64,000 nt of DNA from positions 62,001 through 126,000 of the IMG/VR virus record IMGVR_UViG_2724679563_000003; one strand, written 5' to 3'. Shown here one piece after another: positions 1-64,000 of the stretch (positions are counted from its first letter, which is position 1; every line of letters starts with the position of its first letter). Origin of the DNA: an uncultured virus (IMG/VR IMGVR_UViG_2724679563_000003). Its lineage: Duplodnaviria; Heunggongvirae; Uroviricota; Caudoviricetes. The notes beneath the pieces are model-generated. The model was not told the DNA's origin. It searched no databases and saw only the letters and a list, made by a program, of their open reading frames with translations. Position numbers and translations under genes: made by a program.

Positions 1-1
1 A

Positions 2-670
2 TTTAAAGACAATATTGAATATGCTCCAATATTAGGAAATTTATCTAGTAGTGGAGGGGTGTATGACAAGGGGTTGGGGTTTTTTATTGATTCAAATAAA
101 ATTAACGTTATGGTTAGAGATGGATCTCCCTCTTGTTTTAACTTTACATCTTCAAACCCAATAAATGATGGATTATATCATCAAGTAATGTTTACTTGGG
201 ATGGTACAAATGATAATGATACAATAAAATTATTCATAGACGACATGATAAATCCTAATATTACAACCACAATACAACAAAATGAACCGATATATTCTCA
301 AAATTTTATAATTGGAACAAGACCAGTGAAATCATATGGGTTTAAAGGCGAATTAGATGAGATAGAAATATATAATGAAGTTGTAGAATTTGCTGATAAA
401 AGATATTTACTAAAACAAAACAACCATTATTATACTATAAAATCCGACTTTTATAAAAATGGTAATTATGAATCTATTCCAGAATTAGAAGGAAAAGAAA
501 TATTAACTAAAACTGATTTTGAAACTTATGGTATAGATGATTTAAATTTATTAACTAAAAATATCAATACTCAAGACATTAAAGGAACTGATAAGGGGAA
601 TTTGGGTAGTGGTAAGTTATTTGAAATGCCTTTTAATAATGATTTCATGAGTATAAGTGAGGTGAAATAA
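2..670 (+). CDS. LamG/concanavalin A-like domain protein (5'-truncated by window edge), putative adhesin/receptor-binding protein
   Basis: Frame open from base 2; LamG-type motifs 'YHQVMFTWDG', 'FIIG', 'FKGELDEIEIYN'. Confidence 0.8.
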   Translation, partial: FKDNIEYAPILGNLSSSGGVYDKGLGFFIDSNKINVMVRDGSPSCFNFTSSNPINDGLYHQVMFTWDGTNDNDTIKLFIDDMINPNITTTIQQNEPIYSQNFIIGTRPVKSYGFKGELDEIEIYNEVVEFADKRYLLKQNNHYYTIKSDFYKNGNYESIPELEGKEILTKTDFETYGIDDLNLLTKNINTQDIKGTDKGNLGSGKLFEMPFNNDFMSISEVK

Positions 671-672
671 GC

Positions 673-1602
673 ATGGCTAAATATTATCCTAAGAAAGATT
701 ACTCATCAAACTTAGTAGCACAATATGAATTTGAAGATAATGATAATATATGTAGAGATAGCAGTGGAAATGACAATAACGGTACTTATTATGGTACTAC
801 AAAAATTGTTGAAAATGGCAAAACATCTAGAAACTTTAATGGGACTAGTGATTATATACAATTTAATAAAACAATAACTCCTGCAAATGATTTAAGTATA
901 AAGTTTGATATAAAATGTACTGATGTTGAAAGATTTAGTTTTGTATTTACAAATTCATATTCTTCAAGTGATAATGGGGTATTAATACAAATAAAAAACA
1001 ATAAAATTGATTGTATTTTTCTTAATAAATTATGCGAATCTAATAATGGACTAGTAAGTGCAAATTTAAATGAAAATACTTGGAACAGCATTTTAATTAC
1101 GAAAAAAGATAAAGTTATTAAAATGTATAAAAATAATTTAGCAATTCCAATATCAACTAGCGAAGTATTATATGATAATAATCCTTGCGAATATAATTTA
1201 AAAATAGGAGATTATAGTTATGCGCATTATTATTATAAAGGTAATCTATCTAATTTGGAAATATATAATAAAGCTATAGAATTTACAGATAAAAAATATT
1301 TAATTCAGGATAAAAATAATGCCTTATACACACTAAATCAAAATAATTTAGTCCAAGCTCCATCACAAATATTAGATGAAAATAATTTTAATAATAATGG
1401 ATTTACAGATACCGATTTAATAACTAAAGATTTATTACTAAATAAATTTGAAAACTTAGAAGAAATTAAATTACTTGCATATACAGATAATTTAGAAAAG
1501 AATAAATGTGAAATGATTTATAATTGTAAGCCAAATGCTCCGAGAGATAAATTAAAATTAATAGGTAACGGTAAGTTTGATATATTAATGAAAGAATGTT
1601 AA
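673..1602 (+). CDS. LamG/concanavalin A-like domain protein
   Basis: 'LVAQYEFED...DSSGNDNNGT', 'FNGTSDYI', 'YKGNLSNLEIYN'; paralog of its neighbours. Confidence 0.8.
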   Translation: MAKYYPKKDYSSNLVAQYEFEDNDNICRDSSGNDNNGTYYGTTKIVENGKTSRNFNGTSDYIQFNKTITPANDLSIKFDIKCTDVERFSFVFTNSYSSSDNGVLIQIKNNKIDCIFLNKLCESNNGLVSANLNENTWNSILITKKDKVIKMYKNNLAIPISTSEVLYDNNPCEYNLKIGDYSYAHYYYKGNLSNLEIYNKAIEFTDKKYLIQDKNNALYTLNQNNLVQAPSQILDENNFNNNGFTDTDLITKDLLLNKFENLEEIKLLAYTDNLEKNKCEMIYNCKPNAPRDKLKLIGNGKFDILMKEC

Positions 1603-1667
1603 AGAGAACGATATAAAATATTCATTTTAAATAAAATAATTTTAAAGTTTAGATTGGAAGTGATATA

Positions 1668-2678
1668 GTGGCAAAATATATACCTAAAAAAGATTATAGT
1701 CATAACTTAATAGCAAAATATAACTTTGAAGAAACAAGTGGTAATATTTGCATAGATAGTACAGGAAAATATAATGGTGCTTATGTTGGTACAACAAGTA
1801 TTGTTGGAATAGATGGTAATGCTAGAAGTTTTAATGGTGAATCTGATTGTATTAATTTTAATAATTCAATAATACCGTTAGGAAAAAAGAGTGTTAAATT
1901 TAGAATTAGACTTCAAAATAATTTAATGAAAAATCAGAATGTTATTTTTTATGTAGGAAATGATAATTACAAAAATAGTGGAAGCTTACAGTGTTCTTAT
2001 TTAAGGGATGCACAAGAAATAAGGTTTGCGTCTGGGAAACAAGATAGTTCTGGTTCTTGGCAAGTTGTATTCGATCTAAAATACAAGTGTATTTTAACAG
2101 ATAGCAAGTGGCATGATATATTATTAACTTTTGATAATAATATATCCAAAATGTATATTGATGATTTAATAAACCCAGTTGAACAAATGACAAAATTAAC
2201 TGATGAAAATATTTCTTATTATAATAGAAATTTTTCTATAGGTGGATTAGTAGATTCAAAAGAATATTGTTTAAAAGGCTTGTTAGATAATTTTGAAATA
2301 TACAATGAAGTAATAGAGTTTACAAATAAAAAATATCTAATAAATCAAAATGAAAATTATTATTCAATTAATTCTAATTTCCTAAATCTCGGACAGCCTA
2401 TAGATAATACTCAATTAGAAAATTGGTACAATAAATATGGTGCAGATGATGTAAATATAATAACTCAAAATCTAAACAATAAAGAGTTTCCTATGACTAA
2501 AAATGAAAGTGGAATATGGGAAACTGATTTTCAATTAGATATGAATGATGTTGCAGATAATATTGACTTGGTTGATATGGATGAAAACAATAAATCTATT
2601 AAATACAATTGTAATGATTATAGGATAATAGACTTATGTGATGATGAATTTGATATAAGAATGTTAAAAGAAAAATAG
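1668..2678 (+). CDS. LamG/concanavalin A-like domain protein
   Basis: 'LIAKYNFEE...DSTGKYNG', 'WHDILLTFD', 'LKGLLDNFEIYN'; GTG start after GGAAGTG RBS. Confidence 0.8.
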   Translation: MAKYIPKKDYSHNLIAKYNFEETSGNICIDSTGKYNGAYVGTTSIVGIDGNARSFNGESDCINFNNSIIPLGKKSVKFRIRLQNNLMKNQNVIFYVGNDNYKNSGSLQCSYLRDAQEIRFASGKQDSSGSWQVVFDLKYKCILTDSKWHDILLTFDNNISKMYIDDLINPVEQMTKLTDENISYYNRNFSIGGLVDSKEYCLKGLLDNFEIYNEVIEFTNKKYLINQNENYYSINSNFLNLGQPIDNTQLENWYNKYGADDVNIITQNLNNKEFPMTKNESGIWETDFQLDMNDVADNIDLVDMDENNKSIKYNCNDYRIIDLCDDEFDIRMLKEK

Positions 2679-2703
2679 AGAAGGATTAAACTAACTCCTT
2701 CTC
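2678..2703 (+). terminator. Probable terminator hairpin after LamG cluster
   Basis: GAGAAGGA...TCCTTCTC inverted repeat right after the stop codon. Confidence 0.5.
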
Positions 2704-2926
2704 TTATAAAATGAATAGGGATAAAATAGCTAATATTTATAATAATGTTACTCATATGTTAACATAAATTATAAAATATGTAAACCTTTCTTATTTAGTT
2801 TAAGTTGGCTGTAGAATTTAACTATAGTATAAAAGGTAGCCTATTTGTTTTTTAATTTCAAAAATTTCAGTAGAATCTATGCAAATAATTTGATAAATAT
2901 GATAAGCTTTTTATTGATAATAATTA

Positions 2927-2974
2927 TTATATATCCATTTATGGTTTTATATATAACTTTAAATGGATATATAA
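2927..2974. repeat. Perfect 15-bp inverted repeat with 18-bp spacer upstream of recombinase 1
   Basis: TTATATATCCATTTA (2927-2941) / TAAATGGATATATAA (2960-2974). Confidence 0.85.
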
Positions 2975-2999
2975 ATAAAGAATTAATATAATTTAATAT

Positions 3000-3031
3000 T
3001 TTCTTCCCATAAGAATAGTTATGGGAAGAAA
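3000..3031. other. dif/lox-like palindromic site (13-6-13), putative tyrosine recombinase crossover site
   Basis: TTTCTTCCCATAA-GAATAG-TTATGGGAAGAAA; ATAA-N6-TTAT core as in Xer dif sites; 47 bp before a tyrosine recombinase gene. Confidence 0.7.
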
Positions 3032-3078
3032 TTGCTAAAAAAATCATAATATATTATAATATTCTTGAGGTGTAATAT

Positions 3079-3891
3079 ATGAATGAAAACATAAGCCATT
3101 TTCAAGAATATTTAGTTAAAAATAAAAAAGATTTAAAAACAATTGAATCCTATACTACAGATGTTGTGTTGTTTTTCCAATATATAAAAAAGCCCATTGA
3201 AAATATTGATGACTTAGATATTGAAAAATATAAAAACTTTCTTTTTAATAAGGGATATAAGGTTTCATCTATTAATAGAAAAATGGTTGCTTTAAATATA
3301 TTTATGAAATTTTGTGATAAGAATATAAATATAAGCCAAGAAAAAGTTCAAGTCCAAAATTTCTTAGATAATGTATTAGAAGGTGATGAACTTCTCAAAA
3401 TTGTTAAACAAGCAGAATTAAATCAAGATTATAGAGCTAAAACTTTACTTTTAACAATGTATTATACTGGAATGAGGATCAGTGAATGTCTCCAATTAAC
3501 AGTTTATGATATTAACAAAGATACAATTATTATTAAAGGTAAAGGAAGAAAATATAGAAATGTATTTATTCCAAATAAACTAAAATTAATATGGAAAGAG
3601 TATATGAATTATAGAATTAAAAAAGGAGACAAGCTATTTACTGGCATACGAGGTGGTATAACAAGAAGATATGCAAATGATATTTTTAAAAAATATGCAC
3701 TATTAGCAGGAATAGATAAGGAAAAAGCACATAATCATAATCTCAGACATTTATATTGTAGAAAAATGATTTCTAAAAACATAGATATAGCTACGCTAGC
3801 TGATCTGGTTGGACATTCAGACATCAATGTTACAAGGAAATATTTGGTTAAATCTAAAAAAGAATTGTTAGATATTATTAATGAATTATAA
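3079..3891 (+). CDS. Tyrosine recombinase (XerC/D-like)
   Basis: SAM-like N-terminus; catalytic motifs 'TGMRISE', 'KGKG', 'HNLRH', 'LVGHSDINVTRKY'. Confidence 0.93.
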   Translation: MNENISHFQEYLVKNKKDLKTIESYTTDVVLFFQYIKKPIENIDDLDIEKYKNFLFNKGYKVSSINRKMVALNIFMKFCDKNINISQEKVQVQNFLDNVLEGDELLKIVKQAELNQDYRAKTLLLTMYYTGMRISECLQLTVYDINKDTIIIKGKGRKYRNVFIPNKLKLIWKEYMNYRIKKGDKLFTGIRGGITRRYANDIFKKYALLAGIDKEKAHNHNLRHLYCRKMISKNIDIATLADLVGHSDINVTRKYLVKSKKELLDIINEL

Positions 3892-3918
3892 GTTAGTTTT
3901 ATACTAGCTTATTTTTTT
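3888..3918 (+). terminator. Rho-independent terminator
   Basis: ATAAGTTAGT...ACTAGCTTAT stem followed by T-run. Confidence 0.65.
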
Positions 3919-3949
3919 ATATATTTTTTAAGAAAAGTGGTGATAAAAA

Positions 3950-4147
3950 ATGAGATATTACTTGTGTTTTTCATGGAAACAGAAAGAGTTTCTAAAAGAA
4001 CATGATTTTAAATATGAATCTAAAGCTAGGCACATTGGAAACGGAAAAGTTTTTTACTTCTATTTTTGGAGCTATCGATTAGATTTATGTCTAAGAGAAT
4101 ATAGTGAGATCAAAAGAATTGAATTAGATTTAAAAAAGAGATTTTAG
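3950..4147 (+). CDS. Small hypothetical protein (DUF5659-like), paralog of next ORF
   Basis: 'YYLCFSWKQKEFLK...Y...RH' shared with 4205..4390. Confidence 0.65.
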   Translation: MRYYLCFSWKQKEFLKEHDFKYESKARHIGNGKVFYFYFWSYRLDLCLREYSEIKRIELDLKKRF

Positions 4148-4204
4148 CTTTATCAGATTTTATATAAAATAATTTGACAATATATATTTAAAGGAGATTT
4201 TTAA

Positions 4205-4390
4205 ATGGACATTAGATATTACCCTTGTTTTAGTGGTAAACAAAAAGATTTTTTAAAGAGTAAAGGAATAAATTATTTAATTAAATGTAGGCATTTTGAA
4301 AGTGATAATAAAATGTGGATATTTATATTTGATGAAAATAGGAAATTAGAAAATGCTTTAGAAGAATGGACTAAGAATAGACCTGGTTAA
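4205..4390 (+). CDS. Small hypothetical protein (DUF5659-like)
   Basis: AAGGAG RBS; 'YYPCFSGKQKDFLK...Y...RH...LENALEEW'. Confidence 0.7.
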   Translation: MDIRYYPCFSGKQKDFLKSKGINYLIKCRHFESDNKMWIFIFDENRKLENALEEWTKNRPG

Positions 4391-4410
4391 TTTTAGGTCT
4401 ATTTTATTTT
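4376..4410 (+). terminator. Terminator-like hairpin
   Basis: AATAGACCT...AGGTCTATT followed by T-rich tract. Confidence 0.55.
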
Positions 4411-4467
4411 GTAAAATTTATAAATGTTTTTTAGAGAAATTAAAAGTTTATTGAGGAGGAATTTAAT

Positions 4468-6057
4468 ATGGGAAAGAAAAATAAAAAGTATACAATTGAA
4501 GAAGTAAAAGACTTTACCAAAGATAAAGGTTATGAGGTATTAGATAAGAAGTACATTAATATAAAAACTAAAATGGAATTTAAGTGTATAAAATGTGGAC
4601 ATATCATAATTAAAAGTTTTGATAATTTTAAGAATAACAAAAATAATTGTCCAAACTGTAAATTAAAAAAATCAAACAAATTAAATAAACCAAAAAGCCA
4701 AACAATTTACACTACTGAAAAAATAAAAGAATTTGTAGATAAAAATAATATAGAATTAATAAATATAATAAAAGGAAATGGTGTATTTTCTAAAGTCTTA
4801 TTAAAATGCAAAGAGTGTAATCATGAATTTTCAAGAATGTTTTATGTTTTTAAAGACAATCCTACATGCCCAAACTGTAGAGAAAATCCAAGACGAGCTA
4901 AATATGAAGACATTAAACAATTTGTAGAAGTAAATTCTAAAAGTGGTTGTAAATTTTTAGAAACAAAAGAAGGTTATAAAGAAAAATGTTTAAAACAGCC
5001 TAAAATGACATTATGTAAATTAAAATTTCAATGCAAATGTGGTAATGAATTTGAAATAAGTTTTAATACTTTTAAAAGTGGAAATAAAAGAAGGTGTAAT
5101 AAGTGTTCATATGAAGCTACAGGTGTTGGTAGAAAATATACTTATGAAGAAATAAAAAATTATATTGAAGTAGAAAGTGGCAGTGGTTGTAAACTGCTAA
5201 GTACAACCTATGAAGATAACCATAAGCCATTACATTTAGAATGTTCATGTGGTAATGACTTTTATAGAGCGTTAGCAGAATTTAAATATGGCTTATTTAA
5301 GTGTAAAAAATGTACAGGTGCAACAATAAAATATACATATGAAGAAGTTTATAATGATTTAAAAGAACATAATATAGAACTATTATCAAAAGAATATATC
5401 AACTATTCTACAAAAATGAAGATTAGATATATTTGTGGATTTGAGGTAGATAGGAATTATTATAATATTAAAAAATCTGACTATAAATGTCCTCATTGTA
5501 ATAAAAAAGGATATAGTCGAGATACAGAACAATTATTTAAAGAAATTGATGAAATAACAAATGGAGAATATGAGCTACTTAGCGAATACAAAACTATGAA
5601 TGATAAGGTATTAATAAAACATAATAAATGTGATAATACATACGAAGTTACACCTCATAATTTTCTTGATAGTGGAAACAGATGTCCAATTTGTGGAGTT
5701 TCTCATCATGAGTTATATATCAATGATTATTTAATAAAAAATAACATACCTTTTATATCTCAATATGAATTTGATAGATTAATAGGCTTGGGTGGTGGCA
5801 ATTTGAAATTTGATTTTGCTATATTTAATGATAAAGAAAGAACTAATTTAAATTGTTTAATCGAATATGATGGAGAATTTCATTATTTCCCTATTATAAA
5901 TGATAAACAATTGAAAAAACAACAAATACATGACAAAAGAAAAAATAAATACTGTAAAGATAATAATATAAAATTAATCAGAATTCCTTATTGGGAGAGT
6001 GAAAATATAGATAATATATTAAATAAAGAATTAAATATAAAACAATATGACAATTAA
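4468..6057 (+). CDS. Multi-Zn-ribbon protein with C-terminal Vsr/DUF559-like PD-(D/E)XK nuclease (free-standing homing-endonuclease-like)
   Basis: About six repeated units with CxxC...CPxC; C-terminal 'LKFDFAI...IEYDGEFHY...DKRKNKYC...LIRIPYW'. Confidence 0.8.
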   Translation: MGKKNKKYTIEEVKDFTKDKGYEVLDKKYINIKTKMEFKCIKCGHIIIKSFDNFKNNKNNCPNCKLKKSNKLNKPKSQTIYTTEKIKEFVDKNNIELINIIKGNGVFSKVLLKCKECNHEFSRMFYVFKDNPTCPNCRENPRRAKYEDIKQFVEVNSKSGCKFLETKEGYKEKCLKQPKMTLCKLKFQCKCGNEFEISFNTFKSGNKRRCNKCSYEATGVGRKYTYEEIKNYIEVESGSGCKLLSTTYEDNHKPLHLECSCGNDFYRALAEFKYGLFKCKKCTGATIKYTYEEVYNDLKEHNIELLSKEYINYSTKMKIRYICGFEVDRNYYNIKKSDYKCPHCNKKGYSRDTEQLFKEIDEITNGEYELLSEYKTMNDKVLIKHNKCDNTYEVTPHNFLDSGNRCPICGVSHHELYINDYLIKNNIPFISQYEFDRLIGLGGGNLKFDFAIFNDKERTNLNCLIEYDGEFHYFPIINDKQLKKQQIHDKRKNKYCKDNNIKLIRIPYWESENIDNILNKELNIKQYDN

Positions 6058-6082
6058 ATTTTAAAAGGAAGAAGATGATAAT

Positions 6083-7042
6083 ATGGCTAATGAATTAAAA
6101 AGGAGTAAAAGAATTATAATTGGCGATGATAATATTCAAAATGAAATAAATACCGAAAATTTAAAGCTGCTTAAAAAATATGAAAGAGATATGCAAATGA
6201 GAGAACTAAGTAATAAGTCTATTTATTCTTATAAATGTGATTTAATGGCATGGATGAGATATTTAGTTATCAATCAATTTAACCCAGTTGCAACAGAATT
6301 AAATGAAGATGATATAGAAGAATTTATATTTTATTGCAAAGAACAAGGTAATAACACAGAAAGAATTAAAAGAAGAATGGCTAGTTTAAGTGCTTTTTAT
6401 AAGTTTTTAAGAAGAAAAAGAATAATAAAAGAAAATCCTATGGAGTTCATTCCTAGACCAAAAAAGGGATTACCTGTTGTTGTACAAACCTTTTTAACTA
6501 AAGAACAGTATCAATTAATGAAGAAAAAATTAGAGAAACAAGATGATTTTCAATTAAGAGTATATGCTTCGTTTTCAATTTCAACTATGGCTAGGGTCAA
6601 TGCAATAAGCAATGTCACTTGGTCTCAAATAGATTTTGATAATAGAACTGTAGATGATGTCTTGGAAAAGGAAGGCAAGATTGTAACATTATACTTCTCA
6701 AAAGAAGTTAAAGAATTATTATTACAACTAAAAAAAGAAAGAGAAGAAAAAGATATAGATAGTAGTTATGTTTTTGTTACAAAATATAATGGAAAAATAG
6801 ACAAAGTAGATACTAATACATTAACTAGATGGGCTAAAAAAATTGGAGAAATGATTGATGTTCCAACATTACATCCTCATGATTTTCGTCATTCAGGAAG
6901 CCAGCTCTTAATGTTATCTGGAATGCCTATAGAGACTATTTCAAATTTATTATCCCATTCAGGATTGGATGTCACAAAAAATCATTATTTAAAACAAGAT
7001 AAAAGAAAAATGCAAAAAGAAAAAGATAAATTTGAAATCTAA
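6083..7042 (+). CDS. Tyrosine recombinase/integrase
   Basis: 'STMARVNA' (R), 'EKEGK', 'HPHDFRH', 'LLSHSGLDVTKNHY'; SAM-like N-domain 'RRMASLSAFYKFL'. Confidence 0.92.
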   Translation: MANELKRSKRIIIGDDNIQNEINTENLKLLKKYERDMQMRELSNKSIYSYKCDLMAWMRYLVINQFNPVATELNEDDIEEFIFYCKEQGNNTERIKRRMASLSAFYKFLRRKRIIKENPMEFIPRPKKGLPVVVQTFLTKEQYQLMKKKLEKQDDFQLRVYASFSISTMARVNAISNVTWSQIDFDNRTVDDVLEKEGKIVTLYFSKEVKELLLQLKKEREEKDIDSSYVFVTKYNGKIDKVDTNTLTRWAKKIGEMIDVPTLHPHDFRHSGSQLLMLSGMPIETISNLLSHSGLDVTKNHYLKQDKRKMQKEKDKFEI

Positions 7043-7091
7043 TATAAAATAATTTTAAAATCATATTCTTAATACATATAAACAAAAGAGG

Positions 7092-7310
7092 GTGAACTTC
7101 ATGAACAATAAGGAAATAAACATTGAGAAAAATAATCTTTCTAATACCCATATAACTAAAACTCAAGTTATGCAAATACTATACAAAGATTTACAAGACA
7201 CACATACAGAATTCCATAATACACATACTTTTGATTTCTCAAAAGGTTATATAAAAGGAAAAGAAGATACTATAAGAAAAATAGAATTATTGTTGCAACT
7301 ATTAGATTAA
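7092..7310 (+). CDS. Hypothetical protein
   Basis: ORF with GAGGGTG RBS before ATG at 7101. Confidence 0.6.
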   Translation: MNFMNNKEINIEKNNLSNTHITKTQVMQILYKDLQDTHTEFHNTHTFDFSKGYIKGKEDTIRKIELLLQLLD

Positions 7311-7444
7311 ACCAAATTATTATATACTTAATAAAAATAAATTAAATAATACCAAAACTATAAGGAAGGATATAATCAATGGGGTTGAAAATACTACCTT
7401 CATAGTTTTGGTATTACAATCATATTTATTCAATATTTTATTTA

Positions 7445-7473
7445 ATTATATAATAATTTTCCTCATATGTCAA
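7445..7473 (-). promoter_or_regulatory. Consensus sigma-A promoter firing leftward into a non-coding hairpin region
   Basis: TTGACA-17 bp-TATAAT on - strand. Confidence 0.7.
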
Positions 7474-7503
7474 ACGTTTATTCGATAGTTATTTGAAAAA
7501 TTT

Positions 7504-7547
7504 TAGGGTTAATAGTCTATTAATTAGATTATTAACCCTATTTTTTT
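7504..7547. terminator. Terminator at the convergence of the + and - gene blocks
   Basis: TAGGGTTAATA...TATTAACCCTA stem plus T7. Confidence 0.75.
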
Positions 7548-7587
7548 ACTTTTTATTAAATTACAAACATTACTTACACTTAGTATA

Positions 7588-7839
7588 CTATAGTAATTCT
7601 ACATCTGCTATATAGCTTGTTCCTATATTGTGATATTTTTCATTGTCAAGTAACAAACATAGCATATCATCTTCCTCTACATCTTTACCTAGTTCCATTG
7701 GCAATACTTTACCCACAATTACATTCCCATCAATATCTGTAACCCTTATTCTATCTCCAAAATCAATATACATATCAAATCCACTCATATTATTTTCTTT
7801 TGTTACTCTTATACATGGCATAATACTTGTAACTATCAT
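7588..7839 (-). CDS. Hypothetical protein
   Basis: ORF with GGAGTG RBS; acidic SH3/Sm-like composition. Confidence 0.6.
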   Translation of the reverse strand: MIVTSIMPCIRVTKENNMSGFDMYIDFGDRIRVTDIDGNVIVGKVLPMELGKDVEEDDMLCLLLDNEKYHNIGTSYIADVELL

Positions 7840-8002
7840 TTATTTTCTTTCACTCCATTCTCTATATTTTACATATGTAATGTTTATTTAATTATACCAT
7901 ATATTTCTCATGTTCTATTTTTGTATTAATGATATCTCCAACATTGTATTTATATTTTATTACTTTACTATTATGATTGTAAGTTGTTTTTTTGAATATT
8001 CT

Positions 8003-8671
8003 TTATAAGTATCTCCTTTTATTTATTTTTTTAAAATTTTCAATATGTACTTTCATTTTTTCATAAACATCCTTTATGTCATCATTAAAGGTTGATATTC
8101 GTATTTCTGTACGAGGATGTTTTTTATCATGGTCTAAAGTTATGAATAAAGGATTTATATGTCTATAATTGTCATCAATATACATCTTACTTTTTACAAA
8201 TAGACCATCATTTAGGAATTTTATTCCGCCACTCTGATTGTCATTATCTTTCTTTGCTTGAGTTTCACTAAAAACCTTATATTCTACTAAAGAATTAGAA
8301 ATTTTTAAGTTGTCTAAATTATATTTTTTAGCAATCCAAACACCTAAATTTCCCCACTTATCTTTTTTGTCATTCATAGTCATACGGTTGTTTATTGTTA
8401 ATACCTCATTTAAACTCATTGCTCCATATATACAGTCATTTATAGTATATTTTTTTATACTAATTGCTTGTTTTTTCGTTTTTTGTTTTCCTCCTTTTGT
8501 TAATTGTGGAGTTCCATCTTTATTGAATAATTTAACTGTTTCCAATCTTGCAAAAGGTAGAGTTCTTGCAGTAGGATGTTTTTTTAAATAGTATTGGTGA
8601 TATTCATGTATTAACTCTCTATCAATTGTTATTAAATATGTATCTTTTATTGTTTTACTAATATAAATCAC
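8003..8671 (-). CDS. RusA-like Holliday junction resolvase
   Basis: 'KKDNDNQSGGIKFLNDGL...IDDNYRHI...PRTEIRI' matches the RusA D-x-DN..K...D...DD pattern. Confidence 0.7.
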   Translation of the reverse strand: MIYISKTIKDTYLITIDRELIHEYHQYYLKKHPTARTLPFARLETVKLFNKDGTPQLTKGGKQKTKKQAISIKKYTINDCIYGAMSLNEVLTINNRMTMNDKKDKWGNLGVWIAKKYNLDNLKISNSLVEYKVFSETQAKKDNDNQSGGIKFLNDGLFVKSKMYIDDNYRHINPLFITLDHDKKHPRTEIRISTFNDDIKDVYEKMKVHIENFKKINKRRYL

Positions 8672-8693
8672 TCCCTAATTGTATTTTAATAAA

Positions 8694-9269
8694 TTATTTT
8701 GCATTACTATTTTGTTGCTCACAAATCAAATAAGAATATGGTAATGCTTCAATCCATTTACAAAATTCACGCCATTCAGGTAATCTATGATTCTTTCTTT
8801 GAGAATAAACAGTTTTTAAAGCTCTATAATTAGTTGTAAGCCTTGCAGTTAATTCAAACCCAATAGGGTTACTATATAGTAGTTTTAGATAGTCTTCTTT
8901 ATCTTGTGTCTTGTTATATGTATCTTTTAATTCTTCCATAATATCTATCATTCTCTTATCAACATATTCATTATATTGAGTTTTTAAATCAAATTTAGCT
9001 ATTCTATGCATTGTACTTTGACTAGATACAAATTCAACAAATCTGTATCTCTCTAACTCTACCCATGCTTTATTACTAAAAGTTAAATTAAAAGCTACTC
9101 TTATACCTGTCATAAACTGGTCATGTCCTGTACCTTTTTCACAATTAGCTAATTTTACAACAGTATTAGTTATTTCAGAACTACAATTATTTGTGTCAAT
9201 TGACATGGGATATTTACTTGCAGCTATACTTTCTTCCAAATCATATATTTTAACATTTTCTATTTTCAT
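8694..9269 (-). CDS. ThyX-like (flavin-dependent thymidylate synthase fold) protein, divergent
   Basis: 'ELERYRF...SQSTMH', 'TTNYRAL...QR...EWREFC' parallel the ThyX motifs. Confidence 0.65.
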   Translation of the reverse strand: MKIENVKIYDLEESIAASKYPMSIDTNNCSSEITNTVVKLANCEKGTGHDQFMTGIRVAFNLTFSNKAWVELERYRFVEFVSSQSTMHRIAKFDLKTQYNEYVDKRMIDIMEELKDTYNKTQDKEDYLKLLYSNPIGFELTARLTTNYRALKTVYSQRKNHRLPEWREFCKWIEALPYSYLICEQQNSNAK

Positions 9270-9283
9270 TCTGATACCTCCAA

Positions 9284-10036
9284 TTATTTAATCTCTTCTA
9301 ATTCATTTCCAAAGAAATAAGCAGTTTCGTTACTATCAAATAATACTTTATATTTTCTATAACCATTTAGTACAACATGATTTGTATAAACTTGTCCTAT
9401 TTTATCTACATGTTCTATTAAATGATGTGCTTTTTTAGGATTGTTAATTTGTTTAATCTTTACTTTGCTACCATTAGGAATGATAGGTTTATTAAATAAA
9501 ATTACTTTATATATTTCGTTCACAGTATTATATACCAATTTATTTTCAATACAATAATCCACCTCTGATTTTATATTGGAGAATAAGTCAATGTCACTGA
9601 GATATCTTCTGCATATCTCTTTACAACTAGGCTGAATTTCTCTATGTAAGCTCCTTAATAATCTTTCTTTGTCTTCTACATATATGTAAATTCCTACTAC
9701 GTTTTCTTTACCTACATTCTGTATTATTTGTTTGTATCCATGTGGTTCTATAGCACATACATAGTCATTTTTAGATAAATCAAAATTATTAAATTCTTTA
9801 TCAATACAATAATGCCACTCTCTGTACTGAGTATTTTCTAATAAAGAATTGCTATTTTTTAGTTCTTCAAATTCTTTTTCTGATATATAATGATAATCTA
9901 CACCTTCTTGCTCCCCTTCTCTTATTGGTCTTGTTGTTGTACTTATAATTCTTCTTTCACCTTTTTTTTCTAACATCTTTTCTACTGTAGATTTACCACT
10001 AGCTGATTTGCCTAATATACAATAAAGTTTTCCCAT
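9284..10036 (-). CDS. gmk: Guanylate kinase-like nucleotide kinase
   Basis: P-loop 'GKSASGKST', 'STTTRPIREGEQEGVDYHYIS'; likely start is the ATG at 10036. Confidence 0.88.
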   Translation of the reverse strand: MGKLYCILGKSASGKSTVEKMLEKKGERRIISTTTRPIREGEQEGVDYHYISEKEFEELKNSNSLLENTQYREWHYCIDKEFNNFDLSKNDYVCAIEPHGYKQIIQNVGKENVVGIYIYVEDKERLLRSLHREIQPSCKEICRRYLSDIDLFSNIKSEVDYCIENKLVYNTVNEIYKVILFNKPIIPNGSKVKIKQINNPKKAHHLIEHVDKIGQVYTNHVVLNGYRKYKVLFDSNETAYFFGNELEEIK

Positions 10037-10459
10037 ACAACTACTTTCCACCTTTCTTAAATTGCTTTATTTCATGTTTTAATTGTTCTATAATTTCTTT
10101 ATCTGTATCATTTTTATAATTAGTTTTCTCTATTAGTTCCATAGCTTGTACATCATTTATTTCTGATATGTGTTTTTTTATTATTTTTATGTACTTGTTT
10201 ATATTCATTTAATTGCCCTCCTAGATTTTATATAGCAGTAATAAGAGTATGCATAAACACCATTAACATACCTGTAATAATACCCATGAAGTATTCATCA
10301 AAGAATGTAGATTTGGTTGTTTTAGTAATTCTATCACCTACAAAATAAATTATTCCAGTCATAAGTAAGCTTAATAAATATCTCATATGTATTCCTCCTT
10401 TCAGTTTTGATAAAAGTTGAGTTTTATAGCATCTTTGTTAAATTATTTTATAATAGACA

Positions 10460-11347
10460 CTAGTATTTATAATTAATAATCAACACTTCTACTGTATTGT
10501 TTTTGCTCCTATCTTTTTTATGATAATTACAATTACTATAATCAGAATTTAAATAAGCTAATCTATATTTACTTGACCATTTCTTTAATATATCATTAGA
10601 TTTTCCTTTGCATTCAAAAACATTGCTTAATGCAAATCTAGTTCCTTGCTCATCTAATCTATCACATAAGCTTAATAAGTCTTTTTCATCTGATTCATTC
10701 CAACCTTTAAAACCTCGTTTACCATCATTGTAATTTCCTGTAGTTATTAAATAAGGTGGGTCTAAATAAACTAAATCATTTTTATTTGCCTTTGAATAAT
10801 CTACATCTCTAAAATCTTTACAATCAAACATTATTTCTAAACCATGTAATTTCTTCATAAATTTTATAAATTTATCTTCTGTACGTTGTGAATAACAACT
10901 TTTATACCAACCAAAACTACTGTTATAATCATGATTATTATTAAATCTATATTGATTATTAAAAGAATAGCACATAAGGACATAGAACATATCCCATGAT
11001 TTATTTCCATTATTATAATCTTGTCTTAATTTATTAAATCCTTCTAAATTTGTTTTTGATAGTTCATATGTATTTATTATATTATGTATCTTATTTAAAG
11101 CTATTTCAATGCTTTCATCTTGCAAATCGCTAAACATATTACCTACGTAATTTACAATATCATTATAATAGATATGTTCTGCCTTAGTATTTAAGCTAAT
11201 TGTACCTCCACCACCAAAGGCATCATACAATGTTTTTATCTTTGAAGGAAATCTTTCTAGTATTTGTGGTAAAAGCTTGTACTTATTTCCTATGTAGTTC
11301 ATTGGACTTTTTATTAAATCATTTTTATTAAAATTTATAACAACCAT
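10460..11347 (-). CDS. Dam-family (D12 class) N6-adenine DNA methyltransferase
   Basis: 'PMNYIGNKYKL', 'DAFGGGG', 'VYLDPPY', 'EVLIINY'. Confidence 0.92.
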   Translation of the reverse strand: MVVINFNKNDLIKSPMNYIGNKYKLLPQILERFPSKIKTLYDAFGGGGTISLNTKAEHIYYNDIVNYVGNMFSDLQDESIEIALNKIHNIINTYELSKTNLEGFNKLRQDYNNGNKSWDMFYVLMCYSFNNQYRFNNNHDYNSSFGWYKSCYSQRTEDKFIKFMKKLHGLEIMFDCKDFRDVDYSKANKNDLVYLDPPYLITTGNYNDGKRGFKGWNESDEKDLLSLCDRLDEQGTRFALSNVFECKGKSNDILKKWSSKYRLAYLNSDYSNCNYHKKDRSKNNTVEVLIINYKY

Positions 11348-11569
11348 CTCCTTTTAATATCATCAAATTGTTTTATATTAATATAAATTTATCATTTTAT
11401 TTATATTTTTCCTTCTTTTCTTAATATATACCACACTCCTATAAAGCCACCTGTACCTGTTCCTGTTAGCCATATTATAAAATTAGGTGCTATATGATTT
11501 TTAGATATTGTAAGTCCAAATACATTCCAAAGTATTATAAATAAAAAAATTAATAAATTCTTTTTAATT

Positions 11570-11791
11570 TTATTCATCAGCTATATCACACTCCTTTACC
11601 ATATCCCATAAAAGAAAAGTGCCACTTTCTTGCCAGTCCCCGCAATTTAAATATTTACAATAACCACATTCCTGCTTGTCTTTATTCGTATTTTTACTAT
11701 GCCATTTGCAAGGTGTTGATTTGTTATTTTTATATTCATAGCAATATTGAGTATGCTTTGGTATCCATTTTTTCATTGCACGTTTTTTCAT
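11570..11791 (-). CDS. Cys-rich hypothetical protein
   Basis: ORF with RBS, tightly packed with neighbours. Confidence 0.6.
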   Translation of the reverse strand: MKKRAMKKWIPKHTQYCYEYKNNKSTPCKWHSKNTNKDKQECGYCKYLNCGDWQESGTFLLWDMVKECDIADE

Positions 11792-11792
11792 A

Positions 11793-12146
11793 TTAATTAC
11801 CTTCTTTTAAATTGCTCATAGCTTTATTTAGTGCTTCATTAAAACTACATCCACCATTATAATATTTAACTTCAAATTCTATTTCCTCATTATCATTCAT
11901 TGAAGCATTAAATATATCATATTCTGGATCAATTTGTTCTGATTCTATTACATATAAACTATTATTATTTATATAATATCTTTTATAAAGTTCACTTGTA
12001 AGACATTCTGCCCAAGTATAATAAAAATCAGGCAGTTCATAAAGATTATTTTCTTTGCAAACTTTCTCACATTGTTGTTCTAAAGTTTCATTGTCTAATC
12101 TCCTAAGTTCTGTTAGTTTACCTATGTATTGAACTGTTTTACTCAT
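11793..12146 (-). CDS. Hypothetical phage protein
   Basis: AAAGGAGG RBS. Confidence 0.7.
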   Translation of the reverse strand: MSKTVQYIGKLTELRRLDNETLEQQCEKVCKENNLYELPDFYYTWAECLTSELYKRYYINNNSLYVIESEQIDPEYDIFNASMNDNEEIEFEVKYYNGGCSFNEALNKAMSNLKEGN

Positions 12147-12169
12147 TTGATAAAACCTCCTTTAAATTT

Positions 12170-12451
12170 TTAATATAATTTCCTATTCCCATACCTCTGA
12201 CTATTTGATGGATATTTAGCAAATGTTTGAATATCTTGGATTTTGTATTCCTTAAAATTAAACCATGTTGTCATCTTACCACTCAATCTTTCATTATTAT
12301 ATAATAAGAGATTTTTTGTTCCGATTTTAAAAACAATACCTGAAATAGTTTTATCTTTAAATTGTATTGAAACTTTGTCACCTTTTCTTATTTCCTTGTA
12401 TTTATTACATTCATAAGTATATAAGTATCTATCTGTTCTTGAATGAATCAT
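12170..12451 (-). CDS. Hypothetical protein
   Basis: AGGTAGGTG RBS. Confidence 0.6.
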   Translation of the reverse strand: MIHSRTDRYLYTYECNKYKEIRKGDKVSIQFKDKTISGIVFKIGTKNLLLYNNERLSGKMTTWFNFKEYKIQDIQTFAKYPSNSQRYGNRKLY

Positions 12452-12482
12452 GATTTCACCTACCTTTATTTATTAAATTATT

Positions 12483-12758
12483 TTATTTATATAAGTTATA
12501 TAATTCCCTAACTTTATTAGATATATCATCTAATAGTTGTTGTATTTGTTTATATTCTTTTGTATCCCCTTGATAGTTGCATTGTAACCAATGTAAATCC
12601 ATTCCATTACCATATAAAACATTAAAATCATCTTCTTCTGAGTGCATATGTATAAAGTTAGAATTTGTATCATAAAATACTTTTATTTGTAATAGGTTGT
12701 TAGTTATATTATCTACCACTTCATGAATTTTAATATCATTAGCTTTATATTTTATCAT
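12483..12758 (-). CDS. Hypothetical protein
   Basis: AAGGAGGTG RBS, preceded by box A and site B. Confidence 0.7.
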   Translation of the reverse strand: MIKYKANDIKIHEVVDNITNNLLQIKVFYDTNSNFIHMHSEEDDFNVLYGNGMDLHWLQCNYQGDTKEYKQIQQLLDDISNKVRELYNLYK

Positions 12759-13171
12759 TTCGCACCTCCTTTATATTATTAAATTGTTTTACGTTAAAAT
12801 ACTGATTTTATTGCATTTTTATCCTTGAAAAATGTAGCATAAGTGAGTGTTTGAGAGTATTCAAGAGCAAAATTCAGTATTTTTATTAATAATAACTATA
12901 AGCAAGAGAGAAAGATTATAAATTAAAGTATGAGGTCTTTTGTTATGATATTAAGTTTTGTGATTTCTCTCTTGTATATTACAATATTTTTGAAATGCGA
13001 CTATTTTTTAAATAGCCTTTTTTCTTTTGAAGTATCTATATCCTTGCTTTTACAATTAGGGCATTCAGAACCCTTACTTCCTCCATAGACACAATATATT
13101 GTTCCACATTTTAAGCATTTAGCCATATATACTTACCACTTTCTAATTACATATTTATTTCATTTTGTGAA

Positions 13172-13564
13172 CTAATACATCACCATCTCAAATCTATATT
13201 TTTGTTGTACATCTGGATATTTTTTATGGTCTACCTCACTTGCAAACATATTTAAAGGTCTTGCATATGGGAATTTTGAACAATCATATAGTGATTTATA
13301 TATTATTAAAGCTTCATCACTATCTTTAGGATTATGATAATACTGTCCTTCTTTTTCAAACAATGTTATTGTAGTTTCTCTTTCTGTTAACTTGACAGTG
13401 AAAATATTAACTCCAACTGTTTTAAATAAATCATTAAGTACAGAATCATAATCTCTTAATGGTTTGCTTAAAAACATTGTTACATACGTATAATTATTTA
13501 ATACCCCATCTTTAGAATGTTTAAAATGTCTATATATTGCAGGGCATACTATTTCTCTATTCAT
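13172..13564 (-). CDS. DUF1653-family protein
   Basis: 'IYRHFK...IIYKSLY...[18 protein letters not shown]...QKYRFE'. Confidence 0.85.
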
Positions 13565-13607
13565 ATTAGGATTCTCCTTTCATGTTACGATATATTTAAG
13601 ATGTCAA

Positions 13608-13913
13608 TTATTTAACGGTTGTGAATTCTATTCTTGTAGCAAAATCTACACCAAAAGGTTTTTTACACTTTTCACAATCCATTGAAAACTCACCTTCCAT
13701 ATCTCCTACCTCTATATAATCAAGACCATCATGTTCATGCTTACAATAAGGACATTTTATCTTCTCATTTTCTTTAAATATTATATCAAAGTCTTTATCT
13801 TTGAGGTTATTCAGTATTTCTATATCTTCTTCAGTCCACCCATTTTCTTCTAATAACTCTGCATTTAATAAATTTTCTACAGCTTCTTTTATTAATTCTA
13901 CTTCTTTATTCAT
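13608..13913 (-). CDS. Zn-ribbon hypothetical protein
   Basis: 'CPYC...CEKCKKPF'. Confidence 0.65.
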   Translation of the reverse strand: MNKEVELIKEAVENLLNAELLEENGWTEEDIEILNNLKDKDFDIIFKENEKIKCPYCKHEHDGLDYIEVGDMEGEFSMDCEKCKKPFGVDFATRIEFTTVK

Positions 13914-13960
13914 TAAATTTACCCCTTTCTATATAATAATTTTATATGGTATTATACACT

Positions 13961-14206
13961 CTACCACTTCAAAATCTTTTTTACATATGTTATTCCTGCT
14001 TTTAAAGAATCTTCAATATGGTTAAAGGATTCCTCGTAAATTGACTCTCCATCTTCCAATCTTATTACATAAACAGTATAAGTAGTTGGTGGCATTAAAC
14101 CCTTTTTTATTTCTTCTTCATATCCATTTTGATATTGATCTACAACTGTATATTCTATTGCGTATCCCTTTTTAGATATTTCTTCAATTTTTTTTAATAT
14201 ATCCAT
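13961..14206 (-). CDS. Hypothetical protein
   Basis: GAGGAGG RBS. Confidence 0.65.
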   Translation of the reverse strand: MDILKKIEEISKKGYAIEYTVVDQYQNGYEEEIKKGLMPPTTYTVYVIRLEDGESIYEESFNHIEDSLKAGITYVKKILKW

Positions 14207-14304
14207 AATTACCTCCTCGGGTTATATTTCCTCTACTTAACCATCTAAAACCCCATCATAATATGAAATATCATTCTTTTTCATCCATGTGCATTTTATA
14301 CTTT

Positions 14305-15168
14305 TTAATCAAATTTTTTAATTAGCATTCTATACAAGCAGTCTGTTAAGAATACTAAGCTCATCATGCTTTTGTTATTTATTAAATCTAATCTGTCTCC
14401 ATGAAGAACATGTCTTGTTACAAATGTAGGACTTTTTGATGTAGATTTGTATATATAGCATGTACCTTTTTCATTAAAAAATGTTGAATATAATTTTTCT
14501 AATTCTTTACTTTCTTTATATTTAAAACAATTTTCTGATAATACTTTGGTAATATTGTTAATAATCTTCCATTCGCCTATAGGCTTGTTTGTATTGAATC
14601 CTGATTCTCTTATTTTATATTCCATTAAAGTAAATAAGTTGAGAGTAGTGGAATATATCTTGTTTTGCATAAAATTTGTTTTTATTTCTTTTATAAAATC
14701 ACGAATACAATCTGTATGTTCTTCATCTATCCAATTATCCATAGCTTTAATATAATATTCTTTAATATCTGAACTATTTACAACATTATTAATGTCAATT
14801 TTATTTACATATTCCTCATAGAATTCTATAATTTGATCTTCCATCATATCATCTAAAAAATAAAATATTGGAGGAAATACTCCTTCTGTTATAAATTTAT
14901 CTGAAAATATAGGATTCATTTCTAAGAACATAGTAGCAAAATATATATTTTTCTTTTTCTTATTGCTCAATTCTTTGATAATTGGTTTTAGTTCTTTAAA
15001 AAAGAAAGCATTAATTTTATATATTTCTTTGGATATAGGTATAATAGCTTCAGAAATAATATTTTTGAAATTTACAAGTTGACTAAATTTTTTTCCTAAA
15101 TCTTTACTTATTTCTTGTAATTCACATTGTGATTTTGAAAAAACACTAACATTAGTTTCCTTATTCAT
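14305..15168 (-). CDS. Hypothetical protein; C-terminal RxxxxH motif suggests a possible HEPN-like domain
   Basis: 287-aa ORF with AGGAGG RBS and upstream promoter; 'TRHVLHG' near the C-terminus. Confidence 0.6.
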   Translation of the reverse strand: MNKETNVSVFSKSQCELQEISKDLGKKFSQLVNFKNIISEAIIPISKEIYKINAFFFKELKPIIKELSNKKKKNIYFATMFLEMNPIFSDKFITEGVFPPIFYFLDDMMEDQIIEFYEEYVNKIDINNVVNSSDIKEYYIKAMDNWIDEEHTDCIRDFIKEIKTNFMQNKIYSTTLNLFTLMEYKIRESGFNTNKPIGEWKIINNITKVLSENCFKYKESKELEKLYSTFFNEKGTCYIYKSTSKSPTFVTRHVLHGDRLDLINNKSMMSLVFLTDCLYRMLIKKFD

Positions 15169-15237
15169 AAAAACAACTACCTCCTAGAATATAATATCAT
15201 AAATAAAGAATAATTTTAATGAGGTTAATTTATTTTT

Positions 15238-15266
15238 ATTTTATCAAATTGTTTTATGTTTGTCAA
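15238..15266 (-). promoter_or_regulatory. Sigma-A promoter with box A in spacer
   Basis: TTGACA-aacATAAAACAATTTga-TAAAAT. Confidence 0.75.
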
Positions 15267-15282
15267 ATAAATAATTAATAAG

Positions 15283-17607
15283 CTATTCTCTTATTTTCAT
15301 TTTAATTATTTTATCCTTCTTTTGTCTAGTATTATATATAAAATTACCTTGGTTAGCTCTTTTCATAGTTAAATAATCTTTCCACGACTTTTCTGTGTTT
15401 GTTGCCACATCATCAAGCATGTAGTCAATTTCCTTGCCTTTTTCACTATATATAGTGAAATTATCTTCTTTGCAATCAATAATAGCACCTATGACCTTAT
15501 TATCCTCTTTTAATCTAATGCCTACTACACCTTTTGTATCTCTTGATTTTGTAGGTCTTATTCCAGACTTTTTAGTATTAACTATTAATGCTTTGCCTTC
15601 ATCAGTTAATAAGAATATATCAACATCTTCTGTAACTACTTTAATATCTATTAATGGACTTTCTGTATTATAAGCATCCATAGGCACTTGTCTGTTAGTT
15701 TTACATTTATATTTTATTAAGCCTGTTGATCCAATATTTCCGTTTTGAAATACAGTAAGAACTTGTCCTTTATAATCTTTTGTAGTTGCAATATGTATTA
15801 TTTTTTCATTTTTTTGTAAATGTTCCCCTAGCCAATTAGGAATAAATGTACCATATGCTGATGGTTGCCATTCATCTAAATCATAAGTTTTACGTATTAA
15901 TACATTTCCCTTATTAGTGAATAAAAGAATGTCTGTTTTATTTGTAGTTTGGAACATTTGTATAATTTCATCTTGTTCTTTTAATTTTTGTGATTCTGAA
16001 TATTTAAGATTCTTTTTTAAGTAACCATCTTTAGTTAATACTAATGTTACAGTATTGTCTTCGATAAGGTTTTCTTGAGTTATCTCTTGAATATTGTCTT
16101 TGTAAACTAATTTAGTTCTTCTTTCATCTCCATATTTATCTCTTATTTCTATAAGTTCTTGTTTTAACACTTCTAGTAATTTATTTTCATTGTTGAGTAT
16201 GCTATTTAAATAAACCACTGTATTTGTTAATGTTTTATATTCATCTTCTATTGTTGCTATTTCAAGTCCTGTTAATCTTTGTAGTTTTAATTCTAATATT
16301 GAATTTGCTTGAATTTCATCTATTTTTAATTCATTAATTAATTTATCTTTGGCTTCAATTTTACTTTTAGAGTTTTTAATTAATTTAATAGTTTTGTCAA
16401 TATCTGATATAGAAATTTTTAATCCTTCTAATATATGAAGCCTTTTTAATGATTTATCTAATTCAAATTGTGTCCTGCGTGTCAAAACTTCTTTTTGATG
16501 TTCTATGTAATACTGTAATATTTTTTTAAGATTTAAATGTTCTAATAGCTGATTTGTGCCATATATAGTAGTAAAATTAGCATTATAATTACTTTGTAAA
16601 TTTGAATATTTAAATAATAAGGGCAAAATTTTATTAGGATTTGTATTTTTCTTTAATTTTATATTTATTCTCATGCCATTTCTATCAGATTCATCTACTA
16701 TTTCATTTATACCAGATATTTTGGCTTTTACGGTAACTTCTTCTTTTTTATTTCCACGTATAATGGTTTTTGTTGTATCATTAGATAACATAAAAAGATT
16801 TTCTAATAATTGTGATTTGTTAACTTGGTATGGTATTTCTGTAAAAATTATATTTTTATTTTTATTGCTTTCTTCAATATGATATTTAGCTCTCATAATA
16901 ATTTTACCATATCCATTTGTATATACATTAATCATATTTTGAGGATTTATTATTTCTCCTCCCGTAGGAAAGTCAGGTGCTTTTAAAATTTTAATTAACT
17001 CCTTAATTTCACAATTAGGATTGTTTATTTGATAAATAACAGTATTTATGGTTTCTGATAAATTATGAGGTGGAATTGCAGTAGCAACACCAACAGCTAT
17101 ACCTTCAGCTCCATTTACCAAAAGGTTAGGAAATCTTGATGGAAGTATTGAAGGTTCTTTTTCTTCACCATCAAAGTTAGGAATAAAATCAACTGTATTT
17201 TTATTTATATCTTTTAATAAATCTAAGGTAATCTTTTTCATTTTTGCTTCTGTATATCTATACGCTGCCGCTGAATCTCCATCTATACTTCCCCAGTTTC
17301 CATGTCCATCTATTAAAGGATGCCTTAAACTAAAATCTTGAGCCATTCTAACCATAGAATCATATACTGAAGAGTCTCCATGTGGATGATATTTACCAAG
17401 AACATCTCCTACTATTCTAGCAGATTTTCTATATCCTTTTTCAGGAGTTATACCTAATTCATACATAGAAAAAATTATTCTTCTGTGTACCCATTTTAGA
17501 CCATCTCTCACATCTGGTAATGCACGACCCATAATTACACTCATAGCATAATCTAGATATTTTGTTTTCATCACTTCTGATATATTAATTTGTTTAATAT
17601 TACTCAT
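15283..17607 (-). CDS. gyrA: Type IIA topoisomerase subunit A (GyrA/ParC-like)
   Basis: '[20 protein letters not shown]', 'YHPHGDSS', active site '[10 protein letters not shown]'. Confidence 0.95.
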
Positions 17608-17625
17608 TGTTATGCTCCCCTTTTT

Positions 17626-19545
17626 TTATATATCTAAACTTGTTCTTATTTTAGAATTACTTTTTATAAATTCTTTTCTTGGTGTTACTTTATCTCCCAT
17701 TAACAACGTTATAGTTTTCTCTGCTTCAATAGCATCTTCCATAGTTACTTGTAATAATGTTCTAGTTTCAGGATTTAAAGTGGTTTCCCATAACTGCTCA
17801 GGGTCTTGTTCTCCTAAGCCCTTATATCGTTGTATATCTATATTTTCATCTTTGTGTTGTGAAATAAAGTTTAACTGTTCATTTTCTGAATAAGTATAAT
17901 AATGTTCTTTATTTATAGTGTTTCTATATAATGGTGGTACACAAAAATATACATGACCTTTTTCAATTAGAGGTCTCATATATCTATAAATATAAGTTAA
18001 CCACAATGTACCTATATGATTTCCATCACTGTCAGCATCTTGCATTAATAGTATAGAAAAATATTCTAACTTGGTAATATTAAATTCTTCCCCCATGCCA
18101 GTTCCAATTGCAGATGAAAAAATAGCTAATTCTTCACTTTGTATTACTTTTTGTTCTTTTTGCTTTTCAACATTCATTATTTTGCCTTTGGAACTCATTA
18201 TAGTTTGAAATCGTCTATCTCTAGCTTGTTTTGCACTTCCACCCGCTGAATCTCCTTCAACTACGATAAATTCTTTTTCTGTTTTATCTTTACTTGTACA
18301 TAAAGCAACTTTATTAGGAGGTATTAGTGTATTAGAATTATTTTTCTTTTTCCTTGTAGTTTCTTTTGCTTTCTTTGAAGCTAATCTTGATTGTTGAGAT
18401 AATAAAATTTTATTTATAATTTCTTCTGCAATTTCTTTATTTTCAATTAAAAATACTTCCATATATTCTTTTATTGTGTTTGAAATTATACTTTGCACAT
18501 ATGTATTTCCTAATTTGGTTTTTGTTTGACCTTCAAACTCAGGTTCGGGTATCTTAACAGATATTATAGATGTTATTCCTTCTTTTATATCTTCTTTTTG
18601 AAAATTTTCGTCTTTTGCTTTTAAATGTCCATTATTTCTAGCATATTCGTTTAATATTTTTGTTAATCCATTATAAAAACCATTAACATGATAACCACCT
18701 TCTGTAGTATTTATATTATTAACAAAAGAATATAAATTTTCATTATAATTATTAGTATATTGAAAAGCAATTTCCATTTGGCAATTATCTAATTCTTTTT
18801 CAATATAAATTATTTTACTTTGAATAGGTGTTTTATTTTCATTAATGAATTTAACAAATTCCTTTAAACCACCTTCATAATGATAAGTTTGCAATTGTTC
18901 TTTGTTCATTCTTTTATCTTCAAATATAATAGTAATTTTTTTATTTAAAAGAGCAAGTTCTTTTAACCTTTTTGATAATGTATTATAATTAAATTCTGTT
19001 TCACTAAATATTTCATCATCTGGTTTAAATGTTATTATAGTACCAGTTTTATCACTTTTACCAATAATACTAACCTCATCAATTTTTTTACCTTTTGAAT
19101 AATGTTGTTGATATATTTTACCATCTCTATGTACTGTTGCTTCAAATTCAATAGATAAAGCATTTACAACAGAACTTCCTACCCCATGAAGTCCTCCTGA
19201 AGTTTTGTAACCTCCTTGACCAAACTTTCCACCTGCGTGTAATGTAGCTAAAACTACTTCTAATGTAGGAATACCCATTTTAGGATGTATTCCACAAGGA
19301 ATTCCTCTCCCATTATCTTTTACTGTAACTGAATTGTTTTCATTTATAATTACATTAATAGTATCACAAGAACCATTAACAGCTTCATCAATTGCATTAT
19401 CTACTATTTCATAGACACAATGATGTAATCCATTTTTACCTGTGCTTCCAATATACATCCCTGGTCTTTTTCTAACTGCTTCTAAGCCTTCTAAAACACT
19501 AATACTATTTTCATCATATGTATTATTCTTTATTTCTTCTGTCAT
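17626..19545 (-). CDS. gyrB: Type IIA topoisomerase subunit B (GyrB/ParE-like)
   Basis: 'LEGLEAVRKRPGMYIG', 'EIVDNAIDE', 'GGLHGVG', 'VEGDSAGGS', 'DADSDG', 'QRYKGLGE'. Confidence 0.95.
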   Translation of the reverse strand: MTEEIKNNTYDENSISVLEGLEAVRKRPGMYIGSTGKNGLHHCVYEIVDNAIDEAVNGSCDTINVIINENNSVTVKDNGRGIPCGIHPKMGIPTLEVVLATLHAGGKFGQGGYKTSGGLHGVGSSVVNALSIEFEATVHRDGKIYQQHYSKGKKIDEVSIIGKSDKTGTIITFKPDDEIFSETEFNYNTLSKRLKELALLNKKITIIFEDKRMNKEQLQTYHYEGGLKEFVKFINENKTPIQSKIIYIEKELDNCQMEIAFQYTNNYNENLYSFVNNINTTEGGYHVNGFYNGLTKILNEYARNNGHLKAKDENFQKEDIKEGITSIISVKIPEPEFEGQTKTKLGNTYVQSIISNTIKEYMEVFLIENKEIAEEIINKILLSQQSRLASKKAKETTRKKKNNSNTLIPPNKVALCTSKDKTEKEFIVVEGDSAGGSAKQARDRRFQTIMSSKGKIMNVEKQKEQKVIQSEELAIFSSAIGTGMGEEFNITKLEYFSILLMQDADSDGNHIGTLWLTYIYRYMRPLIEKGHVYFCVPPLYRNTINKEHYYTYSENEQLNFISQHKDENIDIQRYKGLGEQDPEQLWETTLNPETRTLLQVTMEDAIEAEKTITLLMGDKVTPRKEFIKSNSKIRTSLDI

Positions 19546-19622
19546 AAAATTTTCCCCTCTCTGCTATTTATTAAATTGTTTTAAATTATAAAATATAGGA
19601 ATAAGAACAAATTACAATTTTA

Positions 19623-19674
19623 ATTATATCCTCATTCCTATATTTTGTCAAGTTATTTTATTAAATTATTTTAT
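19623..19674 (-). promoter_or_regulatory. Consensus sigma-A promoter of the topoisomerase operon with two tandem box-A copies abutting the -35
   Basis: TTGACA(19646-51)-17-TATAAT(19623-28); boxes at 19650-61 and 19663-74, a third at 19573. Confidence 0.75.
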
Positions 19675-19770
19675 ATTGCTTTAAAATGCCGATTTTATAT
19701 CATTTTTATACTTGAAAAACATAGTATAAATGAGTATTCAAGAGTAAATAAGAGATGATTTTTGATTATT

Positions 19771-20748
19771 TTAAGACTTTAGATTAAATATCTCATTTAT
19801 TACTTTATTTCTAAACTCATCACTTATTGGACTTCCAGCAGCATTAGGATGTCCTCCACCTTCGAATATTTCAGCTACATCTTTTCCTAAGTCTACCTTG
19901 TTACCTATGTTTCTATAGCTAATTGCCTTACTCATATTTATAATAACTATAAAATCTAATTCGGGATGTGTTTCAGATAATCTATTTCCAACTTCTGAAT
20001 GATATTGCTCTCCAAATATAATACCTGCTTTATATCCTAATATATCTTTAACTATTAATTCTTTATCTTTAGATTTTATATAATTATCAATTTCTCTTTG
20101 TTTATATTTTAATAATTGCAGATCAAAATCACTAAATCCAAAAATATCATAGTGGGTTAATCTATATAGTATACTTTCTATAAAATCTTCTCTACCCATT
20201 ATATAAAATAAATCATTCCACTGTTTAGGAATTAAATAATTTTCTTCTTTCCATTGCCATATATCATATTTTCTAACAATTTCAACAAATGTCTCTATAT
20301 TAGTATATTGATTATATACTACTGCATGTGAATCTAAGTATCTATTTTCTTTTAAATAGTCATAAAACATTCTAGTTCCAGAAGTTTTTTCTTTATCATT
20401 TAAATTTATTTGAACTTTCGCCCAATCATACTTGTTTAGTTCTAATGCTGTTGGATGATGGTCAAGTAATTGAATATCAGGATTATAAGTTTCATCTGTG
20501 TAATACTGTTTTATTATCGTAGCTATTTTTTCATTTACAGATATATCTGTTATAAATATTTTATCATATTCATTCTTTTCTGCTCCCATATAAAATTCTT
20601 TAACCTTTTCATTAACATCATCATAATTACAATATTCAATGTTTATATTATCTTTTCCATAAGCTAAAATTCCTAAAATAGCACAACCTATTCCATCTAA
20701 ATCTGTATGAGTAAATAATTTTATTTTTTTCATATAGATTACCTCCAT
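19771..20748 (-). CDS. DHH/DHHA1 phosphoesterase (NrnB/oligoribonuclease-like)
   Basis: 'HTDLDG', 'ITDIS', 'LLDHH', 'GGGHPNAAG'. Confidence 0.9.
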   Translation of the reverse strand: MEVIYMKKIKLFTHTDLDGIGCAILGILAYGKDNINIEYCNYDDVNEKVKEFYMGAEKNEYDKIFITDISVNEKIATIIKQYYTDETYNPDIQLLDHHPTALELNKYDWAKVQINLNDKEKTSGTRMFYDYLKENRYLDSHAVVYNQYTNIETFVEIVRKYDIWQWKEENYLIPKQWNDLFYIMGREDFIESILYRLTHYDIFGFSDFDLQLLKYKQREIDNYIKSKDKELIVKDILGYKAGIIFGEQYHSEVGNRLSETHPELDFIVIINMSKAISYRNIGNKVDLGKDVAEIFEGGGHPNAAGSPISDEFRNKVINEIFNLKS

Positions 20749-20757
20749 TAAATTTAT

Positions 20758-21210
20758 TTATATTCTGTTTTTTACAATTTTAAAAGGTATATGTTTATTT
20801 TCCTTCTCATAGATGCTCAATTGTATTGTATTAACTTTAGTACCTTCTATGAAGTCCCAATCCCTATGCACTTTACAATATTTTTCTGCTTTGTTTTTTA
20901 TTGTTACAGGAAATATTTCTATAACTTTATTCTTTATTTTATAAATATAATATATATGTTCTGCATTTTGCAGTAAGTTTATCTCATCCTCTTCAAACAT
21001 ATAATCTCCATCTAAGTTATAAGAATTTACATCATTACTACCTCTTGATAGTCTGGTAATTACATGTTGCCCTATTGAATTATTATTAAATTGAGATATT
21101 TCCATAAATGCTTGAGGATATATTTGCTGTTTTCTTAGTTTCTTTTTCAATATATTAAAATTAATTTCTACATTGTCACCTATATTAAATTTTGGTTTTG
21201 TTGATTTCAT
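20758..21210 (-). CDS. Hypothetical protein
   Basis: AAAGGAG RBS; 'PKFNIGDNV' N-terminus common in phage proteins. Confidence 0.65.
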   Translation of the reverse strand: MKSTKPKFNIGDNVEINFNILKKKLRKQQIYPQAFMEISQFNNNSIGQHVITRLSRGSNDVNSYNLDGDYMFEEDEINLLQNAEHIYYIYKIKNKVIEIFPVTIKNKAEKYCKVHRDWDFIEGTKVNTIQLSIYEKENKHIPFKIVKNRI

Positions 21211-21365
21211 TATATTATCTCCTTTCTATTTCTATATAAATATTCATTTGTTTTTCATGTATATATATTTATTAAATGGTTATTATAATAAATATAAATG
21301 GAATTATCAATAAGTATATTTTCATAAGAAAAATATACAATTATTGAACATTTAAACACATTTTT

Positions 21366-21413
21366 TCAAAATAAGAGTGGAAATAAATTTTTCTACTCTT
21401 ATTTTGATTTTTT
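21366..21413. terminator. Terminator hairpin
   Basis: TCAAAATAAGAGTGGAAA...TTTCTACTCTTATTTTGA. Confidence 0.65.
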
Positions 21414-21477
21414 GCTATAAAAAAGTATTTTATCATTAAATTATTTTGTATTGTTGTAAAAGCAATATTTTATTAAA

Positions 21478-21750
21478 TTAATTTTTATAGTCATTCCACT
21501 TATCAGATAGTTCTTTTAGAACTTCGTTTAAAGGTTTATATGTATTATCATTGTTATTTATATCGATATCAAAATTTTCTTTTAAAATTTGTTTTAAATG
21601 ACTTATATTATTTGTTTTTATTTTATCTAATACTAATCTTTTACTTTTTCCTTTTTTTATGTAATGATTTCTTACTGTTTTATAATCCTCTTTTAGTATC
21701 CGAGAACATCGTTTTATTTCTTTACTTAGCTGTTTTTGATATTTATTCAA
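21478..21750 (-). CDS. Hypothetical basic protein
   Basis: AAGGAGG RBS, TTG start. Confidence 0.6.
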   Translation of the reverse strand: MNKYQKQLSKEIKRCSRILKEDYKTVRNHYIKKGKSKRLVLDKIKTNNISHLKQILKENFDIDINNNDNTYKPLNEVLKELSDKWNDYKN

Positions 21751-21782
21751 TCTTAAAACCTCCTTAATTTTTCTCTTTTTTC

Positions 21783-22100
21783 TTAAAGTTTAGCTAATAA
21801 CTCATTTATTCTTTTTGTTAATTTCTTTTTAATTCTAAATTTTTTAGTTTTATCATAAATATTTATTAGATTTATAATTTGTGCTTTATATGTTAGTTCT
21901 TCTATAAAGCTTTTACATGCTTTAATACTTTCATTTGCTAATTCTATAGATATAGGTTTATTTAACAACTCTATTGTATTTTGAATGTTATTTGATTGAT
22001 TTTCTTCTATGTTCTCAAAATATGTTTTATCTATAGATGCATCGAAAGGTTGTCCATCAATATATACGGTACATTTGTCAAAGAATATATCTTCTCCCAT
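21783..22100 (-). CDS. Hypothetical protein
   Basis: AAAGGAG RBS. Confidence 0.65.
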   Translation of the reverse strand: MGEDIFFDKCTVYIDGQPFDASIDKTYFENIEENQSNNIQNTIELLNKPISIELANESIKACKSFIEELTYKAQIINLINIYDKTKKFRIKKKLTKRINELLAKL

Positions 22101-22121
22101 ATTATCAACTCCTTTATTAAA

Positions 22122-22325
22122 TTATTTTAACTTACTTTTCATAGTTTCCAATACATATTTTTGAATATCCTCATCTCTAAAGCCTGTACTTCTTAAAAAC
22201 ATAATAAATCCCTCTGTTAATAATTCTATGTCATTTCTACTTTCTAAAACTTTTTTATCATATGTATGTTCCATAGTGCATAATTGATTAAATCTATCTG
22301 TATAATTAAAATTTACTTTTATCAT
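22122..22325 (-). CDS. Hypothetical protein
   Basis: AGGAGGG RBS. Confidence 0.6.
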   Translation of the reverse strand: MIKVNFNYTDRFNQLCTMEHTYDKKVLESRNDIELLTEGFIMFLRSTGFRDEDIQKYVLETMKSKLK

Positions 22326-22921
22326 TTAAACTTCCCTCCTATTTTAAACTGTTATAAGTTGACCTATGAACCCTATCGAGAATCCTAATCCTATTATTAC
22401 TGCTATTAAACTAAGTATAATGATAGCTACCTCTTTTTCTTTAATTCCTACTATTAACCCCCATAATCCTCCAATAAAAACTAATAAAGAACATAGCGAA
22501 ATCATTATTAAACCAATTATCATTTTAACCTCCTTGCATTTGGATAAAATTAACTTTTTATGTTATCTATTAATAACATTTAATTCTAAAATATCTTCTA
22601 AAACACATACTTCTTGTCTAAGAGTTTTGTAGATAAGAATATTTTCCGTATCTCCTTTTTCCAAACTATCAGCTTGTTTTCTTAATATATTTATTAATCG
22701 TTTTTCTATTTGTTCTTGGGTTTTCAAACTATTACACCTCTCTTTTTATAAAGCTTTTTCCGTTACATTGTCTACATGGAAAAATAAAATTATGTTTGAT
22801 ATAAGGATTATTACTACTATGTACAATTCTAATATTATACTTTAAACATTTATGATCTATTCTTTTATCTATTTGTTCTTCTTCAGTTAAATTAATAAAT
22901 TGACATTCATTACAATTAATG

Positions 22922-23440
22922 TTATCTATATTCGTCATTGTATATCTCCCTCATAGTTTTTCCTCCACCTTTTATAATGGGCAAACCATATTTGTTTTCA
23001 GATATAATACTTTGTTTTTGATTATTAACTTCTTCTTGTGCTATTTTACAAGCTACTTGCCATAAAGCGTGTAATAAATCATATCCTAAATTATCTCCAT
23101 AATCTTTATCAATATATCCATCTTTCTTAAACGTTTGAATAGTTGTTTGCATATTAATTGTAGGAGTAATTATTAACAAACCATCTTCTGTTTTATCCTC
23201 TATAAATTGTATTAATTGCCCTTCTGTTAATAGTGGTAAAAATGTGTTGTCTTTAGTTGCATTTTTTAGGGTTTCGTTATCTTGTATACAACTCTTATAA
23301 ATACCGTTTACGTAAGTATCTTTATCGCTCCTAAAATCTCTAAAAAACAAATCATACATTTGTGGCTGCCACCATTTTCTTAATATTTCTTGTATTCCTT
23401 TAGGCTGTTTAAAAAAATCTTCAGCACTTATATAATTCAT
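22922..23440 (-). CDS. Hypothetical phage protein
   Basis: Overlapping start/stop with neighbours; 'LPLLTEGQLIQFIEDKT'. Confidence 0.65.
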   Translation of the reverse strand: MNYISAEDFFKQPKGIQEILRKWWQPQMYDLFFRDFRSDKDTYVNGIYKSCIQDNETLKNATKDNTFLPLLTEGQLIQFIEDKTEDGLLIITPTINMQTTIQTFKKDGYIDKDYGDNLGYDLLHALWQVACKIAQEEVNNQKQSIISENKYGLPIIKGGGKTMREIYNDEYR

Positions 23441-23853
23441 ATTATCCCTCCTTGAAGAGTATTTATCATAATTAATTCTTTAGCATCTTCGATATTGTTA
23501 TTAGTTAATGCTAAATAAAAATTAAATGTATCTTGACTTATAGGTAATGATTGTAGTGTTTTTATGTAATTTTCTTGATATTTACTCGCAGATATTAAAG
23601 CTGTATTATAATCTTGTCCTTGCAAAAGTAAGGACTTTAAATATGTTAGACTTTCCTTGTTAAATTGTTTTAAATTTAGTTGTTCTTTATTAGATATCAT
23701 TTTTATTTCAGTAATTAAGTTTTCTATTTCAATAACTTCTTGGCTAAACTTATTATATTTTAATAGATTACTATTACTTAAAAATTTATTTATCTTATCT
23801 TTGGTATTATTAAAAAATATCTTTTTAATCATATACACCCCCATCTGGTACAT
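23437..23853 (-). CDS. Hypothetical protein
   Basis: Packed ORF. Confidence 0.55.
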   Translation of the reverse strand: MYQMGVYMIKKIFFNNTKDKINKFLSNSNLLKYNKFSQEVIEIENLITEIKMISNKEQLNLKQFNKESLTYLKSLLLQGQDYNTALISASKYQENYIKTLQSLPISQDTFNFYLALTNNNIEDAKELIMINTLQGGII

Positions 23854-24106
23854 AATCTATTAATCCTGTTATTTCACATCTTTCAGATTTAATCCTATCG
23901 GGGTATTTATTCCAATTGATTGGACTTAATGTTATTTGGCAGCCTTGCTCCGCATTGAATTCTAAGTTATTTATCGCATTAGATATTTCATTCATTATGT
24001 CTTTAATTAATTGCTTCTCTATATTATATTTTTGATTACCTCTAGCACAATCTATAAAAGCATAGGTTTTAATTCTTTGGTATCTTGGTATTTTATTAAG
24101 TATCAT
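23825..24106 (-). CDS. Hypothetical protein
   Basis: AGGAGG RBS downstream of the promoter at 24144-24172. Confidence 0.6.
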   Translation of the reverse strand: MILNKIPRYQRIKTYAFIDCARGNQKYNIEKQLIKDIMNEISNAINNLEFNAEQGCQITLSPINWNKYPDRIKSERCEITGLIDYVPDGGVYD

Positions 24107-24143
24107 TTCTGTTTTTCCTCCTACTCTGTAACTTCACACTTAT

Positions 24144-24172
24144 ATATTATCAAATTATTTTATATTGATCAA
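24144..24172 (-). promoter_or_regulatory. Sigma-A promoter with box A in spacer
   Basis: TTGATC-aatATAAAATAATTTga-TAATAT. Confidence 0.65.
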
Positions 24173-24247
24173 GTATGCTTACTAAAGATATCATAATATT
24201 ATTTTAAAGCATTTTATACTATCTTTAGTAAGTCCATTGAAATTATA

Positions 24248-24952
24248 TTATTCTCTATCTTCTAATTCTCTTTTTGTTTCAAAGTAATTTTCTTCTAATA
24301 AATCTTTAATCACATTATTACAAAAATAGTTATATAAATCTAATCTTTCTTTTTGACTTTGTTTCATATTTTTTAAGCCTTGTTCAAGCATATTATAAAT
24401 ATTTTCAACATTTTCTTTTTTTATTTCTTTTTTTGAGTTTTTATGTTTTTCTTTTACTCTTTCAATTATCTCTTTTTCATTATATTTTATATTTTCTAAA
24501 AAACTCTTTTGTTCTAATATTTTTTCATTCACAGATAAAGGATTTCCTAAGTGTAATAAACTATTAGCAACTACACTCACAAACGCATTGATAGCAATAA
24601 TTTGACTTGTATTTTGAGCTATTTCTATACATTTTCTTTCTATTTGTTTTAATAGTTTATTTTTATCTTTTATTAAATTACCATTTATGTTTTTAATATA
24701 ATATATAGATGTAATCTCAATAATTGCATCTAATTTATCTTCTTCAAGATTATCTAATGATTCAAATAATCTATGAAGTGAATTGAATGGAAATTCTTTA
24801 ATATATTGGATATGATATGGATTCATATAATTTATAATCGCATCTTTTATTGTTTTTGAACATACTACATTGTTTGGCATATTATCCTCCCTTATTGTAT
24901 TAAAGTCTTTTATTTTGATTATATCATCCATTTTTGTAAATGTTAATATCAT
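24248..24952 (-). CDS. Hypothetical protein (orphan, helical)
   Basis: 234-aa ORF immediately after site B at 24971. Confidence 0.6.
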   Translation of the reverse strand: MILTFTKMDDIIKIKDFNTIREDNMPNNVVCSKTIKDAIINYMNPYHIQYIKEFPFNSLHRLFESLDNLEEDKLDAIIEITSIYYIKNINGNLIKDKNKLLKQIERKCIEIAQNTSQIIAINAFVSVVANSLLHLGNPLSVNEKILEQKSFLENIKYNEKEIIERVKEKHKNSKKEIKKENVENIYNMLEQGLKNMKQSQKERLDLYNYFCNNVIKDLLEENYFETKRELEDRE

Positions 24953-24991
24953 ATGTTATAATTTATGATATAAAATCTAAATTTTATATCG

Positions 24992-25303
24992 TTATTTATT
25001 TATATTTACATCATTTGAATCATCTTTTATTTTGCCAAATTCTCTATAATACTCATGATGATTGCATTTTGGATAATTTGAACAACCTCGGAATTTACCG
25101 TACTTACCTTTTCTGGTTATCATTTTACTACCACATTCAGAACAATATTTGTTCATATCTCCATAATCATCATATTCCTTTTCCAAATCATTCATGTTTT
25201 TTAACAAAGCTTCATATGTCCATCTAAGTATATTTTCAGATTCACCCTCATACCTAAATTCTATTATTTCTTTTAATTCCTCCCACATTTTCTTATAATA
25301 CAT
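24992..25303 (-). CDS. Topoisomerase-type C4 zinc-finger protein
   Basis: 'CSECGSKMITRKGKYGKFRGCSNYPKC'. Confidence 0.85.
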   Translation of the reverse strand: MYYKKMWEELKEIIEFRYEGESENILRWTYEALLKNMNDLEKEYDDYGDMNKYCSECGSKMITRKGKYGKFRGCSNYPKCNHHEYYREFGKIKDDSNDVNINK

Positions 25304-25318
25304 CTTTACCCTCCTAGA

Positions 25319-25699
25319 TTATCTATAATCAGTTTCTTCTAGTTCTTCTGCATCATATAACCCTTGTACATAATTCTTACAATTTCTAGCACTATCTTCT
25401 TCATTTAATATAGCTATTAAAGCACATTTATACATACAACAAAATCCATCATAGAATTTACAATTATAACAATCTTTTTTTATATTAGGTAGCTTATTAT
25501 AAATTTGATTAATACAATTTCTATAATTTTTAAGTTGAACCTTATATTTTTCACTTTTCACCACAATATTTTCAGGTACATAAGTTATTTTTACTCCATA
25601 TGATTGATGCTCCAAAGTATCTTCTTTTACTTTATCAGGCTTATAAGTTTCTATTTTTAAATCTTTTTTACTTAATCCAGTTGGCAAATATCCTTTCAT
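25319..25699 (-). CDS. Peptide chain release factor (RF-1)-like domain lacking GGQ, fused to a Cys-rich tail
   Basis: 'KDLKIETYK...GVKITYVPENIVVKS...QLKN' resembles the RF domain 3 'DLRIDTYR...AVRITHLPTGIVV...SQHKN'. Confidence 0.65.
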   Translation of the reverse strand: MKGYLPTGLSKKDLKIETYKPDKVKEDTLEHQSYGVKITYVPENIVVKSEKYKVQLKNYRNCINQIYNKLPNIKKDCYNCKFYDGFCCMYKCALIAILNEEDSARNCKNYVQGLYDAEELEETDYR

Positions 25700-25916
25700 T
25701 GTTTTTTATCCCTCCTCTATATTAATCTAATTTTTCTTAATATTTTACCTAAGAATGTTAGGTTCTCTTTAAAGGCTATTTTACAATACCAACATTCCCA
25801 TTCTTTATTTCCATCTACATATTCAGTTTCTATCATATTTTGTTTGCATAGTGGACATTTTTTTAGCATAGTTATATTTTCTCCTTATAATATTTTTGTA
25901 TTGTGTAGTAAAATTA

Positions 25917-26153
25917 TTATATTGTCGGATTTGTTATAGCCATCCAAAACTTGGGTTGTCTATAACTATATTTAAAAACATCTTCATTTACATCAAAATA
26001 ATAAAACCCCTCTTTTTCAAAAATAATATCACCATCAGCATATTTAAAATAATTTTGAAGACTATAAGTTTCATTTTTTATGTCTAAACACACTAAATAT
26101 TCCTTTTCATGTATCAATTTATTTTTAATATTGTCCCATTTCATTATTCTCAC
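25917..26153 (-). CDS. Hypothetical protein
   Basis: AAGGAG RBS. Confidence 0.55.
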   Translation of the reverse strand: MRIMKWDNIKNKLIHEKEYLVCLDIKNETYSLQNYFKYADGDIIFEKEGFYYFDVNEDVFKYSYRQPKFWMAITNPTI

Positions 26154-26200
26154 TCCTTCGTAATATTTTCATATTGTAATTCATTTCAATAACCATATAC

Positions 26201-26482
26201 TTATCTTAATTTAACTACACAATCAACATATTTACCCAAATCTCTATTTATTAATGATTCAATGTCAATAAAAACTTCTTGTGAAAAATTAGTATCATAT
26301 TTTCCTATTATTTGTTTGTGGTCTATTTTAGTTATTTCTATTAAATACATTTTTCCTGTTACATATTTTAAAAGTATTTTATCTCCTTTATTTAATTTTA
26401 AAATATCTTCCTTGCTTTTCAACTCTTCAATACTTATCATATAATTCACTTCCTTTAAATATCTCGTGTATACATCACGCAA
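26201..26482 (-). CDS. Hypothetical protein (likely start ATG 26440)
   Basis: AAGGAAGTG RBS before the internal Met. Confidence 0.55.
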   Translation of the reverse strand: MRDVYTRYLKEVNYMISIEELKSKEDILKLNKGDKILLKYVTGKMYLIEITKIDHKQIIGKYDTNFSQEVFIDIESLINRDLGKYVDCVVKLR

Positions 26483-26508
26483 GATACGTATTTATAATAT
26501 GTTTAACA

Positions 26509-26754
26509 CTACTTATTTTTATTTTCTTCTGATTTACAACTTCTTTCTATGCTCATACCCCAACCAGTTTGCCATGCGAAAACTAAACTAAATAAACCAA
26601 ATAATAAATTATTAGTTTTAAATGCATAAAACATTAATAAAATTGCTATAATCCATCCTGATATAAATGGTAATATTGATATACTTTCTGTAAATCCTAT
26701 ATCTTTAGGTCTGCCACTAAATATTTTAAAAAACTTATTAATTTTATTTTTCAT
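26509..26754 (-). CDS. Small membrane protein
   Basis: Two hydrophobic segments. Confidence 0.6.
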   Translation of the reverse strand: MKNKINKFFKIFSGRPKDIGFTESISILPFISGWIIAILLMFYAFKTNNLLFGLFSLVFAWQTGWGMSIERSCKSEENKNK

Positions 26755-26976
26755 ATAATCATTCCCTTTCTAAATTGTTTTGTTTTAATTGCAGATTACT
26801 ATAAATCATTTATTTTATTAAATTATTCTTTTTCATTTTAGAAACATATAATGCAGGATAAATATAAGATAAAGTATGTGCTGGTGTAAACTCTTGAATA
26901 CTCCAATTTTTATACATGTTTTCAAGAATTTTATTAACTTCCTCATCTACTTCTTTAATAATATCTTCCTTACTTA

Positions 26977-28209
26977 TCATTTTTTGCACCTCCAATACAA
27001 TAGTTCAGTATTGTAATTACTTTCATCTGGGGTGTCCTTCTTAATATAATAATTATTATATTTTATATTGATTTGATATTTATCCTTCAAATATTTGATT
27101 ATAATATTAAACTTTCTATTTTTTTGTAGCTTATCTTCATTTAATTTTACTAAAAATTCGTCTAATATAAAATGCGTTCTATTAATACCTGTTATAATTT
27201 TTTGTTCATTATTTATGTTGTATTCTAAAACCGTTTCAAATATTTTATATATTAATTTATCCATTTTTTGAAATAATTCAATTAATAAATTTTGTATTAA
27301 TTCATAACAATAATCTATTTCTTCTTGTCTATCTTTTGGAGTATCTTCATGGCGAAAAGTTGGCATATGTTTATTTAAATAATCTTTAGTTAAAGATTGA
27401 AATAATTTTATTATTGCTTCATAAGTATCAAAATCTGAGAATTTAGGAAGTATTAATTCTTTTATATAGCCTCTAAAAGCCATGTGACAATTATATTTTA
27501 CAATGTTGTCGTCTCCTCCTAAATAATAATATATATTTTGAAAATATAGATACACTCTACAACCTAATGTATCAACTTCCCATTTCTTTTCATTATTTGT
27601 ATTGATATATGTTTCACCCCAATTTACATCTTTAATAAGGTTTGGCAAATCAAAAGAATTATCAACTATCATTTTTGATATTAAATATATTCTTTCAATC
27701 CAATCATCAGTTAAAATTATTTCATTATTTTTATTTATTATTAAAAATTCATTTTCCAAATCATCTTGTTTATTTTTTCTTTCTCTTTCTTTTATTGCTT
27801 TTATACGCTTTTCTTCTGCAATCTGTTTTTGCCTTTCGATTTCTTGTTGTTTTCTTAATTCTTCTGCTTTTTTACGTTCTTCTTCTTTTTGTTTTTCTTT
27901 TGCTTCTCTTAACATTGATCTCAACATATCTGTATCTGAATGCCCACAAAAACTTGATAAAGCTGTTTCATATTGTAAAATTTCTTTTTCTGTTCTACAA
28001 TTTTTATATTTGCCACCCAAATAAGGATTCTCCATTGTTGTAAAAGAATCAGAAAGTAAATGGTCATAATACAAAAAAGTATTTGGATTAGTGCAATCAT
28101 ATACTGTAACATTAAAAAAATCATCTTGAATTTTCTTAATCATTTTACTATTATATTCATCTCTTGCAATGCTTGACTCTAAAGCCTTTTCTATTTCTTC
28201 TATTGTCAT
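26977..28209 (-). CDS. Hypothetical protein with central coiled coil
   Basis: 410 aa; E/K/R-rich heptads; AGGAGTG RBS preceded by box A and site B. Confidence 0.75.
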   Translation of the reverse strand: MTIEEIEKALESSIARDEYNSKMIKKIQDDFFNVTVYDCTNPNTFLYYDHLLSDSFTTMENPYLGGKYKNCRTEKEILQYETALSSFCGHSDTDMLRSMLREAKEKQKEEERKKAEELRKQQEIERQKQIAEEKRIKAIKERERKNKQDDLENEFLIINKNNEIILTDDWIERIYLISKMIVDNSFDLPNLIKDVNWGETYINTNNEKKWEVDTLGCRVYLYFQNIYYYLGGDDNIVKYNCHMAFRGYIKELILPKFSDFDTYEAIIKLFQSLTKDYLNKHMPTFRHEDTPKDRQEEIDYCYELIQNLLIELFQKMDKLIYKIFETVLEYNINNEQKIITGINRTHFILDEFLVKLNEDKLQKNRKFNIIIKYLKDKYQINIKYNNYYIKKDTPDESNYNTELLYWRCKK

Positions 28210-28279
28210 CTTTTACTCACTCCTATCGTTAAATTATTTTACGTTATAAAAGAATGGTTTTATTAACTTATTTATGTAA

Positions 28280-28867
28280 TTAATCTTCCTTGATATACCA
28301 TTCTCCTTCAGCTATTAAATAAGGGGTTATACTATCTTCTTCAGCGATACACCATGCATCTCTCACAAAAGAAGGTATATATTCTTTTGTTTCTTCTTTT
28401 TTATTTAAAGAATTTATATACTTAACTTTTATAGTTTTACCTTGTTCAAAAGCTTTCATGGCTTCTATACACTCTACTTTCTTATCTTTTTTAACTAATT
28501 TGAATTTACTTTTAAGCCATTCTGAAGTTATATAACATTTGTCCCATATTTTTTCGTAATCATCATCCTTTACCATTAAAAATCCATTTTCAAACTTAAT
28601 TACAAGCCTATCTTCTTCCAAATAAACTTCAAATTCAGTACGTTCTGGAAATTCTATTGCTTCATGTATAGAATATTCTCTATCATAATCTATTTTATTT
28701 TCAATTGTATTATTATTTACGAAAAAAGCTTTCAAATAAAATTCTTTCTTACCATAATTAATGTCCCAATCTACTATTTTATACCCTAATTTTTCATAAT
28801 GCTCTTTTGTTTTTTGCCATTCTCCATCATTGTCGAAAATCATTTCTACACATTGTTCTCTTAACAT
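28280..28867 (-). CDS. Hypothetical phage protein
   Basis: AAGGAG RBS; 'EAMKAFEQGKTIK...EGEWYI' phage-type repeat module. Confidence 0.7.
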   Translation of the reverse strand: MLREQCVEMIFDNDGEWQKTKEHYEKLGYKIVDWDINYGKKEFYLKAFFVNNNTIENKIDYDREYSIHEAIEFPERTEFEVYLEEDRLVIKFENGFLMVKDDDYEKIWDKCYITSEWLKSKFKLVKKDKKVECIEAMKAFEQGKTIKVKYINSLNKKEETKEYIPSFVRDAWCIAEEDSITPYLIAEGEWYIKED

Positions 28868-29034
28868 ATTATCTTCTCTCCTTAAATTTAATATTTTTTA
28901 TTTATTAACCTTATGTATTAGAGTGTTATTATCCAAGTTTTTGACTTAACTTAAAAGCACATACAAAACATAATATTGTAAAACAACATATAAATAAATT
29001 AATAATTAAATCTATCATTTGTTCACCACTTTCT

Positions 29035-29250
29035 TCATATTGTTTTATTAAATTGTTTATAGATAAGTTTAAATATATCACATCCTAAACACATTATTAA
29101 ACATAATGTTGCAACTGAATTTATTATAGGACATAAAGCAACTATAACATCTTTTATTGATATTTTATGGTTTATATCGTGTTTCATATATAAACCACAC
29201 AATAAACTTCCTATTAAAGAAATTATGTAAATTGATATTAAAGTATTCAT
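29035..29250 (-). CDS. Small membrane protein
   Basis: Hydrophobic; AAGGAG RBS downstream of promoter. Confidence 0.6.
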   Translation of the reverse strand: MNTLISIYIISLIGSLLCGLYMKHDINHKISIKDVIVALCPIINSVATLCLIMCLGCDIFKLIYKQFNKTI

Positions 29251-29275
29251 ATTTTCTCTCTCCTTTCATGATTCT

Positions 29276-29304
29276 ACATTACCAAATTATTTTATATTAG
29301 TCAA
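29276..29304 (-). promoter_or_regulatory. Sigma-A promoter with box A in spacer
   Basis: TTGACT-aatATAAAATAATTTgg-TAATGT. Confidence 0.7.
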
Positions 29305-29341
29305 GCTTTAAATAATGTTTTTAAAAATTATTGCATATAAG

Positions 29342-29370
29342 AATAGCTCCCTGAAAATCAAGGAGCTATT
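29342..29370. terminator. Terminator-like hairpin
   Basis: AATAGCTCC...GGAGCTATT. Confidence 0.55.
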
Positions 29371-29392
29371 AATTGATGTCTATTTATTTAAT

Positions 29393-29695
29393 TTAAAACA
29401 TGACAAAATAAAATATAAAATAAGCTATAATACCTACGCCATAACAAATTGCTAACAGTCCCCAAATAACCCTAATAAAAGCTGGATCAATATTAAAGTA
29501 TTCAGCAATTCCACTGCAAACCCCAAGTATCTTCTTATCTTCTGATAATTTTAATTTTTTAGGCGGTTTGTTTTCCTTTGTTTGTTGAGTAATAGTTGAA
29601 TTATTATCTATAGCTTTGATAATGTTTATATCTTTCACGAAAGGTATAGATAATAAAATAAAAACTAATAATATTGATAACATTTTATATCTCAT
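29393..29695 (-). CDS. PspC-domain membrane protein with N-terminal signal/TM segment
   Basis: 'KLKLSEDKKILGVCSGIAEYFNIDPAFIRVIW...GIIAY'. Confidence 0.88.
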   Translation of the reverse strand: MRYKMLSILLVFILLSIPFVKDINIIKAIDNNSTITQQTKENKPPKKLKLSEDKKILGVCSGIAEYFNIDPAFIRVIWGLLAICYGVGIIAYFIFYFVMF

Positions 29696-29714
29696 TTAAT
29701 TTTCCTCCTGCTAT

Positions 29715-30311
29715 TTATTTAATTATTCCTAGTTTCCAATTCTTCCTTGTTATTGGTTTATATTGAGTATCACCTACTTCTATTTCATCTCCATTTTTAA
29801 TTATTCTATTATTAAAAATTTTTGCATTTACATTTGGTATATTCCCTTCACTATCTCTAGTAACCATAAATCTAATACAATCATGGTCAACCAATTCTAT
29901 TAATCTTTTACTTCCTTTAAATAGATATCCTTTAAAATTAGTTAATAAAGAATAACAGTAGCAATCTATATTTAAAATATCTACTATATCTGATATTTGG
30001 TTTATTTGTTCTTCTGAAAGAAAATTACATTCATCTATAATAATTGCTTTAATATTTCCTTCAGTATCTATGTATTCCATTACTTTTGTAAAAATATTTT
30101 CATCAGTATCAATCCATTGTGCAGGAATTTTATTTCCATTCCTTGAAGATATGTAACATTCCTCTATGCCTTCTCTAGTGTCTATTCTGCTTTTTAAGGC
30201 TAATACATTCATTTTATTTAGTTTATATGAATTATATTCTCTAATTAAGTCTTCTGATTTTCCAACGCCCATACAAGCAAATATTACGTGCAGTTTAGCT
30301 ATATTAATCAC
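29715..30311 (-). CDS. tdk: Thymidine kinase
   Basis: 'ACMGVGKSEDL', 'IDTR', 'SSRNG', 'IIIDECNFL', 'LFKGSKRLIEL'. Confidence 0.88.
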   Translation of the reverse strand: MINIAKLHVIFACMGVGKSEDLIREYNSYKLNKMNVLALKSRIDTREGIEECYISSRNGNKIPAQWIDTDENIFTKVMEYIDTEGNIKAIIIDECNFLSEEQINQISDIVDILNIDCYCYSLLTNFKGYLFKGSKRLIELVDHDCIRFMVTRDSEGNIPNVNAKIFNNRIIKNGDEIEVGDTQYKPITRKNWKLGIIK

Positions 30312-30967
30312 TCTCCTTTATGTAATTTATTTTCATAATGAAATTTTAAATTGTGTAAATCTATACTTTTTTCTGCATTGTTATTTATTAAATTGTTTTG
30401 TATTTGATGAATTAGAGTGTAAAATTCTTTATGGTTACTTACTCTTAACCCTTTCCATTTGTCATTCCAATGCTGAGAAAAAGCTACAGATATCCCGTCT
30501 TTTCTTTTCCATTCTATTAAGTTGTTTATATTGTCATCAAGCAACACTCGATTATCTCTAGCTAATAATGATTTATCTCCAGTAAACACTAAATCTTTTT
30601 CAACATTTATAAAAGGTAAATATTCTTTTATCCATTTAACTTTTTCACTAACACAATAATCTGAATTGTATTGAGGTAAAGTTATTATTTTAATTTTAAA
30701 GCCTTTTTCATGTAATATTGTAGCAATATTTATTGAATTATTGACAGGGCTGCTTTTATAAAAAGCACCCTTTTCTAATAATAAATTTTTAAAATACTCT
30801 TTACTGGCTTTATTACAATCACTCCACCAATATGATTTATTGTCATTAGGTTTCATATCATCATTAAAATCCTTATTATATTTATTTATAATATATGAAC
30901 TTAGATCATATAATACTTCATCCATATCATAATATATTTCTAATTGCTTAGTCATCTGATACCTCAC
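30308..30967 (-). CDS. 5'(3')-deoxyribonucleotidase (HAD, NT5C family)
   Basis: 'DMDEVLYD', 'EKVKWIKEYLP', 'LLDDN', 'WN'. Confidence 0.88.
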   Translation of the reverse strand: MRYQMTKQLEIYYDMDEVLYDLSSYIINKYNKDFNDDMKPNDNKSYWWSDCNKASKEYFKNLLLEKGAFYKSSPVNNSINIATILHEKGFKIKIITLPQYNSDYCVSEKVKWIKEYLPFINVEKDLVFTGDKSLLARDNRVLLDDNINNLIEWKRKDGISVAFSQHWNDKWKGLRVSNHKEFYTLIHQIQNNLINNNAEKSIDLHNLKFHYENKLHKGE

Positions 30968-31547
30968 TTTCTATACTATCTTCAAAAATTTTCCATAGTT
31001 TTGTAAAACAATCTCCTAGTTTTTCATAGCAGCCTAAACTATTTTCAATTTCTCCTTGGCAGTATTGATTTAAATAACCTACTTGATTTTTAAATGAAGG
31101 TTGATTAATATTAGGTTTAGTTTTAAATCTTATGTCATCAGCCCACCCTACAATACCTTTATATTTATTAGGTTCATATTCTATCATAGTTTTAAATCTA
31201 CTTATTTCTCCACCTACTCCTTCATCTAATGGCAATTTAAGATGTGCTAATACAAAATTACAAGTTCGTAGTTGTGAATTATCTCCTTCTGCTATCATTC
31301 CTCCTGTTATAGTAAAGTCTTCTGTATCTTTCTTATTAAAATCTGCATGTTGTGGTAAGTAATAATCTAAATTAACTTGTTCACATATATCAGCTATTAG
31401 TTCTAATCCTATTTGATCTAATTCACTAAATAATCCTTCAGATGCAATATAAACCTTTGCTTTATGTTTAAAATCATAGTTATCTATAACTTCTTGTAGT
31501 TTGTGTTCCTGAACAAATTCTTTTACTCTTTTTTTAAAGTTTTTCAT
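30948..31547 (-). CDS. Nucleoside 2-deoxyribosyltransferase-like protein
   Basis: 'KVYIASEGLFS', 'YYLPQ', 'D...L', 'DEGVGGEI'. Confidence 0.78.
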   Translation of the reverse strand: MKNFKKRVKEFVQEHKLQEVIDNYDFKHKAKVYIASEGLFSELDQIGLELIADICEQVNLDYYLPQHADFNKKDTEDFTITGGMIAEGDNSQLRTCNFVLAHLKLPLDEGVGGEISRFKTMIEYEPNKYKGIVGWADDIRFKTKPNINQPSFKNQVGYLNQYCQGEIENSLGCYEKLGDCFTKLWKIFEDSIESEVSDD

Positions 31548-31561
31548 AAATTAAATCCTCT

Positions 31562-31790
31562 CTATTCTAAATTTAATTGCTTTTTAATTTCTACTACATG
31601 AAATGGTGTGTCTTTAGGTATTAAACTCTCTATTAAAATACTTTCTTGCTTATTATTTGAAAATGCTTTAATAGTCAATATTTTATCCACATCAAAATTA
31701 TATCCTTTTGTAGTAAAAACTTCTAGGTTATTATTTCTTAGTATATCTGCAATTTCTTGACTTTGTTTTGTTGATTGAGGTAATATCTCC
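31562..31790 (-). pseudogene. 76-aa phage ORF decapitated by IS insertion inside its ATG
   Basis: Open frame EILPQSTK...LNLE* with no start; joining it to 33726 restores GAGG-aattt-AT|G. Confidence 0.75.
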
Positions 31791-32010
31791 TGAACCTCAC
31801 ACGACTAAAGTCGCGTGGTTCTTATTTCCTTAGACTTCCAATATACTCTCATTTATAGGATTTACATTATTTCGATAACCTATATCTTACAACATATAAT
31901 GACTCATCTAATTATAATAAGACTTTTACTACCAAAGACATCATTATGTCCATTAACGATAATATAACGGCTCGGTTCAAAACCATATTTATTAACATTT
32001 AATTATATTC
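31791..32010 (-). ncRNA. Predicted TnpB reRNA/omegaRNA scaffold (guide from flanking DNA below 31791)
   Basis: About 210-nt non-coding region between the tnpB stop and the right-end hairpin; position inferred from TnpB biology. Confidence 0.55.
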
Positions 32011-33538
32011 CCATACTGCTTATTAATTTAATACCGTTTTTCTTTAATTCTTTTAATCTATTTATTTCTTTGTCATGTAATTTTTTAAAATTATTATAAG
32101 TTTCAATACATTTTTCTCTATCTATTTTATCTAATTTCTTACCTGTAACATTCATAATTAAAAATGCACTATACATATCTCTTTGTATCTTTATATCACT
32201 ATTCCATCTATCTTTTAATTCTTTTTTATTATACTCATCTGTGAAATGATTATATTGACTTGCTTTGCACTTCTTAGTATCTATCTTTAGTATTCCTAAT
32301 TTCTCATATTTAAGTTTTCTACTAATCATTTCAATTAACATTGCTGGTGCTTTGTTTGCTAAACTCTTGCCAAATCTTTTCTTTTTGTTATACTTACCAT
32401 TTTTATTAATAGTGGTTTTCTTACTTCTTCTTTGCAAACCTTTATAATTCATAGCTTCAACTAAAATTCTATTACCTAAGGATATTATATAATTAGCCAA
32501 TTTTTCATGACTTTGTTTTCTGATACTAGCTTGTTTCCTTTGTATATCTCTTAATTCATTTTGTATTTTAATGTATTTATTAGATTTATACCATTTTAAT
32601 TTGATTCCTCTTTTTATAGTACCATCTTCATTATAATTATTAAGATTATTAGCTCTACGTTGTCTATCTAATTTTCTTTGCAATATTATTTTTTTATGTT
32701 CTATATTTTCAATTTTTGGACATAACTCCAATAGTTTTACATCATATTTACTTGATATAGCAATAGTTTGAGTTCCTATATCTATTCCTACACTTCCTTG
32801 ACCTATACTACCTTTTATTTCACCAGTTTGTTTATTAATCTTTTGTGGTGGAATTCCTTCCAGTATCAATTGTACGTAGTATTTATATTTACCCCTTATT
32901 AATTTTCTAAGTATTCTACAGTATTTAACTCTATCTTGAATTGCCTTTTGTGCATACAAGTCATTATTTTTAATAATTATAGGAATATTTAATTTATTCC
33001 ATTTAATCGTATTTGTATCTTTATCATATTTTAAACCACTTTTATTCCACTTATTTTCAATAGAATTATATTGACCATATCTACTAAAATATACTTTATT
33101 AGCATCTCCATGTAATAACCTATCAAACTTACTCCATACTCTATCAGCTATTGTTTGTGCTTCTAAGCTATTTATATTACTTTTAAAATGTTTATACATA
33201 GGTTTTATATCTTCATAAAGTAAATATTGTGATAGACTATACTTTAAACATACTTCTTCTAGCTGTTTATACAACCATTTTCTTTGTTTTTCTAAAGACT
33301 TTTTAATCTTTTCATTGTCTGAATTATGATATTTTTTATTAATAGGATTTAATTGTTTTTTAATTTGTTTATATAGTTTAGATTCCATCATAAGATTATA
33401 TCTTTTTAACACTTTTCCTGTTAAGGCATTAGATATATTTCTTGCTATCTCCAACCTTTTATTAATTATATCTTCTTGATATTTTTCTGTATGTAATGAC
33501 AGAGTTAATACATAACTCGGAGTTTTATTTTTCTTCAC
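32003..33538 (-). CDS. tnpB: TnpB-family RNA-guided nuclease
   Basis: RuvC-I 'VGIDIG', RuvC-II 'ILVEAM', RuvC-III 'QRDMYSA'; probable GTG start at 33538 after AAGGAAGTG. Confidence 0.85.
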   Translation of the reverse strand: MKKNKTPSYVLTLSLHTEKYQEDIINKRLEIARNISNALTGKVLKRYNLMMESKLYKQIKKQLNPINKKYHNSDNEKIKKSLEKQRKWLYKQLEEVCLKYSLSQYLLYEDIKPMYKHFKSNINSLEAQTIADRVWSKFDRLLHGDANKVYFSRYGQYNSIENKWNKSGLKYDKDTNTIKWNKLNIPIIIKNNDLYAQKAIQDRVKYCRILRKLIRGKYKYYVQLILEGIPPQKINKQTGEIKGSIGQGSVGIDIGTQTIAISSKYDVKLLELCPKIENIEHKKIILQRKLDRQRRANNLNNYNEDGTIKRGIKLKWYKSNKYIKIQNELRDIQRKQASIRKQSHEKLANYIISLGNRILVEAMNYKGLQRRSKKTTINKNGKYNKKKRFGKSLANKAPAMLIEMISRKLKYEKLGILKIDTKKCKASQYNHFTDEYNKKELKDRWNSDIKIQRDMYSAFLIMNVTGKKLDKIDREKCIETYNNFKKLHDKEINRLKELKKNGIKLISSMGI

Positions 33539-33559
33539 AATATTCACTTCCTTTCTATA

Positions 33560-33700
33560 AATAATACAAGAACTCAATTGACTATTTCAAAAGATTTGAA
33601 AAAGCAACTAGAAGAGATAGCTAAAAAACAAAATAGAAGTTTTAATAATTTAGTTATCACTATATTACAATCATATGCAGGAAATTCATCCCATGACTAA
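33560..33700 (+). pseudogene. 5'-truncated ribbon-helix-helix (Arc/CopG-like) gene inside the IS
   Basis: NNTRTQLTISKDLKKQLEEIAKKQNRSFNNLVITILQSYAGNSSHD*; no start codon or RBS. Confidence 0.7.
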
Positions 33701-33756
33701 AGTCACGGGTGTTCTTTCCTGCCTTATAAATTCCTCATTTATTAAATTGTTTTTAA

Positions 33757-34299
33757 TTAGGATGCAAGTGCTAATTCGTTTTGTAATTCTTCTATATCAA
33801 GTTCTAATTTGTTTCTTTCTTCTAACATTTGATTTAATTTTTCTAGTTTTTGCTGTAATCTAAATTTTTTTAGTTTATTCTCTGTTTCTATTTTAATTTT
33901 ATGTAACATATTAACATCTGTATTTTCTTCTGTTATAGTTTGTTTTTCCACAATATGTGTTATTGTATATTCATGTGTAAGAACACATTCTTCATTTTCA
34001 TAACAATCACCTATCATATTTTCTTTCCATATAAGTTTTATGTTATATTCTGTTTTATTATTTAAATATACAATAATGTCTCCATCAGTATATCCCATAT
34101 CTTCATTTACATATGTAATATAAGCTAATCCATTTTCTAATATATCTTTAAATATGTCATCATGTTTATCTAAATTGGCTATAATTAAGTTATAATAACT
34201 AAACAAGTCTTCATTGCCATTCCTTATAATTTCTTGATATATTCTTTCAAATAAATCTTTTGTAAATTGATTTTTAACTTCTTGTAATTGATTTTCCAT
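33757..34299 (-). CDS. Hypothetical protein with C-terminal coiled coil
   Basis: GGAGGG RBS; follows site B at 34326. Confidence 0.7.
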   Translation of the reverse strand: MENQLQEVKNQFTKDLFERIYQEIIRNGNEDLFSYYNLIIANLDKHDDIFKDILENGLAYITYVNEDMGYTDGDIIVYLNNKTEYNIKLIWKENMIGDCYENEECVLTHEYTITHIVEKQTITEENTDVNMLHKIKIETENKLKKFRLQQKLEKLNQMLEERNKLELDIEELQNELALAS

Positions 34300-34338
34300 T
34301 AAATTCCCTCCAAAATATATTTGTTTAAAACTAAAATT

Positions 34339-34653
34339 TTATAATATTTTGTTCCTTAATTGAATAATTTCTTTAAGCTTATTTCTTCTACATTCTTTCA
34401 AACTTTCTGTCCCTTTATCAACTTGATATTCTACCTCTTCTATTAGCAAAGCAATTCCTTCGTGCAAAAGTTGCTTTTCTCTTTCATTTAATAAATCCTC
34501 ATATAAATAATGGATTTCTTCATCTCCATTACCGCAATATGGACAAATATAGGTAATTAAAACTTCATTCTTTTTAATTCTTCTACAAGACATAACGTCT
34601 GCTTTTTCATTACAGTTTGTACATATTATTTTAATGTTTTCTATAACCAACAC
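34339..34653 (-). CDS. Zn-ribbon hypothetical protein
   Basis: 'CTNC...CPYCG'. Confidence 0.6.
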   Translation of the reverse strand: MLVIENIKIICTNCNEKADVMSCRRIKKNEVLITYICPYCGNGDEEIHYLYEDLLNEREKQLLHEGIALLIEEVEYQVDKGTESLKECRRNKLKEIIQLRNKIL

Positions 34654-34661
34654 CTCTTTTA

Positions 34662-34982
34662 TTATTCTATTTCTTCGACTTCAACTTCTGTTTCATAGGG
34701 ACTATCTTCACTAACAACATTGATATTAATTGTTTCATTAACCTCATCTTTATCGCAAAACCATGGCTTTTCTCCATCAATTAGAGGATTTCCATATCCC
34801 TCTATAAAACCCTCTCCAAACCTAGCTCTCATTTGTGCTATATGTTCTGCATGTTCTTCGTATGTATCAAAATCAAACATACATTCTCTAAAATTTTTCA
34901 TCCATTTTTCGTCCAATTGTTTATCATCTATTTCTATTTCATATTCATCTGTTCTATGTACTACACATTTATATTTTTTCAT
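34662..34982 (-). CDS. Hypothetical phage protein
   Basis: AAGGAG RBS. Confidence 0.7.
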   Translation of the reverse strand: MKKYKCVVHRTDEYEIEIDDKQLDEKWMKNFRECMFDFDTYEEHAEHIAQMRARFGEGFIEGYGNPLIDGEKPWFCDKDEVNETININVVSEDSPYETEVEVEEIE

Positions 34983-35388
34983 AACAAGTCTCTCCTTTAT
35001 TCTTCTACCCTAAATTTTGAATCTATACTAATATCTACTTTTCCACCAATTTCATCTTCTAAAACTTGTTTAACACACTTATCGAGCTGTTCTTTAGGAT
35101 TATCTATCAAATCCTCTTTATCTTTAACTTCGCCTATTGCGGTTAGTTTAATCGTAGCTTCATATTTAGCTTCCATATTATCTATATACCTCCATTTTTA
35201 CAATATGTTATTATAACTATAAGAACTTCTTATTATATCTTCATACACTTCTTCTATTTCTTTTGTTTGAATTTTAAATATCTCATCTATTTCTTGTATT
35301 GCAGTTGCTTTATCTACATTGAATTGTTGCATATAGGATTCTATATCTTGTTCTGACATATAATTCTCCTTCACGTATTATCTTGTAA

Positions 35389-35937
35389 CTAAAGATTTTC
35401 CCAATCTGTATACATAAGTACTTCATAAAGTTTTGTCACCTGTGGACTTCTCCATGCTGTCATGGCATATGGATGAGGATTTTTATAATGATAATTATTT
35501 GATTTAATATGTTCTTTGCATTCTCTTAAAGTTAGAAACATTGTATTTGGTGCAATTTGTTTCTCAATTCTATAATTAACTAAACTTATATTTTCTAAAT
35601 GCAATTCATCATTCATAAAATCAAAAGCATCTCCTATTGTATTCATTGGTTCAAATCCATCAATTAATATTGATCCATTTAAAAATTTAATTGTATATTC
35701 TAAACAGTTGTCATAAATGTAATCCAATAAAAAATCACAAGCTGCTTCTAAAGTATCTCCAATTTCTTCGCTACCATAATAAATTGTTTGTCCTGTAATA
35801 TCAAATCCATCATCAATTCCATATATTTTTACATCTTGTATAACAACCCAAAATCTCGGATTGGCTTGACCAACAGTATCTTGAGTTAACATTTCATGTT
35901 GTAATTGTTTTAGAAAATCTTTATCTTCTTTTTTCAT
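35389..35937 (-). CDS. Conserved hypothetical phage protein
   Basis: 'QDTVGQANPRFWVV...FLTLRECKEHI...YAMTAWRSPQV'. Confidence 0.75.
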   Translation of the reverse strand: MKKEDKDFLKQLQHEMLTQDTVGQANPRFWVVIQDVKIYGIDDGFDITGQTIYYGSEEIGDTLEAACDFLLDYIYDNCLEYTIKFLNGSILIDGFEPMNTIGDAFDFMNDELHLENISLVNYRIEKQIAPNTMFLTLRECKEHIKSNNYHYKNPHPYAMTAWRSPQVTKLYEVLMYTDWENL

Positions 35938-36108
35938 TCTTATCTCCTTATTATTCTTATGTATTCACTATATAACATTGGACTTATAACAAATTCTTGA
36001 AAACAATCCTGACAAACTGTTGAATATACAACTTTGTCGCCTTTTTTATCATATTCAATAATTGGTTTTCTGTTTTTATGATTACACATTACTTTCCATG
36101 TTCTCCCA

Positions 36109-36471
36109 TTACTTAATTTTAAATGGAATATAACTATCGCTTAAACCATTTGTTAATAAAGCACATTCTAATTCTAATTTTGTATTAATAAATTCTCTAT
36201 ATTTTTCAAGTATTTTTAATCCTTCTTCTATTGGTATTTCTGTGAATTTATCCTCGCAACCATAATCACCTTCATACATTATTCCATCTTCATCTACACC
36301 TAATTCTATAGAAAATTTTTCTTTAACTTGTGGGTGAGACACATATATTAATATTCCTGAAAATGTTTCAAAATGGTGTGTTGACTTTAAATCTATTTTA
36401 CAAGTTTTGTTACACTTAATTAGTTCATCAAATGATATATTCATATCAAAATTTTTAGACACTTTATGCAT
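36109..36471 (-). CDS. Hypothetical protein
   Basis: AAGGAAGG RBS preceded by box A and site B. Confidence 0.65.
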   Translation of the reverse strand: MHKVSKNFDMNISFDELIKCNKTCKIDLKSTHHFETFSGILIYVSHPQVKEKFSIELGVDEDGIMYEGDYGCEDKFTEIPIEEGLKILEKYREFINTKLELECALLTNGLSDSYIPFKIK

Positions 36472-36535
36472 TTTATTCCCTTCCTTATTTTAAAATTGTT
36501 TTATATTATAAAATTGAACTTTTATCATATTTTTT

Positions 36536-36937
36536 TCAAATAATTATTTCTTTTATTCTTTGTATAGTTTTGTCAATCATTCGATTTCTACTTAATTCCC
36601 ATTTCTTTTTATCTTCATCATATGGAAATTTATCATTCAATTCACCATAGTTGACCCAAGTTTTTTTATCTTCTAGCAAATATCCGTATTTTTGTCCTTC
36701 TAACCATTTGATTAATTCAATGAATTTTTGATTATTAAAATTAAAATCTTTTGAATGATTGAAGGGTTTGCAAAACTTGCCGTTTATACATCTTGTTGTA
36801 ACTAATATATCTTTACCACAATACTTGCATTTATAAATTCTAATTGTTCTGTTGTCATTCTCAAAATCTTCTGTATTACAATCAGTTGTTTTTGTAAGTC
36901 TTAAAGGATGATGTAATAAACATATTAACTTTTTCAT
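36536..36937 (-). CDS. Hypothetical protein
   Basis: AAAGGA RBS; CxxC. Confidence 0.6.
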   Translation of the reverse strand: MKKLICLLHHPLRLTKTTDCNTEDFENDNRTIRIYKCKYCGKDILVTTRCINGKFCKPFNHSKDFNFNNQKFIELIKWLEGQKYGYLLEDKKTWVNYGELNDKFPYDEDKKKWELSRNRMIDKTIQRIKEIII

Positions 36938-37687
36938 ATTTATTTCCTTTCTTTTAAGTTTTATTAAAATAATTTAAACTGTATAAAAGGTTCTGTTAAC
37001 TTATAGTTGTATTGGGCATTACTTTACAATTTAACTTGCCCTTTAGAATCTGCTTTATCTAATATTTTCTTACACCTTTTACACGTTACCTCTGAAGAAT
37101 TTCCTTTATTAGTTTCATCATCATGTTTCCACATACGATTGCATACACTTGTCATTAAATATTCAGTACCATTCCACATTCTTATACCACAGTGTATAAG
37201 TTTATTTCTTTTAATTAAATTAATTCTACCTTCAAACATATTTTCACTCCTTTTTTTGAATTGCAACTTAATCTAATGTAATAAACACCTTACCATTTTC
37301 ATATTTTGCATCAATCCCTGCCCCACTAACTATTTCTAAAATAGTTTTAGAATGTTGTTCAAACATCTCATTATTTACTGGTTCAAAGCTCTCTTTCCTT
37401 TCGTTGTAAGCATTGATAATTTCATCTGCTGACGGACTTAATTTCTCCATTAACATTATTTGCTCCATAAAATTCATAATAGTTCCACCTTTCATATTTT
37501 AATTTGCTTTATGATTATGCATTCTGATTTCTATATCACTTTTAATGACCTTAGTATACTGATAACAATCACTTTTATCTTTACAATTAGATGTACATAT
37601 TCCCTTACATCTAATGCCTTCTAGATACATTTCTTTAGTAACCATATGTTTTTGTCTCCTTATACTTCATTTTTAACCCTCTGTTTT

Positions 37688-38068
37688 TTAGAGTTCTTCA
37701 CCGCAACTGGGGCAATATTGCCCTGTTTGATGTAATGGTCTTAAATCTAAATCTAATAAATCATTTAAAGTTCCCTTCTCAATCACAACATTAATGTTTT
37801 CATTTATAGTTTTTTCATCTTCGCATTCCTCTGGTATGCCTAAGATATCTATAGGTATTGGTATATCCCTATTATCGTTAAATCTATGTATTTCACTTTC
37901 GTCAAATCTATGTGCGGTTCGCAAATCAGAATTATATCCACCTTCACTTTCTCTGTATCCCCAAAATAGACCCCATTCTCCACCAAATATGCTATTATGC
38001 CTATTACATAGAATTAAATATTTTTTGCCCATTTTATTCCTCCTCACTTTATGACATAATAATTTCAA
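37688..38068 (-). CDS. Hypothetical phage protein with C-terminal CPxC (likely start ATG 38032)
   Basis: GAGGAGG RBS before MGKKY. Confidence 0.65.
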   Translation of the reverse strand: MKLLCHKVRRNKMGKKYLILCNRHNSIFGGEWGLFWGYRESEGGYNSDLRTAHRFDESEIHRFNDNRDIPIPIDILGIPEECEDEKTINENINVVIEKGTLNDLLDLDLRPLHQTGQYCPSCGEEL

Positions 38069-38295
38069 ATTTAGTATTATTCTTCATAAGTAAACTCTGT
38101 TACATTTTCAGCCTTATACACCTTAACCCTTATCACTTTATCCCTAATATCATCCGTGATCGTGTCTATTTTCGCTTCTAGTATTTCTTTACTACTGGCA
38201 GAAACTTCTCTTCCATTACCGTTTTTGAATTTAATCACTCCTAAATAAAACACTTTTATACTTCCTTTCATAGTCATAATTTTTTGAAATACGAA

Positions 38296-38571
38296 CTATC
38301 TTTTATGCATTTCGGCAAAACACTTATGGCAATATCCATCATTATTTTTAAATTCTTTTTCTGTTATTTTTGTATTACAAATATCACAAATCTTTGTTTT
38401 ATCTCCTTCTACATAACTATTTATTTGTTCTAATATTTTTACCTTATTGTTATAGTTGTACAGATTATTTATTATAGAAATAACATCTCTCTTATCTAAA
38501 TTTAACCTTTGTATACCATTATTAACTATTGTTATAAATTCTTTTAAGTCTTCTTTATCCATTTCATTCAT
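38296..38571 (-). CDS. Zn-finger hypothetical protein
   Basis: 'CDIC...CHKC'; AGGAGG RBS preceded by box A and a site-B variant. Confidence 0.65.
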   Translation of the reverse strand: MNEMDKEDLKEFITIVNNGIQRLNLDKRDVISIINNLYNYNNKVKILEQINSYVEGDKTKICDICNTKITEKEFKNNDGYCHKCFAEMHKR

Positions 38572-38636
38572 GTTTGTCTATTCCTCCTATAGATTTGATT
38601 TATTAAATTATTTTGAATAAAATAGTTAATTTATTT

Positions 38637-39107
38637 TTATTCCATATCAATATTATAATTCATTTTTAAAGTTCCTTTTGGTATATATATTTTAATTTTT
38701 CCTGTACCCAAACAAGGCATATCTTTAAGTTTTGGATTTACAAATTCTTTTTTATAAAAAATTATTTTTGGTTTTTCTATATTATTTTCAATCATATAAA
38801 CATTATCATTATTTTTAATCTTTTTTATTTGAGTATTATCATCTTTACAAGTCATATAGTAGTAATATATTTCTCCATTTATATTTCCACTGCCTAAAAA
38901 GAAGTTTCCATTTATTGATTGATTATCTTTAATTGCTTTAATAAAAACAGTAGTGTCTATAACTTCTTTTTTAGATGCATGTATATTAATCATAAAAAAT
39001 ATTAAAATCATTAATATGAAATTTATTAAGCAACCCATGATAAAACCTTTTATTGTTGCTAGTATGTATTCCAAAAGATTAGGATGCCCTATAGTCCAAA
39101 CAATCAT
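38637..39107 (-). CDS. Membrane-anchored hypothetical phage protein (true start probably further upstream)
   Basis: TM segment; 'GNFFLGSGNI...YYYY...IYIPKG'. Confidence 0.65.
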   Translation of the reverse strand: MIVWTIGHPNLLEYILATIKGFIMGCLINFILMILIFFMINIHASKKEVIDTTVFIKAIKDNQSINGNFFLGSGNINGEIYYYYMTCKDDNTQIKKIKNNDNVYMIENNIEKPKIIFYKKEFVNPKLKDMPCLGTGKIKIYIPKGTLKMNYNIDME

Positions 39108-39224
39108 AGATTTAATACAAATAAATATACATATTATCCATACAACTACAGCTACACTTATTTCAATATATTGTATTTTAATTACCTCCTTTTGTTAGAT
39201 AAGGAATGAAATTAATCATTCCTA

Positions 39225-39749
39225 TTACTTAACTCCTGTACTTCCTATTCCACCTCTGTCCTCATTACCTAAGTCTTCTACTTCTATAAACTTTAATATA
39301 GGCATTTTTTCTTGTATTCTAAACTGTCCCATCCTTTCTCCTAATTCAATTTCACCTTCTCTAGTTGCATAAAATATCATCATCCATTCATCATTATTAC
39401 CACAATAAGATTCATCTATAATACCTTCTGAATTAACTAGTAATAGTCCATAGTTTTTAAATGTGCTACTTCTTGGTAACACATAGGCTTCATATCCTAT
39501 AGGTAATTCCATACTAAAACCTAATTTTATTTTTAATACCTCACCTTTTCTATAATAAACAGTTGTTTTTCCATTATGTATTTTTGTAAATAAATTTGAA
39601 TCACTTTCTTCTTTTAAGCCTTTAGTATTCTTTACTACTTTGATATTACAAGCTCTAACGTCTATCCAGTCTCCCTTATCTATTTTCTTTAGCTTCCAAT
39701 CCTCATTGTTATGATGGTATTTAATTCTTACTTCTTTATTCATATTCAC
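39225..39749 (-). CDS. dut: Trimeric dUTPase
   Basis: 'GDWIDVRA', 'PRSS', 'GIIDESYCG', 'GERMGQ', 'RGGIGSTG'. Confidence 0.93.
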   Translation of the reverse strand: MNMNKEVRIKYHHNNEDWKLKKIDKGDWIDVRACNIKVVKNTKGLKEESDSNLFTKIHNGKTTVYYRKGEVLKIKLGFSMELPIGYEAYVLPRSSTFKNYGLLLVNSEGIIDESYCGNNDEWMMIFYATREGEIELGERMGQFRIQEKMPILKFIEVEDLGNEDRGGIGSTGVK

Positions 39750-39811
39750 ATCTTTCCTCTCTTTTTAAAAAATTACTTGTAAGAAATGGGTGTCCAAGCC
39801 TTACAAGTATT

Positions 39812-39840
39812 ATATTACCAAATTGTTTTATAATTGTCAA
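39812..39840 (-). promoter_or_regulatory. Sigma-A promoter with box A in spacer
   Basis: TTGACA-attATAAAACAATTTgg-TAATAT. Confidence 0.75.
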
Positions 39841-39862
39841 GTATTTATTTTAATTTATTAAA

Positions 39863-40507
39863 TTATTTTATATTATGTAATAGTTTATCTATTAATCCTA
39901 CTAAATATCCTCCAACAAAGTTACCTATAATTATAACACTTATTTTAATAATAGTACATTTATTCCACATTTGTCCACATGAAATATAAAACATATCAGC
40001 AATACTATGTTCAAATTCACAGAATACAAAAATGACTACTGGAATTAGAATTGAAATAGTTTTATCTACTAAATATTTTTGTCTTGAAGATAACAAAACT
40101 CCATATCCTACTAATGCTCCGCAGAAAACTGCTAATATAAACAAGCTAATATTTGTATCTGTAATTCTTAATTGTACTAGCTTATATGCCTTAGTCTGTA
40201 AAATTACATTTAACCTTGTTAATCTAAACATATAAGCTGCTAAATATGCTCCTATAAAGTTTCCTATCAATGATTGTAAAATTAATAAAATATGTTCTTT
40301 TTTATTTTGAGCAAATGGTAATAATGGATTTAATCTAGTATATAATAAATTACTAAAATTCATAACTAAGAATAACCCTATTACAAACAACGTACTTCCT
40401 ATAAGTTTATTATCAGTTAAAAGATAGGATATACATCCTATAGAAATGTATATCCCAACCATTACTGAATTTAAAGAATTTAATAATATCTGTTTAACTC
40501 TACTCAT
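39863..40507 (-). CDS. Formate/nitrite transporter (FNT) family channel
   Basis: Six TM segments; 'LYT', 'IGNFIG', 'AVFCGALV', 'FVFCEFEHSIADMFY', 'GNFVGG'. Confidence 0.88.
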   Translation of the reverse strand: MSRVKQILLNSLNSVMVGIYISIGCISYLLTDNKLIGSTLFVIGLFLVMNFSNLLYTRLNPLLPFAQNKKEHILLILQSLIGNFIGAYLAAYMFRLTRLNVILQTKAYKLVQLRITDTNISLFILAVFCGALVGYGVLLSSRQKYLVDKTISILIPVVIFVFCEFEHSIADMFYISCGQMWNKCTIIKISVIIIGNFVGGYLVGLIDKLLHNIK

Positions 40508-40511
40508 AAAA

Positions 40512-41000
40512 TTAATAATCTGTTCCTTTCTTATAAATTCTTTGATTTGACGTTGCTAGTTTAATCCCATATTGTATATTATTATTTGTTTTTAATTTTT
40601 GATTATAAGTACCACATTTAATATAATCAACATACTTTAAAACATTATTATAATTTTGTTTTATATAATCTAAATCATATCCTGTATAAATCCAAATTTT
40701 TATATTCTTAAACTCATTTTTAATTATTTTAGAAAAATTCAGAACATCTTTTATATTTGCTTCATTTAAAGGGTCTCCCCCACTAAAAACAACTGCATCA
40801 TAATGTTTTATATTTTTTCTTAAATGATTTGTAATTTCATTTTTTATATTCTTATCAAAATTTTCTCCATTATTGCTATTCCAAGTGGAAGGGTTATGAC
40901 ACCCTTCACACTTATGTGAACAACCTGATAAAAAAATAGTTATAGAATATCCATTTGCATTAGTATCATCAAAATAAACTATGTTTATATATTTACTCAT
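40512..41000 (-). CDS. nrdG: Anaerobic ribonucleotide reductase activase (radical SAM)
   Basis: 'GCSHKCEGCHN', 'SGGDPL', 'IWIYTGY', 'SNQRI'. Confidence 0.93.
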   Translation of the reverse strand: MSKYINIVYFDDTNANGYSITIFLSGCSHKCEGCHNPSTWNSNNGENFDKNIKNEITNHLRKNIKHYDAVVFSGGDPLNEANIKDVLNFSKIIKNEFKNIKIWIYTGYDLDYIKQNYNNVLKYVDYIKCGTYNQKLKTNNNIQYGIKLATSNQRIYKKGTDY

Positions 41001-43182
41001 AAATATTCAACTCTCTTCTTTCAACTTCATCTTGCTTTCCCTTATTCATCTGCTTTTTATCTGTAGTAAGATATCCTGTTACTATTGCCAAATTCTCTAC
41101 ATTATCACTTCCACAATTCTCACATTCATCCATAAAAGCCCCTATTGAATATCCACAATCCATACAAGTTGCAATAGGATGTGAAATTCTTATATAAGGA
41201 ATATCTTTTTCCAATGCGTAATCTATAGCCTTTGTGATAGCTTTTTCATTATAATTTGCACCATCAACTTCTATGTGAAAAATATTACCTCCATTTGCAT
41301 ATTTAGCGAATCTACTTTCAATATCTATCTTTTTAAAAATTGGCACTCCTAGTTCAACAGGACAGTGATGTGAATTAGTAATGTATTCTTTATCAGATAC
41401 CCCTTCTATTACTCCGAATTGCCTTCTAATTCCCTGTAATGCTTGTTCTGAATATCCTTCACTAGGAGATGCGTATGTTACAAAATTTAACCCTTCTTCT
41501 TTTATGCACTTATCACAATAATTCCTAATTGTTTTTACTATTTTTACTCCTAAATCTTCAGCTTCTTTATTTTCACAATGATAATATCCTGTTAATGCTT
41601 TTACACATTCTGCTACTCCAATATAGCCTATAGCCAAGGAGTTGTTTCTCAAAGCCATTTCAGTTGTTGTTATACATTTATCTGCATCCATTATTGTTTG
41701 ATTTCCATACATGAAAGATGCTACAGAGGGTTTTTGTTTTCTCATAATATCATATCTAATTAATAAACTTCTTCTAGCACAATCTAATATTTCATTTAAT
41801 CTGTCAAAGAATTTATTTACATCTTTATCACTCTCTAATGCCAAATAAGGTAGATTGATAGAAACTGGTAAATTATTTCCTCTACCTAATTTACTATAAT
41901 TTTGTTTGAATATATTAAAACCAGTCATCGTGCGGCATCCCATGATATTCATTTCTTCTTCCCAACAAGTAGCTTTGTTTCCACTCCAATCACAATTGAC
42001 TATTGTAGGATATAATCTTTTATGTAAAACTTTTTGAGCCAACATTCTAAGATAATAATACTTGTCATTAGGAAACCTATTAATTCCTTTTTTTACTTGA
42101 AAACAAGTTATAGGAAATATGGCTGTTCTATTATGTTTTCCTATTCCTTTATGTAATTCTTTTAAAAACCCTTCTATAATATAAGCACTTTCTTCTTCAT
42201 TTTTCCAATCTATTAATCCTATATTAATACTTGAAAATGGCAATTGATGTCCACTTCTTGATTGTAACGTAACTAAGTTTGTTATTAATGCTTGATGTGC
42301 TTGTTCTACAGATTTATCTATTAATTTTTTAGCTTTTGAGTATCTATCTCCTAATAATCCTCTTGCCTCTGAAAAAGATATCTGTTTTGGTACTTTAATA
42401 TTCAAATCTAATATATCTACTACTTTTGCTACTTCCTTTGCTATGGTTTTCTTTAAAAATGGTATCATATAAATTGAAAAATTCATTAATCCACAACCAC
42501 CAAATTGGTCAAGAGATTGTGTTTGTATAATCACAGCTAATAACTGACAAGCTGACTGATAAGAATTCGCAGGTTTAGTATCTCCTTGTCTTGTGCTGAA
42601 ACCATTATGTAATAGTTTAGGATAATCAAGCAAAAGACAATTATGCATTCCTAATACTGTTTTGGGATAATCATGTTGCTTTAATATAGTTTTATCATTT
42701 AACTCTACTATATCTTTAGGTAATGTATTATTTGCCATATTTTTTTCAATTGCTTCTACTATTCTTAATTCTTTTCCTCCAAAGTTATTTTCATCTATAT
42801 TAGCATTACTGTTTTCTGTGGATATTCTTTCTATTATCTCATTTTTTAGTTTTAAGGTATAATTAGATATTCTTATTCTCTCTCTCTTTTCTCTATAATC
42901 TTTATATGCTTTTGCTATCAATTTATCAGCATTGTATAATTCATCAATTATAATATCTTGTATTTCTTCTATATGTATACTATGTGTATATGATGTTTTA
43001 ATTCGATCTTGAATTTTATCTACTAAGACATCTAACCATAAATGATTATTACTCTTATCATCTACTATATTTTTATTTATACAAACTTCATCAGCAGCTC
43101 TTTGTATTGCTATTTTAATTCTGTTTCTATCAAAATATTTTACTCTTCCATCTCTTTTTATTACCTTGATATTTTCTGACAT
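40993..43182 (-). CDS. nrdD: Class III anaerobic ribonucleoside-triphosphate reductase
   Basis: ATP cone 'VIKRDG', 'HNC', 'MGCRT', 'YITNSHH', Zn 'CMDCG..CENCGS', glycyl-radical loop 'VTGYL'. Confidence 0.95.
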   Translation of the reverse strand: MSENIKVIKRDGRVKYFDRNRIKIAIQRAADEVCINKNIVDDKSNNHLWLDVLVDKIQDRIKTSYTHSIHIEEIQDIIIDELYNADKLIAKAYKDYREKRERIRISNYTLKLKNEIIERISTENSNANIDENNFGGKELRIVEAIEKNMANNTLPKDIVELNDKTILKQHDYPKTVLGMHNCLLLDYPKLLHNGFSTRQGDTKPANSYQSACQLLAVIIQTQSLDQFGGCGLMNFSIYMIPFLKKTIAKEVAKVVDILDLNIKVPKQISFSEARGLLGDRYSKAKKLIDKSVEQAHQALITNLVTLQSRSGHQLPFSSINIGLIDWKNEEESAYIIEGFLKELHKGIGKHNRTAIFPITCFQVKKGINRFPNDKYYYLRMLAQKVLHKRLYPTIVNCDWSGNKATCWEEEMNIMGCRTMTGFNIFKQNYSKLGRGNNLPVSINLPYLALESDKDVNKFFDRLNEILDCARRSLLIRYDIMRKQKPSVASFMYGNQTIMDADKCITTTEMALRNNSLAIGYIGVAECVKALTGYYHCENKEAEDLGVKIVKTIRNYCDKCIKEEGLNFVTYASPSEGYSEQALQGIRRQFGVIEGVSDKEYITNSHHCPVELGVPIFKKIDIESRFAKYANGGNIFHIEVDGANYNEKAITKAIDYALEKDIPYIRISHPIATCMDCGYSIGAFMDECENCGSDNVENLAIVTGYLTTDKKQMNKGKQDEVERRELNIYE

Positions 43183-43218
43183 CCAATTCCTTCTTTCTTT
43201 TTAATAAATTATTTTGTT

Positions 43219-43404
43219 TTAATCTCTCCATGTGTTTTTAAATGCTTCCTCACCTTCTTTCACAAGTTTATTATATTTATTTTTATTAACTTTGAATCTT
43301 TTATTGTCTATATTTTGCATGACATATTCATTGTTATTAATAATATATAGTAAATCCATATCTATATGACTTAACATAAATTCATCATCAAAACCCAATT
43401 TCAT
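43219..43404 (-). CDS. Hypothetical protein
   Basis: AAGGAAG RBS preceded by box A and site B. Confidence 0.55.
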   Translation of the reverse strand: MKLGFDDEFMLSHIDMDLLYIINNNEYVMQNIDNKRFKVNKNKYNKLVKEGEEAFKNTWRD

Positions 43405-43481
43405 AGTATGCTCTCTTCCTTTATATATATTTTTAAATTATTTTATATTAATTTAAAATCAACCTTTTATAAACTATATTT

Positions 43482-44099
43482 TTAAGCTTTCCAACATTTT
43501 TTAAGTTGAGTACTTTCCTTTTCAGTTAACATTTCTTCTTCATATGAAACAACCTTTCCATAAGCTCTACCAAATTTAGTATCGCATATCACAAAATCAT
43601 TTATATTTAATCTTTCATTACTTATAAACTTATATTGTTTTTCGTTAGGCTTATGTTCTATATAGTATATTGTAAAAGATTTTTTAGTTTCTTTTAATCT
43701 AAATTTTTGTTTACTGTCTATATACACTGTGTTATCAAGTAATGGAGTTGGATTAGTTTTATCTTCAATATAACGTATTTGTATTTCATTGCATCTATTC
43801 ATATGTATAGATCGAACTTTATAGCAGCTCATTGTACTTTCATAGGTTTCATTAGGTTTTATTCTTGCAATAACTTCTTGAAAAGTAAAAACTTCTTGTA
43901 TAGACTCTAGCATTTCATCACTCCAATTATAAGAATCTTCATCTTTATCAATTTTATAACTATCGACACAACATTTTTTTATTATAACTGACTTCCCTTT
44001 AAATTCGTCCATTGAATCTGAAAAACACCATCCTCCATACCAATCACCAGCTTTTAAATCTGTTCTAACTCGAACTTTATCTCCAACTTTAAAATTCAT
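43482..44099 (-). CDS. Hypothetical phage protein
   Basis: 'MNFKVGDKVRVRTDL...WSDEML' common phage module. Confidence 0.7.
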   Translation of the reverse strand: MNFKVGDKVRVRTDLKAGDWYGGWCFSDSMDEFKGKSVIIKKCCVDSYKIDKDEDSYNWSDEMLESIQEVFTFQEVIARIKPNETYESTMSCYKVRSIHMNRCNEIQIRYIEDKTNPTPLLDNTVYIDSKQKFRLKETKKSFTIYYIEHKPNEKQYKFISNERLNINDFVICDTKFGRAYGKVVSYEEEMLTEKESTQLKKCWKA

Positions 44100-44345
44100 A
44101 ACTATTCCTCCTCAATCCCTTTATAATGAGTTTTAACTATTTCAAATATTCCTCTAATTTGATATTCCCAAGCTCTTAGATTATCACCTTGTATTTGTGG
44201 AAATATTACCTTAAATTCTTCTATGTATTCTTCTGGAGTTATGTCACAACCTTTCTTTACCTTAGAAGTTATATCTACTTCTATTTTGTACAATAAATCA
44301 TCAGCAAACATATTTATCACTCCTCTTTATAATTATTAAATTATT

Positions 44346-44756
44346 TTATTCCCAACTTAAACCTGCATTTTTTTCTTCAAATTTTCCATCTTTGATAACG
44401 AACCTAAAATGGTCTCCATTATCTGTGTAAAATTGCAAATAGCCATCTTCACAATATGGAGCTATTAATTTAAATAATACATCATCGTCCCCTAGTTTTT
44501 CACCTATAAAATCTATTATTGTATAATAATTGTCATCTTCTTCTAATTCATATTTTAAATCATTCCATATTTCTTCTAATGTTAAAGGGGTATCTTCATC
44601 ATCTTCTATTGATATCATATCTTTAATATCAAATCCATCGACCCACTTCAATTCTCCGCCATTATTAAAAAAATCTGATAACTTAGTTATTATCAATTTC
44701 ATATTTTCTTTTCTAATTTTAATATTTCCTTCCTCATGATAAACACAACAGCTCAT
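44346..44756 (-). CDS. Hypothetical phage protein
   Basis: AAGGAGG RBS. Confidence 0.7.
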   Translation of the reverse strand: MSCCVYHEEGNIKIRKENMKLIITKLSDFFNNGGELKWVDGFDIKDMISIEDDEDTPLTLEEIWNDLKYELEEDDNYYTIIDFIGEKLGDDDVLFKLIAPYCEDGYLQFYTDNGDHFRFVIKDGKFEEKNAGLSWE

Positions 44757-44778
44757 ATTCTAAATCCTCCTTTATAAA

Positions 44779-45138
44779 TTATTTTAATCTATTTTCTAAT
44801 TCCTTCAATAATTCTTCATTTGTATAATCTGATAATTGTTTTTCTAATACAACATCAACATCATTAATTGTTTCACCATGTTCTAAATCTTTATAGCTTT
44901 TAATCTTTTTAACTTTGAACTGTTTAATTAATTGTTCTTGTGAAAAATTCCATATTCCCATTATTTCTCCTTCTGGAGTACATACAACAGAAATTATGCT
45001 ATTATTATTTTCAACATTAAATGTTACAATATCTCCTGTGTTAAGCTTGTTTCCTTTAATATCTATTTTATTTGTTTCTTCTCCTATAGGGAATTTTTCT
45101 TCAAAATATTGTAGATACCCTGTAAATTTCTTACTCAT
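44779..45138 (-). CDS. Hypothetical phage protein
   Basis: GAGGAGG RBS. Confidence 0.65.
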   Translation of the reverse strand: MSKKFTGYLQYFEEKFPIGEETNKIDIKGNKLNTGDIVTFNVENNNSIISVVCTPEGEIMGIWNFSQEQLIKQFKVKKIKSYKDLEHGETINDVDVVLEKQLSDYTNEELLKELENRLK

Positions 45139-45272
45139 TTAGTTATCCTCCTCTTTTTTATTGGACATTAATTCTTTATTAATTGATTTCAAATAAAATC
45201 CATATTTTAAACCATCTGAACCGTTGTATATTATAGCTTTAATCAACTATAATATACAACTTATGTATTAAA

Positions 45273-46136
45273 TTATTTATTAGTTCTCATATCTAATATA
45301 GGATTTCCTCCTTGTACTTGAGGTACTTTACCATCCCATTTCTTTACTTTCTCATATTCTACTATAGTATTATTTAATGTAGATTGTTTTAGCCTATTTG
45401 CATCTGCCTCAGCTTTAGCCCCTATTTCTGTTACCTTTGCTTTAGATTCTGCATCTACTTTATCTTTTTGTGCTTTTATTTTTGCAGTTTCTAATTCTAT
45501 TTTTTGTTGCTCTAATTGTTGTTGTGCGTTGATTCTATCTTGTATAGCCTTATTAGTTTGTCCATCTACATTTATTCTTGTAAAATTGACACTATCAATA
45601 ACTATTCCATATTCTTTAAATCTTTCTTTAGAATACTCATATAATTCTTTATTTAAATAACTTCTTTTTTCTCCATAAATATCTAACACTGAAAATTTAG
45701 AAGATACTTCTGTAGCATACGCTTTCATCTTACCTTTTATAAAATTCTGTTCGATTACTTTCCCTTTTTGACCTTTAAATCTTGTAAATGTTTTTGGTAA
45801 TTGTTCATTATCAAAATGATAGGAGAACTCGAGATCGATGTTAAGTACTTTCCCATCTTTACTTGGAATTAAGAAACTATCATCATCTTCTGATCCTTCT
45901 TTTTTGTCTTTACTTAAAAAAGCTTGTTCAGTAGCAACTGAATACTCTACAACTTTTTTAAATGGAGATATTAAATGCCAACCTTGTCCCAATGTTTTAT
46001 CCTCTACACCCCCATTCATACTATAAACAACACCTACATATCCTGCCTTGATTCTTTCTGTTGATTTAAATATAGTAAATACTCCTCCTACAACTAATAT
46101 TCCTGCTATTAAACTTGATAAAAACTTCTTATTCAT
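45273..46136 (-). CDS. SPFH/band 7/prohibitin family membrane protein
   Basis: 'RIKAGYVGVV', 'GWHLISPF', 'SKDGK', coiled coil, 'KWDGKVP'. Confidence 0.9.
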   Translation of the reverse strand: MNKKFLSSLIAGILVVGGVFTIFKSTERIKAGYVGVVYSMNGGVEDKTLGQGWHLISPFKKVVEYSVATEQAFLSKDKKEGSEDDDSFLIPSKDGKVLNIDLEFSYHFDNEQLPKTFTRFKGQKGKVIEQNFIKGKMKAYATEVSSKFSVLDIYGEKRSYLNKELYEYSKERFKEYGIVIDSVNFTRINVDGQTNKAIQDRINAQQQLEQQKIELETAKIKAQKDKVDAESKAKVTEIGAKAEADANRLKQSTLNNTIVEYEKVKKWDGKVPQVQGGNPILDMRTNK

Positions 46137-46308
46137 TATTATTTATCCTCCTCATTATCTTTAAATATTTTATTTGAAATTGCTTTTGTTAAATCTACCA
46201 ACTTGCTGCATATAGGTATTAATGATATAAAGGCAATAATTGCTATCAAAAATACAATTAAATAGAAAACTGGATTCATTCTAACCACTTCCTCATTAAA
46301 TTATTTCA

Positions 46309-46701
46309 TTATAATATGGGGTCTATATACCATTTTCCTTCCGCAATAACCTTTCTCATAAATCCATCTGAACAGTCTCTGCTAAAACCATTGTGAAAAA
46401 TTTCTTTTAACGTATGATATTTAGTAAAAAATGGGTCATTCAGTACTAGATAATGTTTTACTTTAACTTTTTTATCCGTATTTAATACAAGCTTAAAATC
46501 TACAGGTTTTTCAACTACTTCCCATGATTCATTCGTTTTTAACTCTATATTGCTAGTTTCTTCTCCAAATTCATAAAATTTTATATCGCCATTCTTATTT
46601 TTAACCGTCCATCCACTCTGATTTTTAAATTCTAAGTATGGATTTTCTGTTATTTCCATAATCATTCTCCATGTTAAATATGTATGTTTACCATTGCACA
46701 C
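46309..46701 (-). CDS. Hypothetical phage protein
   Basis: 'EGKWYI' module as in 28280 ORF; start uncertain. Confidence 0.55.
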   Translation of the reverse strand: MCNGKHTYLTWRMIMEITENPYLEFKNQSGWTVKNKNGDIKFYEFGEETSNIELKTNESWEVVEKPVDFKLVLNTDKKVKVKHYLVLNDPFFTKYHTLKEIFHNGFSRDCSDGFMRKVIAEGKWYIDPIL

Positions 46702-46723
46702 AATTCAATCCTCCTTTAATAAA

Positions 46724-47365
46724 TTATTTTATATATAAAGTTGCATTAGCAATTTTATTTTCTTTATTATTAATTAACCATTCTCCTGTAACGTTTGGTA
46801 TAAATACATCAACTTTACATTCTGTTTTATCTTCATTTAGCCATTGTATTGCTCCACCTGAATCTACTACTTTATAATTACCCATACCTTCTATATTTAA
46901 AATACTTCCATATGTAATATCTTTAGGCATAGCACAAACTTTCATATTGTGTGATGTTAAATTCTTGCCTTTTTTATCTAATTGCCCACCTTCTAAATCA
47001 TTGTCAATATTTGTATAATATGTCACATATACTTTTATTGATTTAATTTGTCTACCGCCTGACAAATCACCTCCTCTCGATAATCTAGCTTTTTTTAATT
47101 GTTCATTTTTATTTTTTAAATTACTTACACTATTTTCTAAGTTCTTTATTTTCCTATCTTTTTCGCTATTTGTGTTTTCTATGTTTTTAATCCTTATGTT
47201 CTTATTATCAATCTCTTTTGTTAATGTTTTATTTCTAGTTTGCTCTTTCTCAATTGTCTTTTGTTGAGTATGTATTTGTTGTTCGTTTTTATTCTTATTA
47301 TGTAGTAAATACATATTACTTATAGCTAAAATACAAATAATAGCTAATAATCTTTTTGATTTCAA
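46724..47365 (-). CDS. Secreted 3D-domain (cell-wall lytic transglycosylase-like) protein
   Basis: Signal peptide, coiled coil, 'SRGG', 'VTYYT', 'VVDSGGAI', 'VDVFIP'. Confidence 0.85.
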   Translation of the reverse strand: MKSKRLLAIICILAISNMYLLHNKNKNEQQIHTQQKTIEKEQTRNKTLTKEIDNKNIRIKNIENTNSEKDRKIKNLENSVSNLKNKNEQLKKARLSRGGDLSGGRQIKSIKVYVTYYTNIDNDLEGGQLDKKGKNLTSHNMKVCAMPKDITYGSILNIEGMGNYKVVDSGGAIQWLNEDKTECKVDVFIPNVTGEWLINNKENKIANATLYIK

Positions 47366-47385
47366 ACAATCATCCTCTCTTTTTT

Positions 47386-47727
47386 CTAGTCATCATCCCT
47401 CCAACCACAATTGGGACACTTTCTATAACTTATTAATTGATTACATTCTGTGCCAAAGTGTTCAAGTCTTTCAGTATCTCTCTTTGTTATTACAATTAAT
47501 TCCTCATTGCATTTAGGACATCTGCCATTATTAAAATTATAATCTTCAGCATTAGACTCTATCCCTTTTAAATTTTGTTCTAATTCTTTTATTTTATTTT
47601 CTTTTATTAAAGTTAAGAAATCTGTTGCAAGTTCATGTAATAAATTTAATCCATCATCTTTTAAATACATTTCTGGATTATGAAATATGTCTTTAAACTC
47701 ATTAAAATAAATGCTTCCTTTATTCAA
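47386..47727 (-). CDS. Zn-ribbon hypothetical protein
   Basis: 'CPKC...CPNCGW'. Confidence 0.6.
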   Translation of the reverse strand: MNKGSIYFNEFKDIFHNPEMYLKDDGLNLLHELATDFLTLIKENKIKELEQNLKGIESNAEDYNFNNGRCPKCNEELIVITKRDTERLEHFGTECNQLISYRKCPNCGWRDDD

Positions 47728-47749
47728 TCTCTCTCAACCTTTCTATTTA

Positions 47750-47778
47750 ATATTACCAAATTATTTTATATTAGTCAA
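47750..47778 (-). promoter_or_regulatory. Sigma-A promoter with box A in spacer
   Basis: TTGACT-aatATAAAATAATTTgg-TAATAT. Confidence 0.75.
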
Positions 47779-48144
47779 GCATATGTATTTGTTTTCTAAA
47801 TTATTTTAAATCTGCATAAACACTATGTATAGTCTGAGGTTTCTTATAATCTTTATGTAAATCTAATCTTTTACTTTTAATTAACTCCTTAAAAGGCTTA
47901 CAAAAATACTTATTATTATCATCTTGATAACAGCAATTGTCTTCTATGTCATGTTCTATTATTTCTCCTATTCTCCTATCTTCCCAAAGAAAATTACTAA
48001 TCTGGTTTACTTCTTTTTTAGATTTACATAATATATATAATGTTAATTGCTTCTCGTTTTTACCTGTTGTTTCAAATATTTTGTTCATTATTTTTCACTC
48101 ATCCCTTTTCAGTTTTATGTATTTGTTTTAAAATTATTTCATAA

Positions 48145-48762
48145 TCATTTCTTCCAAAATTTCCACTTAAACTTCTTTTTCTCTTTGTTTGCAAAGTAAT
48201 CACTTTGTAATCTTCCTAATTCTGATTTTAATAAATCATTATACTCTTTTAAACTTTCTACTTCTTTATCTAGTAATTCATTTTCTTGTTTTATGATATT
48301 ACAATAATTTTCCACATCTGCTTGTCCTCCAAGATAACCTAAAAGCCATAAGGCAGTACATAATAGATTATCATCACACATTTTTAATTCTAATTTAGGT
48401 ATTTTATCTCCATTCTTGTATGTTTTATTTTCTTTTAACTGAACAATAACTTCTACTTTATTGAAAGTTTCTTGATTATTTATATTGCCATAAATTTTAT
48501 TATCTATAATTGCTAAAGCTTGACCTTCCACTAAATCACAATCGGTTTGACATATGTAATGTTCATACTCAAATAAATCATTATAATAACCTTCGTAATC
48601 ACTTTTAGGATTAAATAAATCTATTTCTGTATCATCTTCTTTTTCTAACTTATTTAATTCATTAGTTAATTGATTAAACCATTCCTTATCTTTTGTTTCC
48701 AAAGCTAAATTAATCATATCTTTAAGAAACTCTTTATCTTGAATATCTGATATTTTAATCAC
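48145..48762 (-). CDS. IDEAL-domain hypothetical protein
   Basis: 'MINLALETKDKEWFNQLT' matches the IDEAL motif; C-terminal coiled coil. Confidence 0.7.
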   Translation of the reverse strand: MIKISDIQDKEFLKDMINLALETKDKEWFNQLTNELNKLEKEDDTEIDLFNPKSDYEGYYNDLFEYEHYICQTDCDLVEGQALAIIDNKIYGNINNQETFNKVEVIVQLKENKTYKNGDKIPKLELKMCDDNLLCTALWLLGYLGGQADVENYCNIIKQENELLDKEVESLKEYNDLLKSELGRLQSDYFANKEKKKFKWKFWKK

Positions 48763-48768
48763 CTTCTT

Positions 48769-49155
48769 TTAATGTTGTTTTGGTGGTGGCGGAGGTGCTG
48801 GAGCATTTGTTGGAGGGACTGTTTTAACGTTATCTTGATTATTTAGGATTATATTGGTTTTATTTTTATGTTCACAATCTTTTATCTTAACTTCCATTAA
48901 AGCCGATACCCCTTTTATTATTGCAATTATTATATATCCAAAAATTTTTATTAACCCCAATGGTAGAGTTATGATATTTACAATTATATCTCCTATGTAT
49001 ATACCTTGATATTTTTTGCTTTTCTTATGACTACTCCAATCTTTTTGAATATCTTTGCAGAGGACTAAATACCACATTAAACCACATAGAGTAGCAAGTC
49101 CATTTAAAAAAGGATTTTGCATAAAACAATCATATAGCATTTTAAATTTAATCAC
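48769..49155 (-). CDS. Membrane protein with Pro-rich tail
   Basis: TM segments; 'PPTNAPAPPPPPK'. Confidence 0.6.
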   Translation of the reverse strand: MIKFKMLYDCFMQNPFLNGLATLCGLMWYLVLCKDIQKDWSSHKKSKKYQGIYIGDIIVNIITLPLGLIKIFGYIIIAIIKGVSALMEVKIKDCEHKNKTNIILNNQDNVKTVPPTNAPAPPPPPKQH

Positions 49156-49178
49156 CTCCTAAACTTTTGATAAAAGAA

Positions 49179-49994
49179 TCATTTTATTAAATTGTTTTTA
49201 AAATAGTCTTCAACCATGCCTCGTCTTATTACTTTATCAAATTGAACAATAATATATAGTAAATACTTATCTAAATAAGGATTTAATTGCATCATACATT
49301 CAAGGGGTATTCCATAATAGGCTTCTGCTATGCCCCCTGCTATACAGGCTTGAGTATCAGTATCTCCACCTAGACTAACAGCTTTTCTAACAACATCTTC
49401 ATATGATTTCCCTTCAAGAAAACATATAATTGATTCTGGTACACTTCCTTGACAAGTTTCATCGAAAAAATAACTTGATCTTATATCTTTTATGCTTTTA
49501 TTTAAATTATAATCGAAGAACGTTTCTATAAATTCTTTAATTATCTTTTTAGGAGTTTTCATTCTTGCTAAATAAACACAAGCTGCTATAGCAGAAGCCC
49601 CTTTAATTCCTTCTATATGATTATGTGTTGCTATTGCTGATTCTTCTGCTTTATCCATTACAGTTTTTAAATCGTTGTATAGCCATCCTATAGGACTAAC
49701 TCTCATAGCTGAACCGTTTCCAAAACTATTATATGGTTTAGCATTATCAGATTCTAACCAATTTCTAAATGAATTACCATAACTGCAATTAGGATATTGA
49801 TTTCCCCACTCTTTATATGCTTGTTCAAAACTTTTATTATTTAAGATTGCATCTGCTGTAGCTATAGTTAAAACTGTATCATCTGTAAATTCACATTTTT
49901 TATCAAATAGTTTAAAATCTTCTGACTTGTTATTCCTAAGTTTACTAAATTCAAATCTTGAACCTATGATATCTCCTAATATAGCACCTTTCAT
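49179..49994 (-). CDS. ADP-ribosylglycohydrolase (DraG/ARH family)
   Basis: 'GAILGDIIG', 'FTDDT', 'GNGSAMRVSP', 'THNH', 'GGDTDT'. Confidence 0.93.
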   Translation of the reverse strand: MKGAILGDIIGSRFEFSKLRNNKSEDFKLFDKKCEFTDDTVLTIATADAILNNKSFEQAYKEWGNQYPNCSYGNSFRNWLESDNAKPYNSFGNGSAMRVSPIGWLYNDLKTVMDKAEESAIATHNHIEGIKGASAIAACVYLARMKTPKKIIKEFIETFFDYNLNKSIKDIRSSYFFDETCQGSVPESIICFLEGKSYEDVVRKAVSLGGDTDTQACIAGGIAEAYYGIPLECMMQLNPYLDKYLLYIIVQFDKVIRRGMVEDYFKNNLIK

Positions 49995-50050
49995 AAAAGC
50001 CCTCCTTTTTTATTAAATTATTTTTGATATATTTTAGCTTTTATTCAGTT

Positions 50051-50596
50051 CTAATTTAACCAAATTAACTCCCAATCACTATCCTTATAAATAGCTTCTA
50101 AGCCTTTTTTATCATCATCAAACCAATTACCATATTTAATTTCATTATATCCTTTGTGATGTTGTATTAGCTTATATTTTGCTTTCATATATCCTGCTTC
50201 ACAAAAGTCTAAAGCTGAATCCTCTTTTTTACCTTTTTCAATAACACCCTTTTTAACCATTTCTAAAACCAAATCCTCTTCAAAACAATCACTATCATAC
50301 CAAGGCATTTTTAAAGTGTATTTATAAATAGCTTTAACTAAATTATGTCTCTCACAAGCATTCTTCAAGGCTTCATAGAACAATCCAGTTCCCTCTATTT
50401 GACCATAAAAACTATAATAAGTTTCATTTTCATAGTTAAGTTGTGATCTATTATGCTTTTTATTATATTCAATATCTCTTTTAATTATTTCTTCTTTAAA
50501 AGTTTGTAAAAACTCTTTAGTTAGTAGTTTTCTTTTCCTATTAGGTAATTTAAAGTAATTTGAAATACCCCATCCTATATTCCCTTTTGTTCCCAT
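50051..50596 (-). CDS. Hypothetical protein
   Basis: 181-aa ORF with AAGGAG RBS. Confidence 0.65.
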   Translation of the reverse strand: MGTKGNIGWGISNYFKLPNRKRKLLTKEFLQTFKEEIIKRDIEYNKKHNRSQLNYENETYYSFYGQIEGTGLFYEALKNACERHNLVKAIYKYTLKMPWYDSDCFEEDLVLEMVKKGVIEKGKKEDSALDFCEAGYMKAKYKLIQHHKGYNEIKYGNWFDDDKKGLEAIYKDSDWELIWLN

Positions 50597-50755
50597 ATCT
50601 CACTTCTCTCCTTCATTAAACTATTTCATCATATTTTTTTCCCACATAGCTAAATATACGTAATTCCAACATCTTTTATACAGATATCAGCTCCTTTATA
50701 TATCCTTACTCTATTATATCATTAAACTCATTAAACCCTTTCCCAAATATATTGT

Positions 50756-51322
50756 TTATCTCCCATTTTCATATTCCTCCAATTTTTTATAAAACTCACT
50801 CAACTTAATTTCAACAAATCCTTCAGGAGTTTTCGTTTCTTCATTTATTTTATGACTATCTAATTTAACATATAGGTTATCTCCTACTTCAAATTGACTT
50901 AGTCTATATCCACCTAAAGATAAATTATTAGGAGATTTAGATTCAAAATAATCACCTATTCTTGGTTTTAATAAATTTATAATTATCTTATTATCTATAC
51001 AATACTGTGCAAATTCTTTACCTATTTTACTATTCTTTTTAAAACTACATAAGCCATATTGGTCTGGTTTACACAATGATTTACTTAGTTTTTCTTTATC
51101 TTCATCGGTTGGTATTATTGATAAAGAAATATCTCCCTTATCTTCTTGTAAAAATGGTTTGTTACAACACCCATCGCCACATAAATAATATCTTTCTGCT
51201 TGTATATTATTTTTATCTAAAAAGCTAAAAACAAATTTGCTCTGTTCTTTATCAGGTTGTATGTATTTCAGTACGTCTTTATAGTATTCACTTGATTCTT
51301 GTACTAAATATGCTTTTTCCAT
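50756..51322 (-). CDS. Hypothetical phage protein
   Basis: GAGGGAG RBS preceded by box A and site B; 'PEGFVEIKLSEFYK'. Confidence 0.7.
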   Translation of the reverse strand: MEKAYLVQESSEYYKDVLKYIQPDKEQSKFVFSFLDKNNIQAERYYLCGDGCCNKPFLQEDKGDISLSIIPTDEDKEKLSKSLCKPDQYGLCSFKKNSKIGKEFAQYCIDNKIIINLLKPRIGDYFESKSPNNLSLGGYRLSQFEVGDNLYVKLDSHKINEETKTPEGFVEIKLSEFYKKLEEYENGR

Positions 51323-51527
51323 TATAATCTCTCCCTCATTAAATTGTTTTATATTACTATAAAATTCTTATTTTATATCATTTTTAGCCTCTACAACCGT
51401 TGGTATCACTGGGCTGTGGAAATGATATTTTTAAGTTTTGGTCATTTTTCATAAAACGCTCATATATTGAACAGAAAATTATTTTTCTGATTTTTGAAAT
51501 TTTTCTGTTACAGATTAATATATGAAC

Positions 51528-52172
51528 TTATATAATATTTGGGTTTAATTCATCCATAATATTTTCTATTACCAAATTAAGATTTTGTATAGCATCTTCT
51601 ATACATCCTTTCATATCTAATCCTTCTAATTTTCTTTTATTAGATTTTAAATTTTCTAAAATAGTTTGTAATTCTGTGTTTTTATCTATATCAACTGTTT
51701 CCTTATTTTCTAATTCATCCATAGCAATATTAGCTAATTCATCTGCTCTTTCATTCAATTCTATTCCATCATGTCCTTTGCATTTATTAAAAGTTACATT
51801 TTTAAACTGTTTTGTTAATGCTAATATTTGTTGCCATAATTCTTTATTTTCAACTGGTTTTTTTTTAGAGTTAACCCAATTCTTTTTAATCCAACCGTTA
51901 ATCCAACTATTCATACCATTTACTAAGTAAGCACTATCTGAATGTATTTCAATGTTACATATAGATCTTACATCCCTTTTAATTGCTTCTAAAGATTTAA
52001 TGCAAGCTGTCAATTCCATCTGATTATTTGTTGTGTTAACTTTATTTCCGTATATCTCTTTCTTATTATCTGTACCATTTTGAGTTAAAATAGCACCCCA
52101 TCCACCAATATTATTTTTACTTTGGTTTCCTCTGCAACCGCCATCACAATAAATTATAATCATATTCTTCAT
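51528..52172 (-). CDS. rnhA: Ribonuclease HI
   Basis: 'IYCDGGCRGN', 'TTNNQMEL', 'SDSAY', 'KPVENKELW', 'KGH...NERADELA'. Confidence 0.95.
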   Translation of the reverse strand: MKNMIIIYCDGGCRGNQSKNNIGGWGAILTQNGTDNKKEIYGNKVNTTNNQMELTACIKSLEAIKRDVRSICNIEIHSDSAYLVNGMNSWINGWIKKNWVNSKKKPVENKELWQQILALTKQFKNVTFNKCKGHDGIELNERADELANIAMDELENKETVDIDKNTELQTILENLKSNKRKLEGLDMKGCIEDAIQNLNLVIENIMDELNPNII

Positions 52173-52227
52173 TAACTATACTCCTCTCTTTAGATTACAG
52201 GTTTTATTCCCTTTAACCTGTAATCCT

Positions 52228-52256
52228 ATTTTACCAAATTATTTTATATTTGTCAA
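52228..52256 (-). promoter_or_regulatory. Sigma-A promoter with box A in spacer
   Basis: TTGACA-aatATAAAATAATTTgg-TAAAAT. Confidence 0.78.
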
Positions 52257-54439
52257 ATAGTTATTTCTTTTTTATTTAAATCTATCAATAAGCCTTTTAA
52301 AAATGTATTACGTTGTAATTCAGCACTCTGTTTTAGTGCGTAGTTTATAGTTTCTGGTAATGCTATATGATAACATTTTTCTTTTGCTCTAGTTGCTCCT
52401 ACATACATTAAGTTTTTATTTAATGTCCATTTATGTGATACAGGGGTAACTAATATTACATTTTTGACTCCTGATCCTTGACTTTTATGAATACTAATAG
52501 AATAAGCTAATTGTAATTGTTCTAAATCCTCTTTAGCATACAAAATCATATCCCTTTTATATTGTACATATATTTTATTATAATCTATATTTCTAATAAT
52601 ACCTATTTCTCCGTTAGTAATTGTTACTTCTTCATAATTTTCATTTAATGCTTTATAATTATTTTTCACTTGCATTACTAAATCATTTTGTCTGAAAATA
52701 CTATCACCATATTTTATATATTTTATATCTTCTTTATAAGGATTAAAATTTTCCTGTAAAGTTTTATTTAAATCTATTGTTCCATTTTCATTTATATTTT
52801 TTGCACATAACACCATAATATCTATAGGAGAATTACCTTGTTTTAATAAATTTTGATAAATCCCTACTACATAATCTTTAATATATTCATCCTCTGTTGG
52901 GATAAAAGAATAATCTCCTCTTTCTCCAAAAACTTGTATATCATCATTCTTATCGTCTAAATATTTTTCACCTAATCTAATTTTAGTTGCTACTTGTAAT
53001 AAGCCACCTTCACCATATCTAAAAACTTGAGTCAATCTTGTCAAAGGTATGATACCACTATTTATTAAATCATAAGCACAATTTCCACAACTTACAGAAG
53101 GTAACTGTGCATCATCTTGAACAAATACAATTCTTGTCTTGTTAAAATCTATAGCTTCAAGCAAATATTTCATTAGGCTTATATCTGTCATGCCATTTTC
53201 ATCAACTATTACAACATCTACATCTAATTTGTTTTCTTTATTATATCCCCACCCATAAGCAGGGTTATAATCTAGTTTCCTATGTATTGTTCCAGCATCT
53301 CTATTAGTATATTCACTTAAAACAATTGCTGATTTTCCTGTAGGTGTCATTAAAACATAAGATAAATTGTTATCATCACATAAATTAATAATAGCTTGAG
53401 TGCAAAAACTTTTACCACTTCCTGCATTTCCAACTAGTAAGCTTATATTACTACTACAAAAATTTTTTAATACTCCTTGTTGTTCTTTTGTAAGATTATT
53501 TCCATCAATTCTATAATATTTAGAATAATCTATTATAAGTTTTCTATTATTTTTTAAAGCAAATATTATAGCTCTAGCGATATATAATTCTTTTTCATAA
53601 GTATACTTCCATGCAATTCTTCTTTTAGAATCAAAATATATATCGTCATCCTTTAACCCATCTATTAATAACTCAATACTTTCAGGTACTAATTTATAAC
53701 ATTTATTATATAGTTCTTGTAGATCAATCCATGTATTTCCCTCTTTTTCATTTTCATTTAAACAAAATTTTATACATGCTTTAATTCTTTGTGTTGACTT
53801 TTTTAACTTTTTATTTTTCTCAATAGATAATATTAACCCATCTGCTTTAGTAAAAGATATCCCATTTAGCAAACATAATGTTTCATAAGGGTCTTTCATC
53901 ATTTTTTCTTTCATTATTTCTACTGATGCAAATTTATCGTATAATTTTTTTGCTAATGATATTGAAATATTGTATTCTTTAAATTCATTAATAAAATCTA
54001 TCAAATGAAAATTTTCTGTAATTTTCCTCTTAACTACTTCAAAAGTTTTTTCTTTAATTCCTTTTGTCTTGTTTAAATCAATATCATCTAAGTCATTATT
54101 TATAACTTTATCTATAATATTGGGATATACCTCTAATAGTACCTTTGCTTGTTTTTCGGTCAAAACCTCTTTGAGAAATCTTTTAACTTGTGTTTTAGTT
54201 TGAGGTTTTTCCCTTAATACATTCAAAACTTCGTATCCATATTTATTCTCTTTTCCTTCTATAGAATATTCAACTCCTAGAGTTAGTTCGTGTATATCTC
54301 CAGAAATCGATACATTTCCATATTTGTTATATTTAATATTTTTATTTTTATCTATAGGTGTTACTGCATATATTCTAAAATTTTCATAATTACCTATTTC
54401 TTTTTCTATTATTGCTTTAAATTTAATAATCTCTTCCAA
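52253..54439 (-). CDS. recD2: RecD2-like SF1B helicase
   Basis: 'GNAGSGKS', 'TIHRKL', 'VIVDE', 'QLPSV', 'LAYSISIHKSQGS', 'TRAK'. Confidence 0.92.
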   Translation of the reverse strand: MEEIIKFKAIIEKEIGNYENFRIYAVTPIDKNKNIKYNKYGNVSISGDIHELTLGVEYSIEGKENKYGYEVLNVLREKPQTKTQVKRFLKEVLTEKQAKVLLEVYPNIIDKVINNDLDDIDLNKTKGIKEKTFEVVKRKITENFHLIDFINEFKEYNISISLAKKLYDKFASVEIMKEKMMKDPYETLCLLNGISFTKADGLILSIEKNKKLKKSTQRIKACIKFCLNENEKEGNTWIDLQELYNKCYKLVPESIELLIDGLKDDDIYFDSKRRIAWKYTYEKELYIARAIIFALKNNRKLIIDYSKYYRIDGNNLTKEQQGVLKNFCSSNISLLVGNAGSGKSFCTQAIINLCDDNNLSYVLMTPTGKSAIVLSEYTNRDAGTIHRKLDYNPAYGWGYNKENKLDVDVVIVDENGMTDISLMKYLLEAIDFNKTRIVFVQDDAQLPSVSCGNCAYDLINSGIIPLTRLTQVFRYGEGGLLQVATKIRLGEKYLDDKNDDIQVFGERGDYSFIPTEDEYIKDYVVGIYQNLLKQGNSPIDIMVLCAKNINENGTIDLNKTLQENFNPYKEDIKYIKYGDSIFRQNDLVMQVKNNYKALNENYEEVTITNGEIGIIRNIDYNKIYVQYKRDMILYAKEDLEQLQLAYSISIHKSQGSGVKNVILVTPVSHKWTLNKNLMYVGATRAKEKCYHIALPETINYALKQSAELQRNTFLKGLLIDLNKKEITI

Positions 54440-54478
54440 CCTATCACCCTCTTTAAAAAGTATTAAATAACAAATATA

Positions 54479-57400
54479 TTAATCATTTAATACTCTCAAT
54501 GCTTTTAGTTTATTAGACCTACCATTCTCATAGTATTCCGCTCTAAAGAATCCATCCCCTACATATCCGTTTAAAACTATTTTATCTCCTCTTTTTAAAT
54601 CCGAAGCAACTGTGTTATACAATATATCACCTAATTTGCATATTACTATCCCACTATTGGTTAAAAGAATTATTTCTCTATGTTTTTTTATTTTACCTGT
54701 TAATGTTCCCATTATAATGTATAATTGTTTTTTCTTATAATACCCAACTTTCCTCATATTTAAATTTGGAATATCTTTAAATTCATCTACTCCATATTTA
54801 TCTTTTACTGTTTTTAACCATGAGTCTTGAAAATAAAAACTTGTACTTTCAAACTCTAAATCTGCATCATCTTGATTTTTTCTATAATTCAAATAATCTT
54901 TAATTACTCTATTTTTATTTATTTCTTTAGTATACTCCTCTGAATTAATTTTTAAGTTTTCTTTTAATAATTTTAAATATTTATCATATTGTTTTGTATA
55001 TTTATTTTTTATTATCTTTAATTTATTGTTTTCAATCTCATAAGTATCTTCATCATATAAATTTTTATATGATGTTATTATTTCATCATCTATATATAAA
55101 TCTAATATATTTTTTTTCTCTAATAAAGTTTTATGTAGTTTGTAAATTCTTTTTTCTTTACCAAATTGGTTTTTATCTAATAAGTTATTTTCAAATAATT
55201 CAACTATATTTGTTGTAGAAACCTTTGTTATTAATTTTGCACTATTATAAAATATCTTGCCTAATAATAAGTCTCTTGCAGGTAAATCTTCATCATTATT
55301 TTCCATTGGTAAATTATCAAAACATCCACTATTAACTAAACTAATTAATGCAGATTTATCAAATTTGATCTCATTTTCTTGTATATCAAATACATTTTTA
55401 TCTAAGAAATCTTGAAACGATATATATGGTCTATTCAATATTATTTGCTTTACAGTAGGTTCTCCAACATTATTTAATGAACCTATTCCATATAATATTG
55501 AATTATCATATACCTTAAACCCTAAGTCAGATTCATTTATATCTGGATGAGATATTTTAACACCTAATTCTTTACATTCTGTCAAATATTGAGATATCTT
55601 CATATTATCATTTGTTAAACTTAACAAAGATGTCATGAATTCCAATGGATAATGACATTTTAAATAAGCAGTATAATAAGTTAATAATGCATAACTTAAT
55701 CCATGAGATTTATTAAAGCAATATTCACCAGCAGATTCTATAATATCAAATATCTCCCTTGCTTGTGCTTCGGTTAATCCATTATTAACACATCCCAGTA
55801 TATTTCTATTTTTATCACCAAATATAAAAGCTTCTTTTTGTTCTAATATATATTTCATATCTTTTTTTCCTATTCCTCTGCGGACTAAATCAGCATGGGC
55901 GAAAGAAAACTTAGCTAACTTTTGAAGTAAAAACATAATTTGCTCTTGATAAACTATTATTGAGTAAGTTTCATTTAGAATATCCTTCATATCATCATGA
56001 TAATAACTAATTAATTTAGGATTATTTTTAAATTTAATATAATCATCTAAAAATTTAATTGATGCTGGTCTATATAAACTTATTCCTGCACAAATATCCA
56101 TTATATTTTTAGGTTGAAGTTGCATAAAAAATTTAGTCATGTTATATCCTTCTAGCTGAAACACACCATATAAATTACCTTTAGCTAAGAACTCATAGGT
56201 TGCTTTATCATCTAATGGTAATTTTTTAACATCATAATAATCTTTGCCTATTTTGTTCATTGTGTCACTTATTATTTGAAGAACTTTTGTAGATAGCAAG
56301 TCCATTTTTACCATGCCTAATTCTTCTGCTATCTTTTTATCAACTTGCAATAAAGTTTCTCCTTCTTCCCCCTTCATCATTCCACAATACTCATATATTG
56401 GTTTTGAAGTTATAACAGTTCCACAAGCATTTATAGATAAAGAACGAGGTCTACCATCAAATTCTTTAGCTAATTCAATAACATCTGAATACACTCCTAT
56501 CAAATCCAATAATTTTTTGTTATTCCTTGAATTTTCAATTGATTCATCTATTGTATCTTGTGTCATAAATTCAGCAAGTGCCTCCATATCTTTATGTGGT
56601 TTCCCTAAGCACCTTCCTGCATCCTTTACAGCTACTTTTGGTGTAATATATGTAAAATTGATTATTTGAGAAACCTTATCTTCTCCATATTTACTTTTAA
56701 TATATTCAAAAACCTCACATCTTCTATTTGATTGAAAATCTGAATCTATATCAGGCATTGAAATTCTTTCTTTATTTATGTATCTTGAAAACAACAAGCC
56801 ATAAGGAATAGGGTCTATACCAGTTATATTAAGTAAGTGATTAACAAAGCTACCTGACGCACTTCCTCTACCATCTGCAACAGCTATACCTTGCTTTTTT
56901 GCCCATGATACATAATCAGATATTATTAAATGATATCCTAAAAATCCCATATCTTTCATTGTATTATATTCTTCAAGCATTCTATCTTTATATTCTTGAA
57001 TAGGTCTTCCTACACCAAATTCATCATAAACCATATCATTTTTTATATTTGGTTCTATTTTTTTCTTCCAACCTTTCATAATTAATGATTGAAACCATTC
57101 TTCTTCATTTTTATATTCTTTTGGAATTGGTATATGTGGTAATTCAGGTTCTCCAAATTCAACCTTTCCATTACATATATCTGCTATTTTATTAGTATTC
57201 TCTAGTCCTATTGTGATTTCTTTTTCTGTTAATCCAGATAATTTCATAATATCATATATTTCATCAACAGTATGTATATAACAATCATCATATATTTCTG
57301 CAAGATTTTCTATATCTTGATTATCTCTATTTATATTTACAAAATAAGCATGTGATGTTTGTTTTTCTTTAGATGTATAGTGATTATCATTAGTTATAAT

Positions 57401-57997
57401 ATAAGGTGTATTTGTTTCTACAGATAACTTTTTTATTAATTTATTATATTTTATTTGGTTTTCACTTGCATGAACTTGCATCTCTAAATAAAAATTATCT
57501 TTGAATACCGATTTATATTCTTCTACAAATTTTAAACATTTGTTATAATCATTTATAAATTTACCTAGCTTACTCCCTAGACAAGCAGAAGATACAATCA
57601 AATCCTTTGCATATGGCTTTAGTTGCTCTAAATCAATTCGTGGTTTATAGTAAAATCCTTCAAAATTTGATTTTGTTATTAGTTCGTGTATAGCTTGTAT
57701 ACCCCTTTGATTTTTTGCAATAGCAAGAAAGTGAAAATATTTATATTCATTGTTTTTTTCTAAATGATTAAACGCTTCATAAAATTCAACACCATATAAA
57801 ATCTTTATTTCTGGAAAATCTTTTTGTAGTTTAGCATAATAATAAAACGAGAATTCATTTCCATGATTAGTTGTTGCTACAGCTTTTAATCCTATGTCTT
57901 TACATCTTTGTAATATCTCTTTTGGTGAAGAATGCCCATCTAATATACTAAGAAAATCATGTGAATGTAAATTAGAATAAGTATTAATTCTATTCAT
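54479..57997 (-). CDS. dnaE: DNA polymerase III alpha subunit (family C)
   Basis: PHP 'LHSH..SILDG', 'GRGSASGS', 'SMPDIDSDF', 'FNKSH'; start at ATG 57997 after AGGAGG; no intein seen. Confidence 0.95.
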   Translation of the reverse strand: MNRINTYSNLHSHDFLSILDGHSSPKEILQRCKDIGLKAVATTNHGNEFSFYYYAKLQKDFPEIKILYGVEFYEAFNHLEKNNEYKYFHFLAIAKNQRGIQAIHELITKSNFEGFYYKPRIDLEQLKPYAKDLIVSSACLGSKLGKFINDYNKCLKFVEEYKSVFKDNFYLEMQVHASENQIKYNKLIKKLSVETNTPYIITNDNHYTSKEKQTSHAYFVNINRDNQDIENLAEIYDDCYIHTVDEIYDIMKLSGLTEKEITIGLENTNKIADICNGKVEFGEPELPHIPIPKEYKNEEEWFQSLIMKGWKKKIEPNIKNDMVYDEFGVGRPIQEYKDRMLEEYNTMKDMGFLGYHLIISDYVSWAKKQGIAVADGRGSASGSFVNHLLNITGIDPIPYGLLFSRYINKERISMPDIDSDFQSNRRCEVFEYIKSKYGEDKVSQIINFTYITPKVAVKDAGRCLGKPHKDMEALAEFMTQDTIDESIENSRNNKKLLDLIGVYSDVIELAKEFDGRPRSLSINACGTVITSKPIYEYCGMMKGEEGETLLQVDKKIAEELGMVKMDLLSTKVLQIISDTMNKIGKDYYDVKKLPLDDKATYEFLAKGNLYGVFQLEGYNMTKFFMQLQPKNIMDICAGISLYRPASIKFLDDYIKFKNNPKLISYYHDDMKDILNETYSIIVYQEQIMFLLQKLAKFSFAHADLVRRGIGKKDMKYILEQKEAFIFGDKNRNILGCVNNGLTEAQAREIFDIIESAGEYCFNKSHGLSYALLTYYTAYLKCHYPLEFMTSLLSLTNDNMKISQYLTECKELGVKISHPDINESDLGFKVYDNSILYGIGSLNNVGEPTVKQIILNRPYISFQDFLDKNVFDIQENEIKFDKSALISLVNSGCFDNLPMENNDEDLPARDLLLGKIFYNSAKLITKVSTTNIVELFENNLLDKNQFGKEKRIYKLHKTLLEKKNILDLYIDDEIITSYKNLYDEDTYEIENNKLKIIKNKYTKQYDKYLKLLKENLKINSEEYTKEINKNRVIKDYLNYRKNQDDADLEFESTSFYFQDSWLKTVKDKYGVDEFKDIPNLNMRKVGYYKKKQLYIIMGTLTGKIKKHREIILLTNSGIVICKLGDILYNTVASDLKRGDKIVLNGYVGDGFFRAEYYENGRSNKLKALRVLND

Positions 57998-58034
57998 TAA
58001 ATCCCTCCTTGTAAAATTAATTATCAAATTATTT

Positions 58035-59213
58035 TTATTTAAATAAACTATCTAAATTCATTTTAACTTTCTGTTTATCGTTAAATAAATCATTTATTGA
58101 TTTTTCCTTCTTTTCCTTTTTAAATTTGTCTTTATTTTCATTTTTATATTTTATTAAATGAATGCAATTTGGACGACCACATAAATTAAAACAGAAATAA
58201 CTTGTCTTATCCCCTATTTCTACAGGAGGATAATTTTTTTCTATTTGATCTATCCCCTCAATCTCATCAACTGTATCCTTAATCCATTGGATACAATCCT
58301 TTATTATTTCATTATCATACTCATATTCTAAAAAACAATCTTCAATCCAATATTTCTTTTGTAATTCTTGTGGTAATAAATTTAAATTATTCTCATTTAT
58401 TATCCTACCTGCTTTTAACTCTGCTTCAATGGTATCCATACCATCATTTATAAAGTCATTCACTATTTTTTTATGAAAATATTTTGCACTATCCTTTCTA
58501 TCTTTCATTGATTTTTTAACCTTAGGTGGATTGTTCTTACTTCCTTTTGTCATATAACAACAATATACATATTTAAGCATTGTCCAACCTATTTGACTAA
58601 CATTTACTCCTATAGCTTGTTCAACTCCTAGTTTGTATATTGTCAATTGTTTACCTGCTTTTATAAGCTTTTCTTTATTGAATTTTGAGCTTGTTTTCCA
58701 ATCATTTATAATAACAGATTCAAAATTTCCATCTTTATTATAAACAGGTATTATACTATCTATTTTCATTTGTATCCATATGTAATCTCTGTCTTCTTTA
58801 GGGTTTTCTTTTCTAGGTATTTTATATAGGATAAAATATTCTGTTTTCATTTCTGTTTTCATTATTTTATAATTATTAAAGAAATGCTCCATATTTTTTA
58901 AATAATTTATTTTTGTTGTTGGGGGATTTTCTGGAAACTTAATACCCATTTCTTCACATTCTTGTATTTGTTTTTTGAAATTATTTTGTATATCTTTTAA
59001 ATTGCCTTTATGATTATATATATTCTCTAATCCATCATGAACAACTGTACCTATTTTGTTATATATATTATCCCTAGATTTGTTATGTAATATGTAATTT
59101 TGATAATAATTATATTTGCACTCATGCCATGTTGTAAGCTTACTATAACTATAAACTGGAATATTTTTATCAAATAATTCTTGTAGTTTATTTCTCATAT
59201 CTTGTTCTGTCAT
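58035..59213 (-). CDS. PD-(D/E)XK (RecB/Cas4-like) exonuclease
   Basis: 'YSYSKL..WHEC', 'GTVVH', 'IDS...IINDWKTS', 'QLTIY', C-terminal Cys cluster. Confidence 0.8.
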   Translation of the reverse strand: MTEQDMRNKLQELFDKNIPVYSYSKLTTWHECKYNYYQNYILHNKSRDNIYNKIGTVVHDGLENIYNHKGNLKDIQNNFKKQIQECEEMGIKFPENPPTTKINYLKNMEHFFNNYKIMKTEMKTEYFILYKIPRKENPKEDRDYIWIQMKIDSIIPVYNKDGNFESVIINDWKTSSKFNKEKLIKAGKQLTIYKLGVEQAIGVNVSQIGWTMLKYVYCCYMTKGSKNNPPKVKKSMKDRKDSAKYFHKKIVNDFINDGMDTIEAELKAGRIINENNLNLLPQELQKKYWIEDCFLEYEYDNEIIKDCIQWIKDTVDEIEGIDQIEKNYPPVEIGDKTSYFCFNLCGRPNCIHLIKYKNENKDKFKKEKKEKSINDLFNDKQKVKMNLDSLFK

Positions 59214-59232
59214 TTAACCCCTCCTTGTATTT

Positions 59233-60285
59233 TTAAACCCAAAATATATTTTCATCTTGTATACATTTATTCCATACATCTAAGCCTTTATCTGTTGGAC
59301 TCTCTTTATCTTTTAATATTTCATCATTCATAACAAATCCAACTTTTCCACTTATTAAACAACTCTTACTTTTTAATTTCTTACATTGATCTGCATTAAA
59401 TTCATCTGGTATATCATTGTCCATACAAGTAACTATATCCACCTTTAATGAGATTAATATATCTCTTTGTACTGGAGATATATCATGTGAACCTATAGCC
59501 ACTACATTTCTAACTCCAAAACTACATGCTTGTAATACAAACTTTTCTGATTCACCTACATAAACTCTGCCTTTTTGTATTATATATTTATAATTCTGAT
59601 AAAATCCATATAATAATTGACTTTTAGGAAAGCTTAAATTTTCAATAGGCAACCATTTACTAATATTATTTTTAGTACAATATTCAGCATCTTTATTATA
59701 CCTACCCATTATACCAACTATCTTACCATTTATATCTCTCCAAGGTACTATAATTCTTTCACTATAATCATCAAACATAATATCAAATTCTGTTTGTATA
59801 TCATAATTAATACCATCATTATAAAACCTAATATTTCCTTTATTAATAAAATCATTTAAAATATTATCATCATAATATTTTAAATCTAACCTTTGATACT
59901 TTTTATTCCTTTTTATTGATGAAAAAAAACCTCCAAATGCTTTCTTTCTTTTAATTGTATTAACTTCAAAATTTGAATGATATTTAATACCTATACTATT
60001 ACAACATATTTTAATAGCTTGTGATAAACAACAATTTTTTAATTCCATTATTAAAGTTAATATGTCTCCTTTTACTGGTACTAAATCATAAATCCTAGAA
60101 GTTAGATTATCATCAAACTTTACAACTACCCTTGTAGGATTTTTATCACTCATATCCTTTGCACATCTAAATTCATTTGGGTACTTAGTTATTCTATCAC
60201 AACCTATGTCTTGTAATATTAACTTTATATTATCAACATCTTGTACAATAGTTTCTTTTAATTGTTTTATATCCATAGTTATCAC
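59233..60285 (-). CDS. Phage DNA primase (TOPRIM)
   Basis: 'RIIVPWRD..GKIVGIMGR', 'LYG', 'VGESEK', 'CMDND'. Confidence 0.85.
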   Translation of the reverse strand: MITMDIKQLKETIVQDVDNIKLILQDIGCDRITKYPNEFRCAKDMSDKNPTRVVVKFDDNLTSRIYDLVPVKGDILTLIMELKNCCLSQAIKICCNSIGIKYHSNFEVNTIKRKKAFGGFFSSIKRNKKYQRLDLKYYDDNILNDFINKGNIRFYNDGINYDIQTEFDIMFDDYSERIIVPWRDINGKIVGIMGRYNKDAEYCTKNNISKWLPIENLSFPKSQLLYGFYQNYKYIIQKGRVYVGESEKFVLQACSFGVRNVVAIGSHDISPVQRDILISLKVDIVTCMDNDIPDEFNADQCKKLKSKSCLISGKVGFVMNDEILKDKESPTDKGLDVWNKCIQDENIFWV

Positions 60286-60293
60286 CTAATTTA

Positions 60294-61859
60294 TTAATAA
60301 TCCTGCTTAACAGTGCAATAGCCAATACACCTCCAATGATTAAAATCAAGGTTACTTTGCCATAATAATTGAAAATCTGATTTACCATATCTATTTTTAT
60401 CAAAAAACATTATTGTATATACTTTTGTTGGGTCTAATTTTATTTCTTCTTCTTCTCCAGTATCTTTATTGTATCTATAAGGTTTAATATAATATTTACT
60501 TTTTTCATCTAATTCATCTTGCCATACTCTACGCATCATTAATATTTGTCCACATACTTCCTTAATTGCTTTAGCCTTTGCTAATGCTCCTATGTTCAAA
60601 TATCTTTGTGTTATAGTAGAACCTGCTAATTGTGCAGTAGCTATAAAACGTACATTTAATCCTCCCATTTCTTTAGGCTTTACTATCTTAAACAATTCCT
60701 TAGATTCTTCTGTGAATATTGCATGTGCATTTGAGGCTGATTCATCTTCTGGTTTCCATGTGTCAAGAATAAATGTTGTTTCTTCATCTAACCTCATCAT
60801 TTTTTTTGTTATTTTTTTTAATGTTCTAACTGAATAATCTTCAAGTGGATATAATATTAAATTATTTTCAAATTGTTCTAACCAATCAGCAGCCATATTT
60901 AATGTCTTTAATTCTTCTTCTGTAAAACCACCCATATTCATTCTATTTCTTTGTATCCATTTTGCCTGAATATCGTGTCCTAAAAATCCATTACTAATGA
61001 TTGATGGCAGTAGCATACTTCTCCATGCATCTTCTGATTGTTCGTTTATAAGTAATACAACCTTATTACCTCTTTTTATTAAAGGAAGTACATACATTGG
61101 TATTATTGAAGATGTTTTACCTATTCCTGAATGTGCGGTATGTAATAAAATATTCCCTCTATGTACCCCTGCCAATCTATAATTAAATATAGGTTCATCT
61201 ATATCAATTCCTTTTTCTAATCCTTTGTTAGCCCTTTGAATATATTCCCTATTCCCTTTAGCTAAATCTACTGGTTTAGTTACACTTGTAGCTTTTAGAA
61301 ATGTATCATTAACCATATAATCATGCCAATCATAAACTTCACTAGATGTCATTTTCTCAAATTTATTTAAATTATCTAATACATTAAATCCTTTAATATG
61401 TAATCTATTTAAAGCATTAAACTTTATCAAAGTATCTAAATAGGCTTCAAAGTTTTCAGCATTAGTATTTTGCAAGTCTTTAATAGTCATAATTCCACCA
61501 TATTCTTCAAACATTTCAGATAAAGCTTCTTTCCCACTCAGATATGCTTTTATAGACTGCTCGTCTATAGATTTAACACCTGTTTTGGTTATTTCCAATC
61601 CCAATCTATAAAACAGCCTTCCATCCTCTGTTAAAAAATCATTCTCTTTTAATACATCTTTGCAATCATTATATAAATCATTATTATTATATAAACATCC
61701 TATTACACATCCTTCTATTATTCCTCTATTCTCTAGTAATTCTAATGGCAATATATTATTTGCATTATCTAAGAATCTCAATCCTATTTCATCTAATCTC
61801 TTTTGTTTATATTCATTATAAGATTTCTCATATTGTGCTTTTATTTCTAAATATTCCAT
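60294..61859 (-). CDS. Replicative DnaB-like helicase
   Basis: Walker A 'AHSGIGKTS', 'INEQ', 'ILDTWK', 'TAQL', 'DKNRYG'. Confidence 0.88.
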   Translation of the reverse strand: MEYLEIKAQYEKSYNEYKQKRLDEIGLRFLDNANNILPLELLENRGIIEGCVIGCLYNNNDLYNDCKDVLKENDFLTEDGRLFYRLGLEITKTGVKSIDEQSIKAYLSGKEALSEMFEEYGGIMTIKDLQNTNAENFEAYLDTLIKFNALNRLHIKGFNVLDNLNKFEKMTSSEVYDWHDYMVNDTFLKATSVTKPVDLAKGNREYIQRANKGLEKGIDIDEPIFNYRLAGVHRGNILLHTAHSGIGKTSSIIPMYVLPLIKRGNKVVLLINEQSEDAWRSMLLPSIISNGFLGHDIQAKWIQRNRMNMGGFTEEELKTLNMAADWLEQFENNLILYPLEDYSVRTLKKITKKMMRLDEETTFILDTWKPEDESASNAHAIFTEESKELFKIVKPKEMGGLNVRFIATAQLAGSTITQRYLNIGALAKAKAIKEVCGQILMMRRVWQDELDEKSKYYIKPYRYNKDTGEEEEIKLDPTKVYTIMFFDKNRYGKSDFQLLWQSNLDFNHWRCIGYCTVKQDY

Positions 61860-61879
61860 TTATAAAACATGCCCCCTTC

Positions 61880-62518
61880 TTACAGCTCGTCTTCCTCCAA
61901 AAATTTACTAATTCCTTTCTGTTTATGTTCCTTATTAATTAAAAGATTATTATCTGTTAAATTTTTGTTATGTTTTATAAATTCTTTTTCTTCTTGCATT
62001 AAATTATTTTGCCTTTTCCTTATCTGTGAATTTTCTTTTTCCTGAAAATATATGTAATTATCATTGATATTGTTCTCAATTATTGCCATCATGTAATTAA
62101 TTTTATTTCTTTCATTTTTAAATTGTTTGTTATTAAAAACCCATTCTATTTTATCTGATTGAGATAAAAATGTATCTAATATAACTTCATATTTATAACC
62201 TTCTTTTGATTTTACAACCCTTCCAATCCCCTTTTGCATCACAGTACCATTTCTTAAATCTTGTAACCTTGTAATTAAATAATTAGGTAATAATTGTTCA
62301 TTTGTATATCCTAATATTATTTTGATATGATTATATAATTCATCAAACCATTTTAATTCATTAGATTTAAACTCCATTAAATCATCATATTCTTTTTCAC
62401 ATTGTTTATGTATCTTTGTTTTTTTTTCTTTACCTTTTGAATTTATATCTATTTTAATTATTAAATCTTCCTTTTTTATAGCTTCTCCACAATATTTACA
62501 CTTTGGTAGTCTTGGCAA
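61880..62518 (-). CDS. Hypothetical replication-associated protein (Zn-binding N-terminus)
   Basis: 'CKYCG...H..C'; lies between the ATPase and the helicase. Confidence 0.65.
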   Translation of the reverse strand: MPRLPKCKYCGEAIKKEDLIIKIDINSKGKEKKTKIHKQCEKEYDDLMEFKSNELKWFDELYNHIKIILGYTNEQLLPNYLITRLQDLRNGTVMQKGIGRVVKSKEGYKYEVILDTFLSQSDKIEWVFNNKQFKNERNKINYMMAIIENNINDNYIYFQEKENSQIRKRQNNLMQEEKEFIKHNKNLTDNNLLINKEHKQKGISKFLEEDEL

Positions 62519-62541
62519 TCCTATCCCTCCTTTTTATAAAT

Positions 62542-62566
62542 AAGAGGGATTTTAAATCCCTCTTTA
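62542..62566. terminator. Hairpin
   Basis: AAGAGGGATTT-T-AAATCCCTCTT. Confidence 0.55.
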
Positions 62567-62569
62567 TAC

Positions 62570-63640
62570 TTATGAAATTAACTCATACATATTTTCTACT
62601 ATTTCTCTATGTGATTCATTTAACTCATCTAAGGATTCTATTTCTGCTTCTTGTACATATTCTTGCATCTTTAGTTTAGCACCATCTCCCAAATCTCCAA
62701 ATCCTTCCTTGATTTTAGAAACCATATCTTCTATTGATGCTTTTTTAGTATATTCTTTAGCTTTTTCCTCTGATTCTTTTTGTTGTTTTTTAGCCATTTC
62801 TTCTATTTCTTCATTGGATACAGTTTTTAGTATAGATGATTTAACACCTTGTCCAAAAGCTTTTAAATAATTTTCTACTGAATATGATAATTTCGTAGGT
62901 AAATCTGTAAACCTACCCCCACAATCTATTGCTCCATCACTTCTAAAATGCATATTTACTTTGCTTTTTGCTGTTCTTTTCTTTGCATCTTGTATAGAAT
63001 CATTTACTTCTTTTTCAACTACTAAATATGTAATCATATCCGCCATATCTTCAAAAACATTTGCATAATCATTCGTTAAATTACAACTTAATTGCATATA
63101 TTCTTGTTCTTCACCTAATACAGCTCCTGTATTTTTCTTTTTAAGTTTTGTATGTCCAATAAGAAATAAACCATATCCTCCATTGTGTAATCTATCTAAA
63201 GAATTTCTCATTAAATCAATACAATAATCTTTTCCTCTATTAAATCCTCCAAATGCTTCATTAAGTGTTTTAACTATTTTTCCATCTTTCTTTTTGGAAT
63301 CTTTCAATGTTTTATCTCTAGCCATTTTAAAGAAATAATCTATAGTATCTATCGCAATAAACCTATAACTTATTTTTTCTCTATCTTCTACAAATTCTTC
63401 TACATAATCCTCCCAATCATCCCAATCTTCTATTTTTTCAGCATGTAAACCATCTAGTGCTTTAAACCCATTTTCAAAGCCTGCTAAAAATCCTTTTGAC
63501 ATATCACCATCATAATGCTTATGTACTAAATCTCTAAACAAAGTTGATTTACCAGTCTTTTTTTCTCCTAGTATTAAATGAATATAGTCCTCTAATCTTA
63601 CTTTTACCTCTACAGGTTTAACATTACTTAATCTTCCCAT
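62570..63640 (-). CDS. Phage AAA/NTP-binding protein (Sak4/AAA_24-like)
   Basis: 'LGEKKTGKST', 'IAIDTID', 'LIGH', 'GGRF'. Confidence 0.85.
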   Translation of the reverse strand: MGRLSNVKPVEVKVRLEDYIHLILGEKKTGKSTLFRDLVHKHYDGDMSKGFLAGFENGFKALDGLHAEKIEDWDDWEDYVEEFVEDREKISYRFIAIDTIDYFFKMARDKTLKDSKKKDGKIVKTLNEAFGGFNRGKDYCIDLMRNSLDRLHNGGYGLFLIGHTKLKKKNTGAVLGEEQEYMQLSCNLTNDYANVFEDMADMITYLVVEKEVNDSIQDAKKRTAKSKVNMHFRSDGAIDCGGRFTDLPTKLSYSVENYLKAFGQGVKSSILKTVSNEEIEEMAKKQQKESEEKAKEYTKKASIEDMVSKIKEGFGDLGDGAKLKMQEYVQEAEIESLDELNESHREIVENMYELIS

Positions 63641-63693
63641 GTAACAAACTCCTCCTTATATATTATAGAATTACTTTATATTCACAAATCGAC

Positions 63694-63999
63694 TTATTTA
63701 AACATAGCATCAAATGATTTTGTAACATCTGATTTTAATTTTTCTTCTTTCTTTTCTTGTTCTTCTTTGATTTCTTCTTTTACTTCGTTTATTTTATTTT
63801 CTATTGTTGGTGGTATTAAATCTTCTACTGTTAAATCTTCCATCAATGTTTTATTTTCTTCGCCTAAAGGCATAACTAATTTTAATTCCTTTATTTTATC
63901 ACCTACTGAACTACCTCTCATTTGCTTTATAGCTTGTTCAAGAGTGATAAAACCTAATTTAACTCTTTTTTGAAGGTCTTTTGATAAATCCTTTTCTGT
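63694..63999 (-). CDS. C-terminal part of a replication-block protein (possibly ssDNA-binding), truncated by window end
   Basis: Frame open to the window edge; acidic tail; position upstream of the Sak4-like gene. Confidence 0.5.
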   Translation of the reverse strand, partial: TEKDLSKDLQKRVKLGFITLEQAIKQMRGSSVGDKIKELKLVMPLGEENKTLMEDLTVEDLIPPTIENKINEVKEEIKEEQEKKEEKLKSDVTKSFDAMFK

Positions 64000-64000
64000 T

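Follow-up and report, generated by a model that had tools for sequence, protein, structure and literature searches.

The nearest working models for sites of the kind described here are the dif modules of Acinetobacter plasmids and the engineered exchange of cassettes between heterospecific lox or FRT sites. A pdif site measures 28 bp (11+6+11), and many such short sites, with inverted arms around a 6-bp spacer, punctuate the accessory modules of these plasmids; the arms are the dissimilar binding sites of XerC and XerD, in alternating orientation. In recombinase-mediated cassette exchange, a cassette between two sites with unlike spacers is swapped for another carried between the same pair, and the unlike spacers block excision. 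Integrons (IntI, attI, attC) are a tyrosine-recombinase system with repeated sites between the members of small accessory-gene arrays, where each cassette is followed on its 3' side by an attC site, a long imperfect palindrome that folds single-stranded. The dif-module system is termed unique to Acinetobacter in the abstract that describes it. In large T4-type phages, repeated intergenic elements of the variable regions, the PeSLs, each a promoter with a stem-loop terminator, recombine via their own sequence similarity and shuffle modules between close relatives (PMC2839356). In SPbeta, the repeated intergenic element SPBRE is bound by MrpR, a repressor of tyrosine-recombinase fold that has lost recombinase activity (PMC10516654).

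How does the present locus compare with these systems? The window analysed here is a stretch of 64,000 nucleotides from a large SPbeta-like phage with a genome of 159,222 bp, and its sites are palindromes of the form TAAAA-N6-TTTTA. They share with pdif the short inverted arms, the 6-bp spacer and, for the extended SPbeta site, the total of 28 bp. However, the arms of the phage sites are identical, their carriers are phages of Firmicutes, the spacer is specific to a map position and constant there across genomes, and module order is fixed. Cassette exchange is man-made and its enzyme is known, whereas the phage system is deduced from comparative genomics only. Unlike attC, the phage site is an exact duplex palindrome of 16 bp without covariation that keeps its place at the junction when the cassette is replaced. 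An IntI-type integrase, an attI site and a common promoter were not found. Unlike PeSLs, the copies share 10 nt only, and the unique core is the part conserved between genomes. SPBRE belongs to the same phage family and adjoins the palindrome at PaimR, PyosX and PyorE of SPbeta. Could the palindrome then be the SPBRE equivalent, an operator of an MrpR-like master repressor? This phage has its own homologue of MrpR/YopR (Pfam MrpR_N_CB 29.2 bits and MrpR_C_cat 28.7 bits, cut-offs 27; matches to PDB 8bj6 and 8a0a with E about 3e-9), and MrpR does bind a repeated element. But the SPBRE sequence of SPbeta, AAATAYAAAWAATATGTATA, is not that of the palindrome, the 34 SPbeta palindromes compare with ten MrpR ChAP-seq peaks with the SPBRE motif (PMC10516654), and a second junction motif of this phage, AAAAYAATTT, is a better SPBRE counterpart. 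We rejected this candidate as highly improbable.

The window contains 17 exact copies of the palindrome, while 100 dinucleotide shuffles gave 3.35 +/- 1.73 with a maximum of 7. They comprise the 14 copies listed in a preliminary description of this DNA, all confirmed in place, and three more at 438, 3438 and 4131. The excess is specific to the spacing k between the arms: at k=6, 12 of the 17 copies have their centre in intergenic DNA, while other k within 0-20 give 0-9 copies in total and 0-3 in intergenic DNA. In the whole genome there are 40 copies at k=6 and 3-20 at other spacings. Of these 40, 34 lie at junctions (0-8 for other spacings) and 6 in coding DNA, which is the background level (3-13), with ORF ends trimmed by 15 nt before assignment; the junction counts are approximate because genes were called by a crude longest-ORF rule. 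Many copies extend to ATAAAA as described before, with A at -1 in 50 of 80 half-sites. The four one-mismatch copies noted earlier are all present, and the one at 7056 does begin 14 nt past the final base of a recombinase ORF, but such copies show no enrichment as a class (junction counts of 38 for k=6 and 33-67 at other k). The arms are exact or absent, and the one-mismatch shoulder is missing. No exact copy occurs past 51375 in the window, and therefore the replication block there is free of exact copies, as had been noticed for its junctions.

Is the motif a property of these phages or of their hosts? TAAAA-N6-TTTTA is the top palindrome with 5-nt arms in this phage, SPbeta and phiCD211. SPbeta has 34 copies at k=6 and 0-4 at other k; motif and control counts are 31 vs 7 in c-st, 26 vs 7 in phiCD211, and 42 vs 4, 51 vs 5 and 25 vs 7 in the relatives G009, G010 and G011. 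In SPbeta, weaker symmetric positions outside the 5-bp arms (T 57/68, Y 62/68, T 46/68) stretch each arm to about 11 bp, for a total of 28 bp (11+6+11). The phages Sundance and KKP_3916 lack the motif. Four host chromosomes show no enrichment over control (24 vs 47, 116 vs 206, 54 vs 46, 53 vs 51), and the sole host excess, 72 vs 40, comes from a genome with a YonO gene 97% identical to that of SPbeta, which presumably carries an SPbeta-like prophage. The motif is restricted to phage DNA.

Table 1. Palindromes, exchanged segments and candidate recombinase genes, in window coordinates; G003, G009, G010 and G011 are related phage genomes
Feature	Position	Strand	Observation
Exact copy, background class	438..453		within ORF
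Exact palindrome, + strand block junction	1614..1629		AAAATAATTT motif 3 nt later
XerC/D-like tyrosine recombinase, 270 aa	3079..3891	+	catalytic R, K, H, R, H, Y aligned; candidate enzyme only
Exact copy, background class	3438..3453		within 270-aa recombinase ORF
Exact palindrome	4131..4146		overlaps final codons of ORF 3950-4147; ORF 4205-4390 downstream
YomM-like tyrosine recombinase, 319 aa	6083..7042	+	candidate enzyme only
One-mismatch copy	7056..7071		adjoins recombinase ORF 6083-7042; no breakpoint found
Exact palindrome	10411..10426		99.6% identity block with G010 terminates 26 nt past site
Segment	10453..13159	-	replaced/diverged in G010; one end by palindrome 10411, other away from palindrome
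One-mismatch copy	11384..11399		AAAACAATTT motif 9 nt downstream; no breakpoint found
Exact palindrome, junction	12795..12810		ORF 12483-12758 start 36 nt away, site before it
Exact palindrome	19682..19697		in 225-nt junction; TTGACA-N17-TATAAT promoter-like site downstream
Exact palindrome	21457..21472		identical 16-mer at colinear position in distant relative G011
Exact palindrome	22545..22560		G010 identity block stops 10 nt past site; identical 16-mer in G011, flanks diverged (0.64-0.66)
Exact palindrome	24971..24986		99.97% G009 block stops 1 nt past, identity halts at core/arm border; identical 16-mer in G011, flanks diverged
Segment	24988..26799	-	G009 has diverged version (83-89%); flanks 99.97-100% identical
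One-mismatch copy	26802..26817		G009 and G010 identity blocks begin here
Exact palindrome	28247..28262		identical 16-mer in G011
Exact palindrome	34326..34341		TAA is upstream gene's stop codon; identical 16-mer in G011, one flank conserved, other not
Exact palindrome	36509..36524		identical 16-mer in G011, flanks diverged (0.63-0.65)
One-mismatch copy	38618..38633		identity to G003, G009, G010 halts inside, past core
Swapped module	38636..43397	-	156-aa ORF, dUTPase-like, formate/nitrite transporter family, NrdG, NrdD, 61-aa ORF
Exact palindrome	43454..43469		near-identity to G003 and G009 restarts here; upstream end of swapped NrdD module
Exact palindrome, junction	45194..45209		
Exact palindrome	49171..49186		immediately follows AAAACAATTTAA motif; ribosome-binding site after
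Exact palindrome	51360..51375		G009 identity block stops at final base; replication block edge

Places where related genomes part are concentrated at the sites (Table 1). Boundaries were taken as the ends of blocks of >=97% identity between this phage and G003, G009 and G010, which gave 25 distinct loci; those common to several relatives are not all independent events. Eleven of the 25 lie <=26 nt from an exact palindrome (mean 2.0 for random junction positions, with 0 of 20,000 draws reaching 11), six lie <=4 nt away (random mean 0.75, P=0.00015), two further ones fall at one-mismatch copies, and 12 are away from palindromes. Between G009 and G010, 9 of 20 boundaries are <=26 nt from a palindrome (mean 1.49). 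In the alignments, identity spans the whole palindrome and stops at its outer edge, twice exactly at the core/arm border. Five variable segments run from palindrome to palindrome. For the NrdD module, G003 holds a substitute of about 4.7 kb, for the most part unrelated, in which one 141-bp stretch matches (88%) and there is a single weak match of an NrdD-like protein. The proposal that the sites delimit exchanged gene modules is thus supported; about half of the boundaries lie elsewhere. Insertion and excision of cassettes one by one, in the manner of integrons, is not supported, as the pattern is one of DNA replaced between two retained sites.

Other observations count against crossover at the sites. 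In a 24-kb region of SPbeta, only 9 of 55 HSP ends from low-stringency blastn were <=15 nt from a palindrome and none fell within a core; breakpoints occurred at 9 of 11 junctions with a palindrome vs 19 of 39 without (P=0.051 only). What borders an extra gene in Goe13 is a duplicated ribosome-binding region and not a palindrome. In public runs, a relative of 90-97% identity showed about 12 piece ends, with only 43433 near a palindrome. Circles, cointegrates and cleavage products were not seen.

The cores give a further line of evidence. Within one genome they differ from site to site, but a given map position has the same core in different genomes. By exact 16-mer matching in the SPbeta region, 11 of 12 sites are identical in each of phi3T, Goe13 and Goe11, and 9 of 12 in Goe14. 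Among these, both 100-nt flanks are at the unrelated level (<=0.69 identity; random baseline mean 0.59, max 0.69) at 3, 5, 5 and 4 sites, respectively. By the same matching, 10 of the 40 16-mers of this phage recur in colinear order in G011, and five of these sit between flanks that are both unrelated. Core identity is 60 of 60 positions, and that of the adjacent 6 nt is 65-70%. This supports a role for the 6-bp core. The tolerance of non-matching cores known as Tn916-type, which had been invoked, points in the wrong direction. Since position and core are kept while the genes between are swapped, the palindromes are probably crossover points for module exchange.

There is a further question of whether the palindrome has another function and exchange is incidental. 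A dimeric regulator encoded by the phage might use it as an operator in the 5' control region of every module, in combination with ordinary short-homology recombination: crossover of a homologous or annealing type would fall at the palindrome because it is the only sequence common to diverged phages at the junction, and cores would look conserved because exchange needed identity at the time. The distance from a site to the downstream start codon is 15-60 nt, and the site is often next to AAAAYAATTT, which is promoter-like, or has a TTGACA box 14-49 nt downstream; the half-sites are one helical turn apart, which fits a dimer; and the palindrome moves with the downstream gene in 5 of 6 SPbeta cases. 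Annealing proteins are part of the repertoire of these phages, with a Sak4-like protein annotated in SPbeta. PeSLs are a precedent for regulatory cassettes that mediate shuffling (PMC2839356), and laboratory phi3Ts-SPbeta hybrids arose via homology regions at 15 of 16 sites (bioRxiv 10.1101/2020.05.06.055103), which also counts against crossover directed by the palindromes. However, an uncontacted core ought to drift and it has not. AAAAYAATTT, which is longer, more numerous and conserved, is no breakpoint hotspot (3 boundaries vs 2.1, P=0.35), and a 16-bp stretch of identity is very little for homologous exchange. The placement with respect to promoters varies, with 3, 4, 6, 9 or 15 nt from palindrome to second motif. 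No sigma region-2 match turned up in four motif-bearing phages, and no YosL homologue in this phage, c-st, phiCD211, Sundance and KKP_3916. We consider this explanation unlikely, though it is the one with most in its favour among the alternatives.

Two other readings of the site should be noticed. Arms that are exact or absent are typical of nuclease recognition and unusual for recombinase sites. A site-specific nuclease could read the arms and cut in the N6 core like restriction enzymes of interrupted palindromes; unique overhangs would then enforce correct fragment order and a phage ligase would seal them, or the break would seed repair from a co-resident relative. The core-as-address pattern holds, and this phage encodes an ATP-dependent DNA ligase. 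But no candidate nuclease is common to the motif-bearing phages, no molecule ends were seen at sites among few reads, all from relatives, and we know of no phage that cuts its own genome at 40 places; such a nuclease is quite improbable. Still less credible is an element of RNA, a small AU hairpin within polycistronic transcripts, acting as terminator, processing site or translational signal. It would suit a site between a stop codon and the next ribosome-binding site, but the stem would be 5 bp of AU only with an unconstrained loop, the lack of strand preference follows from the symmetry of the element, and core conservation and block boundaries are left unexplained. Canonical GC-rich terminators occur elsewhere in the window, and the palindrome is probably not one. 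Compensatory Watson-Crick covariation is absent from flanks and core across 34 + 40 sites; it is therefore the sequence of the duplex DNA that is read, and the hairpin was rejected.

Which enzyme might act on the palindromes as crossover points? The preliminary description named a phage tyrosine recombinase, but no recombinase family co-varies with the motif. YomM-like proteins are present in all phages compared, and the 319-aa one is conserved in c-st (61%), phiCD211 (46%) and also Sundance and KKP_3916; YopP homologues occur in the latter two, which are motif-less; and SPbeta has no homologue of the 270- and 304-aa Xer-like proteins. What is supported of that interpretation is module exchange at the sites; its agent and its insertion and excision are not supported.

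With moderate confidence, we regard the palindromes as core-addressed crossover landmarks for module exchange between phage genomes. TAAAA-N6-TTTTA would then be a set of fixed junction landmarks in genomes of the SPbeta/c-st type, with invariant 5-bp arms presumably bound by a phage-specific protein, and with the 6-bp core of each junction serving as its address. The catalyst would most likely still be a recombinase of the tyrosine type. When two phage genomes meet in one cell, crossovers at or in the palindromes would replace the modules between landmarks; matching cores would permit the reaction, and unlike cores would protect a genome from being scrambled by its own 40 sites.

The record is 159,222 bp long with a G+C content of 25.5%, and the window covers bases 62,001-126,000 of this single virus record. 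The + strand carries the genes up to about 69 kb, and the - strand carries them from 70 kb onwards. Structural and lysis genes belong to the + strand block, as do a YOMG_N tail protein and a YonO-like RNA polymerase, which has a palindrome TAAAA-N6-TTTTA 52 nt upstream. The - strand block holds gyrase A and B, thymidine kinase, NrdD and NrdG, RNase H, a RecD-like helicase, PolIII alpha, primase and a DnaB-like helicase. In the window, a 319-aa recombinase that is a distant YomM homologue shares 61% identity with CST104 of Clostridium phage c-st and 46% with a phiCD211 protein. Because of this gene content and these recombinase identities, the record is assigned to a large SPbeta/c-st-type phage of a low-G+C Firmicute. 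In the homologue of MrpR/YopR both Pfam MrpR domains score just over the cut-off and PDB 8bj6 is matched at E 3e-9; together with its YopQ-like neighbour it mirrors the yopQ-yopR pair of SPbeta, and a 168-aa TPR-like ORF nearby abuts the contig end. Each OrfB/TnpB gene has a short ORF of the HTH or ribbon-helix-helix type next to it on the opposite strand, and the Laminin_G_3 paralogues are perhaps receptor-binding proteins.

Coordinates of the features discussed in the text
Feature	Position	Strand	Remarks
YonO-like single-chain RNA polymerase (RdRP fold)	genome 343-2901	+	Pfam RdRP E 1.4e-19; 26% identity to SPbeta YonO
MrpR/YopR homologue beside YopQ-like 489-aa gene	genome 155573-156649 and 156618-158087 (L006:13573-14649, 14618-16087)	-	profile and structure matches
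Two IS605-type OrfB/TnpB genes	genome 41838-43031 and 46874-47986	+	tail-gene region
Four tandem paralogous Laminin_G_3 (concanavalin-like) ORFs	window 59-2678 and genome 61735-62667		end of + strand block
Anaerobic ribonucleotide reductase module	window 38636-43397		NrdD, NrdG, formate/nitrite-transporter-family protein, dUTPase-like protein
AAAAYAATTT, examples	window 12473-12485, 19660-19673, 28228-28241, 43432-43445, 51338-51351	-

Is the palindrome more frequent than its background? The 14 exact copies listed in the preliminary description were all found, together with three more, and the comparison with a shuffled background that it had called for gives 17 palindromes in the window versus 3.35 expected. 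The enrichment is confined to the 6-bp spacing, with 17 copies in the window (12 intergenic) and 40 in the genome versus 3-20 at other spacings. The placement at gene boundaries also holds, since 34 of the 40 genome copies lie at junctions when ORF ends are trimmed; the other six lie in coding DNA, which is the background level. The arms are exact or absent, and one-mismatch copies show no enrichment as a class (38 versus 33-67). A + strand ORF at window 22366-22632 is probably spurious; the - strand there carries palindrome 22545, then AGGAGG and a short hydrophobic ORF.

A core site of a tyrosine recombinase, of the dif, lox or FRT type, consists of two inverted recombinase-binding arms around a spacer of 6-8 bp. 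With exact inverted 5-bp arms and a 6-bp spacer, the palindrome has this layout, judged from its sequence. In SPbeta, symmetric weaker positions (T-Y-T-N-N-W) lengthen each arm to about 11 bp and the whole site to 28 bp. There is no Watson-Crick covariation in the flanks or the core, so the palindrome is taken to be read on duplex DNA and not as a hairpin; an RNA hairpin was rejected on the same ground. An intrinsic terminator, which has a G+C-rich stem with a run of U after it, was rejected as well, for the stem here would be five A-U pairs without covariation, and GC-rich terminators are present at other junctions of the window. An integron attC site, which lies 3' of each cassette, is long, imperfectly palindromic and folded as single-stranded DNA. 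It was also rejected, since the present site is a 16-bp exact palindrome without pairing covariation and keeps its place at the junction when one cassette is replaced by another.

The motif is shared by a group of phages. TAAAA-N6-TTTTA is the most over-represented palindrome with 5-nt arms in SPbeta, in phiCD211 and in this phage: SPbeta has 34 copies at the 6-bp spacing versus 0-4 at others, and phiCD211 has 26 copies. Enrichment extends to c-st (31 versus 7) and to the IMG relatives G001, G009, G010 and G011. It is absent from Sundance, and KKP_3916 has 2; the over-represented palindromes of these two phages are AATAC-N2-GTATT and GCTTG-N1-CAAGC, with 8 copies each. Host chromosomes show no excess save for one genome with a YonO gene 97% identical to that of SPbeta, where the excess presumably comes from an SPbeta-like prophage. 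A host factor as reader of the palindrome was rejected for this lack of enrichment in host chromosomes. No description of the palindrome was found in the literature on SPBRE (the SPbeta repeated element) and MrpR, YopR, yomM/yopP, or SPbeta transcription starts and early genes, nor in the text of the SPbeta-relatives preprint or the C. difficile big-phage paper.

What happens at these sites when related genomes diverge? Relatives G009 and G010 came from a GyrA search and G003 from a PolIII search; closer relatives were found neither by megablast of the phage collection, nor with PolIII alpha against genome and metagenome contigs, nor with NrdD against viral contigs. Long blocks at 97% identity or more are shared with these three relatives and are broken by replaced segments. 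The blocks have 25 distinct boundaries, and 11 of them fall no more than 26 nt from an exact palindrome; random junction positions yield 2.0, and 11 is not reached in any of 20,000 draws. Six fall no more than 4 nt away (0.75 expected, P=0.00015). Two further boundaries fall on one-mismatch copies, namely those at 26802 and 38618. AAAAYAATTT, a second junction motif of this phage, is not enriched at block boundaries, though it is commoner. The preliminary description had asked whether breakpoints fall inside the core. At a tyrosine-recombinase core site, crossovers would fall where arm and spacer meet, between partner sites with the same spacer. Boundaries do cluster at palindromes; in base-level alignments identity spans the entire palindrome including the core and mostly stops at its outer edge, ending at the core/arm border in two cases (window 24971 in G009, and 38618 in G003 and G009). 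Five variable segments run from palindrome to palindrome with flanks 98-100% identical, much as in dif-module systems one backbone carries different modules, each bounded by sites on both sides. For example, the ribonucleotide reductase module is an accessory cassette: it is absent from G003, otherwise 99.7% identical, where some 4.7 kb of mostly unrelated DNA lies between the same two sites. In G009 the replication block starts where palindrome 51360 ends, at its last base. This block (window 51376-64000, on to genome 129435) has less than 97% identity to G009 and G010, and its flanks have 98-99.9%. The PolIII alpha ORF has 1532 aa in L010 and 1182 aa in this phage, a difference suggestive of an insertion, for example an intein.

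Further evidence comes from the cores. Within one genome they differ between sites, while the same map position has the same core in other phages. The counts that follow depend on exact 16-mer matching and are therefore reported as a share of all palindromes examined. For the 12 palindromes in the 24-kb early region of SPbeta, identical 16-mers occur in order for 11 of 12 in phi3T, 11 in Goe13, 11 in Goe11 and 9 in Goe14. Among these matched palindromes, both 100-nt flanks are at the level of random DNA in 3, 5, 5 and 4, respectively, and between SPbeta and Goe13 consecutive palindromes are kept with unrelated DNA between them. Similarly, 10 of the 40 palindromes of this phage have identical, colinear 16-mers in G011, whose GyrA protein is only 50% identical; five of the 10 have both flanks unrelated, and the core is identical at 60 of 60 bases versus 65-70% in the neighbouring six bases. 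With c-st, a count by eye gives two shared cores; their places are not orthologous, and the number is what chance would give.

The main rival is that the palindrome is the site of a regulatory protein and offers ordinary recombination its sole stretch of identity, in the manner of T4 PeSLs (PMC2839356). Which regulator could that be? The first lead was the MrpR operator. MrpR, according to the sections on it in PMC10516654, is a repressor with tyrosine-recombinase fold which binds SPBRE, and ChAP-seq in SPbeta is given there as ten peaks with the SPBRE motif. This lead was rejected, since SPBRE copies taken from SPbeta promoter regions (AAATAYAAAWAATATGTATA) differ from the palindrome and the ten peaks stand against 34 SPbeta palindromes. 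At 76171, 99498 and 129297 in SPbeta (NC_001884), that is at PaimR, PyorE and PyosX, the gap between palindrome and SPBRE is about 12 nt (PaimR), 80 nt (PyorE) and 5 nt (PyosX); the same paper notes that MrpR specificity in vivo may depend on additional factors (PMC10516654). AAAAYAATTT (longer form AATATAAAAYAATTTAAT), which resembles the SPBRE of SPbeta, appears by sequence to be the better SPBRE counterpart in this phage, and the MrpR-like protein may use it as operator. It has 104 genome copies, those at junctions being 74 sense versus 1 antisense, stands mostly 17-36 nt ahead of start codons, and makes up the 17-nt spacer in seven promoters of the form TTGACW-N17-TAnnnT.

Other regulatory readings of the palindrome were also rejected. 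A Class II activator site at -41.5 would need a constant distance, while the spacing to AAAAYAATTT is 9 nt in eight sites and 3, 4, 6 or 15 nt elsewhere, and SPbeta palindromes abut ribosome-binding sites. A -10 element is disfavoured since position 6 is not a fixed T in SPbeta, a promoter with fixed geometry by the variable spacing from palindrome to promoter-like element, and a phage sigma factor site by the lack of any Sigma70_r2 match in four phages. The YonO start was reported upstream of yonK by Forrest et al., and that region has no palindrome at up to one mismatch, which removes a YonO promoter. For YosL, a ribbon-helix-helix protein needed for SPbeta lysis and considered as a candidate binder, no homologue turned up in this phage, c-st, phiCD211, Sundance or KKP_3916.

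Two observations speak against the regulatory-site reading in general: the cores are conserved, and the other junction motif, AAAAYAATTT, is without breakpoints. It nevertheless stays the main rival because of boundaries away from palindromes, hybrids formed by homology and the lack of a co-varying recombinase. About half of the block boundaries lie away from palindromes. A looser blastn test of breakpoints at SPbeta palindromes gives P=0.051, with no HSP end within a core, and one insertion in Goe13 is flanked by duplicated ribosome-binding sequence. A 90-97% relative in reads and contigs of three public runs, compared with window 38001-58000, breaks mostly at other junctions, with only one piece end near a palindrome. 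In laboratory hybrids of phi3Ts and SPbeta, 15 of 16 recombination sites lay in regions of homology (bioRxiv 10.1101/2020.05.06.055103).

As to the enzyme, three Xer-like ORFs are candidates, with every catalytic residue aligned. Presence of the palindrome is not tracked by any recombinase family, and when 233 ORFs were screened against SPbeta, phiCD211, Sundance and KKP_3916, none followed its pattern of presence and absence. In dif-module systems the sites bind XerC and XerD and are acted on by host Xer; the arms here are symmetric and presumably unlike the B. subtilis dif sequence. The preliminary description had proposed that the palindromes delimit cassettes inserted and excised by a phage tyrosine recombinase. 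Its central idea is backed in substance, because sites are retained, intervening DNA is swapped and cores are conserved; the recombinase part is not, for no family tracks the motif. We consider it very probable that the palindromes are preferred crossover landmarks, see an even chance of a dedicated site-specific mechanism matched by core, and consider a tyrosine recombinase as the enzyme less likely than that. The palindromes stay in place as landmarks, and the DNA between them changes. In the simplest mechanism, two phage genomes would exchange DNA at matching sites; matching cores would permit the reaction and unlike cores would guard the genome against internal rearrangement.

What would such a system mean for these phages? 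It is conceivable, and we put it forward tentatively, that SPbeta-type phages of Bacillus and Clostridia have a natural ordered cassette exchange, in which a dedicated phage enzyme (recombinase or cut-and-ligate nuclease) swaps the module between any two of dozens of sites, alike in their arms and each with a private core, for the allele of a co-resident phage. The 6-bp core would then be a heterospecific address, with gene order fixed and content shuffled. If the sites are core-addressed crossover points, this would explain the fixed gene order and the accessory exchange at single junctions in very large temperate phages. Such sites would also give phages an equivalent of the dif-module system, described by its authors as unique to Acinetobacter plasmids. 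SPbeta, the genetic model phage of B. subtilis, has 34 copies, which makes the idea directly testable.
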